This document shows positions 1 through 64,000 of a DNA stretch of 64,000 bases, piece by piece. Position numbers and translations under genes: made by a program. This DNA is from Octopus vulgaris. Lineage: Eukaryota. Within the stretch, counting starts at the first letter, position 1. The number at the start of each line of letters is the position of its first letter. The stretch is from the NCBI GenBank assembly GCA_951406725.2, contig OX597837.1:47492001-47556000 (forward strand), read 5' to 3'. The notes under the pieces were generated by a model. The model was given only the letters and a program-made list of their open reading frames with translations. It ran no database searches and was not told the origin of the DNA.

Positions 1-31
1 GAGAAGATGTTGCAGAGACTAAAACACTTAC

Positions 32-3000
32 CTGTTGTCGTTGGTTCTTCAGTTGTGACTGTTGTTGTTGGTTCTTCAGTTGTTACTGTTGTTGTTGGTT
101 CTTCAGTTGTGACTGTTGTCGTTGGTGCTGCGCTGCTGCTACTGCTTGGTTGTTCCGTTGTTGTTGTTGTTGTCGGTGGTTGCTCAGTTATTGCATTTGT
201 TGGTCTCACATTTGCTGTTCTTGATTGACCAATTGTTGTTGTTGGTTCTTCAGTTGTGACTGTTGTTGTTGGTCCTTCAGTTGTGACTGTTGTTGTTGGT
301 CCTTCAGTTGTGACTGTCGTTGTTCGTCCTTCAGTTGTGACTGTCGTTGTTGGTTCTTCAGTTATGACTGTTGTTGTTGGTTCTTCAGTTGTGACTGTTG
401 TTGTTGGTTCTTCAGTTGTGACTGTTGTTGTTGGTCCTTCAGTTGTGACTGTTGTTGTTGGTCCTTCAGTTGTGACTGTTGTTGTTGGTTCTTCAGTTGT
501 GGCTGCTGTTGTTAGTTCTTCAGTTGTGACTGTTGTTGGTTCTTCAGTTGTGACTGTTGTTGGTTCTTCAGTTGTGACTGTTGTTGGTTCTTCAGTTGTT
601 ACTGTTGTTGTTGGTCCTTCAGTTGTTACTGTTGTTGTTGGTTCTTCACTTGTGGCTGTTGTTGTTGGTCCTTCAGTTGTGACTGTCGTTGATTCTTCAG
701 TTGTGGCTGCTGTTGTTGATTCTTCAGTTGTGACTGTTGTTGGTTCTTCAGTTGTTACTGTTGTTGTTGGTTCTTCAGTTGTTACTGTTGTTGTTGGTTC
801 TTCAGTTGTGGCTGTTGTTGTTGGTTCTTCAGTTGTGACTGTTGTTGTTGGTTCTTCACTTGTGGCTGTTGTTGTTGGTCCTTCAGCTGTGACTGTCGTT
901 GGTTCTTCAGTTGTGACTGTTGTTGGTTCTTCAGTTGTGACTGTTGTTGTTGGTTCTTCAGTTGTGACTGTTGTTGTTGGTCCCTCAGTTGAAACTGTTG
1001 TTGTTGGTTCTTCAGTTGTTACAGTTGTTGTTGGTTCTTCAGTTGTGGCTGCTGTTGTTGGTTCTTCTATTGTGACTGTTGTTGTTGGTTCTTCAGTTAT
1101 GGCTGTTGTTGTTGGTTCTTCAGTTGTGGCTGTTGTTCTTAGTTCTTCTATTGTGACTGCTGTTGATGATTCTTCAGTTGCGACTGCTGTTGATGATTCT
1201 TCAATTGTAACTGTTGTTGTTGGTTCTTCAGTTGTGACTGTTGTTGTTGGCTCTTCATTTGTGACAGTTGTAGTTGGTTCTTCAGTTGTGACTGTTGTTG
1301 TTGGTTCTTCAGTTGTGACTGTCGTTGTTCGTCCTTCAGTTGTGACTGTCGTTGTTGGTTCTTCAGTTATGACTGTTGTTGTTGGTTCTTCAGTTGTGAC
1401 TGTTGTTGTTGGTTCTTCAGTTGTGACTGTTGTTGTTGGTCCTTCAGTTGTGACTGTTGTTGTTGGTCCTTCAGTTGTGACTGTTGTTGTTGGTTCTTCA
1501 GTTGTGGCTGCTGTTGTTAGTTCTTCAGTTGTGACTGTTGTTGGTTCTTCAGTTGTGACTGTTGTTGGTTCTTCAGTTGTGACTGTTGTTGGTTCTTCAG
1601 TTGTTACTGTTGTTGTTGGTCCTTCAGTTGTTACTGTTGTTGTTGGTTCTTCACTTGTGGCTGTTGTTGTTGGTCCTTCAGTTGTGACTGTCGTTGATTC
1701 TTCAGTTGTGGCTGCTGTTGTTGATTCTTCAGTTGTGACTGTTGTTGGTTCTTCAGTTGTTACTGTTGTTGTTGGTTCTTCAGTTGTTACTGTTGTTGTT
1801 GGTTCTTCAGTTGTGGCTGTTGTTGTTGGTTCTTCAGTTGTGACTGTTGTTGTTGGTTCTTCACTTCTGGCTGTTGTTGTTGGTCCTTCAGCTGTGACTG
1901 TCGTTGGTTCTTCAGTTGTGACTGTTGTTGGTTCTTCAGTTGTGACTGTTGTTGTTGGTTCTTCAGTTGTGACTGTTGTTGTTGGTCCCTCAGTTGAAAC
2001 TGTTGTTGTTGGTTCTTCAGTTGTTACAGTTGTTGTTGGTTCTTCAGTTGTGGCTGCTGTTGTTGGTTCTTCTATTGTGACTGTTGTTGTTGGTTCTTCA
2101 GTTGTGGCTGTTGTTGTTGGTTCTTCAGTTGTGGCTGTTGTTCTTAGTTCTTCTATTGTGACTGCTGTTGATGATTCTTCAGTTGCGACTGCTGTTGATG
2201 ATTCTTCAATTGTAACTGTTGTTGTTGGTTCTTCAGTTGTGACTGTTGTTGTTGGCTCTTCATTTGTGACAGTTGTAGTTGGTTCTTCAGTTGTGACTGT
2301 TGTTGTTGGTTCTTCAGTTGTGACTGCTGTTGTCGGTTCTTCAGTTGTGACTGTTGTTGTTGGCTCTTCAGTTGTGACTGTTGTTGTTGGTTCTTCAGTT
2401 GTAACTGTTGCCGTTGGTTCTTCAGTTGTGACTGTTGTTGGTTCTTCAGTCGTAACAGTTGTTGTTGGTTCTTCAGCTGTGACTGTTGTTGAAGGTTCTT
2501 CAGTTGTGACTGTTGTTGTTGGTTCTTCAGTTGTAACTGTTGTTGTTGGCTCTTCAGTTGTGACTGTTGTTGGTTCTTCAGTTGCGACTGTTGTTGTTGG
2601 TTCTTCAGTTGTAACAGTTGTTGTTGGTTCTTCACTTGTGACTGTTGTTGTTGGTTCTTCAGCTGTGACTGTTGTTGTTGGATCTTCAGTTGAAACTGTT
2701 GTTGTTCGTTCTTCACTTGTGACTGTTGTTGTTGGTTCTTCAGTTGTGACTGTTGTTGTTGGATCTTCAGTTGTAACTGTTGTTGTTGGTTCTTCACTTG
2801 TGACAGTTGTTGTTGGTTCTTTAGCCTTCGGTGTTGTTATTGGTTCTTTAGCCTTTGGTGTTGTTATTGGTTCTTTACCCTTTGGTGTTGTTATTGGTTC
2901 TTTAGCCTTTGGTGTTGTTATTGGTTCTTTAGCCTTTTCTGTTGTTATTGGATCTTTAGCCTTTGGTGTTGTTATTGGATCTTTAGCCTTTGGTGTTGTT

Positions 3001-6000
3001 ATTGGTTCTTTAGCCTTTGGTGTTGTTATTGGTTCTTTAGCCTTTGGTGTTGTTATTGGTTCTTTAGCCTTTGGTGTTGTTATTGGTTCTTTAGACTTTG
3101 GTGTTGTTATTGTTTCTTTAGCCTTTGGTGTTGTTTTTGGTTCTTTAGCCTTTGGTGTTGTTGTTAGTTCTTTAGCCTTTGGTGTTGTTATTGGTTCTTT
3201 AGCCTTTGGTGTTGTTATTGGTTGTTTAGCCTTTGGTGTTGTTATTGGTTCTTTAGCCTTTGGTGTTGTTATTGGTTCTTTAGCCTTTGGTGTTGTTATT
3301 GGTTCTTTAGACTTTGGTGTTGTTATTGGTTCTTTAGCCTTTCGTGTTGTTATTGGTTCTTTAGCCTTTGGTGTTGTTATTGGTTCTTTAGCCTTTGGTG
3401 TTGTTTTTGGTTCTTTAGCCTTTGGTGTTGTTTTTGGTTCTTTAGCCTTTGGTGTTGTTTTTGGTTCTTTAGCCTTTGGTGTTGTTTTTGGTTCTTTAGC
3501 CTTTGGTGTTGTTTTTGGTTCTTTAGCCTTTGGTGTTGTTATTGGTTCTTTAGCCTTTGGTGTTGTTATTGGTTCTTTAGCCTTTGGTGTTGTTATTGGT
3601 TCTTTAGCCTTTGGTGTTGTTTTTGGTTCTTTAGCCTTTGGTGTTGTTATTGCTTCTTTAGCCTTTGGTGTTGTTATTGGTTCTTTAGCCTTTGGTGTTG
3701 TTTTTGGTTCTTTAGCCTTTGGTGTTGTTTTTGGTTCTTTAGCCTTTGGTGTTGTTTTTGGTTCTTTAGCCTTTGGTGTTGTTTTTGGTTCTTTAGCCTT
3801 TGGTGTTGTTTTTGGTTCTTTAGCCTTTGGTGTTGTTTTTGGTTCTTTAGCCTTTGGTGTTGTTTTTGGTTCTTTAGCCTTTGGTGTTGTTTTTGGTTCT
3901 TTAGCCTTTGGTGTTGTTATTGGTTCTTTAGCCTTTGGTGTTGTTTTTGGTTCTTTAGCCTTTGGTGTTGTTTTTGGTTCTTTAGCCTTTGGTGTTGTTT
4001 TTGGTTCTTTAGCCTTTGGTGTTGTTTTTTCTTTTGCCTTGTTCTTTAGCCTTTGGTGTTGTTTTTGGTTCTTTAGCCTTTGGTGTTGTTTTTGGTTCTT
4101 TAGCCTTTGGTGTTGTTTTGGTGTTGTTATTGGTTCTTTAGCCTTTGGTGTTGTTATTGGTTCTTTAGCCTTTGGTGTTGTTTTTGGTTCTTTAGCCTTT
4201 GGTGTTGTTTTTGGTTCTTTAGCCTTTGGTGTTGTTTTTGGTTCTTTAGCCTTGTTGTTTTTGGTTCTTTAGCCTTGGTGTTGTTTTTGGTTCTTTAGCC
4301 TTTGGTGTTGTTATTGGTTCTTTAGCCTTTGGTGTTGTTATTGGTTCTTTAGCCTTTGGTGTTGTTATTGGTTCTTTAGCCTTTGGTGTTGTTTTTGGTT
4401 CTTTAGCCTTTGGTGTTGTTTTTGGTTCTTTAGCCTTTGGTGTTGTTATTGGTTCTTTAGCCTTTGGTGTTGTTTTTTGGTGTTGGTTCTTTAGCCTTTG
4501 GTGTTGTTTTTGGTTCTTTAGCCTTTGGTGTTGTTTTTGGTTCTTTAGCCTTTGGTGTTGTTTTGGTTCTTTAGCCTTTGGTGTTGTTTTTGGTTCTTTA
4601 GCCTTTGGTGTTGTTTTTGGTTCTTTAGCCTTTGGTGTTGTTATTGGTTCTTTAGCCTTTGGTGTTGTTTTTGGTTCTTTAGCCTTTGGTGTTGTTTTTT
4701 TAGCCTTTGGTGTTGTTTTGGTTCTTTAGCCTTTGGTGTTGTTTTTGGTTCTTTAGCCTTTGGTGTTGTTTTGGTTCTTTAGCCTTTGGTGTTGTTTTTG
4801 GTTCTTTAGCCTTTGGTGTTGTTATTGGTTCTTTAGCCTTTGGTGGTGGTTTTGTTTTTTTTGGTTCTTTAGCCTTTGGTGTTGTTTTTGGTTCTTTAGC
4901 CTTTGGTGTTGTTTTTGGTTCTTTAGCCTTTGGTGTTGTTCTTTAGTGTTGTTTTTGGTTCTTTAGCCTTTGGTGTTGTTATTGGTTCTTTAGCCTTTGG
5001 TGTTGTTGTTGGTTCTTTAGCCTTTGGTGTTGTTATTGGTTCTTTAGCCTTTGGTGTTGTTATTGGTTCTTTAGCCTTTGGTGTTGTTTTTGGTTCTTTA
5101 GCCTTTGGTGTTGTTTTTGGTTCTTTAGCCTTTGGTGTTGTTATTGGTTCTTTAGCCTTTGGTGTTGTTTTTGGTTCTTTAGTTTGGTTGGTTCTTTAGC
5201 CTTTGGTGTTGTTATTGGTTCTTTAGCCTTTGGTGTTGTTTTTGGTTCTTTAGCCTTTGGTGTTGTTTTTGGTTCTTTAGCCTTTGGTGTTGTTTTTGGT
5301 TCTTTAGCCTTTGGTGTTGTTTTTGGTTCTTTAGCCTTTGGTGTTGTTTTTGGTTCTTTAGCCTTTGGTGTTGTTTTTGGTTCTTTAGCCTTTGGTGTTG
5401 TTTTTGGTTCTTTAGGCTTTGGTGTTGTTATTGGTTCTTTAGCCTTTGGTGTTGTTTTTGGTTCTTTAGCCTTGGTGTTGTTTTTGGTTCTTTAGCCTTT
5501 GGTGTTGTTTTTGGTTCTTTAGCCTTTGGTGTTGTTTTTGGTTCTTTAGCCTTTGGTGTTGTTTTTGGTTCTTTAGCCTTTGGTGTTGTTTTGGTTCTTT
5601 AGCCTTTGGTGTTGTTATTGGTTCTTTAGCCTTTGGTGTTGTTATTGGTTCTTTAGCCTTTGGTGTTGTTATTGGTTCTTTAGCCTTTGGTGTTGTTTTT
5701 GGTTCTTTAGCCTTTGGTGTTGTTTTTGGTTCTTTAGCCTTTGGTGTTGTTATTGGTTCTTTAGCCTTTGGTGTTGTTTTTGGTTCTTTAGCCTTTGGTG
5801 TTGTTTTTGGTTCTTTAGCCTTTGGTGTTGTTTTTGGTTCTTTAGCCTTTGGTGTTGTTTTTGGTTCTTTAGCCTTTGGTGTTGTTTTTGGTTCTTTAGC
5901 CTTTGGTGTTGTTTTTGGTTCTTTAGCCTTTGGTGTTGTTATTGGTTCTTTAGCCTTTGGTGTTGTTTTTGGTTCTTTAGCCTTTGGTGTTGTTATTGGT

Positions 6001-7994
6001 TCTTTAGCCTTTGGTGTTGTTTTTGGTTCTTTAGCCTTTGGTGTTGTTTTTGGTTCTTTAGCCTTTGGTGTTGTTTTTGGTTCTTTAGCCTTTGGTGTTG
6101 TTTTTGGTTCTTTAGCCTTTGGTGTTGTTTTTGGTTCTTTAGCCTTTGGTGTTGTTATTGGTTCTTTAGCCTTTGGTGTTGTTATTGGTTCTTTAGCCTT
6201 TGGTGTTGTTATTGGTTCTTTAGCCTTTGGTGTTGTTTTTGGTTCTTTAGCCTTTGGTGTTGTTTTTTGGTTCTTTAGCCTTTGGTGTTGTTTTTGGTTC
6301 TTTAGCCTTTGGTGTTGTTATTGGTTCTTTAGCCTTTGGTGTTGTTGGTTCTTTAGCCTTTGGTGTTGTTTTTTGGTTCTTTAGCCTTTGGTGTTGTTTT
6401 TGGTTCTTTAGCCTTTGGTGTTGTTTTTGGTTCTTTAGCCTTTGGTGTTGTTTTTGGTTCTTTAGCCTTTGGTGTTGTTTTTGGTTCTTTAGCCTTTGGT
6501 GTTGTTTTTGGTTCTTTAGCCTTTGGTGTTGTTTTTGGTTCTTTAGCCTTTGGTGTTGTTATTGGTTCTTTAGCCTTTGGTGTTGTTTTTGGTTCTTTAT
6601 CCTTTGGTGTTGTTTTTGGTTCTTTAGCCTTTGGTGTTGTTTTTGGTTCTTTAGCCTTTGGTGTTGTTTTTTGGTTCTTTAGCCTTTGGTGTTGTTTTTA
6701 GTTCTTTAGCCTTTGGTGTTGTTTTTGGTTCTTTAGCCTTTGGTGTTGTTATTGGTTCTTTAGCCTTTGGTGTTGTTTTTGGTTCTTTAGCCTTTGGTGT
6801 TGTTATTGGTTCTTTAGCCTTTGGTGTTGTTTTTGGTTCTTTAGCCTTTGGTGTTGTTTTTGATTCTTTAGCCTTTGGTGTTGTTTTTGGTTCTTTAGCC
6901 TTTGGTGTTGTTTTTGGTTCTTTAGCCTTTGGTGTTGTTATTGGTTCTTTAGCCTTTGGTGTTGTTATTGGTTCTTTAGCCTTTGGTGTGGTGTTATTGG
7001 TTCTTTAGCCTTTGGTGTTGTTATTGGTTCTTTAGACTTGGTGTTGTTGTTGGTTCTTTTGTGCTGTTGTTGTTGGTTCTTTAGCTTGTGTTGTTTTGGT
7101 CTTAGCTTGGTGTTGTTATTGGTTCTTTACTTTGGTGTTGTTATTGGTTCTTTAGTTTGTGTTGTTTTGGTCTTAGTTTTGTTGTTGTTGGTTCTTACTT
7201 TGGTGTTTGTTTTGGTTCTTTAGCCTTTGGTGTTGTTATTGGTTCTTTAGCCTTTGGTGTTGTTATTGGTTCTTTAGCCTTTGGTGTTGTTTTGGTTCTT
7301 TAGCTGTTGTTATTGGTTCTTTAGCCTTTGGTGTTGTTATTGGTTCTTTAGCCTTTGGTGTTGTTTTTGGTTCTTTAGCCTTTGGTGTTGTTATTGGTTC
7401 TTTAGCTTTGGTGTTGTTTTGGTTCTTTAGCCTTTGGTGTTGTTATTGGTTCTTTAGCCTTTGGTGTTGTTATTGGTTCTTTAGCCTTTGGTGTTGTTAT
7501 TGGTTCTTTAGCCTTTGGTGTTGTTATTGGTTCTTTAGCCTTTGGTGTTGTTATTGGTTCTTTAGACTTTGGTGTTGTTATTGGTTCTTTAGCCTTTGGT
7601 GTTGTTTTTGGTTCTTTAGCCTTTGGTGTTGTTATTGGTTCTTTAGCCTTTGGTGTTGTTTTTGGTTCTTTAGCCTTTACTGTTGTTGTTGTTCCTTTGG
7701 TTGTTACTCTTGTTGTTTCTGGTTCCTTGGTTTTTCGTGTTGTTGTAGGTTTTTCAACCTTTGCTGTTGTTGGTACTGTTGTTACTGAAGTTGTTGGTTG
7801 TTCAGTTGTTGCTTCTGTTCCTGTTTGATCTCTGGTTGCTCTCCCTGGTGTTGGCTTGTTTGTCTTTTTTTCTTGTTCTCTTGTTGTTTTTTGTTCACTT
7901 GTTTTTGTGTCTTTTACTCTTGTTGTTCCTAGTGCAGTTGCTTTCGTTGGTCGTGTAGTTGTTGTTCTTGTCTCTCTACTTGAATTGTCTTTTC
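32..7994 (-). CDS. Giant mucin (PTS) exon of a type II transmembrane SEA-domain mucin-like gene; gene continues beyond window start
   Basis: Acceptor tttgttcctattctAG (AG at 7996-7995) and donor GTaagtg (31-30), phase 1 to phase 1. Reads (G)KDNSSRETRTTTTRPTKATALGTTRVKDTKTSEQKTT..., then KEP(K/I)TTPKA repeats (about 7680-2821), then EEPTTTVTT repeats (about 2820-235), a short unique Thr/Ser stretch and 3 more repeats. Indels in about 4030-7420 break the frame and the length (7963) is not a multiple of 3, probably assembly error in T homopolymers. Confidence 0.88.
235..2820 (-). repeat. Coding 27/24-bp tandem repeat, anionic block (EEPTTTVTT)
   Basis: Plus-strand unit ggttcttcagttgtgactgttgttgtt with 24-bp variants. 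Contains a 1005-bp in-frame internal duplication (316 vs 1321). Confidence 0.95.
2821..7680 (-). repeat. Coding 27-bp tandem repeat, cationic block (KEP[K/I]TTPKA)
   Basis: Plus-strand unit ggttctttagcctttggtgttgtt(a/t)tt, about 180 copies. Confidence 0.95.
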
Positions 7995-8349
7995 CTAGAA
8001 TAGGAACAAATTCAGAAACTTAATTGATATATTTTGTGTCTCTACGTTTGTGTTTTTCCCCTATATTTTACTATTCTCCATAATAATTCTACCTTCTGTA
8101 TCTTTGCTCTACGTTAAGGAAGATATTTTATGCACTTTTTGCATTGTATCCCCTTGCTTACCTATACCATGTAGGCGTACTTTGTAGCAGGGACTGTTTC
8201 CAGTTCGTTTTATTTCCATATATACGCATTATATGTGTGTTTGCGTGTGTATGCGTGTTTATGTATGTTTGTGTGTTTGCCTGTGTGTATAGATCGATAA
8301 ATAAATATAGATAGTTATACATTCATTTACGTAGACAAGCAAACACATG

Positions 8350-8362
8350 GATAGATAGTTAA

Positions 8363-8460
<98 letters not shown>
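8350..8460. repeat. (TAGA)n microsatellite
   Basis: Direct reading. Confidence 0.95.
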
Positions 8461-8599
8461 TGACAGACAGTCAGACACGCAGACAGACGGGCAAACAGAG
8501 AGACAGATGTGCTTTCGGAACATGAATGTAATTTTTAAGTTCACCATGCAAAAACGCTACAGAATCTTATGTCATGGCGTCAGAATACTTACTGATAAA

Positions 8600-9105
8600 C
8601 TTGTATGAACCGAGCATCTTTTTCGATTTTCCAGTGGACCACGAGGGCAGGCAATTTAAATGAACCGAGAAGCTCATGATTATCCTCTTTTTCCACAATT
8701 ATGGCATCATGTACATCCATTTTCTTCTCACTGGCGAGACGTTCACCAAAGAGTGATTTGTGTAGCTTTTCAAGACTTTCAGGAAATAACTTCATCGTTC
8801 AAAGCCCGGGCTCTTCCACTCGTTTAGGTGGCAACTACACTAAGACAATGTACTAGTCAACAATTCCAACCTACTAACCAACTTCTTGACAGAGATGAGC
8901 ATCAAAACTTCGCTCAACGTCTACCACGATCGCCAAGCTGAAGGAGGATCTCAGGAGATACGCTTTGAAGGCGTACAAACATGGAAGGCTGTGACAAGTG
9001 TCCTGGATATTTTAACATTGGATTTCTATCGGCTCTTCAGGAATTGGCTGCAGCGCCACAAAGGGTGTATCGAACCTGGTGGGGGGGGCCCTACTTTGCA
9101 ATAGA
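8600..9105 (+). mobile_element. Degenerate mariner-type transposase fragment
   Basis: Interrupted frames KLMIILFFHNYGIMYIHFLLTGETFTKE and FYRLFRNWLQRHKGCIEPGG resemble the mariner catalytic domain and C-terminus. Confidence 0.6.
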
Positions 9106-9621
9106 TTATACTATATGTACTTGTTTGAAATTTATATATGTTAGAAAGTGTTTCAAAACTTCTTTAATGCACCTCGTGTGTATATATATATATATGCATG
9201 CATGTATGTATGTATGTATGTATGTATGTATGTATGTATGTATGTATGTATGTATGTATGTATAGTTGAAATTTACAGAGAGACAAAAGACGAAGACTGG
9301 TGTATGAACTACAAGCATGTGCATTAGTTTGATGCTCGGGAATGTGATCAAGTCTCTTATGTTTCTTCAACAGAAAGTAATAAGAGAAAATAAACAGAGG
9401 GGAATAAAAATAAACTTGGGGATTTAGTGGTCAAGTATGGCGAATGGTTAGAAAAAAAGTTTTGACATGAGTGGTTGAAAGAAGGGGAGATAATAAAGTA
9501 TTGGTGATCTCAAAATGGAGGTGTGCGTGTGTGCGTTTATGTGAGACTGTGTAAGAGTGTGGTTAGGAGCAACTGGCTTTGACGTGTGTGAATGTCTGCG
9601 TGTATAAATGTGTGCCTCTGT

Positions 9622-9675
<54 letters not shown>

Positions 9676-10302
9676 ATGATGTGTGAGTGTGCGGATGATG
9701 ATGTGTGGTATGGTTTCTGGGAAGTGGTCAGTGCTAGTGTGTGTGGAGAGGTGTAGGATGGTGTGATGTGATGTGGTGGTGTGGGATGTGGTGGGGTGTG
9801 GTGAGCTGGAGTGTGTTCAGTGTTTTGTGGGGGGATGTGCGTATGGTGTGGGGGTGCAGATGGGGACGTGGGTGTGGGATGGAAGTATGGGTAGGATTGT
9901 AGGATATATACATATATATATTTATAATTTAAAAATAAGATAAAATCTTCATAAGAATTTATCAAGTAGTTAGCGTGAAAAACCTCATAAGAGAAAAATC
10001 CTTTATTTTAGTAGTTTTGACTTTAAAAGTCCCTCCTAGCGTGTGGCATTTATGTGTAATAATGCCCTCTATATAATATATATATTTATATGTATATGTT
10101 TTTAGGAATTAGAAACCTTAAATACCTTTGCGAGTATTGACCTAATTTAAGAGAGTAGGTAGCAAAAATTGCCTTACTGGCAACGGTAAAACGTTCAAGA
10201 GATGTAGCACTATTTTTTAGCAACGCTAATACCATACAAGAGAATAATTTCGGTTGAGCTTATACTCTATATTCAGATGATATCTGACCAACAGTAAAAT
10301 TA

Positions 10303-10387
10303 GACCCTGATGAAGTTGCACCGATAATTAAAACCAAGATACGCACTTCGCCATGTGCACTGGTGGCAGTGGAAACGTGCGTAGGTC
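10303..10387 (+). ncRNA. Type I hammerhead ribozyme-like motif with long stem II
   Basis: GACC-CTGATGA-(ttgc-acc...ggt-g-gcag imperfect stem II)-GAAA-CGTGCG-TA-GGTC. Stem I GACC/GGTC, near-palindromic stem III, GUA cleavage triplet. Confidence 0.55.
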
Positions 10388-10439
10388 CTGACAAAGAAAC
10401 ATGTGATTACTATTTTCTACTTTGGGGATGAGGAATTAT

Positions 10440-10908
10440 ATACATCATTTACAATGGACCGCTTTGTCTTCTCGTCTTGTTTGTTCTTATCACAGCGTTT
10501 CGGCTGATGTACTCTCCAGTCTTCATCGGGTGTTCTGGTGGAATTTCGAATCCAACCTTTTATTTGACTAACGGGGTACACTTTTCTCATTCCTACGGTA
10601 TGTTGCTGATGTTATCTTTCTGTTGATATAATTTTTCAATTCCCTGCCGGGGTTTGTACTTAGAATCCGAGGGTTAGTAGCCCGCGCTCTAAGTTCAATC
10701 CCAGGCAGGGAGGTGAAAAATAATATCAGAAAGATAACATCAGCAATATACATTAGGAATAAGAGCAGTGTACCCCATTAATCAAATAAAGGGTTGGGTT
10801 CGAAATTCCAGTAGAACACCTGATGAAGGCTGGAGAGTACATCAGCCGAAACGTTGTGATAAGAACAAACAAGGTGAGGAGACCTATACGTCCATTGTAA
10901 ATAATTTA
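10440..10908. repeat. ~470-bp imperfect foldback (inverted repeat) element carrying hammerhead-like motifs in both arms
   Basis: 10440-10660 is the reverse complement of about 10690-10908, e.g. cttatcacagcgtttcggctgatgtactctccag / ctggagagtacatcagccgaaacgttgtgataag. Confidence 0.9.
10817..10858 (+). ncRNA. Minimal hammerhead-like motif (Penelope-associated type)
   Basis: CAC-CTGATGA-A-GGCTG(10 nt)CAGCC-GAAA-CG-TT-GTG, with palindromic AACGTT stem III. The mirror copy on the minus strand at 10491-10532 has a degenerate core (CCGATGA). Confidence 0.5.
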
Positions 10909-11050
10909 AGATGTCTTTAGCTGTATAATATAACTTGGATGTGTAAATCTCTGTTCTTCTGATCATTATTCATATATTATATACGTAACGGCGGTGCTCC
11001 AGCATGGTCACAGTCTCAAGGCAGAAACATATAAAAGAATAAAAGAATAC

Positions 11051-11128
<78 letters not shown>

Positions 11129-11199
11129 CTTACATACATACATACTCACACACACAGAGAAGATCTTGGAGTGTCTAGCACCTAAGTTTGAGACTGAAA

Positions 11200-11520
11200 A
11201 CTATCCCAATCCCTAAACTGGATGCCACTGCATAATACTAAGGATCCTGCTGTCTTCATCTAAAGTAAATACCAACTACTGTAATCGTTTAAGTTTCAAG
11301 GCCCATAGCTTTTCGATAGCTTACGGAAATCCCCCATAGATCTACGAGGTGTAGATAAAGGCTGTTTAGACAAATTTTAATCAGAAGTACCAACTCAGCC
11401 CACATCGCGACAAGAAACGCAAAGAATTTGTCCATGTCACTGCTTCTCTTGAACTAAGTTCGAAGTACTCGTAAAGTAGCAATCACACAAGTTGCGGTAC
11501 ACCAGTTATGGCCACATCTT
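11200..11520 (+). mobile_element. CR1-like LINE 3' remnant
   Basis: Degenerate SFKGP..FDSL...LRGVDKG..LDKF.SEVPTQPTSRQETQ, resembling a CR1 ORF2 C-terminus. Confidence 0.45.
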
Positions 11521-11622
11521 CTGGTTTAGGCCAATAAAAACATATTTTAGGTTTATACACGTCTGTATGTATTTGTTGTGTGTGGCTGTGCGTATAGAGG
11601 TGTAATTATATTACTTGGTTTT

Positions 11623-11880
11623 GGCGGCGCGGTGGCTTAGTGGCTAGAGTGTCGGACTCATGATCGTAAGATTGTGGTTTCGATTCCTGGAACAGGCCAC
11701 GAGTTGTATTCTTGAGCAAAACACTTCATTTCTCGTTGCTTCAGTCCCCTCAGCTGGCAAAGATGAGTAGTCTTGCGACGGACTGGCGTCCCGTTCAAGT
11801 AGGGAATATCTGAGCCATGGAAACCGGGAAATCGGCCTTTGTGAGTCGGTCTAACTCGAGAAGCTAACTTTTATCTTTAT
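11623..11880 (+). mobile_element. tRNA-derived SINE (family C)
   Basis: A box tggcttagtgg, B box gtttcgattcc, core cttgagcaaaacacttcatttc. Related copies at about 36278-36660(+), 45990-46285(-), 49940-50260(-) and 56935-57310(+). Confidence 0.8.
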
Positions 11881-12127
11881 TGTATTACTTGCTTTCACAT
11901 TTTTAATATATTTTACTCCAATTTTCGCACCCCGCACCCTTGCTGAACGGGTAAATTTTGAAAATTTATCGATTTCCATATAACTGTCCGACAATAATTT
12001 TTCATAGAAAACTCTGGAAAAGCTCTGTAATTCATCTCTAGATCAAAAATAAACTCATAATTTTTAGTTTGATATGGTTTGTGTTTTGGTTTGCTTGAAT
12101 GTTTTTTCAACATGTCGTTCAACTTAC

Positions 12128-12282
12128 CTTCCCAAAGTATACAGGACTTCTCCACCAATAATGTCGGAATCTTTTTCAGGCTTTGACTAACAACGTCAGC
12201 ACTTGCTACTTTTTGGATTTCTCTGATCTCCTGTATCTTACTTTCAAATTCTAACTGCGTCTTCGCTAAAATACTGCCTTTT
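12128..12282 (-). CDS. SEA domain exon 3 (contains G/S cleavage-type motif)
   Basis: Acceptor tttttatttccacAG, donor GTaagtt, 155 nt, phase 2 to 1. Encodes (R)KGSILAKTQLEFESKIQEIREIQKVASADVVSQSLKKIPTLLVEKSCILWE(G). Phase matches both neighbours. Confidence 0.9.
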
Positions 12283-12689
12283 CTGTGGAAATAAAAAGGA
12301 AATTAAATTGTATTTGCTATGAAAATTGTTTTATAAAATTGTTACTTTTGTTTTTAACTCATATTTTTTTCAGGTGGTAACTTAAACCGGTTTTGCTCTT
12401 AGTTCGCATTGCAACACAGAAATGTGAGGCTCTGGATGGACACATAAAAATGCGATTGCTTGAATATGCATGGACACTCTCTGATGACACTCTCCTGCCA
12501 AAGACCATCAAGCTACCCCCAGACGTGTACCCCATTTGTAGAGGCAAAGTGAAAGGAAGCTTAATTCGACTTGTCTAATTATAATACTGACCTGAGATAA
12601 ATAGATACAGTTGTTATATGCAATATGGATGAAGTAATAATATTTTCTTTATTGGAATGAATATGTGCAAAGACCGAAATTTAGTTTAC

Positions 12690-13250
12690 ACATGGATCTG
12701 TGTTGTTTTTTTAATCATGCCCCAGGCATTTGTATTATTGTTCTTGTTTTCTGTCCCGAAATTTTGGTTATTCCCTATTTCCAGATCTAAATACCTGGAT
12801 ACTTTCTCCATTTCCTTTAGAATTATATGATCAAAAGGGCGATACGATAAGGAGGCACTTCCTTTCTTGCGGCACTTGTTAACAATATCTGATTGATTAA
12901 TCTTGATCTTCTTGTATGAAGTACTCTATCCCAGACTATGTTTGATTTGTCAATTTCTAGGACTTTTGTAGGACGTTTCCTTGATTCCAGTGTAAGTAAA
13001 CTCAGATTATTTTATGCATGCGGATGTATTTCCTCTTGATTTAGACTGGAGAGTCAAAGGCGATGGAATGAAATGCTTCTTTCCGACTCCCACATATTTT
13101 AGTTTTACATTTACTTTATTATGTGTCTTTGGTAGTTTCTGGTATGGAGGCTTTGATTTAGAAAACTCTTTTCTTCCTTTCATTCAGGGCGTCTGTTTTT
13201 CTTGTCAAATATTCATCATGTACGGGTTTTCTTATCCTAGTTTAAGCATC
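12690..13250 (-). mobile_element. Degenerate R4/Dong-like LINE 3' fragment abutting (AAT)n
   Basis: Minus strand gives ...IVWD...KEMEKVSRYLDLEI..., homologous to the copy at 62608-64000. Confidence 0.65.
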
Positions 13251-13251
13251 A

Positions 13252-13341
<90 letters not shown>

Positions 13342-13484
13342 GTAATAATAATAATAATAATAATGGTGATGATGATTATTTCAAATTTTACCACAAGGGC
13401 GTGTGTGCGTACGCGCGCGCATGGAGGGTGAGAGCATAAATTTCAAGCCTTACAAAACAACTAATAATCATGAAAAATACTTAC

Positions 13485-13555
13485 CGAAGCTCAGTGACCG
13501 AACTACCCGTGTAAAGTAGATTTAGTACGGAGTTTTTCTTTATTGCGTTGTCAAT
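13485..13555 (-). CDS. SEA domain exon 2
   Basis: Acceptor tttatacattctAG, donor GTaagta, 71 nt, phase 0 to 2. Encodes [23 protein letters not shown](R), the SEA helix plus Y-x-G-x-x-V-x-x-L-R strand preceding GS. Confidence 0.88.
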
Positions 13556-13652
13556 CTAGAATGTATAAACGTAAATAACATATATAGATACATACATATA
13601 TACATACATACATACTTACATACATACATATATATATATATGTGTGTGTGTG

Positions 13653-13731
<79 letters not shown>

Positions 13732-14094
13732 AAATGGAGTCAAACGCAGGTGTTATTCAAATCTTTATACTTCTGACATGTTTCGAAGAAAACATTAATA
13801 TTACTCCGGGGAGAATAAAATGATGTAAAACAATGCAATAATTTTTGTCAGGGAAAAAAAAGAGAAACAAAACACATCTGGAAAAACTGGAAAAAATGGG
13901 AAAAAGACCGACCGAGAAGAAATAGAGGATAAATATATAAAATACGGAAGAACGGGTTTGCTGCAGTAATAGAGCAGTTACGACAGAGGATCATGGCAAA
14001 AAAAAAAAAACCCCAGAAGATCAGAAGATTTGTGAACAGAAGCAGTTCGAGGAGAAGAGATTGTTAAAAAATAACCTGAAGCAATTCTTCTGAA

Positions 14095-14315
14095 CGTTAG
14101 AATGGGAAAATTGAAGATGTGCCAAAAAGCCTGATTGGTATTGATGTGTCTTCCTCTGTCATATTGTGCATCTTCGTCTTTGTTGTCTATCTGCTGGCTG
14201 CGTTTCTGCATAACAGTGTATGTTGCAGCACCTAAACCTTTCTTTATATATTTGCAAACATACTTAATAGAGTTAACAGAGTTGCAAAATTCAATGTTGA
14301 CTCTGGCTACCTTTA
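14095..14315 (-). mobile_element. Helitron Rep/helicase coding fragment
   Basis: VNIEFCNSVNSIKYVCKYIKKG...DEDAQYDRGRHINTNQAFWHIFNFPI matches the Helitron Rep KYxxKYxxKG motif region. Confidence 0.85.
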
Positions 14316-14519
14316 CTCGATTCTGCTTCCCTGTAGAATACTGACCATTTACATCTACCTCGTCTCCTCTGGCAGATGGTGAGAACATTGTTCTCAGAAA
14401 CTTTTTTCAAAATTAAAATGGGTATTAAATGAAAAAAAAAAATGAGTTACGTGAATATCTTCACAAGAGTAATTGAAATAAGTGGCGATTGTGGAAGGCC
14501 GCACGCAGCTACACACACA

Positions 14520-14563
<44 letters not shown>

Positions 14564-14636
14564 TACACACACACATACAATGCCGAACAGCAGATGGAAT
14601 GGACGTCCGTTTGTGAGAGAGTGAGTGCCACTTAAA

Positions 14637-14682
<46 letters not shown>

Positions 14683-15159
14683 TGTTTCACACACGTACAT
14701 GCGCACACATATACATACATACATGTATTCAAACGAACATACAAAAACACACGTGTTCGTGTGTGACTGACTACAAATACGAAGAGCTGAAGACTTTGTA
14801 CGGAAATTGACGATGTGTGCGGGTTCAAGCGAAATCTGTGAACTTAGTAAATATTTCTTCAAGTAATTTATATTAGTTCTTTACAAATAACGAGAATTAA
14901 AACTTGAAATGAAAACATTAAAATAAAGAGTGTGAGATTTCATAAATGAAAACGAAAAATTTTGCCGTTGCTACGTCAATACCGGAAGCTGACATTGAGA
15001 AACGTTTTTAAAGAAGAGAATCATATATATGAAGCAATATTATTCATTTTTAATAAAAACAGAAGTAAACTGAAGAGCCTATTAAGTATCCGAGGTCAAA
15101 TTGTTCATGTATCTCAACTATGGAAGCAATTCGCGCAGCTGTTTTCGCGTGAAAAGCGA

Positions 15160-15202
<43 letters not shown>

Positions 15203-15297
15203 GGTCTATTTTATAGAAGAGGTATATTACATTAATAACGAACATTGAGGATGAGTTCTGAACACTACTTTGGTTGATAAATATTCTGTATTTGTGA

Positions 15298-15468
15298 GTT
15301 AACACGGCTACCATTGGTTTCACGCCGAGAGTAACCTCAACAATTGTTAAGTTTGTCACATGAGACGTTGGTGTTCCTTTCCAAGACGAAGACGTCCCAT
15401 GTGGCAGGCTTGAAAATTGTTGAGGTTACTCTCAACATGAAACCAAAGGTAACCTTGTTAAACCACAA
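15298..15468. repeat. Inverted repeat / MITE-like hairpin
   Basis: accattggtttcacgccgagagtaacctcaacaatt vs aattgttgaggttactctcaacatgaaaccaaaggt. Confidence 0.8.
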
Positions 15469-15476
15469 ACACACAC

Positions 15477-15532
<56 letters not shown>

Positions 15533-16213
15533 CACACATATATGCGTATGTATGTATATTATATAGTATATAGTATATGTATATTGTGCACTGCAGGATT
15601 TTGTAGCCCAGAATTTCAAAATTATGCTGAAATTTTCAATATATTGGGATTTACTGTTAACATTTGTTCGGTACTCATGTGTTCTATATGAAGTACAAAC
15701 TCCGTACTTACTGCTTGGCATTATTGTGTATTGTGAATCTGCAAAAGCGGAGCCGTAAATTCTTCGTAATTCATGGTGCATCATTGTCCCCGATAAACCA
15801 ACAAGAGCAAAAGAAGCTTGTGCATCAAGGTTAAAACCAAAGTCAACGAAGCATACCAATCACTGTACACAGGTTCTCAAGCAGCTTTTTGTGTCTGCGC
15901 CGAACAAAATACTTAGCAGCATTTCTTCTTGCACTTTAGGTTCCGAGATCTACTGAGGCTGACTTTGCTTTTAATCCTTTCAGAGTTCGGACAAGTTTCT
16001 TCTTATAGTAGAAGAAATAGCTATGGTTCTTTGGCTGCTAAAGTTCGGTATATGTAGTAAAGCAAAATTTTTGCAGAACCCTAATTATAATTATACTCAT
16101 AATTATAAAATATTAAGTTTACCGAAAAAATGGTCCTTTTAACATGCCGAATACTACTTGTTTGAATTATTAATTACTAGTTAATTAATTAATTTTACCC
16201 TTTATTATTACTG

Positions 16214-16263
<50 letters not shown>

Positions 16264-16408
16264 ATAATAAATATTAGGGAATGAATCCAAAATTACAGGG
16301 AAAAATCAGATTTAGGGTTAGATCCAATTTTATAGTAAAATATTATATAATATAATTCGAGACAAGTCTTTTCTTGTTTGGTTTTAAAATAGTGGTTTTG
16401 TCTCGAAT

Positions 16409-16474
<66 letters not shown>

Positions 16475-16800
16475 GTATAAGGAGGTCATTATAGAACCGA
16501 AACATATTCAGATTTATCTCCCATACATTCCTTTACTAATATTGACTCTTTCATTTTCTCTCCACCTAATTATTTTTAGTCACTTCACTCTTACATTTGT
16601 TGTTCGCTGCATTAAATCTGTTTACATTGAGTTACCTATTAAACCATGACACCACCTTATTATTCACAGCTAGCTTCTTAACGCATTGTTATTAGGTTAG
16701 ATATGTTAACCCAGTCTTATCTATTTGGTCTTTGTTACCACCTAATTGTATCTACTTATAGCTCTCCACTTCTTAGTCACGAAATATGTCACCACTATAA

Positions 16801-17185
16801 AGGCGGCGAGCTAGCAGAGTTGTTAGCGCGCCAGGCGAAATGCTTTGCGGTATTTCGTCTGCCGCTACATTCTGAATTCAAATTCCGCCGAAGTCGACTT
16901 TGCCTTTCATCCTTTCGGGGTCGATTACATAAGTACCATTTACGCACTGGGGTCGATATAATCGACTTAATCCGTTTGTCTGTCCTTGTTTGTCCTCTCT
17001 GTATTTAGCCCCTTGTAGGTAGTAAAGAAATAGGTATTTCGTCTGTCTTTACGTTCAGAGTTCAAATTCCGCGAAGGTCGACTCTGCTTTCCATCCTTTC
17101 AGGGTCAATAAATTAAATACCAGTTGCGTACTGGGGTCGATCTAATTGACTGGGCCCCCTCCCCAAAAATTTCAGTAGAGTAGAA
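16801..17185 (+). mobile_element. tRNA-derived SINE family A (dimeric copy)
   Basis: ggcggcgagctagcagag...gttcaaattccgccgaggtcgactttgcctttcatcctttcggggtcgat core present twice. Other copies at about 15885-15990, 23410-23530, 35855-36045, 39832-40040, 45270-45430(-), 57400-57580(-) and 59434-59620. Confidence 0.9.
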
Positions 17186-17464
17186 CAGCCGACTCAATAT
17201 TCCTATAAATAATATGAGATCTGAGCAAACATAGCTGTGTAATTAATAAATTCAGTTCGCAACAATGTGGCTCCGAGGTTCATCAAACAACGCTGAACCT
17301 TGTCAGTGGAATTTAGTATACAGGTTCTTTAGTATACGGGTAGAGGAAAACTATACGGAATCCTTTCGTATGCAAATATGCATTATATATATATATATAT
17401 ATATTGTGTGTGTTATGATTTTCTAAACACACACATAACAAGGTAAATTAGACGCTCATGTCTA

Positions 17465-17525
<61 letters not shown>

Positions 17526-17561
17526 TGTAATTATAATATGTGACAATTATTCGGTAGCCAT

Positions 17562-17622
17562 GATAAAACTCCGAGTTTCGGATGTCGGAGCGGAAACCCA
17601 CGCCGGCATCTCTTCAGTTATC
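17562..17622 (-). ncRNA. Type I hammerhead ribozyme-like motif, sense to the host gene intron
   Basis: Minus strand GATAA-CTGAAGA-GATGCCGG..CCGACATC-C-GAAA-CTCGGAG-TT-TTATC. Perfect 5-bp stem I, near-palindromic stem III, one extra C at the base of stem II. Confidence 0.6.
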
Positions 17623-17649
17623 TGGTCATCGAAAAAATGCCATGAAAAA

Positions 17650-18036
17650 TGACCATTAAAACAAAGGGAAATTACTCTGTACATTGTTGCTCTATTTTTA
17701 GATTTTATTTTTTTCTGTTTGCATTATTTTGGTTGAAATGGGTAAAAATGGCATCGTGTCGACGGCCAAAACTTTAGCTTTCATTTAAACCGTCAAACTA
17801 TACCAGAAAAAAAGTATCAAATTTCACAAAATTTTAAGTAATTTTGAATTATTTTTGTAATTTTACGTGCACAAGTAAGAGAAAGAAAGGGAGAATCCGA
17901 AAGAGAGAGGAAGAGTAAGAGAGTGGGAAAGTGAGAGAGAAAGGAGAGAGAAACAAAGAGGGAGAATGTGGCGATAAGAAACAGAAAGTAACAACCACAC
18001 CCTCACCCGCGCGTAGAGCGGGTCACGTTAAGCTAG
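17650..18036 (+). mobile_element. Non-autonomous Helitron 3' portion
   Basis: Ends in hairpin acccgcgcgtagagcgggt followed by CTAG (18033-18036). The 3' ~160 bp are homologous to the 3' end of the next element. 5' boundary uncertain. Confidence 0.75.
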
Positions 18037-18421
18037 TCTCTATATTATAAATCTGAAATGCGAAAATTTTGTTTGTCTGCTTTTGGCATTGAGAACGGGT
18101 TAAAGGCCTCTAGATCCCGTCGGATTGACACCAAAATTTACAGGGACATGTAAAATGAGGTGAGGATGCCAGTGGGCTACGTTAGAAATCCCTATCTTAA
18201 AAGGTGTCGTTGCTAGGACCAAAAACGCACTTTGACAAGTCTACTCCCATTCTTTAATGTATCTGTCTTCCTCCGTCACTCACTCTATTTCCTCCCTTCC
18301 CATCACTTTCTATATATAACGTCGTTTAACAGCGTCTAACTGCCCTTCACTTTCTCTTTATAACGTCGTCAAACAGCGTTCTATATCTCCCCCTCACCGC
18401 CTTCGACAGCGCTTTCACACA

Positions 18422-18454
<33 letters not shown>

Positions 18455-18549
18455 CGTCTGTCTGTATTCATAGACAGAATTATCATCGCCGCAACCACCA
18501 CACAATCATGAGAACAAATATTATGAATCGGATATTTATTGGGTTAATT

Positions 18550-18604
<55 letters not shown>

Positions 18605-18820
18605 CTATATATAAATATGTATATTAAACTTTTTAATACTTTTTGATAGTTATATATATTTTTTTTTAAATAATAGATATAAATTAATAATTTTGATTTT
18701 AAATTTAAATAATTTAAATTTTTTAATTTTATATTTTATATATTTTGTATATTATATTTTTATTTTTATGTTTCCGTTTATGTTTTTCACTGTTTGATTT
18801 GCCTAATCTCTAATTTAATT

Positions 18821-18887
<67 letters not shown>

Positions 18888-20032
18888 ATACATTTGTATA
18901 TATAATGCGTACACACACACACACATATATATATATAATGCGTATATATATATATATATATATATATAATGTGTGCATTATGTGGTCGGTTGTGCTGAAA
19001 ATATGCACATCTATGTTAAAAGTGCTGGCGAGTTTGCATGGCAACTATTTTTTTCCTCAAATGAAAGGCGTGACCTCTAGGACAAAATTCCTCATCTTAT
19101 AAAATGTGACCCGAGTAGACCCGAATGAAATCGGGTTATATTAACCAAAATGTGAAAAGTGGTCTAAATGGGGCTGGAATGGGATTAAAATTTACAGGAG
19201 CTGGTGTTTAGGAATTCTCTGTTACATGAAGCTAAAAAATTTGCGCCAGCCTTTAAATCTTCAATGTGTTGCCGTCCATGATGAAGAAGTTTTGAATGCT
19301 TGCATTGGTGAGTCTACTGTCGTGAGAAAGAATCACTTCAAAGCTTGGTGTTTAGGAATTTTCTTTTACATCAAGTTCAAAATTTTACTATGTTACTGTC
19401 CGTCGTTAAGAAATGCCAGCCATGGTGACTCTACTATCCTCAGATTCTATCCTTTCAAACTTTGGTTTCCAATATTTTTTAATTTTTATTCAGCTCGCAA
19501 GTTCGTCTGTCCCTTTTAAATGATAGTGTTTTGCTGTCTGCCTTGAAGCAGACCTTTCCGTTGTCACTGCCTGATATTTATGATTGATCTTTCAAACTAC
19601 TTTCTTTCTCAACTTACTCAAGATCTTTTGTTGTTTATAAATGGGAGAGAGATAGATAGAGAAAGATAGAGAGTAAGAGAAAGCGAGGGAGAGTCCGAGA
19701 GAAAGGAAGAGTAAGAGAGTGGGAAAGGGAAAGAGAAAGGAGAGAGAAACAAAGAGGGAGAATCATCATCATCATCTTCATCATCGTTTAACGTCCGTTT
19801 TCTGTGCTAGCACGGGTTGGACGGTTTGACCGGGGTCTGGGAAGCCAGGAGGCTGCACCAGGCTCCAGTCTGATCTGGCAGTGTTTCTACAGCTGGATGC
19901 CCTTCCTAACGCCAACCACTCCGTGATTGTAGTGGGTGCCACGTTCGGATGGTGCTTTTTACGTGCCGAAAGGATGCAACAGAAAATAACAACCACACTC
20001 TTATCCGGCGTAGAGCGGGTCACCTTAAGCTA

Positions 20033-20033
<1 letters not shown>
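18037..20033 (+). mobile_element. Non-autonomous Helitron (~2 kb), full length
   Basis: Starts TCtctatattataa, ends with a GC hairpin plus CTAG|T. Second copy at 60641-62129(-) plus 62385-62608(+). Carries a ~200-bp retroposon-like insert at about 19764-19966 that is absent from the other copy. Confidence 0.85.
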
Positions 20034-20111
<78 letters not shown>

Positions 20112-20483
20112 TACATATACACGTAAGAGTTTGAGTCGTGAATATCATGATTAAAGATTAGAATCCATTATTGTTTAAATACCAAACCCACAATCCCAAA
20201 AGATCAAAATTCAAAACAATATATTTAAAAGAATAAAGCGTTCTTGAAAGATTTATTTACAGTTTAAAATAAATTCATTTGAGAAGGATATTAAAAAAGA
20301 TTTCCTTAAATGTATTCTCGCACATTCCCTTATCTCCCTTTGATTTCACTCAATCCTTTTGTTACACCATTTCTGTTGAGATTCGTCTTTTGTTTCAATC
20401 AATTTTGAAGATTGTCTTTAAGTAACTGCCATCATCAAGTTGGGGCTTTCAAATTCTCTCTCTCTCTCCCTGTCTCTCTCTTC

Positions 20484-20520
<37 letters not shown>

Positions 20521-21449
20521 ATTTTGCTAGCCTTGAGCCAAAATTCAAAATTGCATTGAGGTTTGGAACATAAATTAACATATGATTTTGATAGAAATTT
20601 CTTATTTAGATTAAACTTGAAAATTTTATAATAGAACCAAGGATGATCTCATACGTATTGGTATCAAAAGGGTTAAAAGTGATTTACAAGAATAAGGAGG
20701 ATAAAGATCCCATTGATTTGCTATCGTCCATTTTAACTATGGAAATTATCATCAATAATTTCATATGTTCCTTATCAAATACGACCATTCTTCAAATACT
20801 TTTGTTACTGACTATTTTGTTTTTCCCCTACACATTATGGAATGATGAATAATACGATGTCCAAATATGTTTCTTTGAGTCCATAAATAACGGGAATAAA
20901 TTCTTAAACGTAAATGTAGCCGATACATTTCAGTGTTTCAATCCATACCTCAAAGTGGTAACCAAATGCACGCCACCTTCTTTTTATATAATCTTTATGG
21001 ATTGTTTTGTTTTTATGATTAACTTCAATCTTGACATTCAACAATGGAAGTATTTAAAGGAAAGGGTGTATTGAAACTATTTTATATTTTTGGTTTTGTT
21101 TCTTATTTCCCTCCATAATTAATAGAGATGATCTTAAACCATTTCGTTCGGCGTTTGCAGTTTCGGAGGAAGTACGTAGATAGGTGTTACGCTACGAAAG
21201 AGTGAAATCAAAGGGAGATAAGGGAATGTGCGAGAGTAGCTGGATCCTCTAGAAACACACAAAGGTAATGGCAATGGGGACTGATAATCCCAATTTCTCA
21301 AAAAGGAAACGGTTGAGAACGCATTAAAAATAGAAGTATCTCATTGTTAAGTCTCCTTGAAAAGTCTACACTAGATATCTGGGAAAGAGGTCTAGGATAA
21401 TTATCCTAATTATAATTAACGAACTAAGCTAGCTGAAGAACTGTGTAGC

Positions 21450-22560
21450 CCCTCCTGGGCGCAACACAACCAAACAGAAATACATTTTACGACAGGTCTT
21501 CAAGAAATCTTGGCAGTATTGCCAAGAGGTGTACGCTTGTTTTGTACACCTCGTAAAGGTATATGACTACATAACAGGGGACATACTGTGGTGGGTTTTG
21601 TAGGATTTGGGGATTAATGCTGTGAAGTCCTTATACGAATGCCCAGATATTTCTGTTCGAGTATATGGTGTTAAATGGAAACCTTTCAACGCGTTTGTTA
21701 GGCTTCGCTAGAGGGTGTATTATCCCCGCTTCTTTTAATAATGTTTATGAACTGGGTTGACATGCACAGCCGTTGTGAAAGTGGCATCACAATTGATGGA
21801 GGTAGGATAGGTCGGCTGATATTTGCGGACGACATCGTGCTACTTGGCTTGGCATATGAACTCTAGCATGCACAGAAAGGGTTCGCTGCCGATTGCTGCA
21901 AGGCGAGGAATGAGAATACGTGTTGCAAAGACTGAGACGTCGGTCCTCTCAAGAAATTCTTCCCAGTGCGCTCGGTACGTTAGCGGCACATCACTGAGAC
22001 AAGCGGAGAAATTTAAATATGATCTCCGGATCGTACTTGCGTGTGATGGAAAGCTGGGGGCTAAATTGGATGCTAGAATTTCAGGTGCTGGCACAATAAT
22101 GCGCCAGTTCCAGCATTCGATTCTCTGAAGAGGAGAGTTTGGTTAAAATGCCAAACCTGCTATCTTCAGTTCGCTTTCGGTGCCTCTCCTAATTTGTAGT
22201 CATGCACGTTGGGTAATGATTGAAAAAATATGATCGTGAATTTAAATTGGACGACATGGGGTTCTTCTGAAGGATCTCTGGAATAACATTACTCGACAGG
22301 GTTAGGGGATCGCAGATCAGGGAATCTTTCCAGATCAAACATTGGCTGATCACAGCTCCAGTACTACAGGCAAGTGATTAGAAAGTCGCAGAAAAGAATC
22401 GCAAGACAGAATCAGCAGGAGACGTAGAGGCAGAACCCAAACGAGATGGTTGGATGGTATACGTAGCCTCAGTTGATCATGTTTCGGGAATACATCCGGT
22501 AAGTTTAATGACGGTAGCTTCTGATAGAACACTATGGCGTCTGAGGAGTCCACTCCCACA
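21450..22560 (+). mobile_element. RTE-clade LINE reverse transcriptase relic
   Basis: Interrupted PGRNTT.Q..ILRQVFKKSWQYCQEVYACFV.L.K.YD, GLR.G.VLSPLLL and LIFADDIVL motifs. Confidence 0.85.
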
Positions 22561-22644
22561 ACTTTTGCTTTCTTCTTTCTTTTTTTTTTTGTGTGTCTTT
22601 CCTTACTAATGGTCAGCTATAATAATAATAATAATAATAATAAT

Positions 22645-22850
22645 ATAAAGATTTACTAATCGAAATTGAAAATATGTGGTATCTCAAGATGGTTACAATA
22701 CCAGTGATTCTAGGAGCACTTGGAATGATCAAAAAAGGAACTGAAGATTATTTAAGAATGATCCTTGGTTTACCCTTCATGCAGGAAGTGCAAAAGATTG
22801 TCTTAACTGCTACGTTACACGTATTGAGAAGCGCATCGTCGCTGGGAATG
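22645..22850 (+). mobile_element. R4/Dong-like LINE 3' end after (AAT)n
   Basis: YKDLLIEIENMWYLKMVTIPVILGALGMIKKG...QKIVLTATLHVLR is a restriction-like endonuclease C-terminus. Confidence 0.8.
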
Positions 22851-23064
22851 TTCTTTCCCGTTCCCTCCTTTATTTCCTTTTTCTACATTTTTATTTCTTA
22901 TTTTTTCTCTCTGTCTTTCTTCCCCTTTTTCTCTATCACATGACTTTGTAAATGGACAATTTAGTGTGTTTATTTAATAGCCTACCACTATATACAGTGC
23001 GTTTCTCTGCCCTAGGTGTCAGATAGACACTCAGCAAGAAATGGAAACAGAGTTGAAAGAAGAA

Positions 23065-23130
<66 letters not shown>

Positions 23131-23137
23131 TACCTAC

Positions 23138-23256
23138 CTTTTCAGTAAATTCCCGTTTTTTTTCTATCGTTAGTTTGTTTTCCGGATCTGCATATTCCTG
23201 CTTGTAAGTTTCGTTGAAGTACAGGTCCACATTCATCGTCCTTTTCACTGGATCAA
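23138..23256 (-). CDS. SEA domain exon 1
   Basis: Acceptor ttcttgttttctgtattatAG, donor GTaggta, 119 nt, phase 1 to 0. Encodes (V)DPVKRTMNVDLYFNETYKQEYADPENKLTIEKKREFTEK, which fits a SEA N-terminal strand/loop/helix and has an NET sequon. Confidence 0.88.
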
Positions 23257-23298
23257 CTATAATACAGAAAACAAGAAATTCAGTAGTAGTAGTAGTAA

Positions 23299-23337
<39 letters not shown>

Positions 23338-23560
23338 CAGTAGCAGTAGTAGCAGCAGCAGCAGTAGTAGTAAGTTTCCGGCTTTTTGCGCTCTGACTTC
23401 AAAAGCTGCTGTCAGAAGTTAACATTGCCTTTCGTCCTCTCGAAGTCGATAAATTACCAGTCAAGTACTGAAGCCAAGGATATCGACTAAACCCCTCCAT
23501 GCAAACACTACTGACCTTCTAACAAAATTAGAAACCATTCTTCTTCTTCTTCTTCTGCCT

Positions 23561-23662
<102 letters not shown>

Positions 23663-23749
23663 TAATTCAAGAATGATCTTATTTCCGGTAGAATTAATGT
23701 GGGCAGCGGGTTACTACCTGTAACCTTACATCTGCTCATGATTTCAATA

Positions 23750-25560
23750 AACCTTCCAACGGCTCAAAACACATCTGATGATCTTTACTATTCTTAACAG
23801 GCAAACATTCAGTAGAAACTCTACAGGACATTCCATTCCAATCTCTTTTAACCATTTCCCTAATGCACCAATTCTTGCAGATTCTTATTAGATTTCGGGC
23901 TCTAAATCCCTTACAGATTTCTTGTCCTAAATCCTCGCTATCACAAATTTTAAGGGATTGTATGTTTTTAACTTTTTACTTTCTTTCTTCACATTCCTTA
24001 AACCAAATGGACATGATGGATCAATCGTTAAGCAAATTTGTGTTATATCTGGCTTGTTATGTTCTATCTTATGCGTTTGAATTGGAAAATCCCACAAAAT
24101 CTGGCATTTTTCCGGCTCAAACACTCTTTCAAGCCGATGATCGTCCAAGTACTTCCAACTTCAATTCACCATTTCTGACAAAGCTTCCAGTGTAAAACTT
24201 TTACAACTTGGCCATGCCTTCATTTCTTATATTCTCCTCGGGCTAACTAGCGACATTCTGCAGCAATGTGTTCCATTGTTTCAGCCCAAATTCCACACAC
24301 TCTACATTTTCCCGATTCCTTCTCTCCATACACATATTTTCCCGAGTTTTTAACGGTTCATCTCGAGCTGCTATAACAAGGCTCTCTGTTTCTTTTTTTA
24401 ATTGCCCTTTTTTAACCAAGCCCAGGTTTGTGTTCCACATACGCCCTCAGTGGCTTTCCAAAACTGACCATGCAAAGGGTTCTCTTCGATCTGTCTGACA
24501 TGCTCTCTTTGTATTTCATTCTTGTCCTTTTCTCCTGTTCCACATTTGGTCACTTGTTCTTTATTCATTGCTTTAGTAACTTCGCTTTACTGTTCTATAA
24601 ATAATCTAGCAGGCTGCTTCGTTCCATCTGCACAAACTCTTCTACAGAAATTAAACCTCGTCCACCCTGATCTCTCTCCAAGTACAACAGGTACATATCA
24701 GCTTCCGGGTGGTGGGTTCCATACATTGCCAACAGTTTTCTAGTTTTTTTCTTACCAACTTTCTGTAAGTCGCTTTTTGTTCAATCCACAATTCCAACCC
24801 CAGATCTTGAATTTATCTCTTCAATAACATCTTTTTAAATTTTACCCTCACTGTAATATATTTCCTTCGTCTTGTATACTCCCCTATTTGTAATTTGTTT
24901 CATCTTTTCATGTTTTATTTCATCTGCTTCCAGTATCCCCCAATGTTTATACCACTGTCCTTTCTAAACCGCTTTCATTGTTTTCACATTTGGCATTTCA
25001 ATTGCCTGACTTCCTTCAAATCTTTTCCATTTTCTTATCAATATAGCGAACACTCCATTCCTAAATTCCATCATTTCAGAAAACGTGAACAATATGTCCA
25101 AGACTTTCAAACTGCTTCTCATTTATTGCGTAAAGCCTTAAAATGGAGATTGTTTATCTGACCATATGCTTTTCCCAAGTCCTAAGCTATTTTAACGTCC
25201 CATCGTATCAAACTGAGCTGTGTCATGGCCACTACAAATAGTAATGGAGATAAGCGATCTCCTTGGCATATAACAAGTCTGATGTTCATTTTTCCAAGTT
25301 TTTGTTTTCCTTCGGTCAATTCAATGTTTTATATTTTCCTTGGCCTTTTCTCCACACCTTCTGCCACTCCAAACATGATCATTGTTAAACTTATCCAACT
25401 GGGCGGCACCATATCAGATGCTTATCTGTAGTCCAACCATGCTACCTCAATCCCGTCAATCTGAGTCTAAAATTTCTAACAACTGCTCTTTAGTTGCACT
25501 TGTTCGCAAATGGTTACTTTCCAGATGCTTATACAACTTTTTTCCGCCAAGACAACGCCA
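23750..25560 (-). mobile_element. Degenerate R4/Dong-like LINE (RT to REL endonuclease)
   Basis: Fragments KCQILWDFPIQTHKIEHNKPDI and GQLKKETESLVIAARD, plus RT-region remnants upstream. Confidence 0.8.
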
Positions 25561-26389
25561 AGAAAAGAGGGCGAGAGAAAAAGAGACGTGAGGCAGAGGG
25601 AATGTTATTGTAAAGTTTCCATATGATTAATTGAAGGGAAAGAGATGAGAAAGAAAAAGGAGAGAGAGAAAGAGGATAAGGCAAAGAGTCGGACAGAAAG
25701 AGGGAGAGAGAAAAAGGAGAGAGAGAAAGAGGATAAGGCAAAGAGTCGGACAGAAAGAGGGAGAGAGAAAAAGAGCGTCCATGAAGTGTTGTAGTGTGAA
25801 AGTAATAGTTATTACGTGGTTAAAAAAGTTAGTTGAAGGTAGTAATATAAAGAAAGAGAGAAATATAATTTTAGGTGAGGAGTAATGTTCTGATGGTGAA
25901 AGGTAGAGGGAGAGGAATGAAAGAGAGAGGGGGAGGGAGGTGGTGATGGTGGTAGTGGTGCGTTGATAATGAAAATTTGTTTTTATTTTAATTGAACTAA
26001 GTTTTTTTATATCACCTGTCACATAACGCATGCGCATAAGTCCAATTCTGTGAAATTTTCACGCTTATTTACATGGCAGATATTTGCAATTTAACTAAAG
26101 GTTGTGTCATATGTACAGGATTTTCTTTTTGCTCATGGGAAAAGTAGAGAAATGGGAAAATAAGTGTGAATATTTATTTTATGAGTGCTGTGTATAAAGT
26201 CTATAACATTGTGCATAAAGTATATAAAGTGCATTAAGTAATCATTATATTCCAATTTCCTTCACTTTTCAATGAATAGCTGATGAGTGACTATCTTTTG
26301 ATACAGACACAAGACAGGTTACGCTTTCAGGATTTTGGATAGAGTTTTCAGAAATAACCCAAAAGGTTTATCATTAATTCCGAGAATAT

Positions 26390-28200
26390 TCACGGGTGCC
26401 GCTAGTTATTATTATTAGGCTAGTGCATTCTAATTTAGTTTGGAGGTATTTTATCTTGACGTTTTGTGACAACAAGTTTCCTCAAATCTCAAGAATCTTT
26501 CTTAGAATTCTTGCAAAATATAGAATGGTAATTTTCTGCAAGTCGACAACGCGAGTTTCAATTCCAATCTCTCCCAGTCTTTTAGGTAGCATTTTTGGGT
26601 GCTGTGCCAAGTTCACTAATTACTACTGGAAGAATTGTTGCCTTGGTCCTCCACAGACTCCTCACTTCTCTGCCTAGATTCTGATATTTCTCATTCTTTT
26701 TCAATTGTTATCGAATCTGTTATCACAGGAAATAACAAAACCTATCGTCTTAGCATTGTTTTCTTTATTTTGTGCTCTATAAACGTGTCTGGTCTTCCTG
26801 CCTCAATACCATGGTCGGTTTTTATAACGATGTCCCACAAGATCTTGTAATTCTCATTTTCTATCACAGCCTCTGCTTCATACAACTCTCCTCTTGCTTT
26901 GAAACTCGCCTAACATCCCAATGCGCTCTTTTGCCTACAGAGTTATATCTATACTCCTTATACTCCTTGTGCATCAGTATGCTGCACTCACTCAAAAGGT
27001 GATCGATACTTTCGTCTCCTTTTCTGCACATTCTACATTTACCTGTCTGATTGACTTTTATCGTCCTTTCCCTTTATCAGATTTGCCCTAATGGCATCTT
27101 CCCGAGCGATTATAATTTGCGTCTCGGTTTCTCACTTTTCAAGTCAACCAGACCCAGTGATCTTTACTTCCTCGAGATTCTCGTTTCCTTGCATGAATTG
27201 ATCACGTACTTTAATTTCTTTCTATTTCTTTGTTCTGCTCTTCTTCTTTTACTCTTTGAATTCTCCTACTGTTTCAATCACTTTTTGGTTATCCCTGGCT
27301 GCCGATAGCATTCTTCCTCTACTCTGCAGCACATTATCTTTCAGACCCTCTAATAGTATCTTCTACGTTTAGTAATCCTCTTTTACCTTCCTTTCTTCGT
27401 AGTCGGTCGCTTTTGAATTTAGGATGGAATGCGTTGCGTATTGTCTGCAGCTCTCAAGTTCTTCTATCCAAAGTTCTGCAGCCCGGTCTTTGTCCATTTC
27501 AGGAAAGCAGCAGAATATCTCAATACCGGCATAGTCCACGTATTTAAGGCTTTAACAATGTTCCTTCCGTTTAATATTGTTTCGAGAACCTTCCTAATTC
27601 TCCTCTTGTACACCCTAGTGATTTTCTCTCTCATTTCTCTTTCCAATATCTTATCGTCTCGTAGCACTCCAAAGAATTTATATCCCTCATTACTTCACAA
27701 CGATCTAATGATGTCTTGTAATTTTATGCCATTCGACTTTATCTTCCGGCTTTTCCTCATTATTAGCGCTGCGCACTTACCTACTCCAAACTGCATTCCA
27801 ATGTCCTTATTGAATACTCTCTCTATTTGGATCAGAGACTCCAGGTCGGTCTCATCCATATAAAGTCGGTGATTTATTCCTATGTTGAATATGGTGAACT
27901 CATAGGCAGGCCTGGATATTCTCAATATACTTGTTAGAGAGATTAGCGCAATGATGAAGGGTATCTCCTTGGCAAATGTCCCTGCGTATTTTCACATTGC
28001 CCTGCGATTCACTTGCACATGTCAGTTCTGCCCACACCCTCTGTCCTTTCTCCAAAAGGTTGTTTATCTTCCGATTGACTCCGAGCGTTCTCAGATACTC
28101 CAAGAGCCAGCTTTGTGGCTACAGTTGTAAGCCTTCTTGTAATTTATTCATCCAACAGTTAAATCCTTCTTCCTTACATGTGCTTCATTTGATATTATGC
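26390..28200 (-). mobile_element. Degenerate R4/Dong-like LINE
   Basis: Fragments ICQGD, INHRLYMDE, DIGMQFGVGKCA and LNGRNIVKALNTWTMPVLRYSA. Confidence 0.85.
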
Positions 28201-28241
28201 TTAAGGTGGCGAGCTGGCTGAATCGTCAGCAGGCTAGGCAT

Positions 28242-28384
28242 TTAATTAAACAATGCAAGTATTACATCATTTTTAAAATGTAGAGCAATCTTCAGCTGCA
28301 TATAAATATATAAATTCTATATTTATATGCAGCTGAAGATTGCTCTACATTTTAAAACTGATGTAATCTTTACATTGTTCAATT

Positions 28385-28388
<4 letters not shown>
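28242..28388. repeat. Near-perfect hairpin (inverted repeat)
   Basis: ttttaaaatgtagagcaatcttcagctgcatataaatata / tatatttatatgcagctgaagattgctctacattttaaaa with a 7-nt loop. Confidence 0.92.
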
Positions 28389-28444
<56 letters not shown>

Positions 28445-28528
28445 TGTGTATATGAATGTGTATGTATGTTTATGTACATGTATGTATGTATGTATACACG
28501 CGCGCACATACGTGTGTGTGTGTGTGTA

Positions 28529-28559
<31 letters not shown>

Positions 28560-28641
28560 GCACACATGTACATGTACAGATGTCGAATTGTTTATACACA
28601 TTGCTGTGGAGACATGCTCACACATTTTGCGTCCTACTCAC

Positions 28642-28921
28642 CTGTATCGGATTTTGTTAAAAGAATAATGGTTGTGATTAATCCTGCAGCAAGAGCCAAG
28701 AGAAGCAGAATAATGCCGACAAGGACCAATCGCCATTTCTTTGACCATTTCTGCTTCTGAGGTTCGAACTCCAAACTTTCACGCAGGCTGATATCATCTT
28801 CTCCAATCCAGCTGACAGTTGGGTCATGAAATAAAAACGGCCAAAATGGGGTTATTTTGGGTCGAAACGTTCTGAAAAGTGTGCCCCTTCTTGCAGTATC
28901 TCCAAAATTTATTTCGTCTTC
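28642..28921 (-). CDS. Cytoplasmic tail plus type II signal-anchor transmembrane exon
   Basis: Acceptor tttcctttatatctttttgtAG, donor GTgagta, 280 nt, phase 0 to 1, fully open. Encodes EDEINFGDTARRGTLFRTFRPKITPFWPFLFHDPTVSWIGEDDISLRESLEFEPQKQKWSKKWR-LVLVGIILLLLALAAGLITTIILL-TKSDT. The basic cluster before a 24-aa hydrophobic stretch indicates N-in topology. Confidence 0.9.
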
Positions 28922-28959
28922 CTACAAAAAGATATAAAGGAAACATATAATCAAATACA

Positions 28960-29360
28960 GACGCAGGAGTAGCTGTGTGGTAAGAAGCTCGCTTCCCAAC
29001 CACATGGTTCCGAGTTCAATCCCACTGCGTGGCACCTTGGGCAAGTGTCTTCTACTATAGCCTCGGGCCGATTAAAGCCTTGTGAGCGGATTTGGTAGAC
29101 GGAAACTGAAAGAAGCCCATCGTATATATATATGTATGTATGTGTGTACATTTGGTGTTTGTGAGTGTGTGTCGCCCCACCATCCCTCGACACCGATGTT
29201 GGTGTGTTTACGTCTCCATAACGTAGCTGTTTAGCTACAGACACCAATACAATAAGTACCAGGCTTACAAAGAATAAATCTTAGGGTCGATTTGTTCTAC
29301 TAAATGCGGTGCTCCAGCATGGCTGTAGACAAATGACTGAAAAAAGTAAAAGAATAAGTT
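28960..29360 (+). mobile_element. tRNA-derived SINE family B
   Basis: gcaggagtagctgtgtggtaagaagc...gttcaatcccactgcgtggcaccttgggcaagtgtcttc...ggtagacggaaactgaaagaagccc. Copies at about 50750-50908(-), 52170-52470(+) and 58390-58960(+, interrupted). Confidence 0.88.
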
Positions 29361-29607
29361 TGTTTATCATTTAGTCAGTAAAGGACGTCTTTAGCTTCGT
29401 GTGTCTGGCGGTTGGCCTAACTTCTGGAAAATGTGGCCGTGAAGGAAAACTAGGGCGTGATCCAGTTGAACATCGTGGTAGGTCTACCTTTCAAGCGAAA
29501 GGCACTAAAAGACTAAGGACCGTTAAATCGGGTGGCAAAGCCAACTTGGCATTGAAATATTGTTATTGTTGAGATTCCAGTTCAATCTGATCCTGTACAA
29601 ACTGGAT

Positions 29608-32600
29608 ATCTGTTGGAGGGGGGACGAAGAAGGCAGGATCTGTGGTGGGGAGGAAGAAGGCAGGATCTGTGGTGGGGAGTAAGAAGGCAGGATCTGTGGT
29701 GGGGAGGAAGAAGGCAGGATCTGTGGTGGGGAGGAAGAAGGCAGGATCTGTGGTGGGGAGCAAGAAGGCAGGATCTGTGGTGGGGAGGAAGAAGGCAAGA
29801 TCTGTGGTGGGGACGAAGAAGGCAAGATCTGTGGTGGGGAGGAAGAAGGCAGGATCTGTGGTGGGGAGGAAGAAGGCAGGATCTGTGGTGGGGAGGAAGA
29901 AGGCAGGATCTGTGGTGGGGAGGAAGAAGGCAGGATCTGTGGTGGGGAGGAAGAAGGCAGGATCTGTGGTGGGGAGGAAGAAGGCAGGATCTGTGGTGGG
30001 GAGGAAGAAGGCAGGATATGTGGTGGGGAGGAAGAAGGCAGGATATGTGGTGGGGAGGAAGAAGGCAGGATCTGTGGTGGGGAACAAGAAGGCAGGATCT
30101 GTGGTGGGGAGGAAGAAGGCAGGATCTGTGGTGGGGAGGAAGAAGGCAGGATCTGTGGTGGGGAGGAAGAAGACAGGATCTGTGGTGGGGAACAAGAAGG
30201 CAGGATCTGTGGTGGGAAGGAAGAAGGCAGGATCTGTGGTGGGGAGGAAGAAGGCAGGATCTGTGGTGGGGAGGAAGAAGGCAGGATCTGTGGTGGGGAG
30301 GAAGAAGGCAGGATCTGTGGTGGGGAGGAAGAAGGCAGGATCTGTGGTGGGGAGGAAGAAGGCAGGATCTGTGGTGGGGAGGAAGAAGGCAGGATCTGTG
30401 GTGGGGAGGAAGAAGGCAGGATCTGTGGTGGGGAGGAAGAAGGCAAGATCTGTGGTGGGGAGGAAGAAGGCAAGATCTGTGGTGGGGAGCAAGAAGGCAG
30501 GATCTGTGGTGGGGAGGAAGAAGGCAGGATCTGTGGTGGGGAGGAAGAAGGCAGGATCTGTGGTGGGGAGGAAGAAGGCAGGATCTGTGGTGGGGAGGAA
30601 GAAGGCAGGATCTGTGGTGGGGAGGAAGAAGGCAGGATCTGTGGTGGGGAGCAAGAAGGCAGGATCTGTGGTGGGGAGGAAGAAGGCAAGATCTGTGGTG
30701 GGGAGGAAGAAGGCAGGATCTGTGGTGGGGAGGAAGAAGGCAGGATCTGTGGTGGGGAGTAAGAAGGCAGGATCTGTGGTGGGGAGGAAGAAGGCAGGAT
30801 CTGTGGTGGGGAGGAAGAAGGCAGGATCTGTGGTGGGGAGGAAGAAGGCAGGATCTGTGGTGGGGAGGAAGAAGGCAGGATCTGTGGTGGGGAGGAAGAA
30901 GGCAGGATATGTGGTGGGGAGGAAGAAGGCAGGATCTGTGGTGGGGAACAAGAAGGCAGGATCTGTGGTGGGGAGGAAGAAGGCAGGATCTGTGGTGGGG
31001 AGGAAGAAGGCAGGATCTGTGGTGGGGAGGAAGAAGGCAGGATCTGTGGTGGGGAACAAGAAGGCAGGATCTGTGGTGGGAAGGAAGAAGGCAGGATCTG
31101 TGGTGGGGAGGAAGAAGGCAGGATCTGTGGTGGGGAGGAAGAAGGCAGGATCTGTGGTGGGGAGGAAGAAGGCAGGATCTGTGGTGGGGAGGAAGAAGGC
31201 AGGATCTGTGGTGGGGAGGAAGAAGGCAGGATCTGTGGTGGGGAGGAAGAAGGCAGGATCTGTGGTGGGGAGGAAGAAGGCAGGATCTGTGGTGGGGAGG
31301 AAGAAGGCAAGATCTGTGGTGGGGAGGAAGAAGGCAAGATCTGTGGTGGGGAGCAAGAAGGCAGGATCTGTGGTGGGGAGGAAGAAGGCAGGATCTGTGG
31401 TGGGGAGGAAGAAGGCAGGATCTGTGGTGGGGAGGAAGAAGGCAGGATCTGTGGTGGGGAGGAAGAAGGCAGGATCTGTGGTGGGGAGGAAGAAGGCAGG
31501 ATCTGTGGTGGGGAGGAAGAAGGCAGGATCTGTGGTGGGGAGCAAGAAGGCAGGATCTGTGGTGGGGAGGAAGAAGGCAAGATCTGTGGTGGGGACGAAG
31601 AAGGCAAGATCTGTGGTGGGGAGGAAGAAGGCAGGATCTGTGGTGGGGAGGAAGAAGGCAGGATCTGTGGTGGGGAGTAAGAAGGCAGGATCTGTGGTGG
31701 GGAGGAAGAAGGCAGGATCTGTGGTGGGGAGGAAGAAGGCAGGATCTGTGGTGGGGAGCAAGAAGGCAGGATCTGTGGTGGGGAGGAAGAAGGCAAGATC
31801 TGTGGTGGGGACGAAGAAGGCAAGATCTGTGGTGGGGAGGAAGAAGGCAGGATCTGTGGTGGGGAGGAAGAAGGCAGGATCTGTGGTGGGGAGGAAGAAG
31901 GCAGGATCTGTGGTGGGGAGGAAGAAGGCAGGATCTGTGGTGGGGAGGAAGAAGGCAGGATCTGTGGTGGGGAGGAAGAAGGCAGGATCTGTGGTGGGGA
32001 GCAAGAAGGCAGGATCTGTGGTGGGGAGGAAGAAGGCAAGATCTGTGGTGGGGAGCAAGAAGGCAGGATCTGTGGTGGGGAGGAAGAAGGCAGGATCTGT
32101 GGTGGGGAGCAAGAAGGCAGGATCTGTGGTGGGGAGGAAGAAGGCAAGATCTGTGGTGGGGAGGAAGAAGGCAGGATCTGTGGTGGGGAGGAAGAAGGCA
32201 GGATCTGTGGTGGGGAGGAAGAAGGCAGGATCTGTGGTGGGGAGGAAGAAGGCAAGATCTGTGGTGGGGAGGAAGAAGGCAGGATCTGTGGTGGGGAGGA
32301 AGAAGGCAGGATCTGTGGTGGGGAGTAAGAAGGCAGGATCTGTGGTGGGGAGCAAGAAGGCAGGATCTGTGGTGGGGAGGAAGAAGGCAGGATCTGTGGT
32401 GGGGAGGAAGAAGGCAGGATCTGTGGTGGGGAGGAAGAAGGCAGGATCTGTGGTGGGGAGGAAGAAGGCAGGATCTGTGGTGGGGAGGAAGAAGGCAGGA
32501 TCTGTGGTGGGGAGGAAGAAGGCAGGATCTGTGGTGGGGAACAAGAAGGCAGGATCTGTGGTGGGGAGGAAGAAGGCAGGATCTGTGGTGGGGAGGAAGA

Positions 32601-33394
32601 AGGCAGGATCTGTGGTGGGGAGGAAGAAGGCAGGATCTGTGGTGGGGAGGAAGAAGGCAGGATCTGTGGTGGGGAGGAAGAAGGCAGGATCTGTGGTGGG
32701 GAGGAAGAAGGCAGGATCTGTGGTGGGGAGGAAGAAGGCAGGATCTGTGGTGGGGAGGAAGAAGGCAGGATCTGTGGTGGGGAGGAAGAAGGCAGGATCT
32801 GTGGTGGGGAGGAAGAAGGCAGGATCTGTGGTGGGGAATAAGGCAGGATCTGTGGTGGGGAGGAAGAAGGCAGGATCTGTGGTGGGGAGGAAGAAGGCAG
32901 GATCTGTGGTGGGGAGCAAGAAGGCAGGATCTGTGGTGGGGAGGAAGAAGGCAGGATCTGTGGTGGGGAGCAAGAAGGCAGGATCTGTGGTGGGGAGGAA
33001 GAAGGCAGGATCTGTGGTGGGGAGCAAGAAGGCAGGATCTGTGGTGGGGAGGAAGAAGGCAAGATCTGTGGTGGGGACGAAGAAGGCAGGATCTGTGGTG
33101 GGGAGTAAGAAGGCAGGATCTGTGGTGGTGAGCAAGAAGGCAGGATCTGTGGTGGGGAGGAAGAAGGCAAGATCTGTGGTGGGGAGGAAGAAGGCAGGAT
33201 CTGTGGTGGGGAGGAAGAAGGCAGGATCTGTGGTGGGGAGGAAGAAGGCAGGATCTGTGGTGGGGAGGAAGAAGGCAGGATCTGTGGTGGGGAGGAAGAA
33301 GGCAGGATCTGTGGTGGGGAGCAAGAAGGCAGGATCTGTGGTGGGGAGGAAGAAGGCAGGATCTGTGGTGAGGAGGAAGAAGGCAGGATCTGTG
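29608..33394. repeat. 27-bp G-rich minisatellite, about 140 units
   Basis: Unit ggatctgtggtggggaggaagaaggca, highly homogeneous. Variant pattern repeats at an 864-bp offset. Confidence 0.97.
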
Positions 33395-33514
33395 TGAGTG
33401 CGCGCCGACGTGTCAGTTATTCAACCAGAATTGCTTTTCTCATGCATTCAGTGTCACTTCGATTATGATCTTCGAGTGACCTGCATCGTTTCGAACTTTT
33501 GGGCCGAATATGCA

Positions 33515-35682
33515 CGTATGTATGTATGTATGTATGTATGTATGTATGTATGCATGTATGTATGTATGTATGTATGTATGTATGTATGCATGTATGTATG
33601 TACGTATGTATGTATGTATGTATGTATGTATGTATGTACTTATGTTTGTATGTACGTATGTATGTATGTATGTACGTATGTATGTATGTATGTATGTATG
33701 TATGTATATATGTATGTACGTATGTATGTATGTTTGTATGTATGTACGTATGTATGTACGTATGTATGTATGTACGTATGTATGTGTGTATGTATGTATG
33801 TATGTATGTATGTGTGTATGTATGTGTGTATGTATGTATGTATGTATGTATGTATGTATGTATGTATGTATGTATGTATGTATGTATGTATGTATGTGTG
33901 TATGTATGTGTGTATGTATGTATGTATGTATGTATGTACGTATGTATGTACGTATGTATGTATGTATGTATGTATGTATGTATGTACGTACGTATGTATG
34001 TATGTATGTATGTATGTATGTATGTATGTATATATGTACGTATGTATGTATGTATGTATGTATGTATGTATGTACGTACGTATGTATGTATGTATGTATG
34101 TATGTATGTATGTATGTACGTATGTATGTATGTATGTATGTATGTATGTATGTATGTATGTATGTATGTATGTATGTACGTATGTATGTACGTATGTATG
34201 TATGTATGTATGTATGTATGTACGTATGTATGTACGTATGTATGTACGTATGTATGTATGTACGTATGTATGTATGTATGTATGTATGTATGTATGTATG
34301 TACGTACGTATGTATGTATGTATGTATGTATGTATGTACGTATGTATGTATGTATGTATGTATGTACGTATGTATGTACGTATGTATGTATGTATGTATG
34401 TATGTATATATGTACGTATGTACGTATGTATGTATGTATGTTTGTATGTATGTACGTATGTATGTACGTATGTATGTATGTATGTATGTATGTATGTATG
34501 TATGTACGTTCGTATGTATGTATGTATGTATGTATGTATGTATATATGTACGTATGTATGTATGTATGTATGTATGTATGTATGTACGTACGTATGTATG
34601 TATGTATGTATGTATGTATGTATGTATGTACGTATGTATGTATGTATGTATGTATGTATGTATGTATGTATGTATGTATGTATGTATGTATGTACGTATG
34701 TACGTATGGATGTATGTATGTATGTATGTATGTACGTATGTATGTACGTATGTATGTACGTATGTATGTATGTACGTATGTATGTATGTATGTATGTATG
34801 TACGTATGTATGTACGTATGTATGTACGTATGTATGTATGTATGTATGTATGTACGTATGTATGTATGTATGTATGTATGTATGTATGTATGAATGTATG
34901 TATGTATGTATGTACGTATGTATGTATGTATGTATGTATGTATGTATGTATGTATGTATGTATGTATGTATGTATGTATGTATGTATGTATGTATGTACG
35001 TACGTATGTATGTATGTATGTATGTATGTATGTATGTTATGTATGTATGTATGTATGTATGTATGTATGTATGTATGTATGTATGTATGTATGTATGTAT
35101 GTATGTATGTATGTATGTATGTATGTATGTATGTATGTATGTATGTATGTATGTATGTATGTATGTATGTATGTATGTATGCGTGTATGTATGTACGTAT
35201 GTATGTATGTATGTATGTATGTATGTATGTATGTATGTATGTATGTATGTATGTATGCGTGTATGTATGTATGTATGTATGTATGTATGTATGTATGTAC
35301 GTATGTAAGTACGTATGTATGTATGTATGTATGTATGTATGTATGTATGTATGTATGTATGTATGTATGTATGTATGTATGTATGTATGTATGTATGTAT
35401 GTATGTATGTATGTACGTATGTATGTATGTATGTATGTACGTTTGTATGTATGTATGTATGTATGTATGTATGTATGTATGTATGTATGTATGTACGTAT
35501 GTATGTATGTATGTATGTATGTACGTATGTATGTATGTATGTATGTATGTATGTATGTATGTATGTATGTATGTATGTATGTATGTATGTATGTATGTAT
35601 GTACGTACGTATGTATGTATGTACGTATGTATGTACGTATGTTTGTATGTATGTATGTACGTATGTATGTATGTATATATGT
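33515..35682. repeat. 2.2-kb (TATG)n microsatellite with interspersed TACG variants
   Basis: Direct reading. Confidence 0.97.
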
Positions 35683-35738
35683 ACATGAGCGTACACGCCC
35701 ATGTGTGTGCGTACGTGCGAGGGTGTTGTGCCTGTACC

Positions 35739-35773
<35 letters not shown>

Positions 35774-36689
35774 GTGAATGTGTTTGTGCGGAGAGGAGTC
35801 ATTGTTTCTTGTATGGTGATCGTCGTTTCAATGAATATTTTACTTGTTCTGAGGGCGACTATCCGCCAGAGTTGTTTGCTCGTCGAGTAGAATGCTTAAC
35901 GGTATTTCGCCCATCTTTACGTTCTGAGTTCAAATTTCGCCGAGGTCGATCTTAACTTTGATCCTTTCGGGGTTGATAAAATAAGTACCAGCTGAACCTT
36001 AACCCTCACCCGAAATTGCTGGCCTTGTGCCAAAATATGAACTCAATCTGTTTTCATGTGTCGAATTATTTAAGTTGTCTTTTGTCCTAAAATATTTGTC
36101 TTTTGTCCTAAAATATTTGTCTTTTGTCCTAAAATTTTTATACCTTTTATCACTGAGGCGTTATTATCTCTTTTCATAAACCAATCCAGTAATTGTTTAG
36201 TTTCACTGTCGATTACATTATTAGGTACTACTTTGATGAAGTTTTACTACCTGCTTACTAGCACTTGTCTTCTTTCTGCAGGCACGTGGCCTGGTGCTTA
36301 GGATGTTGCACTCACGATCTGACGATTGCGGGTTCGAATCCAGGAACGAGTAGTATAACCCCAAAACGCTTCAGTTCACATTACAACAGTGCTTTGTGGT
36401 GGGGGGGCAGCGTGTCAAAGAACAGATCCAACGTTTCCTCTGAATGTTGCAAAAGGTGACTAAAAGAGGTTGAGAGAGGATTTGCACTCAGGCCTCGAAA
36501 AACCCTCACCAGCAACGGCTACCCACAAAACAGACCCATCGGTTGGAGGGTTGTCGCCCGAGTGATGCAAAGGTGTCATCTGTCAGGAGTAGTGAGGAAT
36601 CACCCCCTCCCCCCCCAAAAAGGGTGGATGCGGCGACGCGCTGTTACAGTTCATATCCCCATACTACTACTACTACTACTACTACTTAC

Positions 36690-36710
36690 CTTCTCCTTCG
36701 TACTCTTCAT
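36690..36710 (-). CDS. Candidate first coding exon segment (MKSTKEK) of the SEA-mucin gene
   Basis: ATG at 36710 with an in-frame upstream TAG, strong donor AAG|GTAAGT, phase 0 compatible with the TM exon. Lies in a non-repetitive patch (about 36690-36960). Short, so it could be chance. Confidence 0.35.
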
Positions 36711-37209
36711 TCTGTTTCCCTAAAATTGTCCTCTTCCCCATATTACCACCGCTGGTCGCTGTTCTTCTCATCATGTGCCGCCGGCGGTGATGTCCTCTAT
36801 CATACAAACTGATGTCGCTAAATTTTTTTTTACCGTTGATCAATTTGTTTATTTGATGCTGGGCTTCGTTGTGGTTTCCTTGCGATTTTCGCTGATCTTA
36901 CGCCATCGAATGTTTCCAACTCAACCCAGTTTTTTTTTTGTTTTTCGGAGTAAAATGAAACGGTTATTGAGTTTTTGTTTTTATGAATACACAAACACAT
37001 AGAAATATACATATACAGATACATAAACACATACATGGATAAGACACAGATTCATACATCAAATGACATTCAGACGAACAGACACACAGCCATACTGATA
37101 CATACGGGCATATTTATATATTATACAAACATGTATGCAAACATACGCACGCGCGCACACACGCACACACACACACGCACACACACACACACTCCTACAC
37201 ACATACGCA

Positions 37210-37720
37210 CACATACAGACATGTCTTGAGGCACGATATAGCTGCAAAGACTATTCGAGATATTATCCACAGGAAGGATGACTCTGGCATATTCATCAAA
37301 CGCCTGTCAAAAACAAACAGGTATCCACACCTATAAAAATAATACTGGTGGAACGTCCCAAATCAATTCGATGAAAACATAACACACTTGATATTGTTCT
37401 GTGGGACAGGGAACAACAGTTATGCACTGTTGCAGAGGTCAGCTGCCCAGCGGTTGTCAACGTACAATCAAAAGTCCGGGAAAAAGAAAACATTTATGGC
37501 GAATCAATGCGGGACTTACAGCTCTTGTAGCCTGACTATGAATTCTCATGTGTACCTATCATCATAGGTGCATTAGATTATGTACCCACAAATTGGCACA
37601 AAACATAGGGACACTCGTTTCATGGAAAAACAGCAAAACAAACTGATGCGGGTTCTCCAAATCCAATCTATTAGTGACACAGTGGAGATCTGTACGACAT
37701 TCCAGAAATTCCCCATGTGA
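37210..37720 (+). mobile_element. R4/Dong-like LINE REL endonuclease 3' fragment (second subfamily)
   Basis: YWWNVP...DIVLWDREQQLCTVAEVSCPA...KENIYG...PIIIGALDYV...LQIQSISDTVEICTTFQKF. Same family at about 42295-42870 and 43508-43695. Confidence 0.75.
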
Positions 37721-37909
37721 GATTCTTATGTGAATAGATGCACACACTTAGGTGTATGCATGGACAGTTCAAACAACACACCGACACAAACACATATTTT
37801 CAAACACCGAGAAATTTTTTTAACTCAAAAAGTATTGTCGCTTCGTTAGATGCCAGCTTGAACTTTCTTAATAACTTCCATAAAACTCAAAGGAAAAAGC
37901 ATACATACA

Positions 37910-38027
<118 letters not shown>

Positions 38028-38341
38028 GTGATGCAAACAGAATAGAACTCAAAGTATGAGTACACGTATACTTTTATGAATATTTAACAGGAAAACCCTC
38101 AGAAAGTTGAACAGAAGATTTCTTTAGCTTTTATGCAAATCGAAAAGAGGAAGGGAAGAGATGAGAAGACAGAAAAGAGTAAAGAAAAGAGAAGCTAGAT
38201 CGAAGGATGGTCTATGACGAGGTTAAATGGCATTCCAAGACATCAATTTTGTTTTTTGAAGAAAGAGAAAGAAAAGAGAAGAGAAAAAGTGAAAGGGAAA
38301 CAAAGACAGAGAGAAAGAGGTTTCTTTTCAATTATATTGTA

Positions 38342-38378
<37 letters not shown>

Positions 38379-38658
38379 GAAAGTTACAGAAAAACAGACG
38401 ATGACAGGTGAGAAAGTCTTTTACGTTTCGAGCCTACGCTCATCAACAGAAAGGAACAGGATGAAATAAACAGAGAGAGAATTTTTTTAAATTGTGGAGT
38501 TGGCGATCAACGATTTAATATAGACAGCAGTGTGCAATGTTTTACCAAAATGGGAAACTTTGTCACTAAATGTGACCAGGGTGTTAGAACATATACATTG
38601 CTAGAAATAAGAGCTAAAAAGTTCTAATGCGGTTGTTAAAATTGTATACATATGTGTG

Positions 38659-38708
<50 letters not shown>

Positions 38709-38886
38709 AGATCGTTAGCCACTACACACATATTTTTCTCTCCTTGTTTTTTCTGTGTCCCTTTCTGTAGAAGAGTGTAGGCTCGAAACGTAAAAGACTT
38801 TTTCTATTCCTGAGCGTTATACTAATACATCTGCTTGTTTTGTACACCACCTGTCTTCGTCTTTTGTTTTTTTCGTGAATTCTCCC

Positions 38887-38956
<70 letters not shown>

Positions 38957-38961
<5 letters not shown>

Positions 38962-39208
38962 ATACTGTCAATCTAACACGAACGTGACAGTAGGGGGTAC
39001 ACCACTGCTGTTTAGCCCTAGGAAGCATCGACGCCTCCTGATGGCTTTGACACATTTTTCCTGTGTCCTTATATACATTTATTATACATGTATATAAGGA
39101 CACAGGAAAATGTGTCAAAGCCATCAGGAGGCGTCGATGCTTCCTAGGGCTAAATAGCGGTGATGTACCCCCTACTGTCACGTTCGTGTTAGATTGACAG
39201 TATACAAC
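38957..39208. repeat. Near-perfect ~250-bp palindrome (about 120-bp arms)
   Basis: gttgtatactgtcaatctaacacgaacgtgacagtagggggtaca... is the reverse complement of ...tgtaccccctactgtcacgttcgtgttagattgacagtatacaac. Short AT loop. Confidence 0.95.
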
Positions 39209-39265
39209 CATTCTATCGCCCCACCACCGTACATGTCTCTACGAGAGATTTAGAAATTTAGTATT

Positions 39266-39346
<81 letters not shown>

Positions 39347-40984
39347 GAGAGAGAGTTGGGGGAGAAATTTATTATAGTATAAAATACAATAATAATCAGA
39401 GGTATAGAAGAGACTCTGTCTATGTTGAAAGTAGACTCCAAATCATGAAAGCACCTAAAAATCATCCCTTTTATACTACACAACGTGTTGAAATCGAGTG
39501 AGTTCGTTCGTTACATGTTAGAAGCTCTAATGTTGGAAAAATACTAAAAGAAGAATGAGTACAGTACTCTATAGTGGGAGGAAGATAGGCAGATAGGTGC
39601 TGGGTATTAGATGTATACTAATCAGCATAAGGAGGGGTACTCTTGTCTGGAGATATTAGGGGGTGTGAATGCAAACACAAATAGATAAGGAATGAAGTAG
39701 ATGTCAGACCTACAGACTGGGTGGCAGTAGGAGAGAGGGGTAATGGAAGTAATAAAGCGGTTATAAAAAGATAATAGAAGTCCGATGTAGAAGGAGCTCT
39801 GGATTTATAGAAGGGAGTGGAGCCGGTTTGAAGGCGGCAAGTTGGCAGAATCGTTAGCACGCCGAACAAAATGCTTAGCAGCATTTTCTCCGTTTTTACG
39901 TTCTGAGTTCAAATTCCACCGAGGTTGACTGTGTCTTTCATCCCTTTCAGGGTCGATAAAATAAGTACCAGCTGGGGTTGATGTAATCGACTTATTCGCC
40001 TACCCCGAAAATGCTGGCCTGGTGCCAAACTTTGAAATCCCTATTTTAACTGGTTTATATTCCGAGCAAATTTTTCTTGTGGTAGCTTGTTTTTAGTCTT
40101 ACTAATGCTCCGTAGTAGAGTGTGGTATGAACATATATTTGTGACAATGTCCACAAATAACTACCAAGGTGTATTGATGTTCTTTGTGAAAGATAATTAG
40201 TGAGAGATCAATCAGCGAGTGAAAAATTGCAGTTGATTGCATTCCAGTTAGCAGAGTATAGCTTTGTTAAGCTATAAGCAAACAAGTGGAGACGAGGATA
40301 CATTTACCAAAGGTTTATTTCTTTAGGTACATCAGGGCTTAAGTCGTCAGTTATTTCTGTTTAGTTCTCTCAGATTCGTTCCACGCTCACTGTTGACATT
40401 CTTCCGTTTTCGTTCTCCTCCCGGAAGTCCTTCTTTTTTCCTGCTGACCAACTTCCTAGCCAGCCAGCAGCGAAGTATCTGTCTACAGTTCGTGTGTCGC
40501 GAATCCTGACCTACAGCAGTATGAAGATTAGGTCAAAAGTAACTTTATTCTATTTATAAGAGACTGAAATCTCTTAAGAAAAAGTACATTTCAAATTTAA
40601 GATAAAATAAGAATAAGATTATTTTTATCTTTATTAGAGCTCGTTTTTTTAGGTTATATTTATGCATATTGAAATCATTTTATTCTTACCTGACCTTAAA
40701 TTTGAAATATATTCTTTCCTCGGGAGATTCAAGTCTCTTATAGATTGACTAAAACTGTAAATTCATATAACTAACCTGTCTTCTATGCATCTGCCTATTA
40801 CTATAGCCATTTTTGGTCAGTAAGTTGGGTGTCCTTAATATATTTTTTGGTACTGCTGAGAACATATTTACCTGATTTGTTTTTATCGACGCCACTCCAT
40901 GTTTAATTACAATAGAAAGTCCTACCACTTTAACTCTGTTGCATTTAGTTTTACTAAATATCATAACGATGTCTTCCGCTTATT

Positions 40985-42029
40985 TCTGGATTAGGCAGTG
41001 AAAGAACATCACAGATTTTGTGAAGAAAGCATACCTGACATCTTTAGGATGAAACTGGGTGACAAGACAAAGCCTGGGCAGCCCATATTGTGTGCAAAAC
41101 CTGTGTTGAAACACTGAGGCAGTGACTGCTTCGAATGCTTAAGCAGAAAGTTTCCAGCTTTGTCTTGTGAGAAAATTAAGGCTGGTGTGTTTGATGGGCC
41201 ACATATTAGGGGACTATCACAGGACGAGCTATTTTTGGAGACCATGTTTGGCATTGAAAAAGAAGCAGGGAATGCTTTTGTTGCAGTTGTACTTGATTTC
41301 CTGGGAAATAAGAATCCATCAAATTATGAAGATCTTGTGCAGACCCTGTTAACCAGTTTTTGAGCACTGGGCTGCAACCTGAGTGTAAATGTGCATTTCC
41401 TGCACAAGTCATCTGGACTACTTGCTTGAAAATCCTAAGGCAATAAGTGATGAGCAAGGAAAAAGATTCCACCAAGACATCGAGAACATGGGGACTAGGT
41501 ATCAGGGCAGGTTCAACACCAACAGGGTGCTGTCTACTGCAGGTCATCGTAAAGAAGCTGTCATGATGCAATTTATTCCCATAAAGCTACAAAGAGAAAG
41601 TTCATTCCTTGAGAAGTTCAAACTCCAGTTTGACAGAAATATTTATTCTAAGAGGTGTAATTAAACATTTTGTGTCTGTTGAACAATAAAAAGTAAAATT
41701 TGGTTTGTGTTAGTTTCTTATTTGCCTTACTCAAGGAATGAACTTTTTCTTTGTTGCTTTAAGTGAATGAATTACGTCATGACAGCCTCTTTGCAGTGAT
41801 CCGCAGGTTCAGCCCCAGGTTGGTGTTGAACAACCTTGATACCTAGAATTGCATTTAATGGCAAAATTGATATATTTTGGCAAAAAAAATGAATTCTTGT
41901 TTGACAAAAAAAAATGGCGTGATAGAAATTTTCAGGGGACATTTCTGAACCCAACACCATCAAATTAGGTAGGGCTAATTGCAAAAAACAAAACAACTAA
42001 AGAATTTTTTGTTGAAATGTTCCCCTGTG
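40985..42029 (+). mobile_element. Chapaev3-like (CMC) DNA transposon relic, internally deleted
   Basis: Interrupted motifs KLGD.DKAWA.HIVCKTCVETLRQ, EKIKAGVFDGPHIR, VHFLH and SDEQGKRFHQDI..M.TRYQGR. 3' terminus ...tgttcccctGTG|TTA. Superfamily assigned from recalled motifs. Confidence 0.7.
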
Positions 42030-43068
42030 TTATTTAATGTATGTTTGATTCGTTTTACGAACCCACGACATTTTGAATTGCGTACTGTCGAATCAAAGTG
42101 TTTTAAATTATGTTATATGTGACGCCCAGCAAATGTCTTGAGTGCCCCTTTCTCGTTTACCCACTTTCTCGTATATACATACATACGTATATACATGTAT
42201 ATATATATATATATATATGAGTGTATATATATATATAAACACACATGCAAGCGTATGTACGTACGTATATAATCATACATACACACATACATACATTGCA
42301 ATCCAAGAATCGGAGATTGCTACAAATTACCTAATAAAGAAGAGACATGGAAATCATTGGAGCTCCAAGAAGCAACCGAAAACGACGATTGCGTCACATT
42401 TCTGTGGAAGCCATCAGCCACGTAATCAGCGTCCCACTGTGACATGGTGCTTTTGCTAAAGCAATATACAATGACATCGGGAAACACGATTGTCACTGAG
42501 TAGAAACATTAACACAAGGATTATTTGTGGAGCATTCCAATGAAAACTTCTGTCAAGGGCAAATAACAGACCGTGAAACGTTGTGGACGACAAGAGGATG
42601 GATGTACCATCAAAGAGATCAGCCGTTCTGCTGATGCGAATATCTCTTTGGAAAGCGAGAAGACAGAGGATAGGTGTACAGGTAACAATTTCGAAGCCTC
42701 CAGCTTCTATATGCAGATTATAAATTCATAATTATTCCAATAATAACTGGCGCCCTTGGTTCTGTGAGTAAATACTTCAGTGATAATATGGAAGAGGTGA
42801 GCTTTTCAGAAAAAGCAGGTCAACCAGCTGACACGAATATCGCGAATCCAATCTACAAGACTTTACTCAAGATTATCGAGTTACATTGTTTTTATTTAGA
42901 TTCCAACGACAGAGCTTCGTAGCTTTGTTAGAAACCAGATCCTTCTTTACAGTAAATAACCTCAAATAACTAGAAATGCATACATACATACTCACATACA
43001 TATATAGAAACTTCCATACATACATACATACATACATACATACATACATACATACATACATACATACA

Positions 43069-43099
<31 letters not shown>

Positions 43100-43410
43100 G
43101 TGATGGCTGCCCCCTCGTTATCGAGTATGGCCATTGCATGAAGCTTAACTGTTACTGGTGCTGTGATCGAATGTGACTTTTTAGCCCAGCCAAAGATCTA
43201 CAATGTCTTGTACAGAATTGGCAACTAAAACCTTTACCGGTAATAGCCGGCTGTAGTTTTAACTGGGCTTCATGTACCTTTGCATGTCGTTTAAGTCCTC
43301 CTGTCGCATTACACTCTCTTCCACATGCCCGAGAGATATGATTAGTATGGTGTGTTACACCACCACCAGTGGCCAGGTTGTCACTCATCTGTCTCGTTTT
43401 ATGACTACGA
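43100..43410 (-). mobile_element. RTE-type LINE 3' end with C2H2-like fingers, embedded in (TACA)n
   Basis: ACGRECNATGGLKRHAKVH...FSCQFCTRHCRSLAGLKSHIRSQH, stop, short 3' UTR, tandem tail. Similar remnant at about 56820-56930(+). Confidence 0.6.
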
Positions 43411-43936
43411 AGACAAACAAACATACATACATACATACATACATACATACATACATACATACATACATACATACATACATGCATACATACATACATACAT
43501 AATCTATTTTACAGGTTCAGATTTATACCTGTAATTATTGGGGCCCTGGGATATGTAACACACTGCCTAAATAACAATCTTTAGAAATTAGGCTTCTCAA
43601 AACCAGAAAGGAGAATGCTAATTCGAAGACTACAGATCCAATCCATCACTGGAACTGTAAAAATCTGTAAAACTTTCCAGAAGTTTACCATTTAAATATA
43701 TATGAGCATTTCTAGATATGTACATACGCAAAGCAAAATACAAATCTGCACATATACATACATACAAACAAACAATAATACCCTGTTGTTGATGTTGAAG
43801 TTCCAATGAAGGAGCCTTGAGTCTAGGTTAGAAACCAGTTCTTTATTGGTAAGAAATCTTGAAATAAAATTGACAATGACATACATGCAATCATACATAT
43901 ATACATACATACATATATACTGCCATACATATACAC

Positions 43937-44001
<65 letters not shown>

Positions 44002-45009
44002 CACATCCAAACATGCACATACAGATAACGTGATGGATAAAATAAATTGATTTTATTTACCTGTCGGTATGCCATCTTCACAGCCTGTATTTAAATCCTT
44101 CACTCTTATGATAAACTTTTTTTTATCAGTAAATATTACTCCACAGAAATTACTGGTTACTGTCGTAGGAAACCTGGGAGTATCTGTGTGTACACTCACA
44201 CACATACACACACACACACATAAAGTTGTCCACCCAACTTTTCGGTCTGATAAAACCAAATACCTGTCAAATACTTGTATCGATATTCTTGACTACGAAC
44301 ACCCCTCAAAACTGTGATTTATGACTAAGTAAGAAATCCTTCCTTGGTAAAATCCTGTATTTGTTGGGTGAAGAAGCAGTGAAATACTCGGCTTCATCGA
44401 ACGGATTAACCCTTCTGGCCAAATGTCTGCTGTTCTACTTGAATCAGAAACAATATTTATTATTGACGTCGTTGTTGTTATTTGTTTTTGTTTTTGCTTT
44501 TTCCTGTTGTTTTACTTATTCTTATTGTCGCGATTATCTGTCTGTATTGAAAGGTTTTAAATTCGATAATGAAAATCGTGCATGGGTACACCGGTTGTGT
44601 CACAACTACTGCAACTATTGTCGTTATTGTTCTTTCCCTTATTTGTAGTAGCAGCAGCAGCAGCAGCGTTGAACACTATTTAAACCTACCGTATTCTTTA
44701 ATAATCTCATTATTCCTTCTTTCCAGTTTGTACACTTGAATTTTCTCCCCCTCCCTCCATCTCTCACCAGCCAATCTCCCACCATCACCCTCATGATAAC
44801 ACCTTCGCACTTTAATCACTCCGCTCTTCCTCGCTTATCTTCACCTGATAACAAAAACAACAACAAGAGCAGTAAGAGAGAGCAAACCTCCGCCAAGGCA
44901 ACACCAACGTTCTCTCAATGATTAGCCGGAGAGGATTTTTAAAATGAGAAGATCTGAAATAAACTCGACTTCTCTCACAAACGACAATTCGAAAAATGAA
45001 CCCTGCCGC

Positions 45010-45245
45010 TTTCAAAAATTAAGAAAAACAAAACGGAAAAATAATCCAGAATCCTTGTCCAGAAGCAGATCTATCCCAAAATCTAATCAATTCATGCCAA
45101 TCACGAGGCCAAACATCACTGAAAGTTTCATTCGAATCCATCCAGCGGTTCTTGAGATATCTTGTCCACGGATAAAACAAACAAACGAACAAACGCGACT
45201 GAAAACAATACCTCCGGCTTCGCAAAGGCGGAGGGAATAACAATG
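45010..45245 (-). mobile_element. Short non-autonomous DNA element with terminal GC hairpin (class uncertain)
   Basis: cctccgcctttgcgaagccggagg hairpin followed by gtttgttcgtttgtttg and gatggattcgaatgaaacttt. Confidence 0.5.
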
Positions 45246-45558
45246 TTTCTTTAAACTGTAGACAAAAGGCCTGAGAAATGGGGGAGGAATAAGTCGATTA
45301 CATCGACCCCAGTATTCAGCTGGTACACATTTTGTCGATCCTGAAAGGATGAAAGGCAAAGTCAACCTCGGCAGAATTTGAACACAGAACGTAAAAACGT
45401 ACGAAATGCTGTTAAGCATTTAGTCCGGTGCGCCTTATCGCACCCTTTCTATTATAGGCTTGAAATGTTGGTTTCATTTACATCGGCCCCAGTACTTGAC
45501 TAGTACTTATCGACCCCGAATGGCAAATGCTAACGGTTCTGCCAATTAGCCACCACAT

Positions 45559-45573
45559 GAATAATAATAATAA

Positions 45574-45662
<89 letters not shown>

Positions 45663-45709
45663 CTAATAATAATAATGATGATGATGATGATGACGACGAC
45701 GACGACGAC

Positions 45710-45759
<50 letters not shown>

Positions 45760-45766
45760 CGATGAT
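45559..45766. repeat. Compound trinucleotide microsatellite (AAT/AGT/GAT/GAC)
   Basis: Direct reading. Confidence 0.95.
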
Positions 45767-45954
45767 GGCTCAAAAAGATTGGTACAAAGGTAAATGGAGA
45801 GCACCAACAAAAATCAGCATTGCTTGGAACTGCAAAAAATTCTTCGCAGAGTTTTGATGTCTGACCAGTAAAGAAGTGTCGCCTTAGTCTGCTGGCTGGG
45901 GACAGTTGACACTTTCACTCACACCCAGTAAAAGAAGAAGAGAATTGTTAGCAA

Positions 45955-45995
<41 letters not shown>

Positions 45996-46308
45996 GGGTT
46001 CTTCTCTCGAAGACGACGTACGAGCTTTCAGCTTTTCATCGAACGACTCTGCACTAATGATTTGTCTATAGTGATCAAATGTATGTGATGCACATTAGCT
46101 CCCTCTCCCTTCCATCAAATCGATGTTACCTGAACAGGTGCACGGTGTGTCACGCGTCAGGTGTCGAGATGAGCGCAGAACAAAGTGTAGTACTCAAGAA
46201 CGCAACACACCACCCGGTCTAGGAATTGAAACGGTGATCACCAGGTCGTGACTGCAATACCTTAACCACTTGGTTATGTGTGCCCTCATCATCATCATCA
46301 TCATCATT

Positions 46309-46548
46309 AGAAGAAGGAGGAGGAGGAGGAAGAAGAGGAGGAGGGGAGGAAGAGGAGAAAAAGTAGACGACGAAGGAGAAGAAGAAGAAGAAGAAGAAGA
46401 AGAAGAAGAAGGAGGAGGAGGAGGAGGAGAAGACGAAGAAGAAGGAGGAGAGGAGGAAGAGGAGGAAGAAGAACAACAACAACAACAAGGAGAAGAAAGT
46501 GGAGGAGGAGAACAACAACAACAACAGCAAGGAGGAGGAGGAGGAGGA

Positions 46549-46580
<32 letters not shown>

Positions 46581-46730
46581 AGAAGAAAAAGAAGAAGAAG
46601 AAGAAGAAGAAGAAGAAGAAAAAGAAAAAGAAGAAGAAAAAGAAAAAGAAGAAGAAGAAGAAAAAGAAGAAGAAGAAGAAGAAGAAGAAGAAGAAGAAGA
46701 AGAAGAAGAAGAAGAAGAAGAAGAAGAAGG
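46309..46730. repeat. Purine-rich (GAA/GGA/CAA)n low-complexity tract
   Basis: Direct reading. Followed by an R4/Dong-like 3' remnant (46731-46920, EITRQWKIKRVKTGPIIVGSLG) and (TAA)n. Confidence 0.92.
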
Positions 46731-46945
46731 AAATAACCCGGCAATGGAAAATTAAAAGGGTGAAGACAGGCCCAATTATTGTTGGGTCCTTGGGGACAGA
46801 ATCAGCAGACATCAAGAGGAATACGAAGGCAATCGGAATAAAATGTGTCCAGTAGAATTGTTGCAAAAAGTTTGCTTCTTTAGCAAGGCTGGAATAATCA
46901 GAAAAGGCTCCAGGGGTTCCAACAAAACCTGAATTTATGATGATG

Positions 46946-47020
<75 letters not shown>

Positions 47021-47049
47021 GTGATGATGATGATGATGATGATGATTCT

Positions 47050-47870
47050 TTATTAACCCCAGAGGGTTATTATGGACATTATGGACAACACAGGAAGAAA
47101 CAAAGAATCTGTGGGTGTGATTGCGTGGATTCAGTTGATAACCTGATCCGTCCCACACGCGACAGCAGGTGTTCGACATAAACCTACAGGTCAACAATGC
47201 TCGAGCACTGGACGAGTGCATGCAGGACCGTTTCGTCCTCCTGCACGCATCTCGGACATGCTCGTCTAACGGCACTTCCGTGTCTGTATAGTTTATCTTG
47301 AACAGGTAAAGTTCCTCAGTAGTACTGCCAGGCTAGAGATTTTTGGAAGTTGTCCATTGGTTCCGAGCCGAAAGTTCTCCCGAAAAGAGCGGCTAGTTGT
47401 TCCTCGACGACCAAAGTCTCCCCAAGGATGTCCTCACACTTTCCCTCCACCAATCGTCTATACAAAGCTAACGTAGACATTCCACCTTTCGCACTGTCCG
47501 ACTGTTAGCGCTTAAAGACATTCCACTTTCCAAATTTTTCCCCTTGGTTTCTTTTTTTCCCAGAACTGCAGCTCCGTCAAAGAAACTACCTGTGAAAATG
47601 CGTGTCTGGCAAATGGCGACCACACCTGTTCACCGTTAAGGAAGTACTGGAGATTTCGTAGCCTCAGCGCATGTCTGCGCATGCCGAGCCCAGTATGCCC
47701 AAACCACCACGCAGCGAGTCTTGACAGCAGTTAGACCGCCTGACCATCGGAACGCGTCCCTTCCACAAGAATCGCAAGAGTACGCACTCCAACATAATCA
47801 GACGGTAGCCAGGACAAGGCACGACAGTCAAGTAATAGTAGATGACGGACGTGATGTAAGCGTTAGCGAC
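47050..47870 (-). mobile_element. L1/Tx1-clade LINE ORF2 3' fragment
   Basis: Minus strand PMDNFQKSLAWQYY*GTLPVQDKLYRHGSAVRRACPRCVQEDETVLHALVQC, a zf-RVT-type CCHC. Confidence 0.75.
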
Positions 47871-48049
47871 TGCTGTGAATGTTGCGGCTGCTGTTAATGT
47901 TCGTTGTACTTTGCACCATGACAGTCTTGTTCTTCTCCTCCTCCTCCCCCTTCCCTTGTATTGCTGCCTGTGAACGAGGGAAGGGGAAGGAAGTCTTCAA
48001 ATGAAGCAGCTCCAACGCTACCAAAATATATCGACCTTGCATTGGCAAA

Positions 48050-48590
48050 CTGGGAAACCAGGTGACAGCCTCAGTTTCGCGGAATGTAAAAGTCATTGTG
48101 TTTATTGACTGGCTCTTCAAAAGGGCCACACCATCAATGGAGGATATGATACCAAAGTTGTTGAGGCAGTTATGAAAGTATATCAAGAGCAAAGGCCCCG
48201 GAAAACTGACGAAAGGGGTTTTGTTGCATCAGGACAATGCCCCAGCACACAAGTCCTTGGTTTCAATGGCTGCTGCGTGTTACTGTGGTTTTGAACTGGT
48301 TGATTACCCCACCACCCTGTTCTCCTGATTTCGCTCCGTCTGACTATCTTCTTTTCCCCATCACGTAAAAACACTTGATTGGCAACCACTATCACAGTGA
48401 TGATGATGATGATGATGACTTTTATTAGCAACAAAATGGAAGCGTCTTCACCAATGGGATCTAAGCACTGCATCACCAACGGAAGAAGTGTGTGGAACGC
48501 AAGGAGGGGACTTTGAACAATATTTGGTCACATTTGGTCGCATTCCATGAGAGTATGAAGGTCAGCGTGTGAACTTCTCAGCTGAGCCTC
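48050..48590 (+). mobile_element. Mariner (DD34D) transposase relic
   Basis: KGHTINGG...PGKLTKGVLLHQDNAPAHKSLVSMAA...GFELVD.P..SPDFAPSDYLLFP. Confidence 0.9.
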
Positions 48591-48599
48591 ATAAGAGCT

Positions 48600-49110
48600 G
48601 TAAGATGTAACGTGGACATCATGAAAATCAAGTTCTCCAAAACTGTGACGCTCTTAGAGTGTAACTCCAGGGACATTGACATCATTCCACCCCACATCTT
48701 TGAACAGGTTCACTTCAGACGACTATGTGATGCCGTTGGAGACTATAGACAAACCTTGGATGGAGATGGTTGCTGCTGGAAAGCAGGATGCGGCTAGTTG
48801 TAATTGCCCTGGAAGCAGTCACAAGTGGTTGTCGAAGAATTCCGACGACTTCACCAGTCCCAATTCCTGGTCCCTTAATCCCCACTTCACCCGGTTGTAA
48901 TTCCATGTACTACTATAGGTGGGGTGCGGTTGAGGAAGACACCCATCGCTTTTCCTGTAAAAACCGAGGTCAAGCTTGTTGCCAAGATCAAAAAAGTGTT
49001 CGAAGATCTTCGACACAGTGGGGAACGTATGCACCGGGTTTCAGAGCTGTCTTAGAGTCGTAGAGGAAGCTGGGGGTTGCTATTTTGAGCAAGCTGTTAT
49101 CTGCCAGCCA
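48600..49110 (+). mobile_element. Tc1/mariner-superfamily transposase relic (second family)
   Basis: IPPHIFEQ...IDKPWMEMVAAG.QDAASC...KWLSKNSDDFTSPNSW...SPGCNSMYYYRWGAVE. Confidence 0.7.
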
Positions 49111-49360
49111 TAATCTAGCACATATTTTGTGATTTGTAAAAATACTTTTATCTTCGTGCTTTCTTTTCCTTTTATGCAAACTGTTGAATTGTATTTATGT
49201 ATTTATGTATTTATGTATTTATGTATTTATGTATTTATGTATTTATGTATTTATGTATTTATGTATGCATGAATTAACGAGCTTTTGAAATTTAAATGCA
49301 TTTTCAACAAGACATTTTCTTATATTTTTTCCTGCGTGGAAACACCACTCCCTCTTTTGC

Positions 49361-49492
<132 letters not shown>

Positions 49493-49539
49493 CATACAGA
49501 CACGACAGAAGTAAATACATACCCTTATAATCATTAAAA

Positions 49540-50450
49540 TTCATTCAAATCTGAAATTATACATTCAAATTATTTATTAATAGTTTTTAATGTGAATATT
49601 TGATATTTAGTAGACATGTCCTTCGTATCTTTCAATGCAAGGCATGTTATTGATCAGATGACGAATATTCTCCTGCCGAATTTCTGGCCAAGTTTCATGC
49701 AGTAATCTCAAAAGATCTGGCTTTGAAGATATTTTCTCGTTCTTTTTATGAACTGTCCTGTCAGAAGGCCCTGGTTGATCTGGGTGAGGTGATGTGGGCT
49801 CCTTCCCCCCTCTGGTGAATTTCACAATCACTCTTTTAACTGTTGAAAGCAGGATCCCAAGGTTTTCTGTGATTTTACGCTATGTCCACCTTCAGAATGA
49901 CCCACAATACGGCCTCTTTGAGATGAGCTGAGACCCCCTTCGGTCATGACTGGCCATGGGATTGCACCTAGAAAGTTACCCTCCCAGGCACAAGTCCGGG
50001 CAAGGTCATTTATGGAAGACCAGCAGTCGCCCATGCATACCGGCCGCCCCTCTCCATGCCACCAGTGTTATCCAAGGGAAAGGCAAAGGGGCCGATACAG
50101 CTTGGCACCTGTGACGTCGCAACTCATTTCTGAGTGAACTGGAGCAATGTGAAACAAAGTGTCTTGCTCAAGAACACAGCACGCAGCCCGGTTCAGGATT
50201 CGAACTCACAACCTCACGATCGTAAGCTCGACGCTCTAACCGCTGAGCCATGCGCCTTCGCATGAGCCATGTGACTTCGCGCCTCTTTGAAATGCCATGT
50301 ACAAAAGACTTCTTTTGTACGTGGCATGGTTAAACAATCACATATAGAACCTGAAACATGAAAATGTCAATTAATAAAAAATATAAACTTTTATAAGTTA
50401 AAATAAACATAAAACGATGTTTTTTTTGGGGGGGGGGAGCTGTTTACTTC
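49540..50450 (-). mobile_element. Deleted Tc1-like element interrupted by a SINE (49940-50260)
   Basis: LSSSQRGRIVGHSEGGHSV (HTH start) and LLHETWPEIRQENIRHLINNMP..CIERYEGHVY (Tc1 C-terminus). Confidence 0.6.
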
Positions 50451-50684
50451 TGTCATGTGTGTGTGTGTGTGTGTGTGTATAGGGGGAGAGTTCATGAAAA
50501 AGCAAAAGATGAAGACAGGTGGTGTACAAAACAAACAGATGTATAAGTATAACGCTCAGGAATTGAAATAGTCTTTAACGTTTCGAGCTTACGCTCTTCT
50601 ACAGCAAGGGGCACAGAAAAAACAAGGAGAGAAACAAGGAGAGAGAAAAATGTGTGTAGTGGCTACCGATCTATCATGGCGTCG

Positions 50685-50751
<67 letters not shown>

Positions 50752-51054
50752 GACGAACCACTTTCAGTTTCCGTCTACCAAATCTACTCACAAGGCTTTG
50801 GTCGGCCCGGGGCTATGGTAGAAGACATTGCTCAAGATGCCATGCAGTGGGATTGAACTCAGAACCGTGAGGTTGGAAAGCAAGCTTCTTACTACACAGC
50901 CACTCCTTTTACTTATTTCAGTCATATACTGAATTCCACCTGAAAAAAACGTAATTGTCAATAAGGTACTGATGACTATATTACGTCTCTACATTCCATT
51001 AATTAAATCAGGTTTAACTTGCAGTTAAAAGATGAATAAGCGAGCGTTAAGAAT

Positions 51055-51255
51055 TACGAAGAGAAGCTGAAAAGTGTTTGGCTTTAAGGGTGTCACAAAA
51101 GGCCTGGTTGGGGGCCCAACCTTCTGAGAAAATCTAAGGGACCCCTGCAATAAGTGTGTGAATCTGAGAGAGGAGTATGTTGACTAAAATCATAATCAAC
51201 TGATCCTCCTGTATTTTCGTTGACTCGAAGCCAGGAACTTTTCAACATCCCTCGA
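51055..51255. mobile_element. Mariner-derived MITE
   Basis: Termini tacgaagagaagctgaaaagt ... aggaacttttcaacatccctcg. Related copy at 55686-55909 (tacgagaggggtgtcgaaaagttcct...aggaacttttcggcac..cctcgta). Confidence 0.65.
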
Positions 51256-51412
51256 AAGATTTGTTAAGTAACCATCTAAGGGATATTTTGGCTTTAAAGG
51301 TGTCACAAAGGGCCTGGTTGGATGTATACCCACGTATTTATAGCCAGGTGCTTACTATTGCAGGGCAATATCGCAATTGAATACTAGGTATGGGTGGGGG
51401 TAAATCAGATTT

Positions 51413-52112
51413 ATAAGTCATATAAGAAAATAGAGAGGATAAGCAACCGACAAACATCAGCCTGTAAACATTCAATTATATCTATTTATTAATTGATTAC
51501 AATCATGTGTGTAAGTGATCCGAATAAGCGAATGAAATAAGCAAGTAAATAATTAAATAAATATATAAATACAAATAAAGCAATAATAATAGATGAGTGC
51601 ACAAATACTAAACTCTTACGGCCGTTTCTACCATGGGGTTGCTAAAATCTTCCAAGTTATCCTCATCACGCCAATGATATACAGGGATGAACAAACATTG
51701 GACAGGGATAGGAAAATGTTTGAGAGACCAAATGTTCGGAAACTAAGATGTGGGAAGTAAGTTAAAATAATCGAGTAAAATACAATAAAAATAATATAAC
51801 AGAAACAGTAAGGAATGGTAAGAACTTTATTTGAAGATGCTTTCATAATCCATGGTATTACATCTGATGGTAAAGAAAGTCACTTCCAGGAGAAATTTCC
51901 GCAGGCTGTAGGGCTTACATCGTGTTTCAATTATACTCATATATTTTTATTTTTATTTATATATTTATTTACTTATTTGTTTGCTTATTTCATTCGCTTA
52001 TTCGGATCACTTACACACATGATTGTACTCAATTGATAAATAGATATAATTGAATGGTTACAGGCTGATGTTTGTCGGTTGCTTATCCTCTCCAGTTTCT
52101 AAGTTGACTTAC
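51413..52112. repeat. Foldback element with ~170-bp inverted arms and ~360-bp spacer
   Basis: gagaggataagcaaccgacaaacatcagcctgtaa...gtgtgtaagtgatccgaataagcgaatgaaataagcaa is inverted at 51945-52112. Confidence 0.9.
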
Positions 52113-52889
52113 ATATATATATATAAAATTAAATAAGGGTAGAAATTGATATTAATCAATTAAAACCAGTGGCCTCGAGTTCGGGTTCAGTCCCGCTCGG
52201 TGGAACTGTAGGCCCTAGCTGACAATAGCTTGTAAGTGAATGTGGTACTCGAAAACTGTAAGAAGCCCGTCGTAGATATGTATGTATATGTGCGTCTCTC
52301 TGTGCGGTGGTCCCTCACCGTTTCACAACTGATATTGGTTTGTTTACGTCCGTGAAAATTAGCAGTTCTGTAAATGATATCGATAAAATAACTATCACAT
52401 TTAGAATAAGTACTGGGATCGATTTTTCAATTAACCCTATGCGGCGCTGCTCCAGTATGACCGCAGTCATATAGATATACATACTTACATACATACGTAT
52501 ATACATGCGTACACGCACACACATACATATATTCATACAGACATACACACACATACACACACACACGCTCACATTCATGCAAAAATATATTCATACAAAC
52601 ATACGTACATGTACACATATATTCGTACGTACGTACATACATACACACACACACACACATACACACACATAGTTTATAGATTAGAAACAAGTATTCTCCG
52701 TATAGAATTAAAGGGGTCGCAAACCCTTTAATTGCTGATGTCATTTCTGTTCTGTGTAATTCGAACCATTTTATATGTAAAAATATGTACATTTTTTGTA
52801 TTAAATGTATTTAATATTTTTAGTAAACTGATTGCCTTATTTGCTTGTCCTTACATTTACATACATACGTATGTACATACATAGACATA

Positions 52890-53045
52890 CATGAATGCGT
52901 ATATGAATGTATACATATATGAATGTATGCGTATATGAATGTATACATATATGAATGTATGCGTATATGAATGTATACATATATGAATGTATGCGTATAT
53001 GAATGTATGCGTATATGAATGTATACATATATGAATGTATACATA
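52890..53045. repeat. 16/18-bp minisatellite (atatgaatgtat[gcgt/acatat])
   Basis: Direct reading. Confidence 0.85.
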
Positions 53046-53070
53046 TATGCCTACATATTTAGATATGTAC

Positions 53071-53109
<39 letters not shown>

Positions 53110-53694
53110 AACCACCTTCAAGTAATAATAATGCTACTGATATTCCACCCGAATTTAGCATTATATTTCTTTGAATAGTTGCTGACGCATTCGGGTATTT
53201 ATGCGTATCCGGATGTTTATAGCTAAATACAAATCGTGGGTAGCCAAACAAAGCATTGTATATTGAATATGTTTAACAGAGTGCCGAAAATATGTAAAAC
53301 ATTCTTGTAGTTAAACCTGCTGTGTGTATATATACACACGAAGGGACATGTATATAGGCAAGCTGAGCTGCCTGAACCTTCGACGTTACTGTCAACAACA
53401 TTTCTGTATAAGAATAATAAATATATACTCTACAAAAGTACAGAGTAACCAATCAGATTGATGTAAAATTATTTTTATTACAACTCCCTGGTTCTCAATC
53501 GGGATGCATATTTGACCCTTAAGGGATCATATAAAACTTTGCTATTTAAAATTTATCTGCAATAAACTATTTATACTTGTTCAATATTGTAACAATTTTA
53601 AAAATTCCTAATAATGTATTTAATTATGAAAATAGAATGCTGTTTTTTTACAACATCGACTAGCTATGGGAGAGCATCCGAGTAAAACAATCCT

Positions 53695-53753
<59 letters not shown>

Positions 53754-53819
53754 GGTCCCGGGTTGAGTAAATAAGGTACTCAATACATAGCAGAGTAAAT
53801 TAATGTATGTATATGTATG

Positions 53820-53883
<64 letters not shown>

Positions 53884-54281
53884 GTGTGTGTGTGTGTGTG
53901 CTTGTGTATTTATATGTATGTATGTGTGTGTCTGTATGTATATACATGGGCATATGTATGTGTATATATATGGATATTCGCATGTGTATGTATGTGGGTT
54001 TGTATGTATATTTATTTTATATGTTCTTTTATGTATACTTATCTACTTCTTCCCTCCACTTAATAACAACAACAACAAACTGACTAAAAGCAATAGTCTT
54101 CTAATTTACCTAAAACTCTATTCAATTATTCTATTTATTCATTTATTTACTTTATCACTGATTCTTTTCACCACTCCCCTAAGAACGACAGTTTGTGCCC
54201 TGCATACCCCAAAAACGTCCCCCACCACCACCCCATTAAATCTGCCTAAATGTATAAATACCAGACCTTATTTTGACAGCC

Positions 54282-54332
54282 AGCTTCCTGATGATTTCAT
54301 TTGAATGAAACAGTTCTAATCCTGTAGAAGCT
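54282..54332 (+). ncRNA. Near-canonical type I hammerhead ribozyme
   Basis: AGCTTC-CTGATGA-TTTC(ATTT)GAAT-GAAA-CAG(TTCTAATC)CTG-TA-GAAGCT. Perfect 6-bp stem I, intact core, stem III with 8-nt loop, GUA triplet. U.U at the base of stem II. Confidence 0.75.
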
Positions 54333-54338
54333 CCTTCT

Positions 54339-54391
<53 letters not shown>

Positions 54392-54395
<4 letters not shown>

Positions 54396-54580
54396 AGAGT
54401 TTACGAAAAAAACAACAAAAGACGAAGACAGGTGGTGTACAAAACAAACAGATATATTAGTATAACGCTCAGGAATAGAAAAGTCTTTTACGTTTCGAGC
54501 CTACGCTCTTCTACAGAAAGGGACACAGAAAAACAAGGAGAGAAAAAATGTGTGTGTAGTGGCTAACGATCTATCATGGC

Positions 54581-54582
<2 letters not shown>
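54392..54582 (+). mobile_element. ~190-bp interspersed repeat flanked by (TA)n (possibly Penelope-like terminal repeat)
   Basis: gacgaagacaggtggtgtacaaaacaaacag...tttacgtttcgagcctacgctcttc...gtggctaacgatctatca. Copies at about 9265-9440, 38375-38515, 38705-38890(-) and 50480-50685. Confidence 0.75.
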
Positions 54583-54631
<49 letters not shown>

Positions 54632-54653
54632 TATATACACACACACACACACG

Positions 54654-54715
<62 letters not shown>

Positions 54716-54786
54716 TAATAGGGAGTATAACTCCAAACTTACAGGGAAAAATTCAATTTAGTATTAAATTAAATTTCACAGTATAA

Positions 54787-55028
54787 ATATGAATTAGAGA
54801 TAAAACCACTATTATGCAACTCAAACATTGATAGACATAAACCAATACATAAATAACAAATAATATATATATATTTTTTTTTATCATTCATTTTATACTT
54901 TTTGAGATCTAGTTATGAGTTATATATTATAAAAAAAACTATATATATATATTATTTGTTATTTATGTATTGGTGTATGTCTATCACTGTTTGAGTTGCA
55001 TAATAGTGGTTTTATCTCTAATTCATAT

Positions 55029-55029
<1 letters not shown>
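54787..55029. repeat. Inverted repeat, ~85-bp arms
   Basis: aatatgaattagagataaaaccactattatgcaactcaaaca / tgtttgagttgcataatagtggttttatctctaattcatatt. Confidence 0.9.
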
Positions 55030-55069
<40 letters not shown>

Positions 55070-55100
55070 TAATTAATTAATATATATATATATATAAATA

Positions 55101-55330
55101 AGGCGGTGAGCTGGCAGAAACGTTAGCACGCCGGGCGAAATGCGTAGCCGTATTTCGCCTGCCGTTACGTTCTGAGTTCAAATTCCGCCGAGGTCGACTT
55201 TGCCTTTCATCCTTTCGGGGTCGATAGATAAAGTACCAGTTACGCACTGGGGTCGATGTAATCGACTTAATCCCTTTGTCTGTCCTTGTTTGTCCCCTCT
55301 ATGTTTAGCCCCTTGTGGGCAATAAAGAAA
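55101..55330 (+). mobile_element. tRNA-derived SINE family A, young monomer copy
   Basis: ggcggtgagctggcagaaacgttagcacgccgggcgaaatgc...gagttcaaattccgccgaggtcgactttgcctttcatcc...aataaagaaata. Confidence 0.92.
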
Positions 55331-56291
55331 TATATATATATATGTATATATATATTATAAACCCATCATTTACGTGTTTGGCCCAAAGGCTGTACTTATT
55401 CTGTCTTCGTCCATCATTTCAAATTACATTTGTTTATTTTCGTATTGAAAGTTCCCCCATTCTTATCGTCTTTTGTTTTATTATTCGAGTGAGAGGACAT
55501 ATGAAAGAATATTTCTATATTATTTTTTTCCTGTTTTAGATGTTATTGTAGCTGCAAGTAGAAGTAGATAACGTTATTTTGCTCTGTTTGGGAGCTTCTC
55601 AATGTACAGCATGAATATATCTGCGTCTGTATATATGTATGTGTGTATGTATTTATGTAAGTGTGTATGTATTTATGTATGCAAGTACGAGAGGGGTGTC
55701 GAAAAGTTCCTGGTTTTGGGTAAAAGAAAATGCAAGAGATATGATTTTGTTCAACATATTCCCCTCTCAGATTCATGCACTTGTTGCGGTGGTCCTCCGG
55801 TTTTTTTTTTACGCCCTGTAAAATAACTCAGAATGTTGGGCCTCCAACCAGGCGTTTTGCGAAACCCTTAAAGCTAGGAACTTTTCGGCACACACAGCCC
55901 CACCTCGTATGTATGTGAGTTTGTATATTTCTCCGATTCTCTTTTTAACTATTTTTAATCTTATAAAATTCCATGCCTTGAACGAAGATAACAAAAGCTT
56001 GAGAAAATACTTGTATACTATGTATGTATGTATGTATGTATGTATGTATGTATGTATGTATGTATGTATGTATGTATGTATGTATGTATGGGTGGTTGGC
56101 TGTATGGATGAATGGATACATACATGCATCGATAGATAGACAGATGTTAGTACATACATACATACGTACGTACATATACCTGAGTAAGCACGTAAATGTG
56201 AAACAAGGTGGGGAAAATAGTACTCGAATACCGGAGGTAGTGTAATACTCTTTATTATTAAAGCTGCAAAAATCACAAAATATCACAAAAG

Positions 56292-56333
56292 AACTGCTAC
56301 TCAGAGTTTCACGTTCCCGTTCGTCGGGCAGTT
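56292..56333 (-). ncRNA. Minimal type I hammerhead motif with one core substitution
   Basis: Minus strand AACTGC-CCGACGA-ACG(GGAA)CGT-GAAA-CTCTGAG-TA-GCAGTT. All three stems present; core has C in place of U4. Confidence 0.65.
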
Positions 56334-57987
56334 GTGATCCAGAATGGAATAAGAATTTAGGTTATACGTATAATTTATATTATGATGTAATTCGCATTAA
56401 CAGATACACGTTTCGATTTGATTGCTCGTTTCAACAAACGGGTTTTCAAAAGCATTGAAGCCAGGACAATAAATGCAAAATAGAAAATAAAAATAGAATT
56501 TTTTTAAAGGAAATTAAAATAAAAGGCCTAAATATCGTGCTGTATAAAATCGAAGAGGACCTTATATCAAAGAGAAAAATTTAGGTTAAAAAGAAATCAT
56601 GCATGTCCTGAGTAAATCATATAAAAAGAAACTTATATTAATTACTTATTAACCATTAATTAATTTACTCTGGACATGTAGGATTGTTGCTCTATGCTTT
56701 AGAGTCTACTTCTTTTCGGATATATGATACATTGACGATATATGTATCTTGCCTTCAAAGATATAGGCTAGTCCACAGAAACATTGCTTCGGAATCAGAT
56801 TCCAAAGGGCGAAGATATAGAAGAAGCTTGAATAATATCTGTCACTTGTGTTTGAAACCCTGTCAGTCAGCAACTGGTCTTAAAAGTCATCTGTGGGCTC
56901 ATCAACGGAGGGATTGTGCTGTATGATGTGGGTGTTAAAGCACTCGGCCTTATGGTTAGGGTGTTACAATCACAATCGCTAGGTCGTGGTTTCGAACCCC
57001 AGTCCGGACGACATGTTGGGTTTTTGAGCAGAAACACTTCACGTCACGTTGCGCTAGCGCTGTGTATAGAAAAAGCAATGACGAGGGCCAATGTTTCCTC
57101 TGCAGGTCATAGAAACGGTGGTTGAGACGGGATTTGCATTCCGACCTCGTAAAACCCCTCACCAGTAACAACTGCCCAAACAGACCCGTGGGTTGGAGCG
57201 TTGTCGCCTGAGTGGTGCATAGGGGTCATCCGCCAGGAGTGGTAGGAAATCACCAACAAATGATGATTGCAGCGGCGCGCAGTTACTGCGCATGCCCCTC
57301 GCCCTCCATACTTACAACTAGGTATTAAGGCTCACTCTCTCCCTCTCCAATAAATGATTTTACACTTTAAAATATATTTAAAACAATCAACAAGTTCGGT
57401 GGAGGGGCTGAGTCGATTGCTTCGACTCCAGGACCCAACTGTTACTTATTTTATACGTTCCGGAAGTATGAAAGGCAATATCGCCCTCAGCGGAATTTGA
57501 ACTGTGAATGATAAGACGGACGAAATGTCGCTAAGCATTTTGTCCGGCAAGCTGACGATTATGTCAGCTCGCTGCCTTAAACGACAGCGCGCGCGCGCGT
57601 GTATGTGTATGTGTGTGTAGGCATAAGTATGTATATTTATGTATATGTTTATGGAATTTGTGCGTCTATGTGCATATGTGAGTAATTTGTGTGTATTCAT
57701 GTAAGTGTATATGTATATGTGTGTTTATGTGTATATGTGCATGTATGTATGTGTTTGTGTGTATGTGCCTTTATGTGTGTATGTATATAAGGTATGTATG
57801 AGAATGTATAAATATGTATACGCAAGTGTGCGTATGTGGGTGTCTACATACATACGTATGTGTGTGTTTTTGTGTACATATGTGTACGTATATATATGTA
57901 AGTACGCATGTGTGTATGTATAGCAGTGTATAGGTGTGTGCTTATGCATCTGTGAACATGCTGCGTCGGCGTGTGTATACGTTTGTC

Positions 57988-58029
<42 letters not shown>

Positions 58030-58436
58030 TGTGTGTGAGAGAGAGAGAGAGAAATAGAGAGAAATAGAGAGAGAAAACCTGGGGAAATGTCTGTAGATGC
58101 GTTCACACGCATCTGTATTTATTATGCAGGAAGCGGTGACCTCGTTCCGCTGACCACCAATCTCATTGCGTTGAAGAGTCCTATCCGCTCATTGTTCCAA
58201 TAAAGAAATGATAACAATCTTCAGTCTTTAAGAAAATTTTTTGAGACAACCGGAGAAGCTGAAGACTTTTGCGAACCACAGTGATCACGTGATACCAGTG
58301 TCAGATTCTTACAGGAATCTTCACAACAAACCAGAACTCACTGTAATTGCTTGTAACGACCAACAGATTAATTATAAACGAGATATTAGCAGCTGGCGTG
58401 GCTGTATGGTAAGACGTTTGCTTCCCAACCATATGA

Positions 58437-58831
58437 ATCTTTTCTACTCTAGGCACAAGGCCCGAAATTTGGGGGGAGGGGTCCAGTCGATTAGATCCAC
58501 CCCAGTACGCAACTGGTGCTTAATTTATCGACCCCGAAAGGATAAAAGGCAAAGTCGACTTTGGCGGAATATGAACTCAGAACGGAGAGACAGACGAAAT
58601 ACCTATTTCTTTACTACCCACAAGGGACTAAACACAGAGGGGACAAAGGACAGACAAACGGATTAAGTCGATTATATCGACCCCAGTGCATAACTGGTAC
58701 TTAATTTATCGACCCCGAAAGGATGAAAGGCAAAGTCGACCTCGGCGGAATTTGAACTCAGAACGTAACTGCAGACAAGATACCGTTAAGCATTTCGCCC
58801 GGCGTGCTAACGTTTCTGCCAGTTCGCCGCC
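58437..58831 (-). mobile_element. Dimeric family A SINE nested in a family B SINE
   Basis: Host sequence cttcccaacca(t/c)atg occurs on both sides (about 58421 and 58840), like a target-site duplication. Confidence 0.85.
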
Positions 58832-59136
58832 AATTGGTTACTTCCCAACCACATGGTTCCGATGTCAGTCCCGCTGCATTGCACCATGGACAAGCGCTGT
58901 TTTACAATAGCCTCGGGTCAACCAAAGATTTGTTAGTGGATTTGGCACTGAAAGAAGTCTATCATAAATACACCGTGAGAGGTATAAAAAAAAAAAACAA
59001 CTTTCAAGAACAACAGCAATTTATTTACGTCGAATGCTGTCAGCTTCTCCCATATCGAAGTTCGATAAGCTGGAAAAAGCTTTTTTTATAGTTCACGTTT
59101 AACATCTAGGGTTGCTATGGATACAAATAAGAATCC

Positions 59137-59300
59137 AGGTTGAGAGAATAGAGCAGGTAAAATTCAGGCTACATACGTTTCCTAACTAGCAGATCTTCGG
59201 AACTAATAATTACTTTCGTTGGTAATTATTATTTCCGAGGATCTTCTAGCTAAGAAATATATGTGGCCTGGATTTTACCTGCTCCATTCTCTCAACTTGA
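59137..59300. repeat. Imperfect hairpin, ~78-bp arms
   Basis: gttgagagaatagagcaggtaaaattcaggc...aataattac / gtaattatt...gcctggattttacctgctccattctctcaac. Confidence 0.88.
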
Positions 59301-59312
59301 TATATACATATA

Positions 59313-59378
<66 letters not shown>

Positions 59379-60076
59379 GAAGTAAATTACTGGAAAGCAA
59401 TACTCTCGTATTGCATTACTATATATATATATAAGGCAAGCTGGCAGAAGAGTGCGAAATACTTAGAGGTGTGTTTCGTTCGTCCTTGCGTTCTGAGTTC
59501 AAATTCTGCCGAGGCTGACTTTGCATTTCATCCTTCCGGGTTCGATATAATAAATACCAGTTGAGTACTGGAGACCGTTGCAATCGGTTTAACAACTCCT
59601 GTATAAGAGTATAAAAAGTTGCACCCTCTGCTAAGCCAAGAGTATAAAAACTGTACTCTCTGTTGGGCCTGTGTGGCAGAGTGGGCTCATCAAACCAGTG
59701 TGATCTGAAACTCAAAGCCACGGCCTCCACATTAGACTGCGGTTGGCGGAGAGAATTTGCTCAGGCCTTCATCCTGCTGTGGACTGAACTCTCTGGATCA
59801 TTGTATTAACTTGTAAGTGGTTGAGTATTTCGTAGTCACGGTTCTCCTAAACATAATTCTTTGGCAGAATCAGCATGACGCATTGATAAGGTTGTATATT
59901 TCGAACTACAATACGCCGAAGGGCTTCATTATAGTTTCTTTTTGATCAGTTTCACTCAAAAGACATGGGGTCGATTCAAGATTATAGAAAGGGACAAATG
60001 TCCTAGAAACCGTGAAGAGGGATCGAATCCAGCAGAAGCGAACTTCTTGACCATTTGTCCTTATTACGCCTATAGG

Positions 60077-60140
<64 letters not shown>

Positions 60141-60349
60141 AGGTTAGTTATGCAATATTACCCTCTACCTCCTGCAAACAAACACACGTTAGACCGGCCG
60201 ATTCTTATAGCGATGCTCTGGCCGTACTTGAACCCATACCCTCTGACCATCAATCAGGTCACTGACTTCCGCTGCATTCAGGGCTCACGTTTCGACACCA
60301 TTCGAGAAAGGGTGGAAGCGGCGTAAGGATATGTACTTGGCTTGTTAGA

Positions 60350-60470
60350 GTAAATTATTTGTTAAACTAAAAATTTGGGACAATAAAACATAGAAGATCG
60401 CTGGCTGCTTTACTGCCAACGAGCCCGTCTGTTTTATTATCCCAAATTTTTAGTTTAACAAATAACTTGC
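60350..60470. repeat. Imperfect hairpin, ~55-bp arms
   Basis: ttatttgttaaactaaaaatttggga / tcccaaatttttagtttaacaaataa. Confidence 0.88.
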
Positions 60471-60640
60471 CAAATATTTTGTGATTTTAAGCGTAAATTC
60501 AATGTGTTTTGTATGCAACACTGATTTTTATATATTTATATATATATTGTATGGTGTTTATTTATTTATGTATTATTATTATACTTTTAAACGTCGGGCT
60601 TTATGTCTGTTCTGTAGATATAAATGAATATATGAATATA

Positions 60641-61518
60641 CTAGCTTAAGGTGACCCGCTCAACGTGCGGATAAGAGCATGGTTGTTACTTTCTGTTGCT
60701 TCCTTTCTGTTTTTTTATCACCACATTCTCCCTCTTTGTTTCTCTCTCCTTTCTCTCTCACTTTCCCACTCTCTTACTCTTCCTTTCTCTCGGACTCTCC
60801 CTCGCTTTCTCTTACTCTCTATCTTTATCTATCTATCTCGCTCCCATTTATAAAGGACAAAAGATCTTGAGTAAGTTGAGAAAGAAAGTAGTTTGAAAGA
60901 TCATTCATAAATATCAGGCAGTGACAACGGAAAGGTCTGCTTCAAGACAGACAGCAAAACACTAACATTTAAAAGGGACAGACGAACTTGCGAGCTGAAT
61001 AAAAAATTTTTTAAATATTGGAAACCAAAGTTTGAAGGGATAGAATCTGAGGATAGTAGAGTCACCATGGCTGGTATTTCTTAACGACGGACAGCAACGT
61101 AGTGGCAGTTTAACGGCTGGCGTAAAATTTTGAACTTGATGTAAAAGAAAATTCCTAAACATTAAGTTTTGAAGTGATTCTTTCTCACGACAGTAGACTC
61201 ACCAATGCAAGCATTCAAAACTTCTTCATCATGGACGGCAACACATTGAAGATTTAAAGGCTGGCGCAAATTTTCTAGCTTCATGTAACAGAGAATTCCT
61301 AAACACCCGCTCCTGTAAATTTTGATCCCCTTCAAGCCCCATTTAGACCACTTTTCACATTTTGGTTAATATAACCCGATTTCATTTTATAAGATGAGGA
61401 ATTTTGTCCTAGAGGTCACGCCTTTCATTTGAGGAAAAAAATAGTTGCCATGCAAACTCGTCAGCACTTTTAACATAGATGTGCATATTTTCAGCTCAAC
61501 CGACCACATAATGCACAC

Positions 61519-61561
<43 letters not shown>

Positions 61562-61834
61562 GCATTATATATATATATGTGTGTGTGTGTACGCATATAT
61601 ATACAAATGTATACAAATAAATTAAATTTGAGATAAAACCACTATTAGGCAAATCAAACAGTGAAAAACATAAACGAAAACATAAAAATAAAAATATAAT
61701 ATACAAAATATATAAAATATAAAATTAAAAAATTTAAATTATTTCAATTTAAAATTAAAATTATTATATTTTTTTTAAATATATATAACTATCAAAAAGT
61801 ATTAAAAAGTTTAATATACATATTTATATATAGA

Positions 61835-61869
<35 letters not shown>

Positions 61870-62129
61870 AATTAACCCAATAAATATCCGATTCATAATA
61901 TTTGTTCTCATGATTGTGTGGTGGTGGTGGTGGTGGCGATGATAATTGTCTATGAATGGAGACAGACAGAGAGAGAGAGTGTGTGTGTGAAAGCGCTGTC
62001 GAAGGCGGGGAGAGGGAGATATAGAACGCTGTTTGACAACGTCATAAAGAGAAAGTGAAGAGATTTAGACGCTGTTAAACGACGTTATATATAGAAACTG
62101 ATGGGAAGGGGGGAAAGAGAGTGAGTGAC
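60641..62129 (-). mobile_element. Non-autonomous Helitron copy 2, 3' part
   Basis: Reverse complement of about 18276-20033. 3' CTAG at 60641-60644 with subterminal hairpin. Confidence 0.88.
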
Positions 62130-62165
62130 ATAGATAGAGAAATTAAGGCCAACAGACCAGATATA

Positions 62166-62205
<40 letters not shown>

Positions 62206-62384
62206 CAAAATACAAAGTTATATCTTGAGATCGCTAGTAATAACAATACTCAAAATACAAGACAGACTGGAATTGTAGTGCTCCAAATGAGCTATATTCG
62301 ATTTGTTAATCTGAGCAGAGGCAATGTGAGCAGCAACTAAAGGAACATTACTAAAATTCACAGAAAAGTCAAACACATACATCA

Positions 62385-62608
62385 TCTCTATATTATAAAT
62401 CTGAAATGCGAAAAGTTTGTTTGTTTGTCTGCTTTTGGCATTGAGAACGGGTTAAAGGCCTCTAGATCCCGTCGGATTGACTCCAAAATTTACAGGGACA
62501 TGTAAAATGAGGTGAGGATGCCAGTGGGCTACGTTAGAAATCCCTATCTTAAAAGGTGTCGTTGCTAGGACCAAAAACGCACTTTGACAAGTCTACTCCC
62601 ATTCTTTA
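62385..62608 (+). mobile_element. Helitron 5' part in opposite orientation to its 3' part
   Basis: A|TCtctatattataaatctgaaatgcg... nearly identical to 18037-18256. Confidence 0.88.
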
Positions 62609-64000
62609 TATGTGTTTGTAAGTCCTGGTGTTTTTGTTATGTATTTGTCTGAATATTTTCTTATCATACCTAATGCACCTACTATGATAGGAATTATTTC
62701 TATTTTCAGATTCCACATTCTAGTTACCTCTATTTCCAGGTCTTTGTATTTTGAGAGTTTCTCCATTTCTTTTAGAGACACCTTGTCATCAGCCAGTATT
62801 GATACATCAATTAGAAAGCATTTTTTTCTTCATGATCTCTGACAACTATATCTGGTCTGTTGGCCTTAATTTCTCTATCTGTGTGTATCGGCATATCCCA
62901 GAGTATGGTTGCTTTCTCGTTTTCTGTAACCTTTTCTGGTGTGTGCCTATACCATCTTTTTTCTGTTGTTATTCTATAATGTTGGCATAGCTTCCAATGT
63001 ATGTAGGTTCCAACTCTGTCATGTCTGTGAATATATTCCTTCTTAGCCAGGACTGGGCAGCTAGAGATAATATGATTTATTGTTTCTTGTCCATCTCCAC
63101 ATATTCTGCAGTTACTTGTAATATTTCTTTTCATTACATGTTTTTGGTAATTTCTGGTGGGGAGGCTTTGGTCTTGTGCTGCAATTAAAAATCCCTCTGT
63201 TTCTGCTTTGAGTCCTGAGCTTCTCAACCATTGCTGGGATTTTTCTTTGTCTATTTCTTTTGCGTTTAGTTTAGTCCAGTATTTACCATGAAGGGGCTTT
63301 TCTTGCCATCGTTTTATCATGGTTCGTTGCTGTTCTATTTTTAGTTTGGATTTCATTTGTTTTATAGCTTTTGTTGTTTCTTCATCTTCTTCTTCTTCTT
63401 CATGTTTATTAGGTGGTATGATTTCTTGTTTGTATTTGTCAGCTTCCTTAAATGCTGAGAACAGTTTTTTGTTTTGCTCGTGTTTTGCCGCTATCTGGAT
63501 CAGTTTTCCTTCCTTCTGAAGTAGATTTTTTGCAGTCCTATGGTGGTTATTTTATAGTAGTTTTCCAGCTGTATAAGGCCTCTACCACCTTCTATACGTT
63601 GTATATATAGTCTTTCTATGTCAGATTTTGGGTGATGCATCCTAGATCCTGTCATTATTTTTCTCGTTTTCCTATCTATTTTGGTCAGTTCATTTCGTGT
63701 CCAGTTAAGGATATTGTAGCTGTAACTTATAACTGGGACAGCTAAAGTGTTGATACCTATTATCTTGTTTTTAGCATTGAGCTCTGTTTTTAGTATTGAT
63801 CTAACTCGTCTATAATATTCTTTTTATATTTTCTCTTTCATTTGTGTGTGTTGTGTCTTATCTAGTTCATGGATTCCTAAGTATTTGTAAGTTTGGCTTT
63901 GGTCTAATTCTTTTATTTCATTGGTTTTATCTAGTGTGATGTTGTTACTCTTAACTAGTTTTCCTCTTTTCAGGGTTACTTTGGCGCATTTTTCTAATCC
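62608..64000 (-). mobile_element. R4/Dong-like non-LTR retrotransposon, relatively young, with frameshifts
   Basis: WQEKPLHGKY, LKAETEGFLIAAQDQSLPTRNY, CCHC CRICGDGQETINHIISSC, RHD, LWDMPIHTDREIKANRPDIV, KYKDLEIEVTRMWNL, IPIIVGALG. Confidence 0.92.

Follow-up and report, generated by a model that had tools for sequence, protein, structure and literature searches.

A spliced octopus gene likely to encode a protease-free membrane mucin of predicted type II topology, with repeated SEA breakpoints

Membrane mucins are described in PMC9080433 as proteins of type I layout, which begin with a signal peptide and carry helix and tail at the C-terminus, and force-driven release was described for MUC1 in PMC9564314. 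Mucin-like proteins in which SEA domains alternate with Pro/Thr/Ser-rich (PTS) domains are known in Xenopus, where they are secreted (Lang et al. 2007, as summarised in PMC4948705). The order of tail, signal-anchor and SEA domain is that of type II transmembrane serine proteases (TTSPs). For the octopus locus described here, the initial annotation left two options, an inverted-topology membrane mucin or a TTSP with an expanded stem. The first is supported by an N-terminal helix, the lack of a signal peptide, a SEA domain, and downstream SEA and Thr-rich modules; the second is disfavoured, no LDLa or protease exon having been found downstream of the window gene.

The window is the whole stretch of 64,000 nucleotides of the Octopus vulgaris assembly that was analysed (G000:C24:47,492,001-47,556,000). 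Five minus-strand exons had been chained in it into a "hidden" gene with phases 0-1, 1-0, 0-2, 2-1 and 1-1. All five are present with AG acceptors and GT donors, and their lengths (280, 119, 71, 155 and 7963 nt) match these phases; the first four are stop-free, encode a tail, a hydrophobic helix and a SEA domain, and match named octopus proteins at 90-100%. The gene is real but not entirely hidden, its front part already having an entry as an uncharacterized protein in the annotation of three octopus species: Octopus sinensis XP_029655839.2 (414 aa, here P0004) and Octopus vulgaris CAI9740437.1 (276 aa, here P0005), which both match the window exons, and Octopus bimaculoides XP_014774196.2 (85% identical). 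Homolog searches at near and longer lengths returned P0004 and P0005 alone, or nothing, and a PDB sequence search gave a single match at chance level. The exon beginning at 28921, formerly taken as the first, is a real exon but has no start codon; the ATG lies in 44075-44061, inside the window, and was located by a pattern search from the N-terminus of P0004/P0005, with one match per gene copy. The features are as follows:

44061..44075, minus strand: start exon, coding part (ATG and four codons, 15 nt, phase-0 GT donor)
28642..28921, minus strand: tail and membrane-anchor exon (phase 0-1, residues 6-98, 100% to P0004)
28658..28729, minus strand: predicted signal-anchor helix (residues 70-93)
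23138..23256, minus strand: SEA1 exon a (phase 1-0; splice sites and P0004 match)
13485..13555, minus strand: SEA1 exon b (phase 0-2; contig cover free of variants, at the 19.7 depth of X1 record 1)
12128..12282, minus strand: SEA1 exon c (phase 2-1; X1 record 1, positions 1087-1242)
32..7994, minus strand: first mucin (PTS) exon (7963 nt, phase 1-1; X1 record 1 links it to SEA1 exon c)
2806..7771, minus strand: Lys-rich array with a 27-nt unit repeated about 185 times (net +2 per 9 residues)
32..2805, minus strand: Glu-rich array with a 27-nt unit (net -2 per 9 residues), closed by a phase-1 GT donor

Transcript-like contigs of four runs (X1, X2, X3 and X6), the RNA nature of which is guessed, were mapped to SEA1 exons b and c and to the start of the mucin exon. 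One contig of run X1 (record 1; 1,587 nt, depth 19.7) spans the predicted junction 12128>7994; in it, window positions 12282-12127 occupy positions 1087-1242 and window positions 7993-7790 occupy positions 1243-1446; the 4.1-kb intron is skipped exactly, with a one-base ambiguity at a G. This junction was read from contig coverage and is absent among the joints listed. The 1,086 nt ahead of exon c in the same contig are enough to accommodate the coding exons upstream, which total 485 nt, and 26 of 26 sampled words of the tail and anchor exon occur in run X1, while junctions 28642>23256 and 23138>13555 are taken from the named protein models only. The X3 contig over exon c shows differences at 13521 and 13526, which are the letters of a second gene copy described below; contigs of X2 and X6, which are incapable of showing absence, do not cover the mapped exons. 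We conclude that the window gene is a real, spliced octopus gene.

Intron 1 holds 140 copies of a 27-nt unit (29620-33394, 97% matches), which was considered as a coding exon and not adopted, the named proteins joining the start exon directly to 28921. All three minus frames of this array are open and the plus frames nearly so, with no sign of splicing in; within 564 kb, a 20-mer probe taken from it matches inside that array alone. It adjoins a 4-nt microsatellite of about 540 copies (33516-35683). At the far end, window positions 62606-64000, which we take to be a retroelement-like fragment, are 98% identical to two downstream places. An intronic dispersed repeat at 16800-17200, where contigs of all four runs reach a very high depth, is probably an abundant short repeat element.

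The sole hydrophobic segment (residues 67-96) lies near the protein's N-terminus, and an N-terminal signal peptide is absent: hydropathy peaks at 2.97 in 19-residue windows, those starting within the first 29 residues reaching at most 0.32. Basic residues flank the helix, with 5 Lys/Arg in the 15 residues before it and 3 in the 15 after; from this difference and the lack of a signal peptide we infer an N-in topology. In an AlphaFold2 model of P0004 built from the single sequence (mean pLDDT 40), the helix is the only confident stretch.

The SEA assignment holds for near-identical named proteins, on which Pfam SEA (PF01390) was run: P0004 scores 48.2 bits (E=1.3e-12) in two stretches, the SEA2-type protein P0006 33.1 bits, and SEA1 alone (P0005) 26.3 bits, just below the Pfam cut-off of 26.4; single exons gave no SEA match. 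An Atlas model of the helix and SEA1 matches TTSP SEA regions (TM by query 0.63-0.70 among the first six matches listed), and SEA1 matches an Atlas SEA cluster with a TM of 0.70; Pfam and the Atlas model are the basis of the SEA fold. By sequence layout, the protein thus has the front of a TTSP, i.e. an N-terminal tail, a signal-anchor and a SEA stem. A genome-wide PF01390 search found 3 other loci and missed the window locus, and is therefore insensitive to split SEA exons. In SEA1 exon c, Gly164-Ser165 (12278-12273) is followed by three aliphatic residues, and the same pattern, that of self-cleaving SEA domains, is present in all five downstream modules. It agrees with the self-cleavage motifs defined in PMC2958558, and judging from this motif the SEA domains probably self-cleave at Gly-Ser.

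Offsets beyond the window are counted from its start (genome = 47,492,000 + offset). C-terminal exons had been expected outside the window, and further SEA and Thr-rich modules were indeed found beyond its end. Using tblastn of P0004, of which 24 of 24 genome-wide matches fall in the window locus, the second SEA of the window copy was located in three exons at -11265, -12854 and -13833, and its second PTS exon starts at -14369. A second gene copy, about 95 kb away, has its start at -42567, its anchor and SEA1 exons from -66340 to -81886, and four more SEA+PTS modules to -153455. The one SEA and one stalk first described are the front of a longer predicted chain, with 2 SEA in the window copy and 5 in the second. 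The five downstream SEA exon triplets are open (113+68+128 nt), differ by 3-14 of 309 nt, and have the intron positions and phases of SEA1. Every PTS exon runs from phase 1 to phase 1; the SEA+PTS cassette has phase 1 at both ends, so in-frame duplication is possible. Both copies together hold seven PTS exons (Thr 24-61%), with the long Pro/Thr/Ser-rich tandem repeats of a mucin.

A candidate last exon is found in both copies (-30638 and -155967). It is a hydrophilic phase-1 exon in which 72 Ser/Thr-rich codons precede a stop; it occurs nowhere else in the genome, and in the second copy stands 2.5 kb behind the last PTS donor. In the window copy, the second array is followed by a decayed PTS tract of 4 kb (L005:6570-10000 and L004:1-670, offsets -23430 to -19331), then a GT donor. 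This tract holds 30 in-frame stops in 1,354 codons, so translation of the window copy should end near -19,350. If the indels in the repeats are assembly errors, the estimated products are about 4,600 residues (window copy) and about 11,000 residues (second copy). Near offset -23732 (genome 47,468,270) there is a single-copy Cys-rich candidate exon; it was considered as a C-terminal domain but lies behind the 30 stops, and the scanned frames that overlap it gave no Pfam match. It and the decayed tract may be what is left of an ancestral C-terminus that was longer. A loose cysteine pattern for chitin binding matched antisense repeats only.

Between the two copies, SEA1 exon b has 8 differences in 71 nt and the coding sequence as a whole 21 in 640 nt (15 amino-acid-changing, 6 silent), against 10 in 970 nt for the intron next to exon c; the second copy may be either an unmerged haplotype or a paralog. 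Haplotypes would fit exon b, which shows only the window copy's letters in X1 and only the second copy's in X3, and the word shares, where 1.00 against 0.31-0.35 fits the 0.38 expected from the second copy alone. They would also fit shared flanks that are 97-99.5% identical, P0004 being a mosaic of both copies, and the garbled sequence with which the first PTS exon of the second copy begins. On the other hand, sharing at 90% or more extends over only 20.7 kb of the 54.5 kb of unmasked sequence, and the copies have unlike module numbers and repeat units, which favours paralogs.

Peptides of this family are reported in an arm skin mucus proteome (PMC10138644, Table S1), with at least 4 high-confidence matches, at least 2 peptides and at least 2 spectrum files (q = 0.0002). 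Among the 3,654 rows listed, the mucus peptides map to P0004 or P0006 and come from downstream SEA modules. One of 10 residues fits the SEA2 of the window copy and three modules of the second copy; another, of 14 residues, fits these three modules only and not the window copy's SEA2. Other SEA peptides and a peptide of the candidate last exon are not among the same 3,654 rows. Since downstream SEA peptides are in mucus, at least one form of the gene is translated beyond the first giant PTS exon. As far as the listed rows go, a product is thus present in mucus, as expected of a mucin, at low count.

Taken together, it is likely that the spliced gene encodes a membrane mucin that is protease-free, of predicted type II (N-in) topology and provided with repeated SEA breakpoints. 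The helix would be an uncleaved signal-anchor, with a 69-residue tail inside the cell and, after the single membrane helix, SEA domains alternating with Thr/Pro-rich repeats whose O-glycosylation is likely from their composition. Each SEA would fold and cut its own chain at Gly-Ser, the halves being held non-covalently; the chain would then be a string of linked rods, tied to the cell through these non-covalent halves only. Shear would free the rods piecewise into skin mucus, and the shed part would be C-terminal, the opposite of MUC1. The phase-1-bounded cassette could duplicate freely, as the 2 SEA of the window copy and the 5 of the second suggest. Because the anchor would precede the repeats in synthesis, a stop or frameshift there would do no more than shorten the mucin.

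The first PTS exon has Thr 32%, Pro 17%, Lys 18%, Glu 14% and Ser 1%. The mucin domain of about 2,600 aa in the initial annotation corresponds to a real exon, but not to a single open frame: a frame-following script found 21 frameshifts and 1 stop, all in 7413-4041, about which that annotation was silent. Read literally, the assembly ends the protein at residue 410, and the 7963 nt amount to about 2,650 codons only if the frameshifts are assembly errors. Were they real, the window copy would give a protein of about 410 residues (helix, SEA1 and short stalk) or be decaying, and the long mucin would come from the other copy. This we consider unlikely, even with the literal stop at residue 410, the decayed tract and its 30 in-frame stops behind the second array, and, in the listed part of the mucus data, a copy-specific peptide that fits the second copy. 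All 21 shifts lie within 3.4 kb of a near-perfect array; of the 21 odd units, 11 deviate from 27 nt by two bases at most, and others resemble garbled reads. Unit length is not divisible by 3 in 21 of 129 units of the Lys-rich array from 7700 to 4041, and in none of 41 from 4040 to 2820, and stays divisible by 3 in all 83 measured Glu-rich units. Outside 7413-4041, the other 1,336 codons of the exon are open and 124 of 124 measured units keep frame, the clean array parts varying in length without loss of frame; the SEA2 exons of the window copy are intact. These 21 shifts, and 18 more in the next Lys-rich array, count against the proposed reading. We infer that the frameshifts of the first PTS exon are probably assembly errors in a near-perfect array. 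That the +2 block stands beside the -2 block in the first PTS exon invites the speculation that chains might associate.

Alternatively, the gene could be an enteropeptidase-like TTSP with a giant mucin stem, the LDLa, MAM and trypsin exons lying farther off or unassembled. The locus does seem imperfectly assembled (garbled first PTS exon of the second copy; P0014 not found in the assembly), and the closest octopod relative by helix and SEA is a TTSP-like protein, Argonauta GAB1603854 (TM-SEA-PTS-LDLa-MAM, partial). Its O. vulgaris ortholog on C23 reaches trypsin His/Ser and shares intron positions and phases with the window gene (phases 1-0-2 at equal SEA positions, with a PTS exon after the SEA). 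Sequence adjacent to the window, to which the initial annotation pointed for more exons, yielded the further SEA exons but no LDLa, MAM, CUB or trypsin domain. In a motif scan of 564 kb, of which 400 kb are downstream, the trypsin His, activation and LDLa motifs were all absent, and one Ser-like motif 347 kb away has no protease context; as a control, similar patterns find LDLa repeats and trypsin His/Ser motifs in the C23:28.62-28.76 Mb gene. Pfam, run on 150 of 329 downstream frames with at least 42 unmasked residues (all 84 behind the window copy and the first 66 behind the second), returned one LINE endonuclease only, and the 150 trypsin matches scored, of 245 candidates, include none beyond 33.3 Mb on C24. 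A C-terminal trypsin-like domain with catalytic His and Ser was thus not found within 400 kb of assembly, and both copies have the phase-compatible, stop-bearing exon described above. A protease end is accordingly quite improbable.

That C23 gene (G000:C23:28,619,000-28,757,000, L053-L067) is an enteropeptidase-like TTSP with, in order, an anchor, a SEA, a partial second SEA exon, a PTS exon, LDLa, at least 2 MAM, LDLa repeats and trypsin His/Ser; toward 28.54 Mb there are further LDLa exons and a second trypsin domain. The same genome also holds a conventional type I mucin-like gene (G000:C24:24,138,000-24,152,000, L077-L079), in which a Thr/Ser-rich frame of 1,840 codons runs into the start of a SEA and is followed by a membrane-helix exon. 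An O. sinensis paralog, XP_036368988.1 (TM-PTS-SEA), shares the tail of the window gene (38% identity over 94 residues), which points to a small octopod family. In the present assembly, the O. sinensis paralog P0014 was not found apart from matches to both copies here, nor was the O. bimaculoides SEA protein P0011 genome-wide with the query used; the assembly may lack a family member.

It is highly improbable that the anchor is cleaved or unused and that the product is a secreted SEA/PTS mucin as in frog and fish, which would fit the scraped-mucus peptides, from downstream SEA modules only among the rows listed, and the secreted alternating SEA/PTS proteins summarised in PMC4948705, since the sole hydrophobic segment begins at residue 70 and is preceded by a tail that the paralog conserves, a signal peptide is absent, and shedding accounts equally for the mucus peptides.

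How such a type II mucin arose can be proposed more tentatively. Derivation from an enteropeptidase-like TTSP is plausible in view of the SEA intron positions and phases shared with the C23 gene; but identity is only 29-34%, the cytoplasmic tails fail to align and the SEA introns may be older than either gene, and we rate it at close to even chances. The full scenario, which is possible but leans toward doubtful, is that such a protease lost its protease end and amplified SEA+PTS into a multi-breakpoint chain of 4,000-11,000 residues, giving octopods an inverted membrane mucin independent of that of vertebrates. Module number would vary between alleles or copies, a stop gain would trim the free end with the anchor kept, and stepwise shedding would feed the mucus.

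Compared with known systems, the octopus protein resembles MUC1, MUC3, MUC12, MUC13, MUC16 and MUC17 in its single helix, PTS tandem repeats and SEA with Gly-Ser; unlike in type I mucins, a signal peptide and a C-terminal helix and tail are lacking, the anchor stands at the N-terminus and leaves the C-terminus free, and PTS blocks have 900-3,800 residues each. The salamander MUC1 models XP_078526568 and XP_069506235 have 8 and 13 SEA alternating with PTS linkers, as in the octopus. In the search for relatives, 9 or 10 of 19 matches were alternating SEA/PTS salamander or fish proteins with signal peptides; the fish proteins (P0013, P0015, P0017-P0020, P0022, P0023) alternate SEA and Thr-rich segments and are 22-30% identical to the SEA region of the octopus protein. 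The frog and fish family has a signal-peptide-like N-terminus and no tail before a signal-anchor, several fish matches ending hydrophobic at the C-terminus; the octopus gene shares its alternation of SEA and PTS, but has a predicted N-terminal anchor and no cleavable signal peptide. TPA-induced transmembrane protein (TTMP, C3orf52) forms an Atlas cluster, about 272 residues long, in which 72% of members have SEA and protease families are absent; it is short, without mucin repeats, and with its feature score of 0.86 is a lead only. With the TTSPs (enteropeptidase, matriptase, HAT/DESC), the octopus gene shares the order of tail, signal-anchor and SEA and the Atlas structure, and differs in that LDLa, MAM, CUB and trypsin were not found and in that the SEA+PTS cassette is repeated.

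Neither this gene nor a type II SEA mucin was found described in the literature searched, whose coverage of subscription journals is thin. Proteins that alternate SEA and PTS are already known, secreted or of type I, from frogs, fish and salamanders; the combination of an N-terminal anchor, repeated SEA with giant PTS and a free C-terminus was not found there. The gene is a candidate glycocalyx and mucus component of octopus skin, which annotation pipelines split into short uncharacterized fragments. If the proposed reading is true, the protease side of the SEA family gave rise once more to a tether-and-shed design, which provides a natural test of SEA as a mechanical fuse irrespective of chain direction. 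The octopus protein is predicted to work like a SEA membrane mucin while standing outside both the type I mucins and the TTSPs.

What the first reader, a model, noticed from the sequence alone, without database searches (positions are those of the whole stretch)
235..7680. Charge-segregated diblock mucin: cationic KEP(K/I)TTPKA block followed by anionic EEPTTTVTT block
Seen: two 27-nt arrays meet in frame at about 2820 (ITTPKAKEPTTTVTSEEP). Both share the core x-GAA-CCA-A(A/T/C)A-ACA-ACA (xEPxTT), so they appear to derive from one ancestral 9-mer. The membrane-proximal block (about 180 units) has net +1 to +2 per unit and 2 Thr. The distal block (about 95-100 units) has net -2 and 5 Thr per unit. 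Inference: a natural block-polyampholyte bottle-brush that could self-associate or coacervate, bind anionic surfaces or microbes through the Lys block, and hydrate through the heavily O-glycosylated acidic block. It is a candidate lubricant, adhesive or mucus component.
Basis: partly seen in the sequence, partly recalled or inferred. Interest (0 to 1): 0.85.

Follow-up and report, generated by a model that had tools for sequence, protein, structure and literature searches.

The report
Octopus surface mucin with charge blocks
An octopus cell-surface protein gene carries one giant exon that encodes a long positively charged mucin stretch followed by a long negatively charged one, most likely a sheddable surface brush, although the repeat is broken as assembled and self-sticking of the two blocks is not shown.

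Summary
The two arrays are real and meet in frame at about 2822 on the minus strand: about 178 AKEP(K/I)TTPK units (+0.17 charge per residue), then about 98 EEPTTTVTT-type units (-0.20). They fill one 7,963-nt phase-1/1 exon (7994-32) of an Octopus type II membrane protein (O. sinensis LOC115229658; 242 of 246 residues identical): cytoplasmic tail, membrane helix, SEA domain with a GSIL motif, the mucin exon, and in the database model a second SEA domain. One spliced contig joins the SEA exon to this exon, and second-SEA peptides occur in published skin-mucus proteomics. These are probably assembly errors, but that is unproven. Best reading: an inverted-topology, SEA-cleavable surface mucin whose two blocks probably carry different O-glycan coats. 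Self-coacervation is poorly supported: a crude model gives at most 0.26 M critical salt, below seawater, and anionic glycans could cancel the Lys charge. No orthologous exon could be read, so conserved block order is not shown. New variant of a known kind.

The parts
44061..44075 (-). First coding bases (start codon, 5 residues) at the end of an upstream exon
   Evidence: GT donor follows; matches the N-terminus of P0001
28642..28921 (-). Exon for cytoplasmic tail and type II signal-anchor helix (residues about 66-95, basic residues on the N side)
   Evidence: AG/GT borders, hydropathy 2.9 over 21 residues, no N-terminal signal peptide; 100% identical over 90 aa to P0001; helix 66-95 in model
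23138..23256 (-). SEA domain 1, exon a
   Evidence: AG/GT borders, matches P0001
13485..13555 (-). SEA domain 1, exon b
   Evidence: AG/GT borders, matches P0001
12128..12282 (-). SEA domain 1, exon c, with the GSIL motif in the beta2-beta3 hairpin
   Evidence: its 3' end is the loose end of a spliced contig of run X4
32..7994 (-). Giant mucin exon, 7,963 nt as assembled, phase 1 at both ends, about 2,650 codons
   Evidence: AG acceptor before 7994, GTAAG donor after 32; spliced contig at the acceptor
7681..7994 (-). Non-repetitive Thr/Lys/Arg-rich linker (107 residues, net +11); holds the internal donor near 7899 used by the RefSeq model
   Evidence: X4 contig reads on to 7813
2822..7680 (-). 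Cationic block, about 178 AKEP(K/I)TTPK units, about 1,620 residues, 24 units with frameshifting indels between 4050 and 7431
235..2821 (-). Acidic block, EEPTTTVTT-type units, 854 residues, open frame; includes a 1,005-nt tandem duplication (302-1321 / 1307-2326)
32..234 (-). Non-repetitive spacer and last three acidic units before the donor

Best explanation
A very large cell-surface mucin built in type II orientation. Shown: N-terminal cytoplasmic tail, one membrane helix, a SEA domain, then one exon of about 2,650 codons with a cationic, Thr-poorer block next to the membrane and an acidic, Thr-dense block further out; the database model adds a second SEA domain and the start of another mucin stretch downstream. 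Inferred: the Thr residues are O-glycosylated, giving a brush up to 0.8-0.96 um in contour; both SEA domains self-cleave at Gly-Ser, so that force or proteolysis releases the diblock into mucus as a barrier, lubricant and decoy, as for MUC1. Inferred role of the charge split: the two blocks are substrates for different GalNAc-transferases and so form two glycan zones, a sparser inner zone of lubricin-like K/E units that can hold weakly to anionic mucus glycans and a dense, anionic outer zone. The frameshifts in the Lys block are taken to be assembly errors (about 80%).
For: Gene model with canonical splice sites and 242 of 246 residues identical to P0001. Pfam SEA E 1.3e-12, two stretches; model with two SEA folds, GS at the hairpin turns, pLDDT 72-95 in most of them; Foldseek hits include the TMPRSS and MUC16 SEA domains, TM by target 0.61-0.71. 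One contig of run X4 (363 nt, depth 2.9) joins SEA exon c to the exon and reads 86 nt past the RefSeq internal donor. Skin-mucus PSM table of PMC10138644: 3 spectra of a second-SEA peptide shared by LOC115229658 and LOC118767817. For errors: 0 of 43 junction-side Lys units and 0 of 98 acid units shift frame against 24 of 135 in the rest (Fisher P 0.0014); that part has 24 frameshifts against 8 substitutions, while an intronic 27-mer array has 58 substitutions and 0 frameshifts in 138 units; 13 of 19 indel bases sit in A runs (P 0.014). Precedents read as passages: MUC1 SEA self-cleavage and releasable decoy (PMC6491460); PTTTK and PTTTE peptides are glycosylated by different PGANT9 isoforms, and Sgs3 is itself a two-block mucin (PMC6115407); lubricin KEPAPTTP repeats are hydrated and zwitterionic (PMC11092771).
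Against: As assembled the frame closes at residue 410 and no read was laid over a frameshift. The same assembly is free of frameshifts in another homogeneous array, so errors would have to be specific to this A-rich array; A-run slippage also happens in vivo. No spliced contig reaches the Lys units; the only contig bridging linker and Lys units in a guessed-RNA run (X1) runs 9 nt into the intron. The one discriminating mucus peptide belongs to LOC118767817, not LOC115229658, and no repeat peptide is in the stored part of the table. Absence of stop codons among substitutions is not significant (P about 0.5) and the synonymous excess is not either (12 of 30, P 0.12). The C-terminus lies outside the window. 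Glycosylation, cleavage and tissue of expression were not tested.
Confidence: 0.55

Rival explanations
1. The exon is the stalk of a type II protease or receptor (enteropeptidase, corin-like or MAM-LDLa type) that holds a C-terminal working domain far from the membrane; the charges only keep the stalk soluble and extended.
For: Membrane helix followed directly by SEA is the layout of the structure neighbours, 6 of 10 rows being clusters with trypsin domains (TM 0.35-0.47, weak). The top Foldseek and PDB profile hits are TMPRSS SEA domains. An Argonauta protein in the cluster of a weak hit (P0011, E 1e-4) has TM-SEA-mucin-LDLa-MAM.
Against: Neither P0001 nor P0003 shows anything but SEA and mucin sequence; a search of 726-2,070-residue proteins with both SEA domains found 0 of 1,535 candidates (weak negative); the closest paralogue P0005 is also only membrane helix, mucin and a partial SEA-like stretch.
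Confidence: 0.2
2. The frameshifts are real: this allele or gene copy makes a 410-residue product or is degraded, or uses the internal donor near 7899 or skips the symmetric exon, and the diblock is rarely or never translated.
For: 24 of 178 units shift frame, only 21% of the array lies in the coding frame as assembled; RefSeq model P0001 leaves the exon at the internal donor; phase 1/1 allows skipping; the other long array in the window has no frameshift.
Against: Spliced contig reads past the internal donor; 1,326 codons across the junction are open; indels outnumber substitutions three to one only in the homogeneous A-rich centre.
Confidence: 0.15
3. One reading: the released diblock folds back or self-coacervates through Lys-Glu attraction and acts as a wet adhesive, gel or antimicrobial.
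For: Strong charge segregation; two SEA cleavage motifs could free a piece that holds both blocks; low-salt, acidic secretory compartments could favour association (inference).
Against: Voorn-Overbeek estimate: 0.26 M critical salt if each residue is one lattice site, none or micromolar with realistic residue volumes, none with glycans; Debye length 0.36-0.41 nm at 0.55-0.7 M (seawater strength recalled). The model is crude: it gives only 0.27-0.41 M for fully charged control chains and ignores block connectivity and divalent ions. Octopus skin mucus holds sulphated and other acidic glycans (PMC5607860 passages). Net charge of the exon is about +110, not balanced.
Confidence: 0.1

Closest known systems
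Cell-surface SEA mucins (MUC1, MUC16)
   Same: Membrane anchor, SEA domain with Gly-Ser motif, very long Thr/Pro tandem repeat, likely shedding (PMC6491460 passages; MUC16 SEA structural hits).
   Different: Opposite topology (type II, repeats C-terminal to the SEA domain); two oppositely charged repeat blocks in one exon; contour up to about 0.9 um for this exon alone against 200-500 nm quoted for MUC1.
Type II transmembrane serine proteases (matriptase, TMPRSS6/11, enteropeptidase, molluscan corin-like)
   Same: N-terminal anchor followed directly by a SEA domain.
   Different: No protease, CUB, LDLa or Fz domain seen in the window or in P0001/P0003; a 2,650-residue mucin and a second SEA follow instead.
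Lubricin (PRG4) mucin domain
   Same: KEPAPTTP repeats (PMC12262190, PMC11092771 passages) resemble KEP(K/I)TTPK: K/E pair, two Thr, two Pro.
   Different: Lubricin units are neutral before glycosylation and sit in a secreted protein with globular ends; these are net cationic and membrane-tethered. Convergence is the likely cause (inference).
Drosophila Sgs3 glue mucin and PGANT9A/B
   Same: Two-block mucin with a cationic PTTTK block; backbone charge decides which transferase acts (PMC6115407 passages).
   Different: Sgs3 is secreted, and its other block is neutral rather than acidic; no SEA domain or anchor.
Titin PEVK region (PPAK and poly-E motifs)
   Same: Disordered chain with two motif types, where PPAK motifs and calcium tune the stiffness of Glu clusters (PMC9100103 abstract).
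   Different: Intracellular, not glycosylated, motifs interspersed rather than two long blocks.
Generic EEPTTT repeats
   Same: Near-identical acidic units occur in a spider protein, Streptococcus suis proteins and an LPXTG surface protein.
   Different: None of the 5 of 7 hits read has a Lys-type block.

Membership tests
Cell-surface SEA mucins (MUC1/MUC16 class) | Long Pro/Thr/Ser tandem-repeat ectodomain | tested here: met
   (frame broken in 24 units as assembled)
Cell-surface SEA mucins (MUC1/MUC16 class) | Single transmembrane anchor | tested here: met
Cell-surface SEA mucins (MUC1/MUC16 class) | Membrane-proximal SEA domain | tested here: met
   Pfam E 1.3e-12 for P0001; SEA1 alone (P0002) 26.3 bits against a cut-off of 26.4; fold
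Cell-surface SEA mucins (MUC1/MUC16 class) | Gly-Ser autoproteolysis site that is actually cleaved | tested here: inconclusive
   GSIL and GSLI lie at the hairpin turns; cleavage cannot be tested here
Cell-surface SEA mucins (MUC1/MUC16 class) | Type I topology: repeats N-terminal, cytoplasmic tail C-terminal | tested here: not met
   Anchor at residues about 66-95, no signal peptide, repeats downstream; MUC1 layout. Works like, but not filed as a member.
Cell-surface SEA mucins (MUC1/MUC16 class) | Dense O-glycosylation | not testable with these tools
   Inferred from Thr content only
Type II transmembrane serine proteases | N-terminal type II anchor followed by SEA | tested here: met
Type II transmembrane serine proteases | C-terminal trypsin-type domain | tested here: inconclusive
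   None in P0001 or P0003, but the gene's 3' end is outside the window and no genome is held
Lubricin/PRG4 | KEP-x-TTP type repeat | tested here: met
   (similar, not identical)
Lubricin/PRG4 | Secreted protein with globular N-terminal domain and C-terminal hemopexin domain | tested here: not met
   N-terminal part is cytoplasmic tail, anchor and SEA
Gel-forming mucins | N-terminal VWD and Cys-rich polymerising domains (definition recalled) | tested here: not met
   Pfam finds only SEA in the N-terminal part
Self-coacervating block polyampholyte | Long segregated blocks of opposite charge | tested here: met
Self-coacervating block polyampholyte | Phase separation at the working ionic strength after glycosylation | tested here: inconclusive
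   Crude mean-field estimate is against it; needs experiment

The most novel reading that the evidence does not exclude
The gene is a chain of SEA-bounded mucin cassettes in inverted topology. Self-cleavage at the flanking SEA domains releases a micrometre-long cationic-then-acidic diblock glycopolymer, the blocks are glycosylated separately because of their backbone charge, and the released chains self-organise (inner adhesive zone, outer lubricating zone, or salt- and pH-switched coacervate) in octopus skin or sucker mucus: a genetically encoded block-copolymer surface coat.
Probability: 0.15. Interest if true: 0.8.

Novelty: new variant of a known kind. Interest (0 to 1): 0.45.

Why it matters
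Cephalopod surface mucins are poorly annotated because giant repeat exons break gene models: the RefSeq model of this gene leaves the 8-kb exon after about 96 nt, so proteomics of octopus mucus cannot see its repeats. If the exon is translated whole, it is a natural test case for whether backbone charge blocks programme separate glycan zones along one mucin, and a template for bio-inspired lubricants. A type II, multi-SEA mucin also shows that the MUC1-style sheddable brush can be built in the opposite orientation. No paper in the library names the gene or the repeats in its main text.

Tried and rejected
No whole genome is held, so the 3' part of the gene could not be read. Longer homologues with both SEA domains: 0 of 1,535 candidates. 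Junction peptide search: 7 hits among 8,000 scored candidates, none named as cephalopod; of the 5 read, none has a Lys-type block. ESM Atlas on the junction: best 0.80, chance level. Sequencing runs: no RNA holder listed on record; 17 of 20 holders are guessed RNA. Depth of repeat contigs was considered as proof that the Lys block is transcribed (X3 265.6 against 2.1, X4 1,048 against 2.9 for unique contigs; window predicts 48-75-fold) and rejected: the DNA-like run X18 shows far higher summed repeat depth, so slight DNA carry-over could give the same, and summed contig depth is no copy number. Reads were laid only on 7600-8230, so the frameshift sites, the block junction and the 3' donor stay unchecked. 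Tests for selection on the repeats (stops, synonymous share) had no power. Ink proteome supplement of PMC10142993: 0 occurrences of four identifiers in the stored text. The supplement of the larger skin-mucus study PMC11431876 could not be read and may hold more peptides; its main text does not name the gene. The PMC10138644 table was cut when stored, so its counts are lower bounds. Earlier scan notes: 3 look-ups, nothing. A candidate exon at 10387-10289 was dropped because P0001 and the X4 contig join exon c directly to the mucin exon. Literature searches for a polyampholyte mucin with lysine-rich block and for the gene and repeat names gave 0 papers; some searches were seen as listings only, apart from the papers cited as read.
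Full report
OBSERVATION. The window is octopus DNA. Two 27-nt arrays occupy 32-2820 and 2806-7771 and code on the minus strand. One frame is open from 4049 to the donor at 32 and crosses the junction at about 2822 as ITTPKA-KEPTTTVTS-EEP. The upstream block has 180 anchor-to-anchor segments, 150 of 27 nt: 78 AKEPKTTPK, 54 AKEPITTPK, 18 variants; +0.173 net charge per residue, 22.5% Thr. The downstream block has 98 units, 854 residues, -0.201 per residue, 49% Thr. On the 1,326 open residues the charge-pattern score SCD is -6.2 against 94.3 +/- 3.5 for 200 shuffles.

24 of 178 complete Lys units shift the frame, all between 4050 and 7431; read as assembled, the spliced protein stops at residue 410 after nine Lys units. 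I judge these to be assembly errors at about 80%: 0 of 43 junction-side units and 0 of 98 acid units are affected against 24 of 135 (P 0.0014); the affected part has 24 frameshifts and 8 substitutions, whereas an intronic 27-mer array in the same window has 58 substitutions and no frameshift in 138 units; 13 of 19 indel bases in near-normal units sit in A runs (P 0.014). Against: that clean intronic array shows that the assembly is not generally error-prone in repeats, A-run slippage also occurs in vivo, and no read was laid on a frameshift. The acid block also holds a 1,005-nt tandem duplication with 2 mismatches in 1,020 nt, either a recent unequal crossover or an assembly duplication.

THE GENE. 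The arrays fill one exon, 7994-32, 7,963 nt, phase 1 at both ends. Five upstream coding exons with AG/GT borders give a start at 44075, a cytoplasmic tail, a signal-anchor helix with basic residues on its N side and no signal peptide, and a SEA domain. The product differs from O. sinensis LOC115229658 (P0001) at 4 of 246 residues and from an O. vulgaris model (P0002) at 14 of 214. P0001 leaves the big exon at an internal donor near 7899 and continues into a second SEA domain and a further mucin stretch that starts with acidic EEPTT units and passes into garbled AKEPIT units; it lies on an 84.5-kb scaffold, so its tail is uncertain. Pfam finds SEA at E 1.3e-12 in two stretches; SEA1 alone scores 26.3 bits against a cut-off of 26.4. 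An AlphaFold2 model from a 14-row alignment (mean pLDDT 66.5, pTM 0.35) shows helix 66-95 and two SEA folds with GSIL and GSLI at the hairpin turns; Foldseek ranks TMPRSS6, a TMPRSS SEA domain and MUC16 SEA5 first, mixed further down with unrelated ferredoxin-like folds; a profile search of the PDB gave 3 sequences, two TMPRSS SEA chains and ADGRF1.

EXPRESSION. No holder is on record as RNA. Of four runs laid on 7600-8230, X4 has one contig (363 nt, depth 2.9) that covers 7813-7996 and continues into the end of SEA exon c (start of the loose end found at 12130): a spliced molecule that reads 86 nt past the RefSeq internal donor. X3 has an exon-internal contig (7734-7985). X1 bridges linker and first Lys unit (7649-8003) but enters the intron by 9 nt, so it may be DNA or unspliced RNA. 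X18 covers 7652-8169 and confirms the intron-exon edge. No spliced contig reaches the Lys units. In the skin-mucus PSM table of PMC10138644 (supplement rows, file cut when stored) three spectra match a second-SEA peptide shared by LOC115229658 and LOC118767817, one matches LOC118767817 alone, and none contains KEP or TEEPT. So a second-SEA-type domain of this family is in mucus; the repeats are not shown at protein level.

RELATIVES. The exhaustive search with P0001 returned 14 proteins at E up to 0.001; 10 were looked up: fragments from O. sinensis, O. vulgaris and O. bimaculoides, a paralogue P0005 with type II anchor and an acidic TTDQTS-type repeat, multi-SEA fish proteins, a starfish protein and an Argonauta protein. 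The longer Argonauta cluster member P0017 has anchor, SEA, a short mildly acidic stretch, then a cationic repeat (+4 to +5 per 50 residues), LDLa and MAM: charge zones again, but with unrelated units, in the opposite order, and only a weak homologue. No orthologue of the big exon was recovered, so conservation of block order is neither shown nor excluded. On ancestry: the units share 19 of 27 nt in register (codon-shuffle P 0.05-0.06); the junction unit is a hybrid; and loose ends in X1 (1 contig) and X18 (5 contigs) read, by hand, as an intermediate unit AEEPTTTVK that is not in this window, which favours one unit family with more arrays elsewhere. EEPTTT units alone are generic, found in a spider and in bacteria.

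MECHANISM. Shown: topology, SEA fold, Gly-Ser motifs, block composition, splicing into the exon. Inferred: O-glycosylation gives a brush of 0.82-0.96 um contour; SEA self-cleavage lets it be shed, as described for MUC1 (PMC6491460, passages); cleavage at both SEA domains would free a piece with both blocks. For the charge split, the best precedent is enzymatic: Drosophila PGANT9B glycosylates PTTTK and PGANT9A glycosylates PTTTE peptides, and Sgs3 is a two-block mucin (PMC6115407, passages). The two octopus blocks would thus carry different glycan coats and densities (2 against 4-5 Thr per unit). The Lys unit also resembles the lubricin repeat, described as hydrated and zwitterionic (PMC12262190, PMC11092771, passages). 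Self-coacervation is the weaker reading: net charge is about +280 and +11 against -178; a Voorn-Overbeek estimate gives 0.26 M critical salt in the most favourable case and none or micromolar values with realistic volumes or glycans; the Debye length at 0.55-0.7 M is 0.36-0.41 nm; one anionic group on 77% of Lys-block Thr cancels its charge. The model is crude (0.27-0.41 M for fully charged controls; no block or divalent-ion effects). Octopus skin mucus holds sulphated and other acidic glycans (PMC5607860, passages).

COMPARISON AND VERDICT. It works like a MUC1/MUC16-type sheddable surface mucin but fails their type I topology; it starts like a type II serine protease but no protease domain is visible and the 3' end is out of reach; it is not lubricin or a gel-forming mucin. 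Charge-zoned disordered chains are known (Sgs3; titin PEVK, PMC9100103 abstract), but a search for the gene and repeat names gave 0 papers, as did one for a polyampholyte mucin with a lysine-rich block. Verdict: real feature, new variant of a known kind, interest 0.45; the self-organising diblock reading has about 15% probability and would deserve 0.8.

Noticed in passing
window 29620-33394: A second 27-nt array (about 140 units, 97% match, no frameshifting unit) in the intron upstream of the membrane exon; all three minus-strand frames are open for more than 1,270 codons, but it is not part of P0001. Probably an intronic minisatellite.
   Followed up: partly
window 33516-35683: A 2.2-kb (GTAT)n array directly beside the intronic 27-mer array.
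   Followed up: no
window 302-1321 and 1307-2326: Near-exact 1,005-nt tandem duplication inside the acidic block (2 mismatches): recent unequal crossover or assembly duplication.
   Followed up: partly
loose ends at 7654-7691: Contigs of runs X1 and X18 carry related units with Glu in place of Lys (AEEP-type, followed by VK) that are absent from the window, and summed repeat depth in X18 is far above the unique depth: further arrays of this unit family probably exist in other exons or paralogues.
   Followed up: partly
P0005 (O. sinensis XP_036368988.1): Paralogue with a related cytoplasmic tail and type II anchor, followed by an acidic TTDQTS-type repeat and then a SEA-like stretch; on a contig of the same length as LOC118767817, suggesting a gene cluster of type II SEA mucins.
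   Followed up: partly
P0017 (Argonauta hians GAB1603854.1): Anchor-SEA-mucin-LDLa-MAM protein whose mucin is mildly acidic first and cationic later.
   Followed up: partly
window 62811-63823 and about 24200-25600: Decayed reading frames that look like non-LTR retrotransposon reverse transcriptase remains (resemblance recalled, not searched).
   Followed up: no
window 13978-14406: Minus-strand frame resembling a Helitron Rep/helicase fragment (resemblance recalled, not searched).
   Followed up: no
window about 18200-19600 and 60650-62150: By eye, one element of about 1.4 kb occurs twice in opposite orientation; likely a transposon.
   Followed up: no
P0009, P0010, P0013, P0015: Proteins made of three to four SEA-like domains with short Thr-rich linkers and hydrophobic ends (two named from cyprinid fish), uncharacterised in the databases.
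   Followed up: no
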